DNA from: Dicyema japonicum
Taxonomy: Eukaryota > Animalia > Dicyemida
Assembly: GCA_011109175.1 (NCBI GenBank)
Contig: RDEW01000082.1
Span: forward strand, 67,876-131,875
Direction: 5' to 3'
DNA: 64,000 bases
Shown here: positions 1 through 64,000 of the stretch, piece by piece
Position numbering within the stretch: the first letter of the stretch is position 1
Layout: every line of letters begins with the position of its first letter
Notes under the pieces: generated by a model
Seen by the model: only the letters and a program-made list of their open reading frames with translations
Told to the model about the DNA's origin: nothing
Databases searched by the model: none
Program-made: the position numbers and the translations under genes

Positions 1-1349
1 TTACCTTTCGTTAAGTTATCGCTTTATAAATAGCTCCTGAGTGTTCTGCGATGATATTCGCTAGCTCGTTCTGATCCGCAATTCGTCCCCCATTTTTGTC
101 ATTGAGATTACTGAACTACTAGTTGGTTGAAAGCACTCCTGCGTAACCCATAGGCAAATGAATACTTAAGCTTCCGCATGTGCCGTGCTTTTTATTATTT
201 GTTCTTCAAGTTTTCTCCATGCAACATTCCTTCTCTCACGCTTCCTAGTTCATCGATGTCGTCCGCTATTTTCATTTCCACCAATTTGGGCATAATCTTG
301 ACCCAGGCAGAGAGGAAGCGTAGTTTATTTCGTTCACGAAAGCCCCCAGTTACATTCTGATTGAATAAACCTTCATAATGAGGTCACATTGTCACCACAT
401 CGATTCGAAAAATATGCTCAAGCTGACAGCGAGATTTTGTCACCACAGCTGATATCTGTGGTATTCGTCAAGTTAGTCAAGATCTGCTTTTGAACGTTCC
501 CCAAGTTCCTGAGTTTGTATAGAGGATCGGTTTTACGAACGAATGAAATAGACGTATCCGGAGACGTGCCAAAGACTCAAATCTTTTTCACTGTACTGGG
601 TCACTAGTTAACAATAAAAATATCAAATATCAATTAAATTAATTAAAATATTATTTTTTTCAAATATTATTTCCTAAATATTTTTCACAGTGTAAAGGTT
701 TTTCCAGGCAAGGGGGCTGAAGGTCCCTAGTTCATATCCCTATGCTTTGGCTTGACGAGTGAAGCCTCCATCAGTGAACTTGTTACTGCGGAACGGATTG
801 TCTATAAAGGAAATACACCAAACAAATATAAAAAAGAAGCGAAGAGCATTCCTTGGTTCTCCCTCTACGATAAGTTATAGTAACTGTTCTTCGCTTAAAT
901 AAAGTGTGTGTCCAGTCTGAGCGGAGCTATAGCTAACATAGCTGCGTATAAATTCAGTTTTTTTATTTCCTAAAATAATATTGATAGTTAAGTTACTTGA
1001 ATAACATAAATTTAAATAAATAAAAGATACTCAATTTTTGTAAATAAGTCTTGCAAAGTTGGGATGACGACATCATCCGAATCTCCACTCGTATAGATAT
1101 ATAATTGGTTCTCCAAACCACCGATTTGTCAGATATGCAACTCTGCCGAAGAAAATAGAACATTTACTGTAACAAACTATGAATTTAATCCAGCAATATA
1201 ATTAGGAAACTGAAGGACCCATAAGGTAATTCTGTAGCCAAGTCAGACGATTGGGTTTCATTCAGCATTTAAAAGAAAAGTTGGAAGAAATATTTGTTAA
1301 TCCCTTGACAGGTCCTGTGTCTCCAAATGTTTAGATTCAATCCCGAAAT

Positions 1350-2326
1350 ATGAGTGTTAGAGGAAAAGTGATTTTGACTTTGTTGATTACTTCAGTTATT
1401 TCACTCAATATTACGGGAATCTTCTTCCTGTTGGAGAGTCTCTTTGCTGGTAGTGTGTGGTTATTTAATAGGTCCGTTCACAAGGAAATCGGTGGACATT
1501 CAATATGATTATCAAACTACATTTACTCCCAGTTGGTGGGTTAGCAATCACTGGAATGCCGTCTTTGTGTGGTTTGGGTTCTTTATGGTCTACTGTTTGT
1601 CCACTACTATAAGGAGAATCCATTATAATCAACGTTCCAAAGTGAAGCTTAGAACCCGGATATTTGTGTGAAGAACCACGAATGGGAGTTATTCACCCAA
1701 TCGTTTACTTGTCGATTACCGCCATATTTCTGATATTGTTGGTTTATCTGTTCTTGTGGGACATGCTTCTCTTCCGTGGTTGTGTCGTTTTATTGATCTC
1801 CTGTATTCTATCCCACTATGCTTATTACTTGTTCGCTTACCACATGAAACAAGTGGATGTCGACTTATTTGATTATAACAAGGTCACAGATGTGTGGCTT
1901 GTACGAGTCCTTGGGTTGAATGGCCTTGGCCTTCTTACCAGTTGGCTTACATTTCTATGTCTGCTAAACCTTTCCGTTGCTGTTGTTTACCAGGATGGGG
2001 GAAGTCCAACAGGCGTCAACCGTGAAGTTGCTGGAAATATATCTGGCATATTTTATTCTGGATGGATTTTGATCACTCTCCTTCTTGATTTGTTTATGCT
2101 TAAAGGCATCGCGAGGTATGTCATACTTCACTATATTTCTGCGATGGTGTGTGGATGTGGAATTGTTACGTCCCATCCTTCAGGTCATGGAAACTCTCCG
2201 TGGGTTGGATTTGTCATAATAGGATTAGCTGGGGTTGCTTTTGTTGCTAAACTGACTGTCGATGTTTGGCGTTATTTCAAAACCAAATCATCTCCAAGAA
2301 TAGTTGAATCAAACTTACTTAACTAA
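1350..2326 (+). CDS. Multi-pass membrane protein, TspO/MBR-like animal family
   Basis: ATG at 1350. GT-AG introns 1450-1471 (22 nt) and 1634-1652 (19 nt) join MSVRGKVILTLLITSVISLNITGIFFLLESLFAG-PFTRKS..TPSWWVSNHWNAVFVW.. to the 220-aa ORF. The motifs TPSWW, LFLWD and VRVLGLNGLGLLTSWLTFLCLLNLSVAVVY resemble the TPAGxTFxIW and NGxxxYxTW motifs of that family (recalled, not searched). Confidence 0.6.
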
Positions 2327-2399
2327 TGTTTTTTAATTTTTTGGCTTAGTTTCTCAGATTTGGCATAATCTCTCTTATTTTGGTTCTAATTTGATTTTA

Positions 2400-3330
2400 G
2401 TCGGGGTACTTTACATAGCTCGCACCATGGTGGATACTCAGAGAGTTTCATACAATTCATCACCTATGAAGCTAGTACAGGTAGATACTCCGGGCTCTCC
2501 GTCTCGCCGTTCCAGGGAGGCTGGCTGCAACATTGGGAGTTCTGTCAGACCAGTAACGTTTAACGACATCATTCAGTTAAGTTCGGGAACCCCAGCGCTT
2601 CTTCGCCAAGATAGCGTCCTATGCATCGACAGTCATCGGACCAAAAATGATGTACTTTTTCTATTTTTCGGGGGTTAGTCCTAATAATCGCTTATCGAAT
2701 TCAAATCTCATTAATGGGTAATCAACCTCAAGGGTACAACCTCTTCTCTTATAGGAGTTATCTACCAACTCATCCTATTCAAAGTCTCCATTCTGATGCC
2801 CTCAGAACTACCTTATCCACGTGTTGATTGGAAGAGGAAATAATTCTTGTTAGATACCTTCATTCCAGATTCAATTACCGTACCCTCCAAAGTTTTCTTC
2901 AATACTACTGCTTGGATATAAGTCCTCATTGTTTCTTCCAATAGAAATTATATTCTAATATTCCAACTTCCAAATTGCAAAAGAATATCATCGTTGAAAA
3001 TTCTAACACGGATACCTTGTCTGTCTGCATGTTTGGTGTCCGTCCGCAGTATCTAGTTTTAGAGATAAGGCAATTCTCTGTGGTCCCAAAGTAAAGCAAA
3101 GGGGATTTTTATGATATCGAAATAGGAATAGAGACGACGAGAGAACGGTACCCAAGTTAGAAGATGTTGAAAATTGATTTTGTGTGTTAAAATAGGATTT
3201 TATGACTTGAATTAGGTCAAATTTTTGACAAGGCAAATTATAACGTGAATTCTCCCACCAAACAGCCTCCATCTTGACTCCAAGAGCCTATGATATTGAA
3301 CGTTAAGAGGGAGAAGCCTTGTCCTTGAAT
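2400..3330 (+). mobile_element. Degenerate LINE endonuclease-region remnant
   Basis: Stop-riddled reading with ELPYPRVDW (like GDFNYPxIDW). Its end (3262-3330) recurs at 33365-33430. Confidence 0.35.
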
Positions 3331-3439
3331 TCCGTGTAGTCATATATTTTTAACTTAATTCATCACCTTAGTAATAATTATCGCAACCAAAAGAAACATT
3401 TTTTTTTAAAAATAATAAAAAAGTTTTTTTTTTAAATGT

Positions 3440-3570
3440 CGGAAGAATGCTTGCCAGAAAAAAGGGATCAACGAGAGGGTTCTGACTGAGACAAAGATTT
3501 CAATGGTTATATTCCGAGGGAACTATTTCACGATCCAGGCAGCAGGCTTCCTCAATTAACATTAGTTTCT
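3440..3570 (+). mobile_element. CRE-clade non-LTR retrotransposon 3' end
   Basis: Homologous to 19820-19930 and 60215-60400, which encode QKIGIAILRGNS, the C-terminus of the restriction-like endonuclease (RLE). Confidence 0.6.
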
Positions 3571-4264
3571 TTGTTAAATAAGTTTTTTTTAAATACCAGT
3601 TTATTTTTTTGTAAAATACTAGTAAATTGATTATTAAATAAATATATCAAATTCCAATTTTGTGGATTTTTACTAAATAGCATTTATGGTAATGGTGCTT
3701 TATAGTACCCCTAAAGCATTTATTACCCAATAAGCAATTATAACCCCAAGACCTAGACATCGGTCCCCTTTTTTCGGAGATAAAAACAAATTTTTGATTT
3801 TGTCTAAAAACGTGATTGGCGTAGAGGAGAGACGAATATGGGGCACCTTGACATCAATTCTCCTCCCCATTTTAAATTAACCTCCTTTGAAGCTTCTTTA
3901 TTTAAAGTATCCAGTGATAAAGGATACCGTAACTCCCTTTTCCGTAATCTCTTCCAACAATGAACACGACTTTTTTTTGGTTCAATACACCTATTTCTGA
4001 AGGAATTCTCACGGGATTTGATTCGTCGTGCGAAATTGATCCACAACATTAGCAATCTTAGATAAAACCATATTTAGTAAAACATAGGTCAGTCGTCGAT
4101 CATCGCTTATGTCCAGAATAATTTTAATAATGAAGTCAAGAGAACTGTCATGTCAATCAAAAGATTAGTCAATCTCATTATGTGAACGAACAAAGTGAAT
4201 TCTTGACACATTTTTTTAAATTCCAGAAAATAGATTTCATTTATAAATCAGATTTCGCTTTACA

Positions 4265-5600
4265 ATGAAAATGCTATTTTTCTATATTTTCTTTTTTGAC
4301 TGTTCTGGTAACTCGCTTGAATTTGGTAAATCGATGTTGACACTTTAAATAGAACCACAGGATATAAGAGCCAACTTTGAAGGTCATGGCTACTACATCT
4401 ACTACGATGACGGAGAAGAATTTATTCAAGAACACCATACGTTTGCATGTATGCCTCACTATCTGGCGATCATTAATAGCCAAGCTGAACTTAAGTTTTT
4501 ATCTTGTATGGTGATAGAGTTATTAAAATAGATTTACTAGACAAATATTTTTGGATAAACGGAAAAACATTAAATGGTGAGAATAAATTATATAATGGAT
4601 CTCGTATGGTTGAATTTAATAATCATCAAGCCTTATTCAAGAATTCTAAGTTATTATAATCAGAATAAATCTTACGGAATATATGTAGAATCATGTTCAT
4701 TAGAAATGAGAGTTCAAAATATCAACACGAAGATGAAAGGTGTTTGCGAAAAGGGTTAGATATATTTTTTGTTTCAGATACCATATTTTCTGGAGCAAAG
4801 AGTTTCAAGGCGAATGAATTTGATAATATAACCGAGAGAAAATCTTACTTACATACAATGAAACAGGGTTTATAGGTTCACATGAAAATATACAATACTT
4901 TTACTACGATGACCACATCTATATGCATATAAAGAAATATATGACTATTAATGAAATTACCAAGAGTGCACAAAACACTCTGCTACCCTTTTATTGATTA
5001 AGAGTCAATCAGAGAATGAATTTGTTGGGAGTATTTTCTATAAATATAAACTCAGAAATTATGTCCGGAAGCTCATTTATTGGAGTTTCCGTTGATGTGG
5101 GTTATCAAAATTGGCAATGTGATGATGCTAAAAGAAAGGTGCAAAACTCTCAAACTCCAAATGCAGCAGTCATGGATCATTGTAATGGTCATTGGAGATA
5201 TATTTCTGATAGACGTGAAATTCATTATGGATTATGTGTGTCTAGTTTAATTCTTTACTAATTTTTAAAGATAGCCTAGATTTATTACTGACTCTAAAAT
5301 TCCTATTTCCTTTTCCGTCGAGTTTTAAGTTTGAAGAGATTTTAAAAAATTTCAACAGAAACTCTACAGCTATAAATAAAGGAGCTTCAACAAAAGTTAA
5401 TTCCACATCTTTAACTAAAGAAGCTTCAAAAGGGGTTATTTTAATATTGATTTTAGAGCTTTCAATGCAGAAAAATCATATTAGTAAAAATATTCTTTGT
5501 AATCTTTTTCTCCAGTATCGCCATTCAGTCATTGACAGTTCTCTTGATTGATAAAATATTTAAAAAAGGACATAATGTATGTGTCATCACTAACCAATAA
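4265..5600 (+). CDS. Tandem C-type-lectin-like domain type I membrane protein, paralog 1
   Basis: Seven GT-AG micro-introns (e.g. 4326-4352, 4506-4531, 4609-4630, 5435-5456) give signal peptide MKMLFFYIFFFDCSG, domain 1 (YLAIINSQAELKFLS..FWING..GVCEK), domain 2 (ATLLLIKSQSENEFV..SFIG..CNGHW..GLCV), TM IILVKIFFVIFFSSIAIQSLTVLLI and tail ending TNQ*. Two single-base deletions are needed near 4858 and 4963. Confidence 0.75.
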
Positions 5601-6179
5601 TTATAATTTCTCGGTAGTCCACTACTAAATCTCGGATTTCATGTTAATTTTTATTTTATTAATACTAAGTAGCACAAAAAATTATGTCAGAATGCACTTA
5701 TTATTGATCTTTAGGTTGCATTCAGATTATATGTTCTTGAAGAATACTCCCTACGCTGTAGCCAATAAACCAAACTTCCCCCTTTTCAGTGAACCACCTA
5801 AAATGTTGCTTTTAATAGCCATGAGATCGCCCAGAGTTGCCGTTCTCATGTTTCTTTGAATCAAATCTCACGTGGATCCTTGATGACCCTTTGGATCATG
5901 GAGCCCGACAGAATAGATCTTCAGCTGCTGGACCAAGGATTCCTGATATCTCAACAGCAAATGTGACAAAAAAGTGATCCTCCGTAATGCTTCAGTACTT
6001 CCTTCTCTTCTGATCCTCGGCTTGCTTAGAAGCATGACCTAGATCCGAGAGTGAAGCGGCCTAATTTGGCTATTTTTCAGATTGTGAAGGTAATAAATAT
6101 ACTATTTTCTTGGTAATGAATATATATTTTTTCATGTAGTTAGTTAATAGCACTCCCGCGTTGCCATAAGCACGTAAAA

Positions 6180-6580
6180 TGCCCAGGGTTTCGCTCGTGC
6201 CGTACACTCGACTATCCTCCCAGTCAGCCTCTCATCTAGCTCAGTTCCTCACGTGTTTACTAATATCCTCAAGATCGTCTCCAGTTTTGAGTTGACCGCC
6301 AATTCGTGCGTGATCGTTGTTAAGGCAGAGGGGAAGCATACATCTTGGCCCACCTCGAAATCCAATTCCATGATTTGAATAGTAATCTCCATGATTTGAT
6401 TGCAAGGAATCACTTCGTCCATTCTCAGAACATGTCCGAAAAGTCGCCAGCGTGAGGTAATTACTTCTCTGCTTATCGGTTTGCATTTACATAATTTGTA
6501 GAGAGTGTCGTTTTTGATAATCTGTGGCCATTTGATTCCCGCAATTTTTATCAATTGATTGCTATGAATTTTTTTCATAT
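6180..6580 (-). mobile_element. RTE-clade LINE 3' fragment
   Basis: IAGIKWPQIIKNDTLY..RWRLFGHVLRM, a typical RTE ORF C-terminus. Same family as 26690-26880 and 62862-63260. Confidence 0.75.
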
Positions 6581-6599
6581 ATCAGAATAAAAAAATGTA

Positions 6600-7100
6600 A
6601 TACGTATACTTTTACTTCATTCCATGTGTAAAGTACCTTCCATAAATTCACAAAATTCCCTTATCCATGTAATTCAAAATAAGGCTTTTCCTATGATAAT
6701 GCTTAATGTTCTTGATTATGCCTGCATCCATTGGTTGATGAACAGTTGTGTTTTTTGGAGGAATAAAAATTGATTTCTTTCCTTTCTATCTTTAAATGAA
6801 ATTGTTTTAGAAGGGAAAGATTGAGATTCAGTTCACCATTGTTAAGAAAAAAAATTTATATGAGATAATTCACAGTCATTTTTGATGTATTTTGCTTTCA
6901 CAGATCATTCTTTTCTATGAAATATAAAATTCTTACCTTTTTTAAACCACGTGGCACAACAAGATTTTAAATTTAAAATGTAAATTCAATTAAATGTAGA
7001 ATAAAAACAAAATAAATTAATTCGAAATTATTAATAAATGTCTTTCAGATTGGGAATAAGAAAGTTCGGATTATTGAAGTTCGGATTGGGGGTTTACTGT
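6600..7100 (-). mobile_element. pogo/Tigger-like DNA transposon remnant
   Basis: The minus strand reads PPKNTTVHQPMDAGIIKNIKHYHRK (pogo DDE motif). Terminus CAGTAAACCCCCCAATCCGAAC ends at 7100 next to TA. Confidence 0.65.
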
Positions 7101-7479
7101 ATTTACCAATAAACTTATTTTAATTAATTTAAATAAAAAACGTGTAACTTTTCGATGGGACTTGTATAAAAATATAATATAAATAGAACTATTTATTTTA
7201 TAATATTATAGGATCCACTTAAACCCTTGTGTTTGCAATTTGCTGTGGATTTTTCTGATAAAGTGATGAAGCTTATTAGAATAAGCAAAACGCATACATC
7301 CTCAATCACTAGGAAAAGATATTGAATTTTTAGAAGACGCCTCATTTTTTGAAGCTGAGGTTAATACAAAGGTACTTTTTGGGCCCGAAGCACATAACAT
7401 GTCACGGGTCATTCCTAAGGCAACGATTGGCGTCGAGCTTCTGAGTCCCTTTTGACTTTGTGGATGATGACGTGATGAC

Positions 7480-8720
7480 TTACTTGACAAGATAAGGATG
7501 ACATACCCCCTTGACGCACAAAATAGAGCGCTTCACAAGCGGAGGGGGGAGACTCCGAACCATCAAGGTCTGACTTCGTTCAGGTGGCGAGGCAGAAAGG
7601 ATCTGCCTGTAGAAGGGTCACTTTAGGCTCGGTGTGACTATAGAGCGAGCTACAGGAATCCAGTGCTAAAGCTGCTAAGGATTCGGTCACACCAGATCCC
7701 GATGTACTTATAAAGAAAAGTGCCTAAATTGCGAAGCCCACATTCGCGGAAGGCCTGCCAATCAAAAGACAGGTATCTCAAGTTCGTGAACTATGGCGAG
7801 GCAGAACACAGGGCGAGCCATTCAAGATGCCCCCTGTAACAAAAGGCTATTGATAAGTTACTACAGTTGAGAAGGCATGCGCCCTCCCCTGGATTGGTTA
7901 TTGATGTAAGCACTATCCATCGCATGGTAAAAGGTTATCGCTGCACTACCGGATCTTCTTTCCCAAATGCTCTTGGGGATACCGCGTTGTGGTATATGAA
8001 GGAGAATGCGCCGAAACAATGCTCAACATTGTTTCGATGAAAGTCAGGTCCCTCTAGAGGAGAAGGATGGCTCTTCTTGATACCCTGGAAGCCGACATCT
8101 TGTCCTCAACGAGACCAAGTGCAAGGATACGGTTGCTGCAGACTTTAGAGGCTACACTAGTTGTCATCTCTTATGGAATGATGCACAACGAGGTTTGGGC
8201 ACTAGTATCCATTGGAGAACGAGTCTCGCAGCAGTCGTCCAAGGTACCTCATCCTGTTCTCATTGTGACTTATCTTGATACGCGTTAGGCTACCCTGTTT
8301 TTCAGTTGTTATTGGGGCAATATATGACACGCAGTTGTGGTTGTGTTAGGATCACATTAAGACTGTCTTCGACATACATCCCCATTGCGTTGTATTTGGT
8401 GATCTGAATGCTAGCCACTCAGCTGTTTCCGCAATAATAAAGGGGGATCAGCTCTACACGACTGGCTAGAGAGAGTGTTAAAGAGTAAGAGTTATCAGAA
8501 GTTGATGAAATAAAAAGAATGATGAATGAATTCGCACACAGACTGAAAGCCGAACATTCGGAACGCATGCGCCGCATTCTTAGGCTCGCTGAAAAGTTTT
8601 CATTTTTGATAAATCTGGATTCACTTGATGCTGAAAACAAGGGACATTTGACATATCTTCTCTCCACGAAGATATCGTTGACAGTTTTTTTTCGAGGTGG
8701 AAACAGTACTGCGAAGGAAC
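7480..8720 (+). mobile_element. Degenerate LINE: ORF1 zinc knuckle and APE endonuclease remnant
   Basis: KCLNCESPH..C knuckle near 7725 and VVFGDLNASHS near 8395, with many stops. Confidence 0.55.
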
Positions 8721-10406
8721 AGTTACATAACTAATCGATGAGGATGAACTAAGGAATGCTCTTCACTTATTTTTTTGTTGTTGGATGTGAGTCCTCTATA
8801 GAATATCCTGTTCTGCAGTGAGGAGTTCACTGATGACGACCTCTCTCGTCAAGCCAAAAGTATAAAACATTTTATACCATTTGGATTCCCAAAGTATAGC
8901 TTACCTTTTTTATTTTCGACCTTATCAATATATTCACGACTGTTCCCCCAATTGTTATTGTTCTTCAATAATTCTCTGTAGCCTGTCATCTTATCTCAAA
9001 AAATATCCCCATTAATTAAAAATTAAAATTATTTTAAAGACCAAGGATAACCAAACTAACTAACTCCTTGATTCTGACTCGTTGCAACATTCCAGAACTT
9101 GTCTCCAGTTCACGACATTGTCCACCAGAAAAGAATAGTTGGATCCTCTTGATGCCGGCCAGGAATTGGGCGTCTCTACAGTGAGGTGGATTTAATGATG
9201 CCATCGGAAGGAAAATAATTTATGACCAACTAGCCACATAGCATCACACGGCGCCACACGCCAAATTAAAAAATTAATGAAAACAACATACATGACCTAC
9301 ATGTTTCGTCAACCACAGACATAACTAAATTTGAAGGATTTTTACTCCCACTATAAATTACAGTGTAATCTAAATCAATGCATCCACAACGATCCATCAT
9401 CAAACGATATGGAATTTTGAGCCCAGCTATATCAATATGAGTTCAATAAACCACCAGTCTGTTTGGACTAATTTTTCTCAAAGCAGAGGATCAATTAACT
9501 TGGCTACTAGAGTGACGTCATGTCTTTTTTAAAAAAACTAGATGATCAATGCATCAAAAGTTTTAACGATTGAGATATTTTAGTTGAATAAAAATATACA
9601 TTTCGAATCTAATTGAATTTCACAGGAACTAAGTAGATTTTCGTCTAAATAGGTTATTCTTATTCAATAGGCTCAAACTCATATATTGCCCATTCTTCTA
9701 TAGTTGAACCATTGGACGTTGTATAAGAGTCTCACGCACTTTAGTCTCCATAAAAGGTCGAGAAAAAGGGCGTTAAAAACCAAGGAATATTGAATGGATC
9801 ATATAAAGCATTACACGTTTTTACAAGAGTCACATCATCACCTCTGACATCTTCACTGGCAAATCGGTTGTGACTACTCTATAATATTTGGAGTTGACTT
9901 TAGAAGAATAAGGTTCAATTCAGTTCTAGTTTTTTTTAATGACGCAAATCAGTCAAGACATCCATTCAGTTTAAAAGAAACCAATAACTAACGATAATCT
10001 CGAAGAGAATGCAGAATACTGGAGATCCAATGATAAGGATACCGTTACTCATTTTCCGTAATCTCTTCAAACCTTAAAGACGACTTTTTGTGTTTCAATA
10101 CACTTATTTCTGAAGAAATCCTTATGGGATTTGATTCTTTGAGCGAAACTGATCGACAACATTACAATCTTAGATAACACCATATTCAGTAAAATATAGG
10201 TCAATCGTCGATCATCGCTTATTTAACTGGTGTTTAACTGATGGACTCCACAATCGTCTCAGAATAATTTTAATGATGCAAGTCAAGAGAACTGTCAATC
10301 AAAACCTGTCAAAACGAACAAAATTAATTCCTGAAAATTGACAAATTTTTTTTAAATTCCAGAAAATAGATTTTATTTATAAATCAGATTTCGCTTCACG
10401 ATTAGA

Positions 10407-11650
10407 ATGCGATACTTCTATATTCTCCTTTTTGACTTGATTCAATTTGGTAAATCAATGTTAACACCAAATGATATAACAGCGAACTTTGAAGATCATG
10501 GCTATTACATCAGTAATAAAGAAAATGGTCAAAAAGACTTTATGCTTTCATGTATGCCTGACAATCTGGTGATCATAAATAGCGAAGCTGAACTTATATT
10601 TTTATCTTGTATGGTTTTAGAGTATTTAAAATAGCTCTATTGAAGACAAATTTTTGGATAAACGGAAAAACATTAAATGGTGAAAATAAATTATATAATG
10701 GATCTCGCATGGTTTGGAATTTAATAATCATCAAGCCTTATTCAAGAATTCTAAGTTATTATAATCAGAATAAATCTTACGGAATATATGTAGAATCATG
10801 TTCATTAGAAATGAGAGTTCAAAATATCAACACGAAGATGAAAGGTGTTTGCGAAAAGGGTTAGATATATTTTTTGTTTCAGATAGCATGATTCTTGATC
10901 CTAATACTACCGTGGAGAATACTAAAACCAAGAAAATAGTATTTACAGAGAATTTAGGTCCAAAAATACTATATTTTTACAACTATGACCACATCATTTT
11001 GCATATTGTGGAATATATGAATTTTACTGAAATGACCCAAAAATGCACAAAATACTTTGCTACCCTTCTATTGATTAAGAGTCAATCTGATAATGATTTA
11101 GTTAACGGTATTTTCTATAAATATAAACTCAGAAATAATGTTCGGAAGCTCATTTATTGGAGTTTCTGTTGATGTGGGTTATCAAAATTGGGAATCTGAT
11201 GATGCTAAAAGAAAGGTGCAAAACTCTCAAACTCCAAATGCAGCAGTCATGGATCGTTGTAATGGTCAATGGAGACCTATTTCTGATAAAAGTGAAATTC
11301 ATTATGGTTTTTGTGTGTCTTGTTTAATTCTTTATCAATTTTTAAAGATAGCCTGGATTTATTACTGACTCTGAAATTCATATTACCTTTACCGCCGGAT
11401 GCAAAAATTGACATATCAAAGTTCAAAAAAAGTCCAAACTCTAAATGTGTAAATAAGATCGACGAAAATCTTAACTCTATAACTAAAAATAAACAAGTTT
11501 CAAAAGAAGTTAATTTAAGATTGATTTTAGAGCGTTCAAAACAGAATATTTATGTTAATCATAATATTCTTTGGAGTTTTTATATCTTGTTTCGCCGTTC
11601 AGACATTGACAGTTTGCTTATCCTATCAAAAATTTAAAATCGAAACATAA
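10407..11650 (+). CDS. Tandem C-type-lectin-like domain type I membrane protein, paralog 2 (frame intact through the TM helix)
   Basis: Same micro-intron positions as paralog 1 (22-26 nt, e.g. 10860-10882). Reads signal peptide, two CTLD-like domains, stalk, TM IFMLIIIFFGVFISCFAVQTLTVCLSY, then QKFKIET*, with no frameshift. Confidence 0.8.
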
Positions 11651-12099
11651 TGTATGTGTAAAATTAAACTTAGTTCATCACTAACCAATAATTATAATTC
11701 TCGGTAATTCACTAATAAATCCTGGATTTCATGTGATTTTTTATTTTATTAATAATAAATAGCACAAAGAATTATCTCATAATGCACTAATTATTTATCT
11801 ATTGGTTGCATGCAGATCATATGTTTTTGGGGAATACTCCCTATTATTGTAGTAGTAAACCAAACTTCCCCCTTTTCAGTGAACCGCATAAAATTTTTCT
11901 TGTAATGGTTACAAGACTGGTCCGAGTTATCATTTTCCGGTTTCTTTGACTCGTATGTTGTTGATATTACAATTGTTTCACCCCATCTGTAAGTCATCCA
12001 CTTATTACATGTTTCTGACGAGGTGATAATTTTTTTAATTACGGATTTTTTAATTATGATAATTTTTTTCAAATAAAAATTATAAATTATTAATAGACT

Positions 12100-12557
12100 A
12101 GTCGATAATCCAATGACAGAAGAAGTTGTCAACTTAGACATGGAACTACCCACTGAAATCCCAAAGATTGGGAATCATTTCTCGTTGAGCAATACCAAAC
12201 AGTCTCAGCTTCTGAGAATAATGACAGTGACTCAGATTCTGATAAGCAAACAGAGCCAAAACAGAGAAATTAACACGCACAAATGTTCAACAAATGCTAG
12301 ATCAAATCTGCCACTTTGCTTGCACTCAAGACCCTGCATTACTCGATCCCGTCAACAGACTGATTTATCTTAACAATAAAGAGATTGCTGAATCGAAGCA
12401 AAATACGAGGCAATCCTTAATGACAGATTTCTATAATCCTACTGTTTCACTTTTTCGTTATAAGTAAATTTAGTGACTTGTTCAATATACCGGCCTCCCC
12501 TCTATACCGGACAATTCTGTCGGTCCCGAGAGGAATCGGTTTAGAGGGATTTGACTG
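12100..12557 (+). mobile_element. pogo/Tigger-like 3' end
   Basis: KQNTRQSLMTDFY (like the Tigger C-terminus) and a terminal ..GATTTGACTG followed by TA at 12558. Confidence 0.35.
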
Positions 12558-12700
12558 TAATGTCATATTCGTATTCCATGTGAATTGATTAACGAGTCTA
12601 CCAATATTTAAAAATTTGGTTGCAGCCCGGTACCCAGTGGCGTGCCTAGGGGGATAGGGGTAGCCACCTCGGTTTCATCATAAACAAGCTCGACTGCAAG

Positions 12701-14008
12701 AAGGGTTGTTAGATTTAAATCATTTGATTTTAATCAACAAAAAATCAATGATTTAAATCATTAAAAAAATTAAAAAAATCATTTAAATTTTTTAATGTCT
12801 GAAAGAAAGCTGATGCATTGTGGGTTCACTTTGATAAACGTATTATTCCTGGAAAGATTGGGAGTCGAGCCAAATGCCGTAAGTTCGGGAAGGAGGTACA
12901 AGGTCTCGTATCTCGGATGAGGCAGCATCATTTGTCATGTCGAACTAATATTGATATCTTGAAAATCCGAGAAAACCTGAAAGTGATTTGATCAGCGACT
13001 TCCACCCTAGGATGAGGGACAAGTCTTTAATCAATTTCATTTCTACGACGACGCCATCGAAGAAAGATTAGATTGATATGCAACTCGTTAGATGCATATT
13101 TTCCAGTAACACTACATTTGATGCTCTAGAACATCCAGAATTTATCAAATTCGTTTAAATGCTTCTCCCTGGGTATCGATTTCCATCTCGTCATCAAATT
13201 GGAAGTCCATTGTTCGATCGTGTGTAAGAACAAATACATGAAGACTGTCGGCAAAGACTCTAAAGACAGTGTCTATGATGTTGGACGGGTGGACAACATT
13301 CATAATGAACCTGTTATTTGTGTGTCAGTTGTAACATCGGATGGGGAAAGCTATCTAATTGACACTGCGGCTGATTAAACCAATTGCTGTCGCTTTAGAC
13401 AAAATTCAAAATGATTCTACGACGATTAGTCATGCTGTAGAATTTGGATAGAACTTGAACAGACTTATATTGACTATGAATGTACGACTATTTTAGAAAA
13501 AGTGAAAACTCGAGCAGATCAAGCATTAACACCTTTCCACTTACTTGCGAATTTAATGGACCCAACACGTTGTGGGTGATTTCTTTCAACTGCTGAGATT
13601 GACCTCGCCTTGGATATTGTGCTGAACATTATGAATATGCTCTTCCGACTCTGATTAATTTCAGAGCAAAAGCTGTTCCATTCAAACTATGTTCGCTCCG
13701 AATTTATTGAGCAAAGTATCACCTATAGCTTGGTGGGAGTCGAACTCTTACCACCTTCTGAAGTATTTCACTCTGCAAAAAAATTCTTGGAGCAGTTGCT
13801 TCCACAGGTGGAATAGAACGAATTTTTTTCGTCTTTTGGATTCCTACATTCAAATGTATGAAATAGGCTGGGAATTGAAAAAGCTGCTAAACTTGTCTTT
13901 GTTTACAAGCTTTTAAATAAATAAATACGATTTCCAATGTTTTTATTTTAATTTGTTTCCGAATAAAAATCATTTAATTCAAAAAAATCATGATTTTTAA
14001 CAACCCTG
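12701..14008 (+). mobile_element. Decayed hAT transposon with BED zinc finger
   Basis: TIRs (A/C)AGGGTTGTTA at 12701 and 14008, and an 8-bp TSD ACTGCAAG/ACTGCTAG. Coding remnants LWVHFDK..AKCRKFGKEVQGLVSRMRQHHLSC, FHLLANLMDP and PIAWWES. Confidence 0.85.
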
Positions 14009-14961
14009 ACTGCTAGAGATCACCGTGTTCTATTGACATCGTTGAAGACTTTGAGCGTTCTGGTGTCAATTGACGAAATGGGTGTTCGATGATTATACTA
14101 ACTAAAAAATAAGGACGATTAAACCTAGCTGGGATGGTTCAGTGTCAAAAGTGGAGACAAACCCATATGGTTCCGGGATCGAATGTCGCTGCTGTACATC
14201 TCGATTGATATCGTCATCACTGATTCATAACTGCAAAACTGGATTGTCTTTAAGGAGTCACCCACAACCAAAGAGAAATCGTTAAAGAACACTAGAGATA
14301 TTTTTATTAACGTAAAAAACTCGTTACTAATTAAAAACCAATTTAACAGGAGAAGCCAATGAGTTCGTACTAGTTGATGAGTACAGATAGCATCAAGGGT
14401 CCAATTGTTAGACTGCAAGGCCCTGGTGGCTATTACCCAATTAACCTGTAGTCAGCCGTAACCAAAATCATAGAGCGATACACCAGAAGCCAGGAATTCA
14501 TAATAAAAAACATCCTCTCGAACTTTCCGATTAGATCTTTTGGATATGTAGAGGGCGTTATACTCTGTCAAATATGATGGCCTTTGATCCACCTTTGCAG
14601 AAGCCGAGATCCTTGTTCCCTTTGGTCAACTACGGTGAGCACTCCTGGTATTTTAGTGAGGAAGGAGATAAGAGCTTGGAAATCTTAAACAAAATCAGGA
14701 GACAGACAGTATTTTTTGAGATTGTCTTAAGATCTTTCCACAAAGATCTTAGGGAGATACTAAAATTCAAGGTCTTTTCCTTATCTTGACTTAAGAACCT
14801 AATCACTCATCTCGGTCGCAAAATTAATAAAATGATCAAAAGCTCTGCATCTCACCAAAATCGTGCTGAGTAATCCCTAGAAAATCAAAATGGGGATGTT
14901 TGTCAAAAAAAGTCATTCGACCTCTTCTAATTTGAGGACAACCAATTTCATTTATAAGGAA

Positions 14962-16640
14962 TTAAATTGTCTTTAAAACTTTCTCGAGTTCTTGCAGGAT
15001 TTCGGAAGAGCTGTAATTGTTTGGATTGAGTTGAAGAGACTTCATGATAGACACGTGGGCAGTCCGAAACTCCCCCTCCTTGAATATAAGCGAAATATCT
15101 CACTTTTTGGGCAATCATGGCAATATTGAAGAACGGCTCATAGCAGAAAAGTCCGCAGTCCGCAGCCGTGGTGAAGTAGGAATAAGCCTAAAATGAGCAA
15201 GTGAAGAGTCAACAAGGTTGTGAGCCTCGTTATTGATTTCGATGACTCCAAGGTTGTTCAAAGCTTCCACGTGGGCTGGATTTAGCATGATCGCCAAGGA
15301 GAAACACTGTCGAGCAAATGAAATGTCCCCAGAATACTGAAAATAGTTAACCCGCCATACAAGTCCGATCATTCCAATGTTATAGTAGACTTCCGGCTTG
15401 CTTGCGTCGTCAGCCAAGGCCAGGGACCGCTCGAAGCAGTTGTAGACCAAGTCGAACTCCTGGGACATATAACAGCAGAGTCCGATGTTGCAGTACACCT
15501 CCGTGTTTTCGACCCCCATTTGGAGGAGTCGCCTTAAAGATTAGACTTCAATGTGCCTGTATAATTTCAGGGCGATTTGGGGGTTCTCGTTATAAAAGTG
15601 TTCGGTGGCGATACAGGAGATTGATTCCACGTGGGTGGCGTCAATTTTAAGAATATTTCGAAAAATGGCCGCTGATTCTTCTAAATTTCCGAGGTCCTGG
15701 TCAATTCTCGCTAACCACGTGAGCAAATTTATGTCATTAGGGAAATTCCTGAGTCCCATATTTAAAACTTCTTTGGCCGACGCAGGCTGACTGATTCGGC
15801 CATACAGTTTCGCCAAGTACAGGTAAATGTCAATATTCTGGAACAAATTTAAGGCCAAAAGAACTCCTTTTCAGCCTCACCAAACATCCCAAGCCAGATA
15901 TAATTCCCAAATCTACCGGTAGTAACACTTCCCCGCCTGAACCTTCCACCACCAATCTCCAGAGGTTAGGTAAGCGTCCACTTTTAGAGCTAAAGACAAC
16001 GCCTTGAGCTATACCACGTGACTACGTTTTTAATGTCGCTTTCAAAATAGAATAAGTACTCAAAGACAGCCTTGGAGAGATCCTTTTGGGGGACAAGCTT
16101 ATCAAAGTCTAATCGACTAACGTTTATCTCGAACTTTCCTGCGGCAGAAGAAGCCTTGAGATGTTAAAACCAGGAAAACGGTGGTCATTCGAATAAGCCG
16201 GCCAGTTGAAGAGGTAAATGGACGGGCTGTGGCTCCAGTCAGCCTCATTCTTGATTTTGCCGTCTTTAAAGAATCCCTCAAGCCCTGAACCCCAGTCTCC
16301 TGTCTTATAAACCCCGTGATTGGTCTTCCACTTTGTGTGATCGGCCTAAATCAAGGTTAACTAAGTACAAATTTGTGGGGGCCCTAGTTGCTTTCCTAGC
16401 GGTCTTCGCGATAGTACTTGTGTCCATGGAAAGGTCAGCAACACTTTCAACGTCAACCTCAAGCTCATCGACATACACCTCCTTAGTAAGGGACATCATT
16501 TTGAGGTACCACACGGCCCAAATGATAAATTAAGGTACTTTATTATCGGGAATGTTTCTAAGGAGTTTATCGCACAGCTCAGAGCAGTCCTTATATTTTC
16601 CGTGATTGAATAGATTGTAGGCTTCATATAGTGAATCCAT
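14962..16640 (-). CDS. BBS8: Bardet-Biedl syndrome 8 / TTC8 TPR protein (BBSome subunit)
   Basis: The spliced product has MDSLYEAYNLF..AVWYLK..PITQSGRPITGF..DWWWKVQAGKCYYRLGMF..ALKLYRRLLQMG..YEPFFNIA, colinear with BBS8. Nine introns of 21-26 nt, three of them non-GT-AG. One missing T near 15858. Confidence 0.93.
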
Positions 16641-16748
16641 TGGTTGTGGTTATGGCAATATTAAATAATAATAAAATAGCACTGAATTATCTTTTATTAA
16701 TCAATAAATATTAATTGTGTTTAATTTAAATGAGACTTTTGTCGAGTC
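16641..16748. promoter_or_regulatory. Putative bidirectional promoter between BBS8 and NDUFS2
   Basis: A 108-bp AT-rich spacer between divergent ATGs (16640 minus, 16749 plus). Confidence 0.55.
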
Positions 16749-18273
<1,525 letters not shown>

Positions 18274-18913
18274 TGAAGCACTAATTAATAATATTGTAAC
18301 ACATTCAATACTAAAATAATCTTTGATTACTGGTTTGTGTTTATTTGAGGTATTGGGAGGTGTGGCTGGTGGGGAATGTAGAATGTCCTATTCGATGCCA
18401 TTAGGCGTTACTTGGGACTGGTGTACCTCATGAGGGATATTTATTTAAAAAGTACAATGGGGAGGATGGTAATCTTGGGTCGAATAAACTACTTTCCTAT
18501 TTCATTGGATCTCCCCTTTCATTGCAATGGAAGGACTTATCTATGGTAAGAAATGAGTTCATAAATAAAGTTTGTACTTACATTACGAAACTATTAGACT
18601 CATGAATATGAATTTAATCGTGGAATGAATAATTATTGTAGACAGTGTTATTTGAGTCAGACGAAAAATAGTAATTGATAGGGAAGTTTATGCGATGAAT
18701 TGCATATATTCCACATTGACTTTCTTGAAATTATATTCGTGTAAAGTGAAGAAATACGTACTATAAGAAACAGTGGAGTCTAAATTTTAGGAAAAAGAAC
18801 GTTTATTATAAAGTATCCTCTTCGAATACTCATCAAGCAACAGACTGGAAGTCGTAATGGAAATTTGTCTAAGAATTAGCAAGTAAATTGTTACAAGATT
18901 TGTATAAAAAAAA

Positions 18914-18985
18914 GGGGATATGGCTTAGTGGTAAAGCGCCCGCTTAGCATGCGGGAGGTCCTGGGTTCGATTCCCAGTATCTCCA
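18914..18985 (+). tRNA. trnA-AGC: tRNA-Ala (AGC)
   Basis: Full cloverleaf with stems GGGGATA/TATCTCC, GCTT/AAGC, CCCGC/GCGGG and CTGGG/CCCAG, loop TTAGCAT, TTCGA T-loop and a T6 terminator. Confidence 0.95.
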
Positions 18986-19010
18986 CTTTTTTATCTGATT
19001 ACTTTAATTT

Positions 19011-19319
19011 TTTTTTCAGAATAATTTTTATATTCCGAAAATAATACTTTAATTTTCATCTTTTTTTAAGTTTTTCGGAGGAGTATATATTTGTTCCATT
19101 CGCGGTGGAAACGTCAGGAATCCTTGGCCCCCAAGCAGATGAGTTGGTTCGTAAGATCGGCTCCATGATTCAAGCTGTGACCAAGGATCCGCGAGAGACT
19201 GGTTGGTTCCGAGAACGTATCTCGTTGGCTATTGTTAGGGGAAATAGCATGGCCATTCAGATGCCTTAATTTTGAACTCTTTTTCATTATAATAATAAAT
19301 AGTAAAAATACTTTAATTT
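19011..19319 (+). mobile_element. 5'-truncated CRE-clade insertion downstream of the tRNA
   Basis: Encodes FVPFAVETSGILGP..WFRERISLAIVRGNS. It is absent from the paralogous locus near 38640 and bounded by TACTTTAATTT at 19000, 19045 and 19309. Confidence 0.8.
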
Positions 19320-19419
19320 ATTTAAAAAAATACTTTTGGAGAGTATTTTTCAAGTTTTATTATCAAATGCAAATATCATGTAGCCCCTTTTATAAAAATC
19401 CTTTCAAAAAAAGAAAGCT

Positions 19420-19930
19420 ACTACGAATTTTGAGGATTGGATTCGGACAAAGAGTAGGACTAGTTGTTTGCTAGGACCACCGATGCCGCTGCGTAAAAAT
19501 AATCGATGCGAAGGGATTACACCCGCTGTCCTGCAGATGCAGAAGAAGTGTCGGGAGAGGACCACGTCATGCCGCTCTGAAAGATTTTATCGTCAGAGCT
19601 CTAAAGGCTACAGGCTTCTCGTCACAGCTTGAACCCGTAGGTTTCGATCGAGGCACGAATTTGGAACCTCCTTAAATCGATTCAGACATATGGAGCAGCA
19701 ATAGCTGAAAACCTAAAAATCAAAAAATATTCTTGCCTCGGAGACCGGTGCTGCTTTACTCCTGTTGCGGTCGAGTCATCAGGGGCCGTTGGTCCAATGA
19801 CGGCTGAGTTCTTGCGCGAACTTTTGAAAAAGAGGGGATCAACGAGAAAAGTTCTGGTTTAGACAAAGGATTGAATTAGCCATACTCCAAAGGGAACTCA
19901 TCTACACAGCAGGATTCCTCAATTAACATT
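19420..19930 (+). mobile_element. CRE-clade RLE-domain fragment
   Basis: RHVMPL..GFSSQLEPVGFDR..FTPVAVESSGAVGPMTAEFLR..IAILQRE motifs across frames. Duplicated at about 38000-38500. Confidence 0.7.
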
Positions 19931-19989
19931 TGTTTCTTTATCAATTTTAAACCACATTTTATTTAACCAACAATAAAAAGTTAATATTT

Positions 19990-20340
19990 AATAATCAACA
20001 ACCTTCCTCTCCAGCCTCCTCAGGCAGGTTCGATTCTGGTTGCTGAAACAACGCCGAGAGCGCCTTGTCCAATTGAATCCTCTGCCCATATGGCATCTCC
20101 GGGCTCTGCCTCTTAAACCCCAGTGTCAGACTCTCTAGGATCCGCTTTAATACAGTGGACTGTAGATAGTCCCGGAGCTTCTATCTGCCCCCCCCCCAAC
20201 TGCTTCAGATAACCCTTGTGGTACTTTGTTGCAATTCCTTCCCACGTCATTACTATTGGAATAACAAGGACCTTGCAACCAAGCATCTGCCCCATCTCGT
20301 TTGCAAGCAAATCATTGAATCCTCCACCTATTCATCACAG
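19990..20340 (-). mobile_element. R4/Dong-like RLE LINE C-terminal fragment
   Basis: CKVLVIPIVMTWEGIATKYHKGYLKQL. Second copy at 37640-37960 (+). Confidence 0.6.
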
Positions 20341-20343
20341 CCA

Positions 20344-21660
20344 CTACAAAGATGAATCCTCCTTTAGATGAATCCTCCACCGATTCATCACAGCCACTAC
20401 AAAGCTGATGTACCACACGGATAAATATGTTACTCGTTGCAACCAAATGTAATCTTGTAAAAATTTACAAAATTGCAATTTGAGTGGATTAAAAAAAACA
20501 TTAAGTTCTTCTCTTAACTCAAAAAAACGAGCCAAAATTTTACCTCTCGATAACCACCTTACTTGAGTATGTAATATAAGAGATGTATGATTACATCCCA
20601 TTTCTTTACATAATACTTTTAATAGAGGAGATTGTAAGGGCCGTGATTGTATATAATTTATCATTTTTATAAAATCATTTATAAACAATTTTAACGAGGA
20701 TTGAATATTTTTAGAAACAAGAGCATAACGATGTAAAATACAATGCGAGCTTGAACACTCCGGAGATACTTGCTTTATACGGGATACTGCTCCAGCAACC
20801 TTGAGCACCGTCAGTGCAAACATCAATAAATTTTTCCCAACATAATTCCCGAGAAATCATATATTCATCGATTGCGATGAAAATTTATTGACCAGTTGTG
20901 TTTATTTCAAGAGATTTTTAAACAATAGAAGTCAGGTAGTTGCCGCCCTTACTGCGTGGCTGTTCCCTCTCAAAATTGCGAGCGAAATTCGCTCAAATAG
21001 CAAGCGGCGTTCACGGAGATCTCCAGTGCATGAGGTGATCCGGTTTCCAAGACGTCCGAAAAACTCGAGTGTAGAGGGGGAGTAGGATCCGGAAGTCTCC
21101 ATAGCAAGGGGAACAAATTTGACATCATCGGGAAGGTCGACGTATTTAACGAGTTTGGCCTTCTCAAGAGATTTACAAAATAAAGAATTTTTTGCAGTGT
21201 AGAATCAAACAAATAACAAACAAAAACTAATAATATTGGTAATCCTTCAACATCAGTTGATTCGTCAAACTGAATAAAAAAATAATCAGAATTTTTAAGC
21301 GGGAAATTAATTGATCTTCAATGTCATTGGAAAGATCATCAATGCGTGTTTTACAGTGCTATTAGAAAACTGAATCGAATTAATTTTTGAGAATTATCAT
21401 CCCCATAAAAGATAGATGAAATATTTTTGAGACAAGGTTTTACTAAAGATTCCGCTATAATGTGAGCTTGTCTATTTTTTGCAATAGGTAACTTATTTAG
21501 GATCAATTAACAATTATAATCAACTTCATAGCTTCAGTGGCTTTTAAATTTTCATCTTTTTTTAAGTTTTTCATCGACTCTTTCAATTTTCTAAAAGCAG
21601 CAAGCATTTTTTCAAAAAAAATGGATCTTTGTTTTTCAATTCTTTGTGTTGAACAACGAG
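20344..21660 (-). mobile_element. hAT (Charlie/SPIN, ZBED5-like) transposase remnant, interrupted near 20890-21190
   Basis: HCILHRYAL, LILHTQVRWLSRGKILARFFELREE and FFIQFDESTDV. Confidence 0.85.
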
Positions 21661-21690
21661 ATGTCGATGGAGCTTAGATGGTACTAATGT

Positions 21691-22631
21691 CTATTTTGAC
21701 ATAATTTTGAAAGACCACCGCTCCGTCATTCTGAAAGCCTTCTTTTGAACGTCCTCAATCTTCTTAGTGTTCGTCCATGATAATGAAGGTCTCCACGAAG
21801 CACACGCGTACGAGAAGCATGGTTCGATGTATTGCTTGTAAATGTTCATCAAGACTGGGTGGGTACCTGTCTTCCATATTCCAGATAAACATTTTAATAC
21901 ATTGATCCTCTTCTCGTACTTCAGAACAATGTTTGCCACGTGTGGTGACAAACATAGGTGTGCATAAAGTGTCACGCCCAGGATCTTCTGACATTTGGTG
22001 AAGGGGATTTCAATGTTGTCCAATTTTAACTTGGCACTCATTTTCCTCAACCTTTTGTCCGAAGTAAACATAGACGTGACCGACTTTCTGGAATTTATCG
22101 CGAGTCGGTTCTTCATTACCCAGGCGTTGAGTCGGTCCAGGTTAATTTGTAATCTTTCTGTAGCATTTTGGATATCCCGATCACGCGAGGCCAAACAATG
22201 TCGTCTGCATATGAAAGTAGAACATTGTTATTGGATTCCGGTGTCGGGAGGTCTGCCAGGTATAAATTGAATAAGGCGGGGGATAAAGGAGATCCTTGGG
22301 GGACACCGTTTGGGAGAAGACGTGCAACTGATTTCAGTCCTCCGAGGCATACACGTCCCCTTCGTCCACTTAAAAAATTTGTTATCCAAATTTTAAACTT
22401 CCCCGGGATCTCGGACTGGAAAATTTTCTTTGATAATATTTTTCTCGAAATAGAATCAAAAACCTTGTTAATACCAATGGAACATAAGACTGTTTTCAAA
22501 TGCCTTGGTTTGTTTGAAAAACCATCTCTAATGAAGTTGGTTAATTTCTGTAGGTACGTTGATGTAGAACAATCGCTCTTGAATCCGTGTTGAAAATTGA
22601 CGGGTAAATGCCATAATGGAAATTCATACAA
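21691..22631 (-). mobile_element. LINE reverse transcriptase fragment (APE-type, I/Ingi/Jockey-like)
   Basis: HGFKSDCST, GVPQGSPLSPALFNLY, YADD and KILGVTL. Confidence 0.9.
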
Positions 22632-22688
22632 TTATATTATAAAATTAAAAAAGTTTATTTTGATAAATAATTAATTAAAATATTACAA

Positions 22689-23521
22689 ATGTTTACAAAA
22701 CGTTCCCTTGTGAGACTGTTTCGCATTGCCCTAATAAAACAAAACTGGGACCGAGCTTTCAGGATTTATCTCTGCCTTTTAAAACGGGTTAACTTCGGGA
22801 AAGTCTCAGTCATACAAGTAAGAGAAATAATAATATTAGTGCGGATATTTTCTCACTAAATTCTCCACCAACCTCAAAGAGACAGATAACCACAACATTA
22901 TTCGGTACGTCATTTTTTTAAATTCAAAGTCACCTCATGGAGTTCTCTCCAAAGTTCAAGTGTGTGTTTACCAACATACGGGTCAGCAATTCCCTACACA
23001 ACAACGCCTTCCACGAGGCTGTTCAAATTGTCGGACGCAGCAAAGCACGTGATTTGGCAAGAATCAAATGTCTCGCCTATTTTGGTCTCTACAGTGTTTC
23101 AGAAGACAGATCCCTAAGAACAAAGGCCATATTGGCTTACAAGAGCTTGTTCAAGAGGTCGAGACCCTCACTTTCAATGGCATTGAATTTTGCCCAACTT
23201 TTATTCGACGAGAAAGCCTGGAAGTCTCTTCACACCTTCACCAGCGATTTTCTCAAGGACCATTCCAATTGGCTGGGAGCATATCAGCTACATTCAATCG
23301 CCTCTGAACACGTGGGTCGTTCTCGTGAAGTTATCATACCTAAAGAGTTTAAACCCTTCTGGTTGAGTAGTAAAGGAACTCTGGAAATAGCAGGTGGGGA
23401 CCATTCTGAGACAGTGGAAGACCTGGCAGATTACCTTAGCTACCGAAAGAACATGGGAGATGTAGAGAAGTGGAGTAGATTATTGGCGTATCTGAGAGAT
23501 TTGGAAACATTGTTATTGTAA
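22689..23521 (+). CDS. Helical protein, probable RNA polymerase I core factor subunit Rrn11/TAF1A
   Basis: Introns 22818-22839 (22 nt) and 22905-22929 (25 nt) put MFTKRSLVRLFRIALIKQNWDRAFRIYLCLLKR in frame with the 194-aa ORF. The N-terminus matches the recalled Rrn11/TAF1A pattern LLxxxLLxxxWxxAxxxxxxL. A further 3' exon is possible. Confidence 0.5.
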
Positions 23522-24239
23522 GTTAGAGTGATTGTAGAAGCAAGGATCACTGTTGTTCGAGAAGTGGTGGATATATTTGCATTATTGTGGTTATATCGAT
23601 AGGGATTGTGGGGAGTTGGTGGAAATTAAGACCGAAATTAGAGGATTATTGAAGAATTTGTGTAAAGTGGGGGATGTCTGACTGTTTTATCATATTGTAA
23701 TAATTTTGCTTCAACTCAGTCAAATTTAATATCTTTGGCAAGCAGCCACTCAGACAACTATATAATGTACTTTTCTTTCTTGGTTTGTTCTCTTCTTTTT
23801 CTCTGGCGGAGTCATTGGATCCACCTTAGTAAGGAGACTCCCATTGCCTGGCCGACATTCAAAAGGATCCATCTATTCACTCCACCAAGAGACAACTCCA
23901 TTCTCTGGCGACGAGTTCTGGAATCGACTTCAGCTTCCCGGACAACGCCATATGGATCAATCTGCTTGGGTGAAGGTTCGGCTTGAACGCGTCAGGATCA
24001 AAAAATTGGTTAGTTTGGTTTTACCCTTGGTCTGGTGATCTTGGCCTTTCTCAATAGCTTCCAAATCTTTACTTTTCTATCAGGATCTCACATACTCGCC
24101 GAAATATCGCGTTACAGAAAGAAGGACATGGGAGATAATTCGTGCCCTTGTTTTTGTTTGTTTTTCTACACATGTCCTGTCCTAACCAAATTAGTCTTGT
24201 GGGATGAGTGATACAGTTGTTATGCGAAATTATTAAAAA

Positions 24240-24430
24240 CTGAAGGACTAAGAACTACCACATTCTGAAATGGAGTCAGTTGCCTTCTTTCAGAAGGTTG
24301 GAATTTTCCCGAAAGAAAAGAACTGCCGTAAAAAACATTTGATGACCCTTCTCCATCAGCGGGAGAATACAACATGGGTGTGCGATAAAAGCGGGTGTCG
24401 AACTTATAGTTCTCTCAGAAACGGTGTAAT
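24240..24430 (+). mobile_element. Merlin/IS1595-like transposase N-terminal Zn-ribbon fragment
   Basis: FFQKVGIFPKEKNCRKKHLMTL..WVCDKSGCRTYSSLRNG. Confidence 0.6.
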
Positions 24431-25099
24431 AAGAGAGTACTTTATTTTTAGGTACGTGGTTTCAAGGCACGACAGTTTCGTAACAAACCTGTATTCGTTT
24501 CATATATATGTGGAGCTACGACAGACAAACAATTTTATGATGTCGGCGTCAACTGGAATGGATCAAACGCACGATTTGTAATTAGTCTCACTCCCTGCGA
24601 GAGGTTTGAGCTGATTATTTAGCTAATCGTCCCAACACACTGATTGGTATTAGTCTATTGCTAGATTTTGACTGGGAAAATGTGTCTGTGCATTCCCTAT
24701 GCCAAATCAGAAATTTCCCCAGGAGAAAGGGAAGACTTATTCCTTCGGGCCGCTTTCCACGATGCCCAAAATTCTGACCTGTAAGAAGGATTGTGATATT
24801 AGCGGTATCTTCAATTGACTTGGAAATAATTTCGTTAAAATTCTCAAGGTTTTTCGGAAAGAGGTAACAAGAAAAGGAACTTCCAAGTCATTAATCTCGG
24901 ATGGAATAAATGATTCTTCAGGAGGACAAAGCAATATGAATTAAACTCGAACAACGTAGCAGTGAGTCTACTAATCTCCGGTAGTTTCTTATTCAGAATA
25001 TGATGGATATTCCCCGTGGAAAAGGGGGAGCTTAATATAAATAACATGCACGGGCAACCTCGTCAACAATCAAAGCAAAAAGAAGTGGACCAAGAGGAT

Positions 25100-26880
25100 C
25101 ACCTCGTTAGATCTTAGTCGGTGATTTAATATCAATAAGTGAGTTGGACTACCGTTTGCGAGGTCGGGCTCTCATCAAAACGATTCAAGTGTCTGATCTT
25201 TCTCATCGAACTGGAAACTTACAGCTTTACAATGACTCCCGGCTTATCCTCTTTACAATCGGTCACAAAGGAGCGGCATGACAGATTCGCAGCAGTCACG
25301 GACACTTACTCTGAGTATCACTGTTTCAGTTCACATGAAGATCATCAATAAAGCGCAAGCATGAAAGCTTTGAGGCATATCTACGGTAAAGCTTCCACAA
25401 ACAATTAGCTTGACTTCGCCTCCTGGCTTCGAGAAATGAAACAATAAGGTGAACAAAAGAGTTCATGAGCTAAGAAAAAGATGTTTCTGGTTGTAAACAG
25501 GTTTATGGAACAGACTAAGACACCAACTCACAACTCTCTGAGAAAGATACCAACTCACAACTCTCTTCCACCAAATTGCTGATGACTAGAATCTCAAAGA
25601 AAGGGGCAGATTGCATTGGAAATAACGGAAACACAAGAAATCCGTCAGGACAGTCACTAATTTAGTTTGACGGTTATTACAGCCTATCTTTATACAACTC
25701 TGCGTTTCAGACCCAGCTAGACATACAACTACTCTGACAGGAACTAGAAAGATGACTTTGGGAACCCAGTCTACATACAATCAAATTGACTACAGCCTCT
25801 GTGGAAGAGATAAGTCCGGCTTACTGGCCCAGGGAGATTAAAGTCAGTAAAGTTAGATTTCATGTTTTATAAAATTGTTAAAAATTATTATTATATTGTA
25901 GATTAAATCAAAGTATTAAAGATGGAATGCGTGAAAAGATGCATACTCAAATATTCTGATGGCAGCAAAAAGAATGGAAGAAATTTGTAATTGGAAATAC
26001 AAGACAATGGTGGACTCACAAGGAAATCTTATTAGCAATTTATGTGGCAGATTTGTAATTTCAAAAAAAACAATTTTTATGAATCGCATCGATCGTCTAA
26101 GATGACAGGTTGCCAACAGTTTTAACAATTCCAAACCTCCCGAATAAACCGTCGAATGGGTTACTCCCTAGCACAGGTTGAACAGTAATTAATCATGCCA
26201 ATATACAAAGGTATCCTTTATAATAAAACTTCATCTTGAATTCTGTCCATTTTTTGTGGAGTAATAAAATGGCAAGGCAGTTCGGTGACGTCCAAAAAAA
26301 TTAAATCCACCGGATTGGATAAAAACTTTAGTTCTGTCATCCTTCTAAATACCCTGCGGAAGATCCTTGCCCTGGTCGTACTTAATCGGATCCAAGAGCC
26401 AGTGGACGGGTACTTGGGCCAAAGTCATAGTGTTTTCAGGATTTGGAGATCAACAGCTGATGTGGTATGGTGCCATAGGTGGGACTACGCTATTCAGTAA
26501 AAATTCCAAATTTAAATACCTTCGAGATCTCCGGAAGTATACAGCGACGATACTATGGAAATTGTTTACGTCGATGATGACTTTCAAAAAGGCTCGACTC
26601 CTTTCATTAAAAGTAACTTCGGTCTCTTTTGGGACTAAAGTGGAAAATGCGAGTAAGAAGTGAAGCATTATACAAAGGATGCTCGTCTGGACCTCTGCAC
26701 CTGATCATGAAGATGGGGTGGAAACTGTTTGGTCACATTCTAAGAATGGAGGGAGGCAAGCCAACAAACAGCATCATAGAATAATTCTTATAAACATCTG
26801 GGGTAAAGTTCCGAGGTCATCCGCGTACAACGCTTCTCAAATTTCTGAATAGTTACCTGGGACGGTGATAAGCTGGCAGT
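25100..26880 (+). mobile_element. Fragmented RTE-clade LINE(s)
   Basis: NQIDY endonuclease motif near 25780, VILLNTLRKILALVVLNRIQ..RSTADVVWCHRW, and WKLFGHILRM. Confidence 0.7.
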
Positions 26881-27533
26881 ATGCGGAACTGGCATCGGAC
26901 AGTATTGTTTCATCATCTAATTTCCTCTTTTGATTTATCAGTGATTTCACTTAGACTGGATAGTCCGGTGATAAATATTGTTGATTTTTAGTAGTCGTCT
27001 TGTACAAATCTTTTCGATAATATCCTTAGATAAGTTAGGAGTGCATCTTAGATGAGGTCTCTTGGGCTGCGATTTTTGTCGGCAGTCAATAACCTCGTTA
27101 AAAATTTTCACGGAGGCATCATTGATTTTAAGTTATAAAGTTGAATGACGTTCAGTAATCTCCTACTTTTTGAGACCCGGAGTTCTGTTGGATGCCAGCA
27201 GCAAGAATTAGGAGGATCCAACCAGATTTTTTGGAGGAAAAACTCTGCACCTGTTCAGTAGTCACCGTCATCCAGTCCGTCTCCCTGAGGTTAAAGAACG
27301 AGGTGATACAAGATTAATTCCGATTCTTTTAGTTTCCGTAGTGAAACTTGTATACAATTTTCGCCATGTGAAATGAACCACAGAAAATCGATTTGACCTA
27401 TAAGTTATGTATGCATTTAAATTACCGTTAAACCATTTCTAAGACCATTTCTAATATTTTATGATGAATTAAATATAATTAATTTAATTAAAAAAAATAT
27501 AATTTTGAAAATAACTGTTCTCTTGTTGTTTTG

Positions 27534-27842
27534 ATGAATACCAAAGTACAAAAAATATCAATTCAGCCAGTGGTTGTAATATAATATTAATAATTTAGAA
27601 TCAACTCTTTAAATGTCTACAGACTGTAACCCACGTGTTAATATTATTAGAGAGCAAAGACAGTGGTAATCCTAACAGATAGTATTTATCATCGTATTGA
27701 AGGCTATATTGTTGGATTTGACGAGTTTATGAACATTGTGTTGGTTGATGCCTTCGAACTCAACACAAAAACATCATCCAGAAAGTCTTTGGGCAGAGTT
27801 CTTCTCAAGGGAGACACCATCAGCATTGTCTACATGGATTAA
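27534..27842 (+). CDS. SNRPE: Small nuclear ribonucleoprotein Sm E
   Basis: Missed by the ORF track. Phase-0 introns 27573-27598 (26 nt) and 27626-27650 (25 nt) give MNTKVQKISIQPV-NQLFKCLQT-RAKTVVILTDSIYHRIEGYIVGFDEFMNIVLVDAFELNTKTSSRKSLGRVLLKGDTISIVYMD*. Confidence 0.95.
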
Positions 27843-28299
27843 TTCTCTTTCTTATTCTTTCTCTGTTTTTATGTAAAATAACCACGTGGTGGTCTTATTT
27901 GCCCTATTTGTCTACCAACATTGGCTTTGATAAAAAATGTCAAATATTAGTTAATCTAGTTTCCCTCTCCCAATTGCCTTCATCATTGATTTTTCAGAGA
28001 ATGTCAACTGAGTAAGCCAAACGAAGTTGTCTAGCAAGAATTCATGACAAACACTATCGAGGGCTCTATATATTAGATATTCGACCTTTAGATGGTACTT
28101 ATAGTCACATGCTCTAACTATCTAAAGTTTAGGTAGGATGATCATTTCCGCAGGTCGGTTCAGAGAGCCCCTTAAACAATGCTCTCTATAATCCTTGGCA
28201 TAAAAAATTTGCCATTTACTCATTGGGCTTTTCTTTGCTTTCTACGGGTTAGATGCCATTCAGATGATTGACAACTTGCAATCGACTGGGATGTGCCAC

Positions 28300-29500
28300 T
28301 TTTTAAATTCTCATAAAACTAGATAAGGAAAAAATAGAAATTCCCAAAATTGTAATTGGTTTTTTAATGGTCTAGGCTTATTTTGAATGGGGATTGCTGT
28401 AGTCACATTGAAAAGTTTCTCAAAATGTGTGGCAATTACCTCCGCTTGCTTTTTAGTATTCAGTAATGTCTTGGCATTTTTGTCTTTGATGATTATTCGT
28501 TCATTCCTGTTTGTGTGGCGCAGTAAACGAGCGGCCATATACATTTGTGAATTATATTTTTGTTTGATACTTTATTGATTTTGCAAAATAGTTCTTTTTG
28601 GTGAAATGTCTTGTTCAGTCTGCTGATTTTTCAACGGATTTGGTCCCTTTGCCTCTAAAGGACTTTTTTCTTGTTATAGTCTTTTTCGTTTAGTTTTTTT
28701 GTATGGATTTCTTTTAACTCCTTTGCTAACTCCTTAACTAGTTCTGTATGTATCGTCCAACCCTTACTGGCCATCTGATGGTACTGGCTTGCTGCTTCGT
28801 TTATTATATACTTTGTGTGATCCCACGAAATTTCTACTGTTGGGTCCTTCAGATGAGAGCAGATGTATTTTTAGTAATTTTTGAGAATACGGTGTCGCAC
28901 AAGAACAGTTTGTTTGCCGTGCAGAAATGGTCAAGTATGGTCGCAGGCAAGTTTATTTTCCCACGTCCGTGTCATCCCATTAAAGTATCTTCTGAATTCT
29001 TTTTTGTTCCGATTTTCGCATTCAGATCGCCAGCAATGAATATCAGTGAGGACGACTCGACTCAGGTTTTTTGCCACTCTTCTACAGTGTGGTGCATATA
29101 CATTTATAATTGTTAGTCAAAATTAAAAATTTATTTATAACAATAAAATCGTTCTAAAGTCCAGCGGATATGATCGAGTGGCTGTTACCTCTGACTACTG
29201 CCAGGGATATCCTTTGGAAAAGCCACTCGGTTTCCCGACGCTCCCTCGAGGCTTTGGTCAATAGACACCCAAGTGCTCTAAGGAAAGAGACCGTCTTGGG
29301 GCCAAAGACTCCGCTCGTCTCGACGACCACTGGCTGTACATGGAAACTTGTTAGTCTATTTTTAGTGGAACATTGGTTGTTCAGATGGATCTGTATTATG
29401 CAGATCCTGTCATTCACCCGCCAAATGCGACTGATGTCAGATGATAGTTTTTTTGTGAATGGCAAATCCATGACCTTAGTGTTTTGAGTCACTGGGTAGG
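28300..29500 (-). mobile_element. RTE-clade LINE (endonuclease to linker) with a nested CRE insertion
   Basis: RICIIQI..RLTIINVYAP (rebuilt across the insertion), IAGDLNAKIG and AEVIATHFEKLFN. Confidence 0.75.
29119..29347 (-). mobile_element. 5'-truncated CRE-clade insertion with a 9-bp TSD
   Basis: VQPVVVETSGVFGP..WLFQRISLAVVRGNS, with TSD TTGTTAGTC at 29110-29118 and 29348-29356. Confidence 0.85.
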
Positions 29501-29829
29501 CATATTAATCGATATTTTTCATGGTTTTCATCGAGATAGTACGTAATTTTCGTCTCTTGTATACAGCCAATAGAAACGTTATATTTTTCTAGGTCATCGC
29601 AGTGTATTTCTTGACTAAGGCTTAGATATTTCTCTAGCATTGAACGTAAGAAGCTTTAGGGCAAGCATATTCTTTTGTATCTTGTGCTTTCTAGACATTT
29701 TTATTAACCGTTGTACAGAGAAGAAACGAGGCACGTCACCACCTTATGACTCCTTGTGAGATAAATAAAAGTAATGTTCTAATGAGAGGCCAAATTAACG
29801 TAAAAATTTACTTTACTTTAATTTTTTTA

Positions 29830-30380
29830 TTTAACCTTAAGATCACCAGGACAGATAGGTCAAACTAATTAGGTGATCCCAGCCTCCAACATCCGAACTC
29901 TCTTCATTTGGTCTTCTGATGATCCAACCGCATTCCGGAAGCGCCTTCTCTTCCTTCTGCAAAGAAATTCAATCGACGTGCACTTTTTTATTACCAACGA
30001 AATTTTTCTGCATGGGCTATTTTTTACTTCAGTGGGTTTTCCTTGGCCATTCTTCAACATTGCCTTTTCAGAAACGAGGCCGCTAATGGGGATGTCCGTG
30101 TGGTGCATAATTTTCCGCCTGAGGGAGTTCAAACGGTCCACTCTCGAAGAGGGATTCGCAAATCTCCAGGCGGAGCAGGCATATTCAATGGTAGGTACGA
30201 TGACTTGTTGATAGACCTTGCTGACGCAAGCAGCAGGGGGGAAGGGGTCTTCTTTATCATCCCATTCAGAATGTTCCATTTCCGAAAATTCTTGGCAAGC
30301 ATCTCCTTCATATAAAGAGAGGGAACGTCTTTTGTTTTTCTGGGCTTTAGAATTGGCGTAATCAGGGAGTTTTTCCATAT
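29830..30380 (-). mobile_element. LINE 3' fragment (post-RT region)
   Basis: VYQQVIVPTIEYACSAW. Same family at 38747-39070 and 56560-57090. Confidence 0.75.
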
Positions 30381-30589
30381 ATTAGGTAGCTTATGGTAGT
30401 TGATAGAGTCGTTGTACAGTCTTGATAGTATGGCCCGTACCTGAGGTCCAAGGTGTTTGAGGTGAATAGTGCAAATACCGTCGGGACCACAAGCACGAGT
30501 GGGACGTAGAATTTAATAGCCTTGTCAACATCATGGAGGGGTGAAGAAGATGGAATACGGTTATTGTTGCGGAAATGAAAATCGAAAAT

Positions 30590-32330
30590 CGGCACTCATG
30601 GGTTGACAAACTTTCAATCCAAGTCTGATGGAGACTCCGGTGCGGACCGTTTCATCGTCTCGGTGAGTTCCCACGTTTCCAATGGGTAGGGCATTGATCT
30701 AAGCCCCGCTCCACTCGCATCTTGCAGTTAAAAGACAGGCTCGTCGGTGTTGGTTACATATTTTCAAAAGCCTCTCGTATTTATCCTCGCAGACAGACTC
30801 ATAAAGGTCTCTCTGCCCGGTTGTTTGACTTTAGGGTGTACCAAATCTTCGATCTTTGACGACTCTGATGGGAGCTGGAGAATCATCATGATCAAATTCT
30901 GATTGGAGTCCAGTGAGGATTGATATGCCGGGTGTGCTAAATCAGATGGTGAGAGAATTCCGAGTCCAGCAAAGCGAACGGGCAAGGTCGCTTGTTCCCA
31001 TCCTTGTTCGTCGAATTCGACATTAGTAATACGTTCTGTCGTAGACCGGAATAGGGAGTCAATCGCCCCGAGTTGTTGCATTTTCAGGTAACATGGAGCT
31101 CCTCGAAGGACGTAATTTAATTTCTGCGTGGAAAAAGCGTTTTTCATGAGAAAAAGAGAGGTATGTGCATCCAGCATCCCAAGGCGTAAAAAGGTTTTTC
31201 TTAGTTGCTGTTCTTTAGCCAACAGAGTGTCGTTAATTCCAGTTTCAGCCAGAGGGCATCCAAGTATTTCCAAATGATCCGGCTCGATTTCCGATTTTAG
31301 GAATAAACCCCCGAAACATTAATAGGATCTGATTCCATTCATATCGGGAGAATCCATAATTAACAATTTCGCATTTGGATGCGTTTAGCATTAAACCAAG
31401 CGTATCCAATTGGGTTAGTAATCTCTGTAGACAGTCATATACATTGTTAGGATGATTCCCAGGGTACAATCATCCAAATACCACACGTTCAGCGGAGTAG
31501 TAAGGCATCTCATGACACGGTCGACACCGAGCAGAACAGTGCCGGTCCTAGTAGGTCTCCTTGCTGAACCACACGACGAGGGAATGAAGTATTTCCCATG
31601 TACAAGACTGGACGGTTTTCCATACGAACAATGAACATAATTATATATAGACGGGTAATGGGTAAGACAATCTTCCAAAATTACATCGCGTCGTATGGTA
31701 TTGAAGGCGTTTTTTATGTCAATCTTGAGGACCACACAGGGCATGTTCGTTCTGTTTCCAGTAAACATCCGAACGGCATGAACCGCCGCATCACATCCAC
31801 CAGGAGTACCGACCCCTACTTGGGTTGGTCGCATTTGTTTGACAAGCATCGGAAGGATTGCTCTGCTAGCAAGTTTAGAAGCCATCAACGAAAAACAAAC
31901 CCAAAGCAATAGGACGAATTCCTCCTCCACATTTATCAAAGGCAATTAACTTGGCGGAAAACATAATATGACGGATTGCTTCTGGTAATCTTCCGGAAAG
32001 CATTCTGTTGATTAACCTCGTTATAGCCGATAATAGCCGAACACCAGAGTTCCCCGTATTCTGATCAATTAGGTCTTTTAGGTGTCCTGGACGGAGTCCG
32101 TCAAGTCCCCACTGCTGCTTGGGGCGAATGAGAGATCGCATCTTTCACGTCCCCCTCAGAAATAATCAGACTAGGTAATTCTCCAGAGCAAGTAGGGATC
32201 TGTTCGTCCACTGGCGGACCTACTCATTTATAAGGATATTGATCCTTCTTAGCGATTTCCATAATGTGGCACAAGAGTTCTTGTGACATAGTCGTCCAAC
32301 AAGGCGGCTCCATTTGAGTCTGTTGTTAGT
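30590..32330 (-). mobile_element. CRE-clade retrotransposon, RT region (frameshifted)
   Basis: GLDGLRPGHLKDL, KCGGGIRPIALG, QVGVGTPGGCDAAVHA, LKIDIKNAFNTIRR, WYLDD and QATLPVRFAGLGI. Confidence 0.92.
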
Positions 32331-32559
32331 TCATAATAAGTTCAGATAATTTGGTATTCAGTGAACGTATGGAATAGAAGGAGTTATTGGTCAGCAATCT
32401 ATTCTTCTTCAGCGCATCTCGCTTCTTGATGAGTGACACTATTTGCGATGATAATCTTGGAATTAACTTCCTGTAAGAGGCGACAGGTATAAATAGTTTA
32501 TCATCTTTTAAGATGATAGCAGACAGAATCTTGCCGTCTTATCTACTCTACAATTATCC

Positions 32560-33350
32560 ATGGTAAGGTCAAGGAGACTATTGTCCACATACGCTCTGAA
32601 ACCTAGCCAAAAAGCTTTCAAGTAACTTTTTGAACTTTGTAGAACAAAACGGTAAACAAATAGGCCTTCTTTGTCTCAACACAATGGGGTTATGGTCGCT
32701 TGAGAAACCATAACGAACATTCCATAAAATACATCAAGCAGAGGAACAGGTCCAGGGATGTTGGAATGTCTCTTCTGCGGGACGTGGTCCTTGTGTGAGC
32801 GTCATGGTCATTGAGGATAATCAAAGTATTAAGTAAAGAGAGGATGAACGCGCCATGATGTCGACTGATTGTGTCCGGAGCCAGAAAGGATGTTTGGCAT
32901 TTAGGTCTCGCATAGTAGCAGATCCTTTAGTCTACACAGTTTCAATAGGTCTGGGATGTAAAAAGTAGTACATGATCCCTGAGCGGGATATAGACATTAC
33001 ATAGTGTAAAACATCTCGTAGAAGAAAATAGAAATCTGTTCCAGAATAAGATCCCCTTTGCAGAGAAAAGGTATAGAATGGGTGGCATAGTCAAAAGATC
33101 CGTCCTGTCAATCAAAAGACCACTCAATCTCATTATGTGAACGAACTAAGTTAATTTCTAAAAATTTTGGAACGGGGTAGTTGGTAGGCTACCTACTTAA
33201 GATCGCAGGAAGGGAAGGAAAGGTGAACGGTTCTCTTCCATGCAGAACTAGCACTGAACGCCACCACTACAACAGTTGAACCTCATGACGCCAAGTTTTT
33301 TGCTAGTTATGGAATGGCCACGTTTGCAGGAAATCTCTAGGTCCACAAGA
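32560..33350 (-). mobile_element. APE-type LINE 5' region, inverted partner of 35480-36125
   Basis: Shares RCFTLCNVYIP..GSCTT and the 33200-33340 block with 35500-35640 in reverse complement. SDHNPI near 32690. Confidence 0.7.
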
Positions 33351-34031
33351 TTAATATATCCAAATAGCCTCCATCTTGACTACAAGAGCCCCATGAGATT
33401 GAAAGTTAAGAAGGAACAGATTAGTCCTTGAATAAAATTTATGAATGATATATTTTGCTTAATTAATAATCACCTTTATTTATAATGGCGACTGGAAAAT
33501 GTCAAATTTTTCCAAAATAGCAAAAAATACCAGTATATTTTTTGGAAAAAAAGTAGAACAAAATTGATTATTAAATGTATTATTATCAAATGCAAATTAT
33601 GGGATTTTTATTAACCATTGGACGTTGTATAAGAGTCACACATCATTTAATTTCACAAAAGGTCGAGAAAATGATACTAAAGCCAAGGAAAATTGTTGGA
33701 TAGCATAATTCTCCATCTTCTCCACTTCGCTCTTTCTGAGATGTACTCAGAACCATAGATTTGCAGCAACGCAAAGTCGCATACTTATTCCTGAAGGATT
33801 CGCACAATTATTGCTGATCGCAGGAATTCTCATGAGATTTGATTCTTTTGACGAAACCGATCACAACATTAGCTATCTTAGATAAAGCCATATTATGTAA
33901 AATTTAGGTGTCCTGTAATCAAAAGACCAGTCAATCTCATTATGTGAACGAACTAAGTTAATTCCTAAAAATTTGGCACATTTTTTAAATTTCTGAAAAT
34001 AAATTTCATATAAATCAGATTTCGCTTCACA

Positions 34032-35298
34032 ATGAGTATGCTATACTTTTATATTCTTTTTTTTGACTGTTCAGGTAATGATTGGTTTCATTATGGTAAA
34101 TCAATTTTAATACTTTTAATAGATACAAATGAAATACAGGCTAACTTTGAAGGTCATGGCTATTTTTTCCCTAGCGTTGCAGCTTTTCAAACAAAAATAA
34201 AGTATTCATGTAATGATGACTATTATTTGGCAATTATTAATAGCCAAGCAGAACTTGAGTTTTTATCTTGTATGGTTTTAGAATTATTAAAATAGCTCTA
34301 ATAAACAAATGTTTTTGGATAGACGGACGAATGTTGAATGGTTCATATGTTTTATTTAATGGGTCTTCTATGGTTTGGAATTTTAATTATCATCAAGCCT
34401 TATTATACACGTACAAGTGGTTATAATCCCAATAAAATATACGGATTTTTTGTAGATCCCTGTTCTAGAGAAATGCGAATTAGAGAATACCACATAGTGA
34501 TGTTTGTTGCGTGCGAAAAAAGTTTGATATATTTTTAGTTTCAGATTCCATGATTCCTGGAGCTAAGACTGTTTCAAATGAATTTGGTCACGAAACCCAG
34601 AATAAAGGGGTATATCAATACATTGAAACAGGTTATATTGGTACAATAAGACGTTCACAATATTTTTACTACAATGAGCGCATCTATATGATATTTATGC
34701 AATATTTGAATATTACTGAAATTATTAATGAATGCAAAAAAGAATATGCTTTACCTGTCTCGATTAATGATCAATTAGAAAATGATTTTGTTCGTGGTAT
34801 TTTATATAAATATAAACTTAGCAATTATATCCGAACGCGTATTTATTAATACATTCGTTGGACTGGGTTATCATAATTGGGATTCTATCAAGGATAAAAA
34901 AAAAGTGCTAGACTCTGGAACTCCTTATGGAGCAGTTATGGACCTTTGTACCGGTAAATGGAAAGCTGTTCTGACACTAGTAAAGGTCATTTCGGACTAT
35001 GTCAGTCAAGTTTGGTTCTTTGTCAATTATTAAAGATCACCCGGAAACATTAAGGCAATTGGAACACTTTTTTGATTTTCGTTTAGATTTTTTGAACACA
35101 TCGGAGAATACATCTGTATCTGAGTTTAACAAAAGTAAAAATAATTTAAACAAGGTTTTTAATATTAATATTTAGTTGGTCAAAATTTTCTGTGGAATTT
35201 TTTTCTCCAGTTTCGTCTTTCTGTCGTCGTTTATTTACTTAGTTAATAAAAATTTAAAAAATGACATATTAAACTTAGTTTTCCCAACGAACCAATAA
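34032..35298 (+). CDS. Tandem C-type-lectin-like domain type I membrane protein, paralog 3
   Basis: Same seven micro-intron positions (21-27 nt). TM LVKIFCGIFFSSFVFLSSFIYLV and tail ending TNQ*. One missing T near 34969. Confidence 0.78.
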
Positions 35299-35479
35299 TT
35301 ATAATTCCTTGATAATCACTTAAATAATTCTCGATTCCATGTTAAGTTTTATTTTATTAACAATAAATAGCCCAAATAATTATGTCAGAAAGCACTAAAT
35401 CAATGAAATAAGTTTCATTCGAATCACCTTTTCTTGCATAAAAAATTTCTACGATTGTGGAATCCAATTCTAAACCCCT

Positions 35480-36125
35480 GGAGGCTATTTGGAAATACAA
35501 TTCTTGTGGACCTATAGATTTCCCGCAAACGTGCCCATTCCATAACTAGCAAAAACTTGGCGTCTTGATGTTCACCTGTTGTTGTGGTGGCGTTCAGTGC
35601 AAGTTCTGCATGGAATTGAACCGTTCGACTTTCCTCACCTTTCTGCGATCTTCAGAAGGGTGGCCTACCAACTACCCCGTCTTCTCTTTACTACTTCTGT
35701 CTAGTGATGTAGAACCTATTCCGGGACTCAACTGCACGCTGACTATTCTACAATTAAATGTAAATAGAATCCGCAATATAGTGTTGGATTTACGATCCCT
35801 CTTATCCCATTTGAGAATAGAAGTTCCTATTTCGTCCCCAACACCTTGTTATCTTAAATATTGTGTACTTCGCAGGGACCGATCAAGAAATCTCGGAGGA
35901 GGATTATTGACTATCGTTAAGGATGGGACTTAAATTTACGGATGTCACCCCTTTTGTACCTTCTTTCTGCGAAGGGGATCTTTTTCTGGAACAGATTTCT
36001 ATTGAAGTCCCGTTTTCTTCTACGAGATGTTTTACACTATGTAATGTCTATATCCCGCCTCAGGGATCATGTACTACTTCCTACATCCCTGACCTATTTA
36101 TGACATTACTTCTTATGTCTTTTAA
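35480..36125 (+). mobile_element. APE-type LINE 5' region
   Basis: LLLLSSDVEPIPG, LTILQLNVN and RRDRSRNLGGGLLTIVK. Confidence 0.75.
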
Positions 36126-36129
36126 AACA

Positions 36130-37330
36130 CTGAGGTACCTATAGCTATCATTCCCATCAAGACATTTCACTTCATTCATGGATTCAAGAAAGGTTGCCGA
36201 ATTCGAAATAATATATCTTTTTCATCATTATATCAATCATATCTTCTTTCTCCGCAGATATCTTCATATTATCGCCACATAATAAATAATTTGTTGAATA
36301 CTTACCACTGGCAAATAGATAATTTTTAAAACTTATTCTGGATTTTGCACAACGGATCCATTACTAAAGCAAAAAAGTGGAAAAACAGTGAGTCTCCCTG
36401 GAGTATTCCACGCTTCAATTCTACTGTCTAATCCTTTCCATGTTTAAGTTTACGATTATCTCCATTCAGGTAGTTAGACTCTTCACGAAATATCTTATCC
36501 AACTTGGAAGCCCCGGGCATTCCACATTGCACAAAAAATCGTGGTAGACTGAATGTTTTCTTAACGTCGATCCAAGTTGAAATAAATTATGCTCTCCTCG
36601 ATTCATGAATTGTGAGTTTTTTTTTCTAGTACACTTATTTTGTGAGTAATGCACCTACTCTGGTAAATTCTTCTTTTCATGAGTTCTTATAAGAAGTTTA
36701 TTTATCATATTTACATATCCTCATTACACTGGCCTTTCAAGTCATTAAGGAGAAACAGATTTTCATTAAATACGGCTATCCACTTTTCGGTAGAATATTC
36801 TGTTTGTATAATAATTTGAGATGAGAAAGTTAAGATACTGGAGATCTAGCAAATGTCTTGAGGATCCCCATCTTTTTTTTGAACTCTTGAAATTAATGTG
36901 TCCACATGATGTGTGAACATCATCAACGGGTCATATGTAACTTTAAGGATTGATGGGTTCTTATTAACTGGGATAAGCTCTCCATTCAAGTTAATTTAGG
37001 ATCGAAAGATGTATGTTTCTTGTAGAAGGAGATAATCGCAGTGCTCGACTTACCAGGGGATATTTTCATGTGGTTTTTGAGAAACCATGGGTTCATAATG
37101 TCGAGGGTCTTCTGAACCCTTCGTGCTGCTTCATTATGCATTCCACCATGAACTCTAAAATATAAAAATGCGATCAGCCTCTTTACAAGATTGCACGCGC
37201 AGTCGGTTATCGTCGAGAAATGTAAAGTTTTCTCTTTCTTAAGATCACTTGGGTCAATGACATCGAAAGTGACCTGTAAGCGTCAGGCAATTGTATTACT
37301 GTTCCACAAAATTTCTCTGTCAATCTAAGG
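36130..37330 (-). mobile_element. R4/Dong-like RT remnant
   Basis: HDFLCNVECPGLPSWIRYFVKSL. Homologous in inverse orientation to 45600-46440. Confidence 0.6.
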
Positions 37331-37639
37331 AAGGAACGCAAAAAAGAATGTCTGTTTGTGCCAATTTAATCCTCCGATAGTCAATTGAGAGGTTGAGAGG
37401 TAGGCGCACCCTCTTCCTTTTTAATTATCTTTCATAACGGAAAATCTTCACCAGTGGATTTTGTCAAGGAGAGGGTAGGAAGATTCCTTTCAACAACTGT
37501 TTTGTGCCAGAAGGACTCGTTGTCTGAATTAATTTTATTTTGTGTGGTACACAATAAGGAGTCTACCCAATTTCTTATCATAGAGGTTGGCATCACGTCT
37601 CAACACCGTTTGCAGGCTGTGGAGGTGGAGAAAAAAGGA

Positions 37640-38740
37640 AGTATGACTTGCTTGCAAACGAGATGGGGCAGATGCTTGGTTGCAAGGTCCTTGTTATTTC
37701 TATAGAAATGACGTGGGAAAAAATTGCAAAAAAGTACCACAAGGGTTATCTGAAGCAGTTGGGGGTAGATAGGAATCTCCAGGCCTATCTACTGTATTAA
37801 AGCGGACCCTAGAGAGCATGACAGTGGAGTTTAGGAGGCAGAGCCCAGAGATCCCATATGGGCAGAGGATTCAATTGGACAAGGCAGAATCGAACTTGCC
37901 TGAGGAGGCTGGCGAACAGGCAGGCGAGGAAGGTTGTTGATTATTAAATATTAACTTTTTATTGTTGGTTAAACAAAGTGGGGTTTAAAGTTGATAAAGA
38001 AACAAATGTTAATTGAGGAATCCTGCTGTGTAAATGAGTTCCCTTTGGAGTATGGCTACTCCAATCCTTCTTCTAAGCCAGAACTTTTATCGTTGATCCC
38101 CTCTTTTCTCCAAGTTCTCGCAAGAACTCAGCCGTCATTAAACCAACGGCCCCTGATGACTCGACCGCAACAGGAGTAAAGCAGTACCGGTCTCCGAGGC
38201 AATAATATTTTTTGATTTTTAGGGTTTCAGCTATTGAAACAGCTGCTCCAAATGTCTGAATCGATTAAAGGAGGTTCCAGCTTCGTGTCTCGATCCAAAC
38301 TCACGGGTTCAAGCTGTGATGGGAAGCCTGTCTGAACGATAACATCTTTCAGAACGGCGTGACGTGGTACTCTTCCGGAACTTTTCTGCATCAGCAGGAC
38401 AGCGGGTGTAATTCCTTCGCATCGATTATTTTTACGCAGCGGCATCGGTGCTTTTAGCAAACAACTAGTCCTACCTTTTGTCCGAATCCAATCCTCAAAA
38501 TTCGTAGTCCGAATTAGTCCTTTAGTTAGGGCAAGTTATTCCACCAAACCATGCTACTTAATATTTGTGTCCCCTTGTAGCTTTTGTCTTAGTTCGATAA
38601 TAAAACTTGAAAAATACTCTCCAACGTATTTTTTAAATAAATTAAAGTAATTCAGAAAAAAGTGGAGTTACTGGGAATCGAACCCAGGACCTCCCGCATG
38701 CTAACAGGCGCTTTACCACTAAGTCAAATCCCCTTTTTGT
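37640..38740 (-). repeat. Inverted segmental duplicate of about 18900-20320
   Basis: tRNA, AT spacer, CRE fragment and R4-like fragment occur in the same order in reverse complement. Confidence 0.9.
38663..38733 (-). pseudogene. tRNA-Ala(AGC) pseudogene
   Basis: 71-nt copy with acceptor-stem mismatches (GGGGATT/TAACTCC), a D-stem mismatch and a 1-nt deletion in the anticodon stem. Confidence 0.85.
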
Positions 38741-39184
38741 TAAATCAAAAACGTAGGAAACCCTGGTTATTTTTCAACGTCGACTTTTCTTAAAGCAGAC
38801 TGGGGACGGATGTGAAGTCTAATTATATGTGCATCATGATCTTCAGTCTGAGAGAATTCACACGCTCCACCCTCGTAGAAGGAATGGAAAATCTCCAGGC
38901 AGAACAGGCATATTCAATTGTCGGCGCAATAACTTGGAGAAATAGTTTGCTGATACAAGCAGTAGGAGGGAAGGAGCTCTTCTTTAAGATGGCTTTTAGG
39001 AAGTTAAAAATTAAAATATATTTTTGTAAAATTAAATAAAATTTCTAAATTATTTTAATGATTTTAGTTTAAAACGTTAATTAAAAACCATCCCCAGTAA
39101 ATCATATTTGTATTCCGCGGAAAAAAATAAAACTTTACATGAAATCGAGAATTGATTAGTGAATTGAGAAATTATAAATATTGG

Positions 39185-40455
39185 TTAGTGAGGGGAACTA
39201 CGATTAATATGCCAGATAGATTTTTTAGAAACAATGTAAAATACCAACGACAGAACGAATAAAATGGAGAAAAAGATTCCACAGAAAATATAGAACAACT
39301 TTAACTGATGGTAGTAAATATTAATAATAAAAAACCTTTTTTAAATTCTCTTTACTTTTGTTGAACTCATTTAAAGATGTAGGCCTTGATATGTTCAAAA
39401 AATCTAATTGAAAAGAAAATTTTTTCCACACTCGCTTGATTATTTCCGGGTGATCTTTAATAATTGACAAAGAACCAAACTAGACTCACATAATCCGAAT
39501 TGTTTTTCACTAGGAACAGAAACAGGTCTCCATTTACCGGTACAAAGGTCCATAACTGCTGGATAAGGAGTTCCAGAGTCTAGCACCATTGATTTAACTT
39601 CATCAGATTCCCAATTTTGATAACCCCTTTCATCTGGAGCTCTAATAAATGAGTTTGCGAACATAATTTCTGATTTTATATTTATAGAATTACTGCGAAC
39701 AAAATCATTTTCTAATTGATTTTTAATCCATAAAAGAGAAGCATAGTTTTTTTTGCATTCTTCGATTATTTCATTAATATTATCATGTTTCATTATTTTC
39801 ATATAGATGTTGCCATTGTAGTAAAAATATTGTACTCATAGGCTTGTACTATATAACCTGTTTCAATGTATGAATTTTAGCCTTTTTATTGGTTGTGTGA
39901 GCAAAATTAGCCGCATTGGAAGTGTTAGCTCTAGGAATACTGGTATCTGAAACTAAAAATATTTCATACTCTTTTCGCACACTATAAACATATGATTATG
40001 GTAGTCTTGAACTCGCATTTCTTCAGAACAGGGATCTACAAAAAATCCGTTTGTGTTATTGGGATTATAATCACTTGCGCGTGTATAATAAAGCTTGGTG
40101 ATAATTAAAATTTTTAACCATAGGAGATCCATCAAATAAAACATATGTACCATTAAATATTTGTCCGTCTACCCAAAAAAGTTTGTTTATTAGAGCTATT
40201 TTAATAATTCTAAATCCATACAAGATAAAAACTCAAGTTCAGCTTGGCTATTAATGATCGCAATATAATATTCATGTGAAACACAATATGACCTTGATCG
40301 TTTTTGATTAGCTACAACGTTAGAAAGTAAATAGCCATGATCTTCAAAGTTCACCTCTATATTATTTTTTTCTATTAAAATGTCAAAATTGATTTACCAA
40401 AATAAATCGTGTTATAACCCGAACAGTCAAAAAAGAGAATATATAAGTATAACAT
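39185..40455 (-). CDS. Tandem C-type-lectin-like domain type I membrane protein, paralog 4
   Basis: Same intron positions (23-31 nt). MLYLYILFFDCSG signal peptide and TM LFYIFCGIFFSILFVLSLVFYIVS. Two single-base shifts in the inter-domain linker at about 39830-39890. Confidence 0.75.
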
Positions 40456-41743
40456 TATCACTGTGAAGCGAAATCTTATTTATTGTCGTGAATTTAAAAA
40501 AATGTGCCAAATTTCAGGAATTATCTTAGTTCGTTCACATTATAAAATTGACTGGTCTTTTGATTGACAGGACAGATCTCTTGACTTACATAATTGAAAT
40601 CATTGAGTCGATTGGGAAGTCCACCAGTTAAGCACCAGATAAATAAGCGTGAACGACGAGTGGCCTATATTTTACAAAATATGGTTTTATCTAAGATATA
40701 TAATGTTGCGAATTAGTTTCGCCCAAAGAATCAATTCCCATAAGAATTCCTTAAGAAATAAGTGTATTAATACAAAAAATCGACTTTATGGATGTAAAGA
40801 TTACGGGAAAATGAGTAACAGTATCTTTGATCATTGGATCTCGAGTAATCTGCATCTCTTCGATATTGTCAATAATTTAATTGTTTCTTTGAAACTGAGT
40901 GGATGTCTTGACTGGTTTGCGTCATAAAAAAAATTCCTAAAAGTAAATGTAACCTTATTCTTGCGAGTTCAACTACAAATATTCTAAAAGTAGCCACAAC
41001 CTAGTTAATGGTCAAGAAGATGTCAGAGGTTATGATGTAATTCTTGTAAAAAATGTATGATGATTACGACAATCAATTGCAATAAATTGTTTTTATTAAA
41101 GAAAGAAAAAAGAGTTATCGGTTATATAGCGTCTGCCCCAATAAGTTCTTCTATTAATTGGCGCGTTTTGTTGTGGACGGTCGTTGTTGTGAAAAAAGCT
41201 CCTGAAAAGAATGTTCCCACTTCAAAGAAAAGGTACCAGCCAAGTCAACTGAGATGTGTTCGTCTTGTCGGCTTGTCAGATTTCAGAAGCGTGGGATCTC
41301 CTGCTCTGCTTGTGGAGATTTCTTCCACCTCGGATGTATTAAGCTATTCCAAGCTGCAGCGAGTGGGCTGGAGTATGGCACTGCCAGTCATGCCTTGGCC
41401 TATGCAGGGAGGTTCCTCCAATATTAACTTGCCAATATTAACTCTCCCGTAAATTGCCCATCAACCACGGACCATGAAACATTCCTACGTCTCATATCTG
41501 AATTACGTTCTTTACGGACTATCCATGTGAGGATTCCCAAGGCCGCTGCTGATGACCTTTCCAAAAACAATCGAAGATTCCTTCTGGACTAACGCAGTAC
41601 ATGATTGGATGGGCTTATTTAGTATAATGCATCTAATTATGTACTGGGACTTGATCGAGATGATCACGGAAAGGAGTCTCTCGCTACCACCATGAAGACC
41701 AACATTCGTTTTTTTTGGGAGATATTTACATCCCAGGGTAATC

Positions 41744-41834
41744 GGTAAATTCATCTCGAGGTAAATTTATCGCCGGTAAATTCATCGCCGGAAAATTCAT
41801 CGCTCGTAAATTCATCGCGAGGTAAATTCATCCC
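41744..41834. repeat. Six 15-16-bp tandem units (GGTAAATTCATCGCC), probably a MULE/foldback terminus
   Basis: Units start at 41744, 41760, 41775, 41790, 41805 and 41821, next to MULE remnants. Confidence 0.75.
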
Positions 41835-41869
41835 TGTTAAATCAAGGAACCACGTGGGCGGGTTTCTAG

Positions 41870-42760
41870 ATAGAAGAGGTCGAAATTTTGATTTTTTATA
41901 TTATAGTTAAAATGCGATTTTGGAGATTATTCGACGATAGGAGTCACGTGTCCGTGACGGTAGGACCTATGAAAATTGATGAGAGAGGACCTATTTGTTA
42001 CCTCTCTTCAGAAGTTGACGTAAGCCTGCAATGTATTATTGGGGGATTAATTTGGTTGTCACAAGCACACGTTCTCTCTTGCGTTCCCTCCTTGTATTAA
42101 TTACCTATGACTGATTTCGAAAAAGCAGCTATAAATGTATTTAATATTGTATTTCCTGATGCTATTACGAAGGGCTGTTTCTCTCATTTGTCCCAATCCA
42201 TATTTAGATGCATCCAATCACAGGGAATACAATTATGAGATTCAGAATTCGCTTTGAAAATGCGCATGCGGCGCTCGCATTTGTCCCAACATTTCATGTT
42301 CATTATTTTGAAAATTTGTGCGATTACAACAGTTTCCCAGAATAATCTCAACTTGTACTGGATTATGTAGAAGATATTTAGACCTTTGTTAAGTACGTCG
42401 TTGTCCAAGTTTTGCCCATGAATTGTGGAATTGTTTCGAAGCAGCGAGAGTTGTTGGGCCTAAAACAAATAACTCTTATGAAATGTGGCACCATTCTTTT
42501 AATTCTTTAATTGGAGCGTGTCATCCTACTATTTGGAAGTTTATTGATGTTTTGAAGAAAGAAGAACCAAGAAATGAAATTAAAATTGAACAGTATATTG
42601 CTGGTGGGGAAGGTCCTACACAAAAGTAAAAATACAGAGATAATGCTTTAAGAATTCAACGCATTGTAAATGACTTCGATAATCGCGAAATTCTTGACTA
42701 TTTAAAAGGCATTGCCTATAATTTAGCATTTTTGAAATTAACACAATGTTTTTATTAATA
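41870..42760 (+). mobile_element. Mutator-like (MULE) transposase remnant
   Basis: MTDFEKAAINVFNIVFPDAITKGCF and PKTNNSYEMWHHSFNSLIGACHPTIWKFIDVLKKEE..LDYLKGIAYNL. Confidence 0.85.
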
Positions 42761-42999
42761 ATTGTCATAAACTTGTTTTCTAAAAATTATATTATCAATA
42801 ATATTCATTTAAAGTTTGTTGTTAAAATTTAACATTATTTGGAGAATTGAAGTTTTCAATTTTTTTCTACCATGGGGATCTGGCCACGTGACTCATATCG
42901 TCAAATTAATCTCTAAATCACATTTTAATGAGTAAGACTCGGAAAACTTGGAATTCGAGACCCTGAGGACCTTTCCGTCCCTTCATACCTATCATCGCT

Positions 43000-43430
43000 A
43001 GTGGGCTGTAACTCCCATGTCAAGAAGATTCTACACTCTCTACCTGAATTCTCTATTGACAAGGACCCCGGCCATGCTCGTGAGGCCTGGAGCCGAACTT
43101 ATCAGCTTTCCCTGCCTTCCTTGTTCTTTCAGCGGGGCTTGGACGATGCTATATGCTGGAATTCTTTCAAAGATTTGCTAGTGTCATCTAGCCGACATCG
43201 CCGTGCCTGTTTGTTGTCGGGGGCGTCTTCCGAGAACGGTGCCTACACCCTCTCTCCTGCAGGAAAAGTGCAGGCAGATTTCCCAGACACATGGCCTTGA
43301 ACGAAGTCGTTAGGTGAGCTTTGGACGCCACCGGACACTTCTCCATGCTCGAACCTGTCGGCCTTTGCAGGCGGGACGGAAAACGACCAGATGGGATGAC
43401 AATCTTCCCTCTTGTCTGGGACGTTACCGG
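43000..43430 (+). mobile_element. CRE-clade RLE fragment
   Basis: RRACLLSGASSENGA and [25 protein letters not shown]. Confidence 0.85.
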
Positions 43431-45599
43431 CGATGAATTTACCTAGAACCTAATCTGCTGGATATCTATCTTGTTCGACAACCAACGTTCCTTCTGACAT
43501 TCCTCGACTCCAATCCCATATATGCGTTGTTTTGTCATATTAAATCCTCCAGGATTGCGGTTATTTCTAATTTAAGGGACGTCTAATGTCCCCCATCGCC
43601 TTCTAACACTGGCTTCTGGTCCAAAAAATATATCTGTGAGAATTGTGCCTATAATCATTAAAATTAATTTTTATCGTTTTTTAGCTTCCATCCTCCTTTT
43701 TCTACAAGGCAGTCCGTTGAATAACGATCAAATTGTTACTGTATAAACCTGAGCTCTCTTGTTAGGCTTTGGAAAATGTTCACACAACGTCTCATCTTGG
43801 GGGAACTTATTTCTTCCTGCGATCTTCCTCCTCTTAAGATAGAAAATCACCAGTATAAACTCTCCTGTCACAACGTTCACGAAATTAAAGACACACGACA
43901 CGTTGGTCGTAGTTATTTTTCTCAACCCTCCATAATGACCACGTGATATGAATCTCCGTGACATCAATCCACCCTTCCAAGCCCATATTTGAACAAAAAA
44001 TCTACTTGGAGTGTTTTTCTTGTAGCAATGTAAAACACACAAAAAATATCTCTTCCACTTAATAGAATTAATCACAGAGTGAGTCTTCAGGCTATGACTG
44101 AATACCAGAGTCAAACCGATAAACAACTTTTCCGAGAACTAGAGCGACTGGGACAGCTCCAAATTCGTTATAATCATGAGTTTTGTCATTGTTACCACTT
44201 TCGACCCTTATGTGACCACGTAGAATCCAAAATATATAATCCACCAACCACCAATGTGATATTCTTTTTCTGAAGCAATAATTCGTCTGCACAGAGTTGA
44301 TGTGTCTACCAGAGATCTCAAGATTACAATGTCCCCACTAAGCTCACAAACAGAATATCTCCTCCGTAGAATATTGGCATCATTGCACTACCGGTAAGCT
44401 AGAATATGAACTAAATTATGCCAATTTTAAACTCCCCACATAATTCAAGAGTCTTGAATGATAAAACCGCTCTAAAAGTATTAATTCAGAGCTTAACATA
44501 GTCTCGAATTTATATTTATATTTTTATAACGAAATAGATTATTAAAATTAAGATTAATTTAAATGTATTTCAAAGTATAACTATAAAATGAATTTTTTCG
44601 CCAAGTCATCTACTCACTGCCTTTGGTTTTCTACAAACAAAAGGAAAATCATACCTAACTCGGTAACGAAGTTCGTATTCATAATACCATCCCGGAGACT
44701 GAACCTTTCATTCACGTCTGAAAACGATCCACGACTTAGTTTCCAAAAATCTGACAATCGTCCGCTCTACTTTGACCATCATGCCTCCTTGACGGCCAGA
44801 ATACGGCTACCTCTTGTCCTGGTCCGCATCCGAGTTCTGCGCAGCCTGACAGATCACTGGTAGCGTCCGCTCTTGGTTTTTACTTTTTTGTTAGCCACCG
44901 GTTTTCTGCAATTCGGTTTTCCACACTTTTGGCAGAAGAAACACAGGAAGATTATAACCCCGTGAACACAGGAAGAGGAAAAAGTTATTGTGTAAAGTAA
45001 GTGATCCCCGTATCAGTGCAGTGATGATAATATTATCCGATTATTTTATTTAATATTTTATTTATTTTATTCAGTGCAGCGATGATAATATTATCCGAAT
45101 ATTTTATTTATTGAATAGGAAAGTATAATGCAATTTTCATTTGTGGGTTGCAGCATCAATACATAAGTAGAATAATGCTGGTGAAAGGAAAGAACCTTGA
45201 GATACTTCATTGGCAACGGGTCTTTGCAAAATCCACTTTTCTGAATCTCCCCAGCAGAGCAATTACAGTGGATTGTTATAAACTTTTCTATGGTTTCTTC
45301 CACACTCTCGACGTCACTGTATAGTTTTTTACCGATTTTCTTATCCGCGGATGACAATAATTGTATTCCTAGCGAATTCATTGTACATTGTGGTCTTCTT
45401 TTCCTTTACTAGATCACTAATCTGTTAAGAAAACGTTTAAAATCGAATCAATGTTCGCAGGATAAATCTCTGTCTGTGATAAACAAGTAAATCAATGATC
45501 TCATCCACAAACACAAGACTAAAGAATGGGACGATACTTAAGTATCTGGAAGAGTTAAAGATTCAAATCAAAAGTGTCCGCCTGTTTCTATAGGATGCT

Positions 45600-46440
45600 A
45601 GGGCTCCGACGTGAAAAATCCCTTTCAGACTGGTCAAAACGGAAGTGTTTACTGCACTGAATACAGCTATTGCAAATTACGTCCAACCATTTATGGATCT
45701 TAACGAAATGACCGATATTATCCACGCAAAACAAAGGGAATATGAAGTTCTAACGTGGAAGTTACCAACATCGAGACTGGGAAAAACTCACAATTCCTGA
45801 ACCGAGGAGAGCATTCAGTATGGAAATAATTTATTTAAACTTGGATGACGTTAAGAAAATATTCATCGATCACGATTTTTTGTGTAATGTATTGGAATGT
45901 CCGTACCTTCCAAATTGGATAAGAAATTTCGTGAAAAGTCTGACTACCTGAATGGAGAGAATTTTAAACTTAAACATGGAGAGGATTGGGACAGTAGAAT
46001 TGAAGGGTGGAATACTCCAGGGAGACTTACTGTCTTCCCATTTTTTGCTTTAGTAATAGATTCGTCAGCAAAATCGTGAATAAGTTTCAAAAATTATTTA
46101 TTTGCCAGTGGAAGTATTCAGCAAACCATTGATTTGTATCGATGATATGAAGATGCTGCAAAGAAAGAAGATACAATGGTTAGAATGATGGAAGAGATAG
46201 ATTATTTCAAAGTCGGTAACCAATCTTGAATCCATGAATGAAGTGAAATGTATGGATGGGAATGAAAGCTATAGGTACCTCTGTGTTTTAGAGGACATAG
46301 GAAGTTATGTCATAAAGTCTTGAACACTATTGCTGAAAATGTGAGAAAGAAATACAAAGTTCAATGCTGTAAACCTGTTTAAAGCCATAAATGAATATGC
46401 ATTGTCTCTCTATCGAGGCGACTGGAAGAGCGGGCAACTC
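45600..46440 (+). mobile_element. R4/Dong-like RT remnant
   Basis: HDFLCNVLECPYLPNWIRNFVKSL, GILQGD, YRYLCVLED and NLFKAINEYAL. Confidence 0.7.
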
Positions 46441-46559
46441 ATTATATTGGCGAAGCGGCGAACCCACAGCCCAAAAGGAGTGAAAGTCAGGTGGATGGCT
46501 GTTGAAGATCTTGGTAAAAGAAGAAGGATGTGTTACTAATAAGCCAAAAATCATTAGGT

Positions 46560-46990
46560 AAACGCCATCAGGTGACCCTGGTTTCTCTCACCAATATTCT
46601 CATCTTTTTTCGGTGTTGTCTCGGGAACCGACACATTTTCGACAGCACCGTTCTTGTGGAGGTTTTCCATTTTGGCTGAATACACCGTCCGACCTCTACA
46701 CAAGGACCTCAAATGTGGTTGCCCTTATTGGTAGTCCTGTGATTCGAGAGATTGTATTGGTCATAGTGGATTGAGCGGAGTTGATTTTATCCATGTTTGT
46801 TCTGGCAAATTTTGTCCCCAAAGTTGCACATCCATAACTTATAGTTGGCTCGATAAATTGGGTGTACAACGTGAACAGTAACCGGTTTGAGGATTTTGAG
46901 ACGAGCACCATCACGAAGATAAGCTTTTGTGCCGAAGACTGATTACGTTTGGCACGTGTGTGCTGAAGGTCATGAGGGTGTCAAATGTTA
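46560..46990 (-). mobile_element. LINE post-RT fragment
   Basis: LYTQFIEPTISYGCA..RITGLP. Related to 21691-22194. Confidence 0.6.
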
Positions 46991-47199
46991 CTCTCAGAAT
47001 TTTAACTTGTTGCTTGTGTGGGAGAGTAGTTTCAATTTGTTCGTAGCTGTCGTAACATACATTGAGGAAATAAGGCATGGCAAACCTAAGTAAAATGTGA
47101 TTATCTTTCTACAAAAAATAATCTAAAAATTTTAAATGGGATTTATTGTGGAAAAGTCATGACAACATTAGGTAAAATGACATAATATTTTGTGGCATG

Positions 47200-47540
47200 A
47201 CCCTTGTTAAGAATCACTGCTTTTAAACGATTTTTATTTCATCAAGCTCCGGGTNAACTCTCAATGACTTGAGGTACAGGAACAAATGTTAGTGCTTGAA
47301 TACTTTTAATTAAGTTTGCATTTACTGGGTCATTATACCATGCCTGCAGTCCTAGATTTTGTATTTTTCGCCATAAACACTGTCCAAAGTGAAAGTAGCA
47401 TACACAGTTGCATGTGAAAAAATTCTGTTGATAGCATTGATCGCTGCTCGCTTATAATCTGTGGTAAATGATAGTGGATTCAACAGTGTTGAAAATATTT
47501 GTTCATACATTTGTTGAGATTTTCCTCGACCACTATCGTA
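47200..47540 (-). mobile_element. MULE transposase fragment
   Basis: FTTDYKRAAINAINRIFSHATV. There is an assembly N at about 47255. Confidence 0.65.
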
Positions 47541-49079
47541 TAGCACAAAATCATCTCAGTCACGACAGAAAACAATCCATTACTGGATATCCACTAAAGC
47601 CATCAGAAGTATTTGTATGACCAAGCTTTTGGAGCGCACTACACTTATTGTTGACGGAAGCGAAGTTCTCTACCGCAAAAAGTTCACGTCCACTTGGCGA
47701 TCCAACGTTGAGGTCATCACTTGAATTTACATTCATATCAGTACAGGATTGGACAATTGTCCTCTCCACTATGTCAATCGTGCTTTCTTGAAGCCAGTAG
47801 ACGGGTCACCGTTTCTCTTGTCCGGGTCCGCCTACTCGTTTTCTACAAGACCAAATATACCTGTTGGATCTCTGGGAGCGTTTTCTCTTGGCTGTAACGT
47901 TTTTTAGCCACCGGTTTTTTTCACTTGAAGAGACCGGGAGTAAATAAATAAAATTTGACCCAATCTGATGGTGAATGAGTTCAGAATAATAATTTTTGAA
48001 TTTTAGGAAAGCATGGAAGAATTTTGTTAGCAGTCTCTGGTGAATCGATAGAGGCTTCCAAGGACATATAGTTTGAAGCATTATCCCCGCCAGAAACGAG
48101 TTTGAACTTAATTGGGCAAGGAATAAGTGTATTAAGCAAAATGACTTGAAAACCTTGAAAAATATAAATTCGAGAGCTCAAACCAACAGAGATATGTGGA
48201 AGAGATTAACATTTCATATTGTTTCGTTTGTTACACGTGCGAGAACTTTCGTGAAAGTGCTTTAATAAGTGTTACATTAAATCCTACTATTGGGAGTTAT
48301 GCTAACTGTCAATCACGAAATAGACTTAGGAAGGATTCCTGTGTGCAGTGAGCTTGTTGATGAAGCCAATGTGCATGTTTATTCGAACATGCGGGTATGC
48401 CGGTTACAAATGTGCGCTATCGTTTATATAAAATCTCGATTAATGTACGTGTAACGAGAAGTGGGATTCGTAGCGGTTGATATTACTATATTTTTACTAA
48501 GCCCAATTTTTTATCTTATTTTTACTGTACTGATCTGAGTACTGAGAAGAAACATAACTGTTGTACAGTAAAATAAGTTTTTGACGCAGTTTGAAAAATA
48601 TATATTGGGAGACTGATAAACGAGTGTTATCTCCTGTACTTTGTCCCTTATTGCAAATTTCCAATCAGCTTTCTTCATTACAGAAGTCATTTTCCATACA
48701 TACGACACTCATTTTCATTTTTTGGATGATTTTGGAATATTTCACAGGAGCAGTGATTGCGGGTCAGTTAATTATCTCCCATTTTTTTAAAGTTAATGAA
48801 TGGCCACCAGGTTGGATTTTTTATAATCTACAAAAGATTTAAATCTCCCGTATTGTCGATCATGTGTATTATAATTTACTTCTACCAATCGGTAAGAGGG
48901 GGTACTAGTAATAGATTGCGTATCCCTCCGTTGTGATGTATGTCCCTGTGAACTTTCTTCATTTGAGTTTACTTTGGTTACAAGAATTAGTTTTCGGTGC
49001 CTTTGTGGGTCTCCTTTCTAGTTATATCAGCAATTGGCACGATCTACACGACTATAGTATCACCCATGTTGATTTTAGG

Positions 49080-49570
49080 GATTTTACGACATGCTAGTCC
49101 TTTTCTAAATTGTGAGCTGAAATGGGAAAGTTAAATAACGGGTCATCATTTGCTCACTCAGAGATTTAAAAAATTGAAAATACGATTAATTTGGTGACAA
49201 AAAACAGTAACTATATCAGAGGTACTGCCACACATATGAACGACCTTAATTTGGAATCGCAGGGCAAAAACAAGCTCAAATTTCAGTTGTCAGATGATAA
49301 CAAGTGTTTTATTTCGAAAATAAAATTATGGAGATTTCAGCTATTAAATGAAGATTTAGTTCATTTTCCTACTGTAAAGAGCCTTAGGAGTACTGTTGGT
49401 GCACATACTGTAATTAATTTTTCTAAATATGAAAGACAAATAAAATCGTTGTTAAAGGAATTTCAAGAAAAATTTCATGATTTCTCGTCTTTTGAACAAC
49501 AATGTTTACTATTCACAGCCCCATTCTCTTTTAATGTTTCCAATGCAGAGAAAGCTTACAACTGAACTTT
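49080..49570 (+). mobile_element. hAT (GTF2IRD2/EPM2AIP1-like) transposase fragment
   Basis: HMNDLNLESQGKNK..FISKIKLWRFQL..LVHFPTVK..FTAPFS. Confidence 0.8.
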
Positions 49571-50679
49571 TGGAAAATATGAATTAAATTATTCCAAAGA
49601 CTAAGATAAACCAAAATAACTAATCCCTTGATATAGTTACAAGGCACCACGTGACCATATATAATACTATGACTTTTCTGTCGCTTAATCGTGAATCAAA
49701 AATTATAAGTTATAATAAAGATGGGGGCATTTTAGATGTTGTATTCGATTTCAGTTAGCCAGGCGGTTAGTTGGTCGGCATTATTGAGGATGTGACTTAC
49801 TTCTTCCAAGAAAAATATCCTTAGCTTCATGATGGATGAAAGTGAAAGTCTTTTTTCTCTCGACTATTGACGAGGAAAAAAACTCAATTATCAATAAAAA
49901 CGGAGAGAATCAAATACCATTGAGTTTATCTCGGATGGGCGATATCTGTTGGTACCTTCAAAAGATCTCTACGTTAGTTAGTTAAGTAAAAGATCTCTTG
50001 GTCGATCTGGATTACAGAAGAATGTTAGCTATTTACGGTCCCTTAGCTTCTCTACGCACCTTTACTCAAACAAATCGTCTTCGGAAAACCTAGCTATTGA
50101 ACGATTGGGAGAAGAGGTTTTTAAAAAAAACAGAGCTTAAATTGTTGGATTCCCGGAAAATCTGTCAAATTTTCTCAACCCTTCAAATATATGCCACAAT
50201 AGGGAGAGAGAACAATTTCTTGTAATATCAGCCAAGTAAAAATGATATACAGTATTTGTCGTCGATACTACACAATGATGAAACAAGTGGCTACAATTGA
50301 GGATCTTTGGAGGATTATTTCTTCAACATGATAGTAAGCTGTGCCTCAAAATATAGGGAGTATGTAATGCATTCTAGAAACAAACTTACAATAAATACAC
50401 TAAACGCGGTTAAGAAAGTCTGAGTTGTTTATGATAATGTGATCAGTCAATACCTCTTACCTCCAGTCCTTTAAAATGAAGAAAATCGCTGCCTGGAGCG
50501 GCAATGTTGAGGCGGGAGTAGGTAAGAAAAAGTATGAGACGTGTTATGTTCGTCAAAGAAACAACTCGGATAGTTCAGTACTTCTCAAATTAAAAACATA
50601 TATTGTTTAGTATTTCTTGATTTATTTTAAATTTAAATTAAATTTGTGTTGTATAAAATGTTTAATAAATATTTTTGAA

Positions 50680-51306
50680 ATGATAACAGGATCGGCTTTT
50701 TGTGGTGTTTTAAAAAGACCAGTTGACAAATTTAAGATGTTCTCAAACTCCGAGCCAATCATTAGAGTAAGTCGTCTTGTTTAAAAATCCAAGGTTAAAT
50801 CCGAGAAGTTATGCTTCCACACTTCAGGACATGACTATCTCACGTTACTAGCATACATGAAGTACATGGATTAGTTTCTAAGGTCAGCCAATGCAGAAAT
50901 ATCCGAATTGTAATAACATTTAATTTCTTTGGCATCCTGTCCCTTCGAGGACATTTAACGTGAAAAACTACGAGTGAAGAACCCTGGGGTTAACGATGAC
51001 AGGTTTGCATTAGAACTCCGCGAAAATAAGGATCGAATTTCAAAAGCAATATCCAAAAACTCGTACATATTTAAAAGAAAACCAAAAGGAGATTTATTTT
51101 GCCAAAAATTCTCTAAAAGATTAAAATCATCTAAACAATTCAACATTTTTACTGAAAAGACATTAGAAGAATGCCAAAAAAGTATAGAGACTTCTCAACT
51201 TTTTTTTCTGAAGAGAAGAAAAGCTGATATCTTTTTGGTTAAAGCAGTTTTAATTCCACTCCACAAATTAGGGAATAGTTATATAAAAAAGCTATTCTTA
51301 AATTAA
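50680..51306 (+). CDS. Possible lineage-specific gene of unknown function
   Basis: ATG 50680 reads through two clean micro-introns (50767-50793, 27 nt; 50862-50882, 21 nt). I could not join it to the 110-aa ORF at 50974 with a canonical intron. Confidence 0.25.
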
Positions 51307-51849
51307 ATTATCATGTCCCTTCAATACAGCACTCGAAAAATAAACATAAACTGCGTGATCTTCATAATATTAAACTAATTATCACAAGATGGCGGAGTTT
51401 CTTAGAAACGGCATTTTATCATTCGAAAATCTCGTTGCACTGAGAGACAGTGAACAATTTTGTGACGATTGGATTATTGTTGCCAATGTGAAGCATTCAA
51501 TAATGAATGAAAATTTGTTTCTGAACTTTTTGAAATTTTGAAATATAAATGGCTAAAATCTAATTTGGAATAATTGCAAACGTACGGTATTCAATCGAAG
51601 AAAGTTATGAACAGTATTTTTTTTGGTAATTTCCATATAAATTATCCAAAAAATAATTACTTTGATTGGTTATTTTTGAGAAAAATTTAAAACCCAGATT
51701 AAGTATTTGTGATATTTTGTTTAAAGTTAAACGCGAAAAACACAAAATTTTTGAAAAATAATAAAATTGTCCTATTTTTTCTTATGTTTTATTATTTCCG
51801 CCCTAATCATTAGTGTACGAATGCGATCCAAAAACTTGGATTTAACAAG

Positions 51850-52145
51850 TTTCTTGGTCGTCCTCCACCGGGAATTGATGTCTGTCAATCTTCTTTTCCT
51901 TGTGATATTCAAGTAAACCCGGAGCGCCTCCGTTACGGTCACTACATGGATCTTAACGCTTACCAGAACAAGACTGGGCAGGCAAAATCGCCATTCTGCC
52001 CTTCATGTAAACTTGGTGACCACGTGACAGACCACCTTTTCTTGTACTCTGTTCCAGATCTGTGTCTCTGGGAACGTTCTTTATTTGTCGTTAAGTGTTT
52101 GTTACCCACCTTAACTTGAAAGAACCGGGGGTAAATAAATAATAA
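51850..52145 (+). mobile_element. LINE 3' end with CCHC motif and (TAAA)n tail
   Basis: GHYMDLNAYQ..CPSCKLGDHVTDHLF followed by taaataaataataaa. Confidence 0.6.
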
Positions 52146-53049
52146 ATTACAATCATGAGGGGTTACTCAATCCTATCTGAGTGACTGTAACAATTAATCC
52201 CTCATTAACATTTTGTTTATTAATTTAATTGATTCCACCTTATCTAGGTTACTTTGAGTTAATTAGCCTAGGATTCTTTCCATGGTTTAAAACAATGGAA
52301 TTTTGGTCCCCTTCCGCCATCTACAGAGGGCCAATATTTAACAAAAGATGTCAAAGGACATAACCCGCTGGTTACTAACTTTTACTGTTTATCTGATAAT
52401 GACTTTCATTTCGTCACAACAATGACTAAGAGACCAGTTATCCAAGTGATTGGATGAAGGGATAAGATGATGTACCTTTATTGTGCTGAATTGACAAAGC
52501 ATGTGAACTTTGTCTTCTACAAATCACGATGAGCGCGGAAACCCCAAGTTCTTAGCTATGAACGTCGGATGTGTTAAGAATCTAAATTAAATACAGTATG
52601 ACCCAAGTTTGAAAAAAATCCGGGGATCATTTTTATAAAGTTAAATGAGTTTTGAATCTTCTGTATTTTTGAGGTAGGCTATTGATGTACAAGGACCTCA
52701 GTCAGGTAGGCGTAATTCAACGTTATTAAGATAAACTGTTTGTGGATAATTGTTAGGCCCTTCTTGAACCTCCAAATGTCACTGGTTCTGCTAAACAGAA
52801 TCGGCTCGCTCGTCGCCAAGAAAAAAATGATAGGAGGGAAAGGAGCTGGATCATTGAGCGCATTTTCTTACAAATCTTCAGGGAAAATGCTTTCTCAATT
52901 ATGAGAGCAGTCAGCAGTGTAAACTGTTAGTTTTTGCGTTAAGTGAAATTGGTTTAATTAAAAAAATTCTTGTCTCAAAGCAAAAAATATTTTCAGTAAA
53001 TTTCCTCGACTTAACCATCTCCATAATCACTATCCATGATTGACAAAAA

Positions 53050-53883
53050 ATAAATTGCCTATGATTCAGAGATCTTCCACGGATAAAGTTAACACACTAA
53101 AGATTCATAACATCTTCTATTAATTTTTTTTGCAGTTTATTTTTATGATCAATGGATCCCACTCAGTTAAAACATTGCAGGTCTGTTGCCACTGAGACAA
53201 GTTTTGACAAATCCAGTCCAGTTCTTTAAATATTTCCTCACCCGTCACTCTGCCTTTCAATGGAAGCAGTTTTTTTACCCCACAAATAAATACAGCACAG
53301 AAAAGTGTCTTAATACATGTACTTTCATCAAGTGCAAAAGAAAAATTTTCAAAATCTTTAGTTGTAAGCTTGGAATAACGATTGTTTGATAATTCAGTGA
53401 TCCTGCTGGCAACAATATTTGGTGATAACAAGTCTCTCAAAAAATCTTTTTCTCGGGAAAAAATTTTCACTGATTTTAGCAGACATTCTTTAATAAAATT
53501 TCATAAGTAAATGGTTTCGGCGACTGTGCGATCATTTCACTTGCAGCATAGCTGTATCACATTCTCAGTCGAATTATTCATATTTCTGAAATAAATTCGG
53601 TGATTTAGAGGATTTTAGTTTCTGTGCTTTTTGGTATCACAATTGTCGTAATGTTTTATTATACTCTTTTTGTACTCCAAGTGTATCCATACAGATCATG
53701 TATTGAACTTTTAGTTTCAAATCTGTAAAAAATATAAATCCTCACATTTTTTTATAGAAAAGTTCGATTAACTCCAAATATTGTTTTTAGTGTTGCACAT
53801 GGGTTACATCACGGTTTTCGTGAAAATGCCTTAATAATAATTATTTTTTAGATTATTTTTGGGCCGCGTGTTTGAAACCCCTG
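53050..53883 (-). mobile_element. hAT (Charlie-type) 5' end with TIR
   Basis: Terminus CAGGGGTTTCAAACACGCGGCCC at 53883. Coding remnant FSFALDESTC..LLPLKGRVTGEEIFKEL. Confidence 0.85.
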
Positions 53884-54922
53884 ATATAAAGTCTATTAAG
53901 ACGTTCTTGAAACGAAGAGGGAAATCAAAAAAGTGTAATTGCAATATCATCAACAGACACAGAAACATGGGAACGGTAACTCTGTGGCCATGGTTTAACA
54001 TGACGAAGATTTTCTTAGGGAATGTATATGGTTTGCACTGATGTTACCCCCTTTCGTTGATTCTTCCACTAAATAAGAATCTCTTTTAGGTCGTATACAA
54101 GTTTAGGTTTTCTTTAATGTTAGAGTGTCTTGGATGATTTATTTGAGGAATAATTATATGTACTGAAGACTCTATTATTTTAGAGGTAGTTATTTTTTCA
54201 GATCTCATGTAAACCAAGTAAAACGAACGCCGGATAGTGACTCTAATCCACCTGTATAATGTAAAATCCGAGGTAAACATCAACAGTTCTCTCAATGTTT
54301 ACATTCGCTTCCAATATCTTTAAAAATATTGTTGTATACCATTGAAGCTATGATGCGAGGGAGACAAAAAAAACATAAGTTTATCTCCGCCATTTTGATA
54401 ATAATTCACCTTTATGGTGGTTAAACTTAAAATCCCATATTGTTTGATAGAATTTATATCGAACATAGTAATTAAACACTCCTAATTAAGTGATGGGGGA
54501 AGTAATATCAACGGTAGGGCTTGTCAACCGACTTGGCACAAACTGTCCAAGATGGCTCAAACTATCCAAAATTTTGGATATATCAAGGCAGACTGTGGTC
54601 AAACATCCAAATCCTTCACAATTGAAGTACTAGGACTATACAAACAGTTTCTACAAGAGTGACTTTTGCTAAAACCTCACTGGTGCTCTTTTATTGTATC
54701 ATTACGTTGTATGGGTAAAGAGATTCTGTTTAGCATTATTCTTTAGATTGTTGGTATAAGGCTTATGGGTCTGTAACAGTTGATAAGTATCCAGTTTTTC
54801 CAGAGTTAGGTATCATCCTGACCTCTGTCAATTTCCAAAGTATATGACCCAACCCGAGAGACATTTCTGACATTCATAGAGTTCCCCTGGTGCTTCCTTA
54901 AACAAACGCATACGGTCTTGTC

Positions 54923-55132
54923 CTTTCCAGATACACATTTTTAGTGAATTTTACTGCATTTTGAACTCGGCATTTATATTAATGGGCCTATAGAACTAAT
55001 GACTTTTTCTAACTCTTCTTTTAGAGACTTTCCAGAAACACATTTTTAGTGAATTTTACTGCATTTTGAACTCGGCATTTATATTAATGGGCCTATAGAA
55101 CTAATGACTTTTTCTAACTCTTCTTTTAGAGA
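54923..55132. repeat. Near-perfect 2 x 105-bp tandem duplication
   Basis: Units start at 54923 and 55028. Confidence 0.9.
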
Positions 55133-55318
55133 ACAAACGAGACATGGGCTCGTCAGAGTTAACCTGCTGTATTTTTGAATATTAATGCTCGAATAGGTTC
55201 GGAATTTCTTTTAAATATATAATACGCCCATCTTGTTTTTGCGACAATTGTAATTTTTCAGATTTACTTCCGATCAATCTGTGATAGAATTTCACTCTGT
55301 TATAGGTTTTTTCTATAT

Positions 55319-55499
55319 AATTCACTGTACTGAGCTATCGATAAATTATTGTTAACTTTTTTTAATTTTGACTCAAGCTAAGGCACAGCATACTTAAATC
55401 GACACAAAAATTCACTGTACTGAGCTATCGATAAATTATTGTTAACTTTTTTTAATTTTGACTCAAGCTAAGGCACAGCATACTTAAATCGACACAAAA
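55319..55499. repeat. 2 x 90-bp tandem duplication
   Basis: aattcactgtactgagc.. repeats at a 90-nt period. Confidence 0.9.
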
Positions 55500-55904
55500 T
55501 CATATTCGATCAAGTCAACGGCACCTACGTTTCGAGTTATTAGGTTTTGGAAAGTAAATCCAATTTCGATTGTTTTTAATCATAATTTTCCGATGATCAG
55601 TGAGAAACGTTAATTCATGGTTGATATCTGTTTTAGTTGATTTTAGAACTCGTCCGATATTACATTATGACTTTCATTTGGGGCAGACCTCTGGCTTAGG
55701 GAACCTCTATTTTTGGGGAAACCTCTGTTTTAGGATTCTTTCCTTGTGAGGGAAAATTGAATCCATTATTAGTGGGGAAATTTAAATCTCCACACTGTAT
55801 AAAAAACTTTAACCCTAAGAACATGGATTTTTCTATTCATTATCCAAAAATTCTTGGATGACACCAGAAATATTTATTACTTGGCTCACCATTACAAATG
55901 ATTA

Positions 55905-56060
55905 AGCGATCCGATTCCCTAGACGACGCAAGAATTCCAGCGTTGCAGGTGCAAGGGAACCAAACGTCTCAACGGCGAGTGGAACAAACAAATAATCCTT
56001 GGGTAGGACCGCGTACTTTTCCATTTCATCTTCTCGGCCTTCTCAGCGGCAGAACACGCT
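55905..56060 (-). mobile_element. CRE-clade RLE fragment
   Basis: AAEKAEK..KYAVLPKDYLFVPLAVETFGSLAPATLEFLRRLG. Confidence 0.75.
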
Positions 56061-56559
56061 CAATATAAGACAAATTATTTTCGTGTAATAGAATAAAAAA
56101 CAAAATAACAGATACTTTCGTGTAATGGAATAAAAATTTTTTTTCTGTTTAAAAAAATAAAATTAATTGAAAACATGCTTTAATGTTCATAAAAATACTT
56201 TACTTTTTAATAAAATTCTCCCCCATAGTTAATAAATAATATTTTATTGTTAATAAATTTTTAGATTTAAAAATAAAATTAATGGAAAATACGTTAAAAC
56301 TGTTAAAGTTTTTATAAAAATGAAGAAAATGTCGAACCTCCATTTTTGGGGGAAACGTCTGTTTTTAGGGCAATTTTTCAAAATGGATGCCCCAAATGGA
56401 AGCTATATTGTGTTTTTTTCCTGATCAACTGATATTCTAGTGGCTGGTATCTGTTGGTCACATGCTTTCACTTTTTACTCATCGTTGTCGATTAGTTGAT
56501 GCCAATAAGTGCCAAATAAATCCTTAGCTAATAAAAATTTATTTAACCCCAAGACTACC

Positions 56560-57090
56560 AAAAAGATAGGTCAAAAATAAACTTATTAGGTGATCCCAGC
56601 CTCCAACAACATCCGAACTCTCTTTATCTGGTCTTCTGATGATCCAACCGCATTCCGGAAGCGCCTTCTCTTCCTTCTGCATAGAAATTCAATCGGCGTG
56701 CACTTTTTTTATAACCGACCGAAATTCCTCTGCATGGGCTACCTTTTCCTTGAGTGGGTTTCTCAGTTCCTTGCAGAAACGTAGGAAACCCTGGCCATTC
56801 TTCAACGCCGCCTCTTCTTAAAGTAGATTGGGGACGGACGTGGAGTCTGATTGTATGTGCCTCATGATCTTCAGTCTGAGAGAATTCACACGTTCCACCC
56901 TCGTAGAAGGAATGGAAAATCTCCAGGCAGAATAGGCATATTCAATCGTCGGCGCAATAACTTGGAAATAAAATTTGCTGATACAAGCAGTAGGAGGGAA
57001 GGGGCTCTTCTTTACGATGGCTTTTAGGACATTAAAAATTAAAATATATTTTTGTAAAATTAAATAAAAAATTATTTTAATGAATTTAGT
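56560..57090 (-). mobile_element. LINE 3' fragment, same family as 29830-30380
   Basis: Direct DNA similarity to 29830-30300 and to 38747-39070. Confidence 0.8.
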
Positions 57091-57356
57091 TTAAAGTAAT
57101 CTTACAAAAAGTGACCACATGTTAAGAAACAGAAAAATAGTTTTAATTTGTGAAAATAAATACCAATAATCAATTAGAAAAGTTATTACAAAATATTAGC
57201 AAACACTTACTTTAAAGTCAATTAAATACAAAAGTGATTAATTAGCGGCAATTTAAAGAAATTATCAAAACTTAATAATCCTTAGAAAAAATAGTTTTTT
57301 CAAATGTGAATTAAGTGGACTATAAATTGAATGTTTTCAGAAAATACTAATTTAAT

Positions 57357-57800
57357 ATGAACAGCAAACATCACCAAACCTATGATGGACACTTCAACAA
57401 TCTATCAAATCAACAAAATCATATCTACGTGAGGGGAGTTGCCTCTTTGGCTTTGGCTAGAGAAAGAAGAGTTTTTGCAGATGTGAAGCCCCCATATTCT
57501 TACATTGCATTGATCACTATGATTATTGAATCATCACCCGCAGAAATGCTCACTTTGGATGAGATCTATCAACTGATCGCCCACTACTTTCCCTACTACA
57601 GAAACCAGGGGAACAAATGGAAGAACTCAATAAGACACAACTTGTCTCTCAACGACTGTTTTGTCAAAATATCATCGAAACAGAATGTCCATTCAAAAAA
57701 GAATCTTTGGGCCATTCATCCACAATGCAAGGACATGTTCTCCCAGGGATCCTTTCTTAGAAGACCCAGTCGATTTAAACTAATGAATAAACATTTTTAA
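57357..57800 (+). CDS. Forkhead-box transcription factor, FoxA/FoxB-type, intronless
   Basis: [65 protein letters not shown]. The subclass cannot be resolved by eye. Confidence 0.92.
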
Positions 57801-58929
57801 TTTTCCATAATTTATCTCGTTTTTATTAATATCCGTTGGTGCCTTTCTTAATAAAAAAAAACTAGAGACTTTTGGTAGAGAATTAACACGTGGACGTTTG
57901 TACCGATGATAGGAATCACAAGATTGTTTTATTAGGTGATTAGTATGGGACTTTTCAAGTAGGCTGAATATTTAGTGGATCGATTATTATAGAGTAGCAC
58001 TTTCATCAAAGCAAGTTTTAGAAATTATTTAATACACTTAAGTGTGAAATTTCATACATTATTATTGAATTTTACAAAGCATTTAAAAACCTTAATAGCT
58101 TTGATGTCTCTTCTTAAAGATCCATCTCAAACATGGATCTTGGATCAAATTTGAAACTACAAGCTCATTACTCAAATGTGTCCATAATGACGGAGAGAAC
58201 AGTACTATCTCCATTTAGAAGTAACTAAAGGGGTCATAAATATTTGTACTATTTGATCGTGAAAAAATCCTTGTGATAGTCCAATGGATTGGTAAATTTT
58301 ATGATTTTTTGTTCATACTAACTATAACTAGCAGGTGGATACAGGGCCCAACGTTGTTTCTTCTGCTTCTCTGTCATTGTCTTAGTAATGTCCTATTGTT
58401 ACTTTTTGGGTAATTTTTACTCTCAAAATTAACTAATCATGTTAAGTTTTTTTCGACGATATTTGTGAACTTTACATTCACATAAAGTCGTAAAAATAGT
58501 TTTAACAAATAATAACACCAGATACCAAGGTTACAAAAACTAACTAATCACGTGTTCACAGCACACTCTAGGAGAGACCTCAACTTGGCCCGATGCTCTT
58601 CCCTCGACCCCACACAAGCACGCATTGGCCTAATGACTAGGTCATCGTAGTCACGACGGCGCGTTCCACTGTTCATGCGTATCATGGATTCTAGAGGCAT
58701 TGGAGGTTTGAACTCTCCAGAAATCCATCGTTCCGAAATTTTGGAGGTTCTTTTTCGGCTACCCTCGATTTTCAAGACGTGAATGCACTTTGATCATAAC
58801 AAACACTTAAATCACTTTATTGTTAATAAATAGATTGTTAAGCAAAAAAAGTTAAAACGGACAAATGTCAATTTGAGCTAATCATAGGAATTACTAAGAT
58901 TCTCCAATAAATTAAAAAACTTGGTCCTT

Positions 58930-59560
58930 TCCTAAAAGGCGCTGTTGAAGAAATCATAAGATGGCTGTCTATGCTGATGACATAGTACTCTGGAATCAGT
59001 AGTGGAGACAAGATGTGGCGTGTCGAAAAATGCAAAGCGATGTTAATGAAATCATACGCTGGTGTGATAGCAGAGGAATCAGGCCTGAAAAGTGCAGGTT
59101 ATTGGTCTTGGCTGCCCTAAGCAATCAAATGATATAATACATAGAGAGACCTTCTATGAAGTTCCTATAGAGGTCACTGGGCGGACGAGGTACCTTGGAG
59201 TGACTTTCAACTCNGCTGGTGTGATAGCAGAGAAATCAGGCCTGAAAAATGCAGGTTATTGGTCTTGGCTGCCCTAAGCAATCAAATGATATAATACATA
59301 GAGAGACCTTCTATGAAGTTCCTATAGAGGTCACTGGGCGGACGAGGTACCTTGGAGTGACTATCAACTCCAAGTGTAGTTCCAGCAGCACACTGCCCTT
59401 GTTAAGAGGCGGGCTAAGCGAAGATAGAGTGCAATGAGGGGTTTTCAGCTGAGCCGTGATTACTGGGCCAAAGTGTTCAATACCATGGACGGTAAACAGA
59501 CTTCAAGGATCCAGAGGAGGTCATTAAAAGGATATTCTGCAAATAAATGACAGGATATGG
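58930..59560 (+). mobile_element. LINE RT fragment containing a 157-bp duplication
   Basis: AVYADDIVL and RYLGVTINSK. Confidence 0.7.
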
Positions 59561-60214
59561 AATAATAACTGCCGAAATGATTCAAATTTCGATAAAAACA
59601 AGAAAAACAACGAAGAATGAAAAATTCGTAGTTAAAAGTCTACTGCTGTGGATAACGGTTTCCCTGCACCCTACCAGTTTCATCCCCATATCCCCAGTGA
59701 ATCATCCCCTTGTATCCGCACAAGAACAGAAAAATATTCCACATTGAATGACACATGATATTGTTTGGTTATAGACGAAGTGCTTCTCTTGCAATAATGT
59801 CTTTTCACGTTCAATATCTTCCACCTCGTTCTCTCTTGGCACCCTAAATACAGGAGGGCTCAAACATATGTATAAAAAACTTTAGCTCTCACATCAATAT
59901 GTATCGAATAGATTCACACATAAAAATGTTCAATATTAAATGACACATTAATATATTGACTAGTCAGAATAATGTAGAGAATGCACATACAATGAATTAT
60001 CAAAATTTTCTTGGAGAACATTTTGACAAGAGTCTTCCAGCACTATTCAACGACCCGAACAAAATTATATTTGATTCAACAATAATACTAGAGAAATGAA
60101 AATAGTCCAACACCAAGAACCTGTCGACGTGTCAATTTTTAAATAGGCTTACCATTTAATAAATCATTTTTTTAAATAATTAATTTTTTTTTTTTAACAA
60201 AATTTTTTTTTAAA

Positions 60215-60400
60215 CAATTAAACAAATGTCAGTTGAGGAAGCCTGCTGCGTGGATTGCGAACGAGTTCCCTCGGAGTATGGCTATTCCGATCTTTTGTCT
60301 TAGCCATAACCCTTCTCGTTGATCCCTTTTCTTTCTGGCACGCAATCTTCCGAGTTCTTGCAAGAATTCAGCCGTCATTGGACCAACGGCTATTTTAAAG
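60215..60400 (-). mobile_element. CRE-clade 3' end
   Basis: AVGPMTAEFLQELGRL..WLRQKIGIAILRGNSFAIHAAGFLN*. Confidence 0.85.
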
Positions 60401-61149
60401 TTAAATCATTATTATCAAAGAAAATCAATTGTAATTCATTAACACTAATATGCAAGCTGAATTCTTCTAATAATAATTCTCCTCTGGACATTGGCCTTTA
60501 ATATGCAAGTTAATTCTCCTCCTCTTTTGGGCATCACCATCACTGTTCCCCTCGTATACCACTCGAGAGAGCGAATCACTCTCCTGGGTCCTCTTCGACG
60601 TCACCTCCGAATTCAGAGTCTCTTGAGATGATGATTAGTCTCCCGTGTAACTTTATCATTATTGTTTATCTTCCATATATGGAAATTTCTGTTTTTGGTA
60701 AGCTGTTCTCTGAGCCTCCCGATCCGATTAAAGCATCTCAACTTTTCTGGCCCACGCGAGTCTCTTTATTAGGTTTTACATTCAATAGTTTTCTAACGCC
60801 GAGTACACTTTTATGAGTGGAGAAACAAGCATTTAATCGCTGGGCGATGAGACTCCATCAACCCTGAGGGATTCTCCCGAATCTCCTTTTCGCAGAGTTG
60901 GCAACCATTGAGATCTACTTGATCTTGTCATTTGATCGAATCCAAGTGATTAAGGAGATGAACATGAACTTTTCCCACAAGAGATCGTACGTTAGTTCCA
61001 TTGGCATCATGTAGTCCTGAAGACACACTTCTCACTTCTAATTGTTTCCCATCTCCAATATTCTCTCTAAGACGGCCCTCAGGATTTGTTTTGCAAACTG
61101 GTTAGATAAAATTGCAACAAATCAGCAAAAATATCGCCTATTTTTTAAA

Positions 61150-62850
61150 TTAATTAATGAAATATTCAACCAATAACCGATTGGGGGAACCAACCATCTG
61201 ATTCGTTCTGTTATTCATCCCCCAATACATATCTTTACCGATTGCAAATTTGTCGACGCTATCTCCAGAAGTAAAAGACACGTGGCTAAAATACAAACTG
61301 GTGTAATTAAATTTAACAGTAGAAGACTTGTTTAAATCGAAAAATACCGGCGAACTCTCCGCGAAAGGTTTAGGAAATATCCCCACAGAATCAGCGATTT
61401 CCCCTTTCATCCAATCTTTATCTACCTCTTCTATGACTTTGATCACATTTCCATCTCTAATATTTAAATCGTCTTCCTCTTCTCCCCCAAAATCGTGGAG
61501 AACAAGTAAAAACTCTAAAAATTCAACGATGACTCACTTGTTTCCTCTTCTAAATAATCAAAGAAGCTCAGATGGTTGACTTTGCGCACACACGACTTGG
61601 GGAACTAACCAATCTCAACTAATGCCACAAATTACCTGGTCCTTGATTGTCCTGACCCACCAAAAAGATTCATCGCTTTCCTTATCAAGCAGCTCGAATC
61701 TTTCCCCCTTTTTGAAGGATATATGGTTGGGTTTCAACTTCTCAAATTCTCTCATAGCCTCTACCATTATATTCGCCTCCTGAACGGTCTTCACTTCATA
61801 ATTGTCTTCATTTAACTTGTATTCATTATCAGGAAATCTAATATTAGGCTGAGTCTCATCAATTGATTCTCCCAACGTGGTTTCAGGTTTGAGAAAAGAC
61901 TGATTTTTTGATTCTTCGTGAATTTTTTTGTCCATTCTTACTTTGATTACTTCGAGGATTCCATCAATGTTAATAAGTTGCTGCATCGATTTTGCTATTC
62001 CTTCCAAATTTGGGGAATTTACTATGCCAGCATTCTCTAGTTCTAATTGAAGTCTCTACAACGATACACTCAATTCCCATAAATGATGTCCAAGTTATAT
62101 ATATTATACTAATAAATATTTTTGGAAAAAAGTATTTTATTCAATTAATCTGTTATTAATTCCATTTACCCTTTCCCAAAAACTGTTGTAATATGAGGAT
62201 AAATTCTAATTCCCATAAATGATGTCAAAGTTATATATATTATACTAATAAATATTTTAGGAAAAAAGTATTTTATTCAATTAATCTGTTATTAATTCCA
62301 TTTACCCTTTCCCAAAAACTGTTGTAATATGAGGATAAATTCTTTTTTGTATACACCTGTTCAAACTCTTTTTACTGATCGAGGTGATCTTAATCAAAAC
62401 TTTGTAAAGTCTTTTAATTTGATTAAATAGACTTTCGTTCATAAAAACCTTGCGACTTTTCATATCTGTATTAGTTGATACCATAATAGGGGAAATTAAA
62501 ATATAGATTTACTTGTGTATTATATATATAACTTGAGGTGATCTCAATCAAAACTTTGTAAAGTCTTTTAATTTGATTAAATAGACTTTCGTTCATAAAA
62601 ACCTTGCGACTTCTCATATCTGTATTAGTTGATACCATAATAGGGGAAATTAAGATATATATTTACTTGTGTATTATATATATAACTTGGACATCATTTA
62701 TGGGAATTGGGTCATCATTTATGGGATTGAGTGTAACACAAGTAAACAACTTTGACCTCATCCTTGAGAAGGTTTAGTTCCGTTTCCAACCTTTCCTTTT
62801 GCCACAATGTTGCAGGCAATTGCTCATTTGCAGTATTTATCTTGACTATA
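61150..62850 (-). CDS. Coiled-coil plus three SH3-like domain adaptor, possibly pseudogenised
   Basis: ERLETELNLLKDEVK-RLQLELE coiled coil, then SH3 motifs AMREFEKLKPNHISFKKGE..FWWVR, VLHDFGGEEEDDLNIRDG..WMKGE..GIFP and VKFNY..VSFTSGD..YWG. Micro-introns of 22 and 23 nt, an in-frame TAG at 61605-61607, and an unresolved 5' end. Confidence 0.7.
62067..62733. mobile_element. MITE with long TIRs and a TA duplication, inside an SH3-gene intron
   Basis: Ends CACTCAAT(T)CCCATAAATGATG in inverted orientation, with TA on both sides. Contains internal ~136-bp and 154-bp tandem duplications. Confidence 0.8.
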
Positions 62851-62861
62851 ACTCTACATTC

Positions 62862-63260
62862 TATAAATTCCTGGCCAAACCACATCTCAAACAAACACCT
62901 CTATCCCCATTACAATATCCACCCATTGGAGGGAGAAATAAGAAGTAACAGATGGGGCTTATTTGATCACATCTTAAGAGTGGACAGGAAATCTCCCGCT
63001 AATCTCGCGATGGAACACCACTATGCTCCTTATCCGCGATCGACTTTCAGGGGAAGACTACGAATTACTCTACCAACCCTTCTACATCAAGACCTAACTT
63101 CAATTGGGAAAGGGTTGACGTCGGCAGATGATCTTGAGCACCTGAGGGACCTATCGAGGAACAGAGGGAACTGGAAGCGATTAACAAAACGCATCCAGGA
63201 GAGGGTGGCACAAGCGAGATAACTTTACTAACGTTGTTTTGTGGTGTGCTTATTAATAAT
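62862..63260 (+). mobile_element. 5'-truncated RTE LINE with (TAA)n tail
   Basis: WPNHISNKHLY..RWGLFDHILR..RGRLRITLP. Probable TSD ATAACTCT on both flanks. Confidence 0.85.
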
Positions 63261-63384
63261 AATAACTCTCACAATCTCTTTTTAGGGTTGTGTCATCTTG
63301 AAGTCATTATTTGATTGAGTAGAAACTGTAAATGTCGTAGATGAGGTCTTTTTATAATAATCAATCATCGGAGTAGAAGTTTGA

Positions 63385-63600
63385 TAATCAGGAAATCTTT
63401 GTGGTGTTAAATCCCCACTTCCTAGATAAATGAGAATCCTTGAGAAGTAGGAAATCCTTGTGGAGTTACATCTCCCATTTCTGATATAGATGGGAATCCT
63501 TCAGAAACTAGAAATACATGCGGAGTGAAATTTATCGTACCAGGATTAGATGAGAATCCTTGAGTAGCGGGAATTCCTAGTGGAGTTGCATCTACCGAGT
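63385..63600 (-). repeat. Diverged 60-bp tandem repeat (3-4 units)
   Basis: g(a/g)gaatcctt recurs at 63432, 63492 and 63552. The minus strand reads 20-aa units such as TPQGFPTSQGFS. Confidence 0.7.
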
Positions 63601-63700
63601 GGCTAAATGATCAATCGACATGCTCCTTGACTTACAATGGGGACATGCATTTGTTGATCGACCCCAAAAAATGTTTATGTCTTCCTCCTCGGCGATGGAG
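63600..63700 (-). mobile_element. R4-like LINE zinc-knuckle fragment
   Basis: ACPHCKSRSMSIDHLATR. Confidence 0.5.
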
Positions 63701-64000
63701 TGGAGCTCCACGGCTGTTAGAGCATACATCGATAAAAAGAAATTTATTTGTACCGAAACAAACACCCTCACAAACAAATATAAATATTAATAAATTTTAT
63801 TTAATTTTTTAATTTTATGGTTAACCATATCACAATTAACATTTACACGTTTTATATCGAATTGTTGTGCATCTCTATCTTTTGTTTTGGTTTTGTTGCA
63901 GTTTTTACAGTCTAATTTAACGATTGGACAACCTTGTTCTGCTATATAATTTGAGATGCGATTGGGTGCCTCGTACATTTGTTAACCATTATTCACCCCC

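Follow-up and report, generated by a model that had tools for sequence, protein, structure and literature searches.

Are four similar loci on one contig of the dicyemid Dicyema japonicum genes for C-type-lectin-like surface receptors, and, if so, are they alive and what might they do for the animal? D. japonicum is a parasite whose body is greatly simplified, with about 30 cells (PMC6736024). Dicyemids have among the most reduced of animal genomes, and the molecules that face the cephalopod kidney are almost uncharacterized, so that a clustered, fast-changing family of surface proteins with C-type-lectin-like domains (CTLDs) would supply concrete candidates at the interface between dicyemid and host. 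The explanation that we favor, and regard as fairly probable as a whole, is that the window (the whole analyzed stretch of 64,000 nt) carries four paralogous protein-coding genes clustered in tandem, in an animal genome whose introns are ultra-short, and that each gene has eight exons and seven introns of 21-31 nt. Each product would be a membrane glycoprotein with type I topology, about 355-390 aa long, in which a short signal peptide is followed by two divergent CTLDs with a variable linker, a sequon-rich stalk, a TM helix, and a tail of ~7-19 aa that includes basic residues.

The four loci (A, B, C, and D; Table 1) can be aligned over ~1.3 kb with a mean column identity of 79%, and a tblastn search of the window with the spliced B protein found matches at these loci only. 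Judged from the alignment, they are true paralogs. The four-member family proposed in a first-pass annotation therefore stands as four paralogous loci, with the provisos that the number holds for this window only and that D looks dead. All copies have the layout that had been described for them: the short N-terminus is hydrophobic, two CTLDs joined by a linker come next, and a stalk leads to a single TM helix with a short basic tail behind it. Similarity extends beyond the coding region on both sides. The conserved 5' flank, which contains TATAAAT ~25 nt upstream of the ATG, is probably promoter and 5' UTR, and the conserved 3' flank is probably 3' UTR.

Table 1. Coordinates within the window of the four loci, their predicted introns, and associated features.
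Feature	Coordinates	Strand	Remarks
Gene A	4265-5600	+	Predicted signal peptide, CTLD1, linker, CTLD2, stalk, TM, tail; from alignment and intron coordinates
A introns	4326-4352, 4506-4531, 4609-4630, 4755-4777, 5031-5055, 5245-5270, 5435-5456	+	Predicted
Gene B	10407-11650	+	365 aa; sole copy fully open in the given assembly sequence
B introns	10609-10634, 10712-10735, 10860-10882, 11108-11132, 11322-11347, 11509-11530	+	Predicted
Gene B, domains	CTLD1 ~10482-10859; linker 10883-10965; CTLD2 10966-11321	+	
Gene B, 3' parts	TM helix ~11546-11620; stop 11648-11650	+	
Gene C	34032-35298	+	Open once the read-supported T after 34968 is included
C introns	34096-34122, 34270-34295, 34373-34397, 34522-34544, 34797-34821, 35010-35035, 35155-35175	+	Predicted
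Gene D	39185-40455	-	Probable recent pseudogene
D introns	40372-40397, 40196-40221, 40094-40118, 39947-39969, 39670-39693, 39455-39480, 39305-39335	-	Predicted
Conserved 5' flank of A	3909-4264	+	blastn and alignment
5' flank, counterparts	B 10025-10406; C 33909-34031 plus upstream patches; D 40456-41052		D on minus strand
Conserved 3' flank of A	5601-5730	+	
3' flank, counterparts	B ~11651-11790; C 35299-35398; D 39121-39184		D on minus strand
Gene-conversion tract	A 4612-4780	+	169 nt identical to B 10717-10885
Assembly error, gene C	34968		Extra T after this base in every contig of all four DNA runs; insertion depth equals total depth in X1-X4
Assembly error, gene D	39848		Extra C after this base (G on the gene strand) in contigs from three runs out of four

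All 27 predicted introns have GT..AG ends and lie at alignment positions common to all copies, and their GC content is 18-22% versus 30-31% in the exons. Their sizes of 21-31 nt are in keeping with the ultra-short introns known from D. japonicum, which average 38 bp (PMC6736024, PMC13644364). In the order A/B/C/D, the lengths are 27/-/27/26 nt for intron 1, 26 nt in all four copies for intron 2, 22/24/25/25 for intron 3, 23 in all four for intron 4, 25/25/25/24 for intron 5, 26 in all four for intron 6, and 22/22/21/31 for intron 7. The acceptor of intron 1 has been removed from B by a 12-nt deletion, and the segment is either read through in frame or holds an alternative 33-nt intron at 10450-10482; the intron 2 donor is ambiguous, in that an intron of 23 nt or of 26 nt would keep the frame. 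As had been claimed, indels fall inside introns, with the lengths given for intron 3 recovered exactly. Suspected errors aside, indels whose length is not divisible by 3 all lie within intron 1, 3, 5, or 7; exons 3, 4, and 6 have the same length in every copy, and the remaining exon indels are multiples of 3. The seven introns would be spliced in vivo.

Removal of these introns had also been expected to open the reading frames, which in the given sequence it does for B only: a single extra 1-nt break remains in C and two remain in each of A and D, and D has an in-frame TGA as well. Excising arbitrary short GT..AG pieces can open frames almost anywhere in this AT-rich DNA, and the case for genes therefore rests on the shared intron positions and on protein-level matches, not on frame rescue. 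Comparison with contigs from the DNA runs identifies two of the five breaks across A, C, and D as assembly errors. The reads insert a T after 34968 and a base after 39848, so the break in C and the break at 39848/39849 in D belong to the assembly; in C, with an extra A after 35255, the stop moves to 35262-35264 and the tail ends in ..NKNLKK. The second 1-nt break of D, near 39874/39875, and its in-frame TGA at 39836-39838 are unchanged in a 682-nt contig that covers them and whose sole gap is the one at 39848/39849. D is probably a recently dead pseudogene. Both 1-nt breaks of A lie in exon 5 of the assembly, at 4838/4839 in an A run and at 4959/4960 in a C run; with X at both, the product has 388 aa, and A is probably intact. 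B and C, as far as their sequences tell, are intact. Homopolymer indel errors occur in this assembly about once per kb of single-copy DNA, so apparent frameshifts call for read support before a gene is declared dead.

The domain assignment is carried by profile comparisons and a predicted fold. A family profile of the second domain (CTLD2) matched CTLDs in 50 of its 51 PDB matches, the best being PLA2R (3.6e-6), convulxin (1.4e-5), and DEC-205 (6e-5). Against 1.84 billion protein representatives, it gave 33 matches (best E 9e-17), and Pfam Lectin_C was present in all 10 of those scanned; by ESM features, Lectin_C made up 90 of the 100 nearest clusters. A single domain compared with Pfam Lectin_C reaches an E of 0.1 at best, under the family cut-off. 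For the first domain (CTLD1), the exon 2 profile matched PDB CTLDs at 2.7e-5 and a CTLD profile at 94.7% probability (E 5.6e-8), and exons 3-4 searched alone gave no match. Spliced CTLD1 from all four copies scored 13-28 bits against an HMM built from outside CTLDs only, versus at most 7.8 bits for 800 shuffles, in an alignment that runs collinearly through the intron 2 and intron 3 junctions. The AlphaFold (AF2) model of CTLD2 from D reached a pLDDT of 80.3 and a pTM of 0.73 with remote CTLD sequences in its alignment, and a pLDDT of 45 with a paralog-only alignment. In Foldseek, the top 50 PDB matches to this model were all CTLDs (probability 1.00, TM 0.61-0.74), as were the top 30 from Swiss-Prot, of which CD302 was the best. 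The model thus has the predicted CTLD fold, with two helices on two antiparallel sheets and paired N- and C-terminal strands. By sequence profile, and for CTLD2 also by predicted fold, both domains are CTLDs, as the first-pass annotation had proposed, and the family is a divergent addition to a very common class of animal receptors.

Core CTLD residues are retained in every copy. The WIGL-type motif appears as FWING, FWIDG, or FWVDG in CTLD1 and in the degenerate forms FIGV, FVGL, and FIRA in CTLD2, and cysteines occupy the C1 and C4 positions in all eight domains. There is no cysteine at C2 or C3, and each domain instead has one in the turn between strands 3 and 4; the canonical C2-C3 disulfide would thus be missing from both CTLDs. 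Also missing, as had been noted earlier, are the sugar motifs: EPN, QPD, and WND occur in none of the eight domains of the four proteins, and these are not Ca2+-dependent carbohydrate-binding C-type lectins in the strict sense, which carry EPN or QPD with WND at Ca2+ site 2. The positions aligned to these motifs read ESD, DSI, or QCD and WRP, WKA, or WRY in CTLD2, and NPN or NQN in CTLD1. The long-loop region of CTLD2 is shortened. Because the sugar site is absent and this loop is short, the ligand at the cell surface would most likely be a protein or another non-sugar molecule. The alternative that these are true lectins, which recognize host glycans by way of a non-canonical site that needs no Ca2+, draws on the predicted CTLD fold, on the NPN at the EPN-aligned position in CTLD1 of C and D, and on the fact that Ca2+-independent sugar binding by CTLDs is known, for example in Dectin-1. 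Set against the loss of both motifs from every domain and the shortened loop, it seems to us quite unlikely. We found no mention of dicyemid lectins in the literature.

KD hydropathy exceeds 2 in a single window, close to the C-terminus, in agreement with the one TM helix expected; a hydrophobic 9-mer lies at the N-terminus, where B has an Asp within the hydrophobic run. Both CTLDs lie N-terminal to the hydrophobic anchor, which is followed by basic residues. We predict a type I topology, the single TM helix being C-terminal, and the proteins would reach the cell surface after cleavage of the signal peptide.

Have these copies been shaped by selection, or are they drifting? Across all pairs, identity is 65-81% in exons versus 83-94% in introns and 78-86% in the 5' flank. 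Omega is 0.75-1.04 (about 0.9), divergence is equal across the three codon positions, and that at 0-fold sites is at least that at 4-fold sites. Within the CTLDs, nonsynonymous change exceeds change in introns and 5' flank in five of the six pairs (p 5e-3 to 2e-6), an excess that constraint on the tiny introns and flanks themselves, or gene conversion, may have inflated. The combination of omega near 0.9, exons that change faster than introns and flanks, and frames that are kept fits diversifying evolution, and the dN/dS values are consistent with the diversifying family first suggested. A and B also appear from their sequences to have undergone gene conversion: the identical tract takes in the 3' portion of intron 3 together with exon 4 and intron 4, and elsewhere their identity is 61-69%. 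An omega near 1 with equally diverged codon positions is, however, also seen in decaying genes, and the loci might be CTLD pseudogenes under neutral drift, their open frames being remnants of recent duplication helped by permissive GT..AG removal. The real frameshift and TGA of D and the two breaks in the assembled A agree with such decay, yet we consider it unlikely as an account of the cluster. B and C are both stop-free while differing at ~35% of exon sites, whereas simulated random substitution at 10% of sites left B stop-free in 0.1% of trials and substitution at 17% in 0 of 3000. Exon indels are multiples of 3 but for three sites, which are unconfirmed breaks or belong to the pseudogene; the two confirmed errors are of a kind frequent in this assembly; and the core CTLD residues are intact across copies. 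In other words, we propose a birth-and-death cluster with B and C intact, A probably intact, and D recently dead, in which amino-acid change that outpaces introns and flanks while frames are kept would mark a surface recognition protein under diversifying selection. It is highly improbable that the repeated unit belongs to a transposable element, a possibility raised with the original proposal, or is carried by one as cargo. Reverse-transcriptase fragments do occur within the cluster, and inverted repeat copies flank C (33172-33373 with 35479-35680, and 32944-33088 with 35942-36098), but contig depth over C and D is ~300-1400 versus 1e4-5e5 over the adjacent repeats, so that the genes stand at single-copy depth amid repeats 30-1000 times deeper. 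Besides the gene, the shared unit includes only ~350-600 bp on the 5' side and ~130 bp on the 3' side, and it has neither a mobile-element ORF nor terminal repeats of its own; depth and gene content together rule against membership of a transposon.

What the receptors do is more conjectural, and a role in contact with the host, or in uptake, may be read from their features only with caution. As a tentative possibility, we suggest a lineage-specific cluster of surface receptors under positive diversifying selection, through which the dicyemid recognizes or holds the host renal epithelium or host molecules; the host-contact or immune-evasion role proposed earlier is likewise a conjecture. If true, this would be the first candidate host-interaction gene family of the phylum, and one hidden from standard Pfam annotation of the 5,012-gene genome. 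The animal feeds by uptake from host urine, and the genes could instead serve its own biology, in adhesion among its few cells or in endocytic uptake of nutrients from the urine in the manner of CD302 and the mannose-receptor family. The type I topology, the fact that the best matches (PLA2R, DEC-205, and CD302) are endocytic receptors, and a YxxPhi-like YQKF directly past the TM helix of B speak for this, but the motif is limited to B, and fast amino-acid turnover is less expected of a housekeeping uptake or adhesion receptor. We regard such a function as possible, if doubtful.

CD302 (DCL-1) and the mannose-receptor family (PLA2R, DEC-205/LY75, MRC1/2) resemble the receptor-like products proposed here in being type I proteins with N-terminal CTLDs, one TM helix, and a short tail, and most of their CTLDs also lack the sugar site; the best sequence matches (PLA2R and DEC-205) and the best Swiss-Prot fold match (CD302) come from among them. 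However, mannose-receptor family members carry an N-terminal ricin-type domain, an FnII domain, and 8-10 CTLDs, whereas A-D have two CTLDs after the signal peptide and no space for domains of another kind, and so fall outside that family. CD302 has a single CTLD, and identity to either is only 14-20%, with no predicted C2-C3 disulfide and no conserved endocytosis motif in A-D. The first-pass comparison with NK-cell-type receptors (Ly49, NKG2, CD69, KLRB; group V) is apt in that these protein-binding CTLDs also lack EPN/QPD and WND and form multigene clusters with rapid birth and death. It fails on topology: NK-type receptors are type II, disulfide-linked dimers with a single C-terminal CTLD, whereas A-D have a C-terminal anchor with two tandem CTLDs upstream of it, which places them outside group V. 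NK-type receptors gave weak profile matches (E 0.006-0.1) and are, to our knowledge, confined to vertebrates. Two tandem CTLDs per chain and lineage-specific expansions are shared with the dual-CTLD lectins of invertebrates, such as lepidopteran immulectins and many C. elegans CLEC proteins, but immulectins are secreted and usually keep sugar motifs in at least one domain, whereas A-D have a TM anchor and no such motif. Snake-venom snaclecs and other families of accelerated evolution have, like A-D, a non-sugar CTLD fold and exons that change faster than introns and flanks, although intron conservation in A-D may reflect constraints on introns of 22-27 nt. Snaclecs, which are secreted, pair single CTLDs in domain-swapped heterodimers, whereas A-D would be membrane proteins; convulxin and botrocetin are among the matches to the family.

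The four genes A-D, which encode proteins with two C-type-lectin-like domains (CTLDs), align over their whole length with a mean column identity of 79%, and a tblastn search of the 64-kb window with the spliced protein of gene B returned these four loci only. Seven GT..AG segments, the predicted introns I1-I7, occur at common alignment positions across the family. The window also holds a forkhead-domain gene and reverse-transcriptase fragments and so derives from an animal genome, the forkhead domain marking its source as an opisthokont. Among animals, introns of 21-31 nt have been described for Dicyema japonicum and the myxobolid myxozoans only (PMC13644364). The window is AT-rich, with a GC content of ~37%, as is the genome at 36.7% (PMC6736024), and the predicted introns are lower still, at 18-22% against 30-31% in the exons. 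Removal of I3, whatever its length, leads to the same downstream reading in every copy (PYSRIL.. or PYYTRT..). Exons 3, 4 and 6 are equal in length in all four genes, and the remaining exon indels are multiples of three.

Lengths (nt) of the seven predicted introns in the four paralogous genes
Intron	A	B	C	D
I1	27	lost	27	26
I2	26	26	26	26
I3	22	24	25	25
I4	23	23	23	23
I5	25	25	25	24
I6	26	26	26	26
I7	22	22	21	31

For I2 the donor may lie at 4506 (gene A) or at a GT 11 nt upstream, with counterparts in the other copies. Gene D has a mutated I7 acceptor, and use of the following AG, 10 nt downstream, preserves the frame. The loss of I1 in gene B is a parallel case: its acceptor was removed by a 12-nt deletion and there is again a next downstream AG, so that the segment can either be read through in frame or be excised as a 33-nt intron. 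The opening of a reading frame is not in itself evidence for introns, and we rejected it as such, because a shortest-path removal of GT..AG segments opens even the frameshifted gene A by way of non-homologous introns. The case for the introns therefore rests on their shared positions and on matches at the protein level. The alignment of CTLD1 to an HMM of outside CTLDs, which runs unbroken over the I2 and I3 junctions, provides independent support for these two predicted splices. The hidden four-copy layout described in the first-pass annotation stands for the most part, but the clean opening of the frames was overstated.

Once the introns are taken out, B alone has an uninterrupted frame between its ATG and its stop codon (365 aa) in the window sequence as given. 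C retains one 1-nt break, A two breaks, and D two breaks plus a TGA; every break was read as X in the computed translations. The assembly is a merger of PacBio and Illumina data dated 2019, with one paired-end library and small mate-pair libraries (PMC6736024), and the DNA runs that cover the window, one large and three small, come from one 2019 sample. Contigs of these four runs were aligned to 34032-40031. In every contig of the four runs a T is inserted after 34968, which abolishes the break in C. A C inserted after 39848 does the same for one break in D, and an A inserted after 35255 gives gene C a shorter tail. Together with a site at 35320, these are single-base homopolymer indels that separate the window from all, or almost all, DNA contigs; in this interval there is roughly one such error for each kb of single-copy sequence. 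This implies that apparent frameshifts anywhere in this genome assembly require read support. The two breaks in gene A, at 4838/4839 in a poly-A stretch and at 4959/4960 in a poly-C stretch, look like the proven homopolymer errors; exact look-ups of ORF products, aimed at independent contigs over A and D, returned no record. One 682-nt contig spans both the second break in D, near 39874/39875, and the TGA at 39836-39838, and 39848 is the only point at which it departs from the window; a search for an alternative splice bypassing both lesions found none. The lesions are thus present in the reads themselves, and D has probably become inactive recently.

A four-copy profile of CTLD2 gave 51 matches at E <=10 against all PDB sequences, 50 of them CTLDs, led by PLA2R (3.6e-6), convulxin alpha (1.4e-5) and DEC-205 (6e-5). 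Against 1.84 billion representative proteins it found 33 matches at E <=1e-3 (best 9e-17), and Pfam Lectin_C was present in all 10 that were scanned; no match fell below 1e-30, so the profile has no close relative in that set. Language-model features agree: of the 100 nearest clusters, 90 are Lectin_C. In CTLD1, the profile of exon 2 matches PDB CTLDs at 2.7e-5 and a CTLD profile with 94.7% probability (E 5.6e-8), and the profile of exons 3-4 alone has no match in the PDB or by hhalign. Spliced CTLD1 from each copy nevertheless reaches 13-28 bits with an HMM derived from outside CTLDs only, compared with at most 7.8 bits in 800 shuffles. Single exon pieces or a single domain reach Lectin_C in Pfam at E 0.1 only, and ordinary annotation at 1e-5 would therefore miss the family. 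A word-indexed homolog search with the 131-aa ORF of D gave no match, full-length relatives being outside its length window. We found no paper linking dicyemids with C-type lectins, and the word "lectin" is absent from the D. japonicum genome paper and its supplements (PMC6736024).

The predicted fold points the same way. An AlphaFold2 model of D's CTLD2, from an alignment of the paralogs and 18 outside CTLDs, reached pLDDT 80.3 and pTM 0.73, with eight intron-encoded residues included in a loop; its best 50 PDB and best 30 Swiss-Prot matches are all CTLDs (TM 0.61-0.76). Modelling fails when the alignment is restricted to the paralogs (pLDDT 45), which indicates that the fold result draws on sequence homology and is no separate line of evidence. 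Profile, HMM and predicted fold thus bear out the CTLD-like domains originally proposed, and the structure prediction, for CTLD2 of D, gave the expected fold. The absence of the sugar-binding motifs EPN, QPD and WND was also confirmed in all four proteins: the aligned places hold ESD, DSI or QCD and WRP, WKA or WRY in CTLD2, and NPN (C, D) or NQN (A, B) in CTLD1. Each domain retains the cysteines of helix 1 and the last strand and is missing the C2-C3 pair, with one cysteine in the turn between strands 3 and 4 instead. In CTLD2 the long-loop region is short by ~14-19 residues, at the usual place of the 'W.W.DG' stretch.

In each protein a single 19-residue window is strongly hydrophobic (Kyte-Doolittle 2.1-2.7); it lies near the C-terminus, in keeping with the one transmembrane helix that had been predicted. 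A short tail with basic residues follows it, and the N-terminus of each protein carries a hydrophobic 9-mer, with DCSG next in A, C and D. These features imply a type I topology. The likeness to NK receptors drawn in the first-pass annotation is wrong in this respect, as those receptors are type II; among characterised proteins, CD302 and members of the mannose-receptor family come closest in architecture. N-glycosylation sequons are concentrated in the linker and stalk. A-D are divergent, lineage-specific members of the CTLD receptor class, for which host contact, as proposed earlier, is a candidate role.

Rates of change support the earlier proposal that the family is diversifying. Pairwise identity is 83-94% in introns, 78-86% in 330 nt of 5' flank and 65-81% in exons, and 70% of intron columns are invariant versus 45% of exon columns. 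Whole-gene Nei-Gojobori omega is 0.75-1.04; by region, CTLD1 gives 0.64-0.80 and CTLD2 0.90-1.18, and five of six pairs exceed 1 in the linker. Divergence is equal at codon positions 1, 2 and 3, and in each of the six pairs 0-fold sites differ no less than 4-fold sites. In 5/6 pairs the nonsynonymous difference per site in the two CTLDs is greater than the difference in introns plus 5' flank (odds ratios 1.7-2.2, p 5e-3 to 2e-6). When substitutions were simulated in B, 0.1% of 3000 trials remained stop-free with 10% of sites changed and none with 17%; B and C differ at ~35% of sites, yet both are open. Near-neutral amino-acid rates, strictly kept frames and conserved non-coding sequence are together the pattern of diversifying selection on what would be a functional protein. 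Introns and flanks might instead be conserved through constraints of their own or through conversion, which would exaggerate the contrast with exons. A and B match perfectly over one tract of 169 nt and another of 59 nt, and elsewhere are 61-96% identical in 50-nt windows, with some parts down to 61-69%; the longer tract points to recent gene conversion.

Positions of features in the window
Feature	Position	Strand	Remarks
Gene A	4265-5600	+
Gene B	10407-11650	+
Gene C	34032-35298	+
Gene D	39185-40455	-
Conserved 5' flank, A	4130-4264
Counterpart, B	10270-10406
Counterpart, C	33920-34031
Counterpart, D	40456-40590	-
B, read-through or 33-nt intron	10450-10482
A/B 169-nt identity tract	4612-4780 = 10717-10885
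tRNA-Ala(AGC) gene	18914-18986	+
RVT_1 ORF fragment	21691-22631	-	reverse transcriptase
RVT_1 ORF fragment	31415-31945	-	reverse transcriptase
Inverted repeat pair around C	33172-33373/35479-35680		85-88% identity
Inverted repeat pair around C	32944-33088/35942-36098		85-88% identity
~1-kb repeat	37643-38652		matches 19306-20315 at 82%
Weaker tRNA-like match	38663-38733	-	Rfam 36.9 bits; adjoins ~1-kb repeat
147-aa ORF, complete forkhead domain	57357-57800	+	Pfam E 1.8e-34

A transposon origin of the gene unit would fit the repeats around it: gene C is flanked by inverted repeat copies that belong to high-copy elements (depth 1e4), and the reverse-transcriptase fragments between the lectin genes are probably decayed LINEs. 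The weaker tRNA-like match and the ~1-kb repeat next to it may represent a tRNA-related SINE of very high copy number, with a contig depth of 1e5-5e5 at 37.4-38.0 kb against a baseline of ~300. However, depth over C and D is ~300-1400, compared with 1e4 to 5e5 over the repeats between them, and the duplicated unit consists of the gene with 350-600 bp upstream and ~130 bp downstream, within which there is no mobile-element gene. On both depth and content, we reject the reading of the unit as part of a transposon, although repeats flank it. The 5' flank is better conserved than the coding exons; with its invariant blocks and a TATAAAT ~25 nt upstream of the ATG, it is a candidate for a promoter common to the genes.
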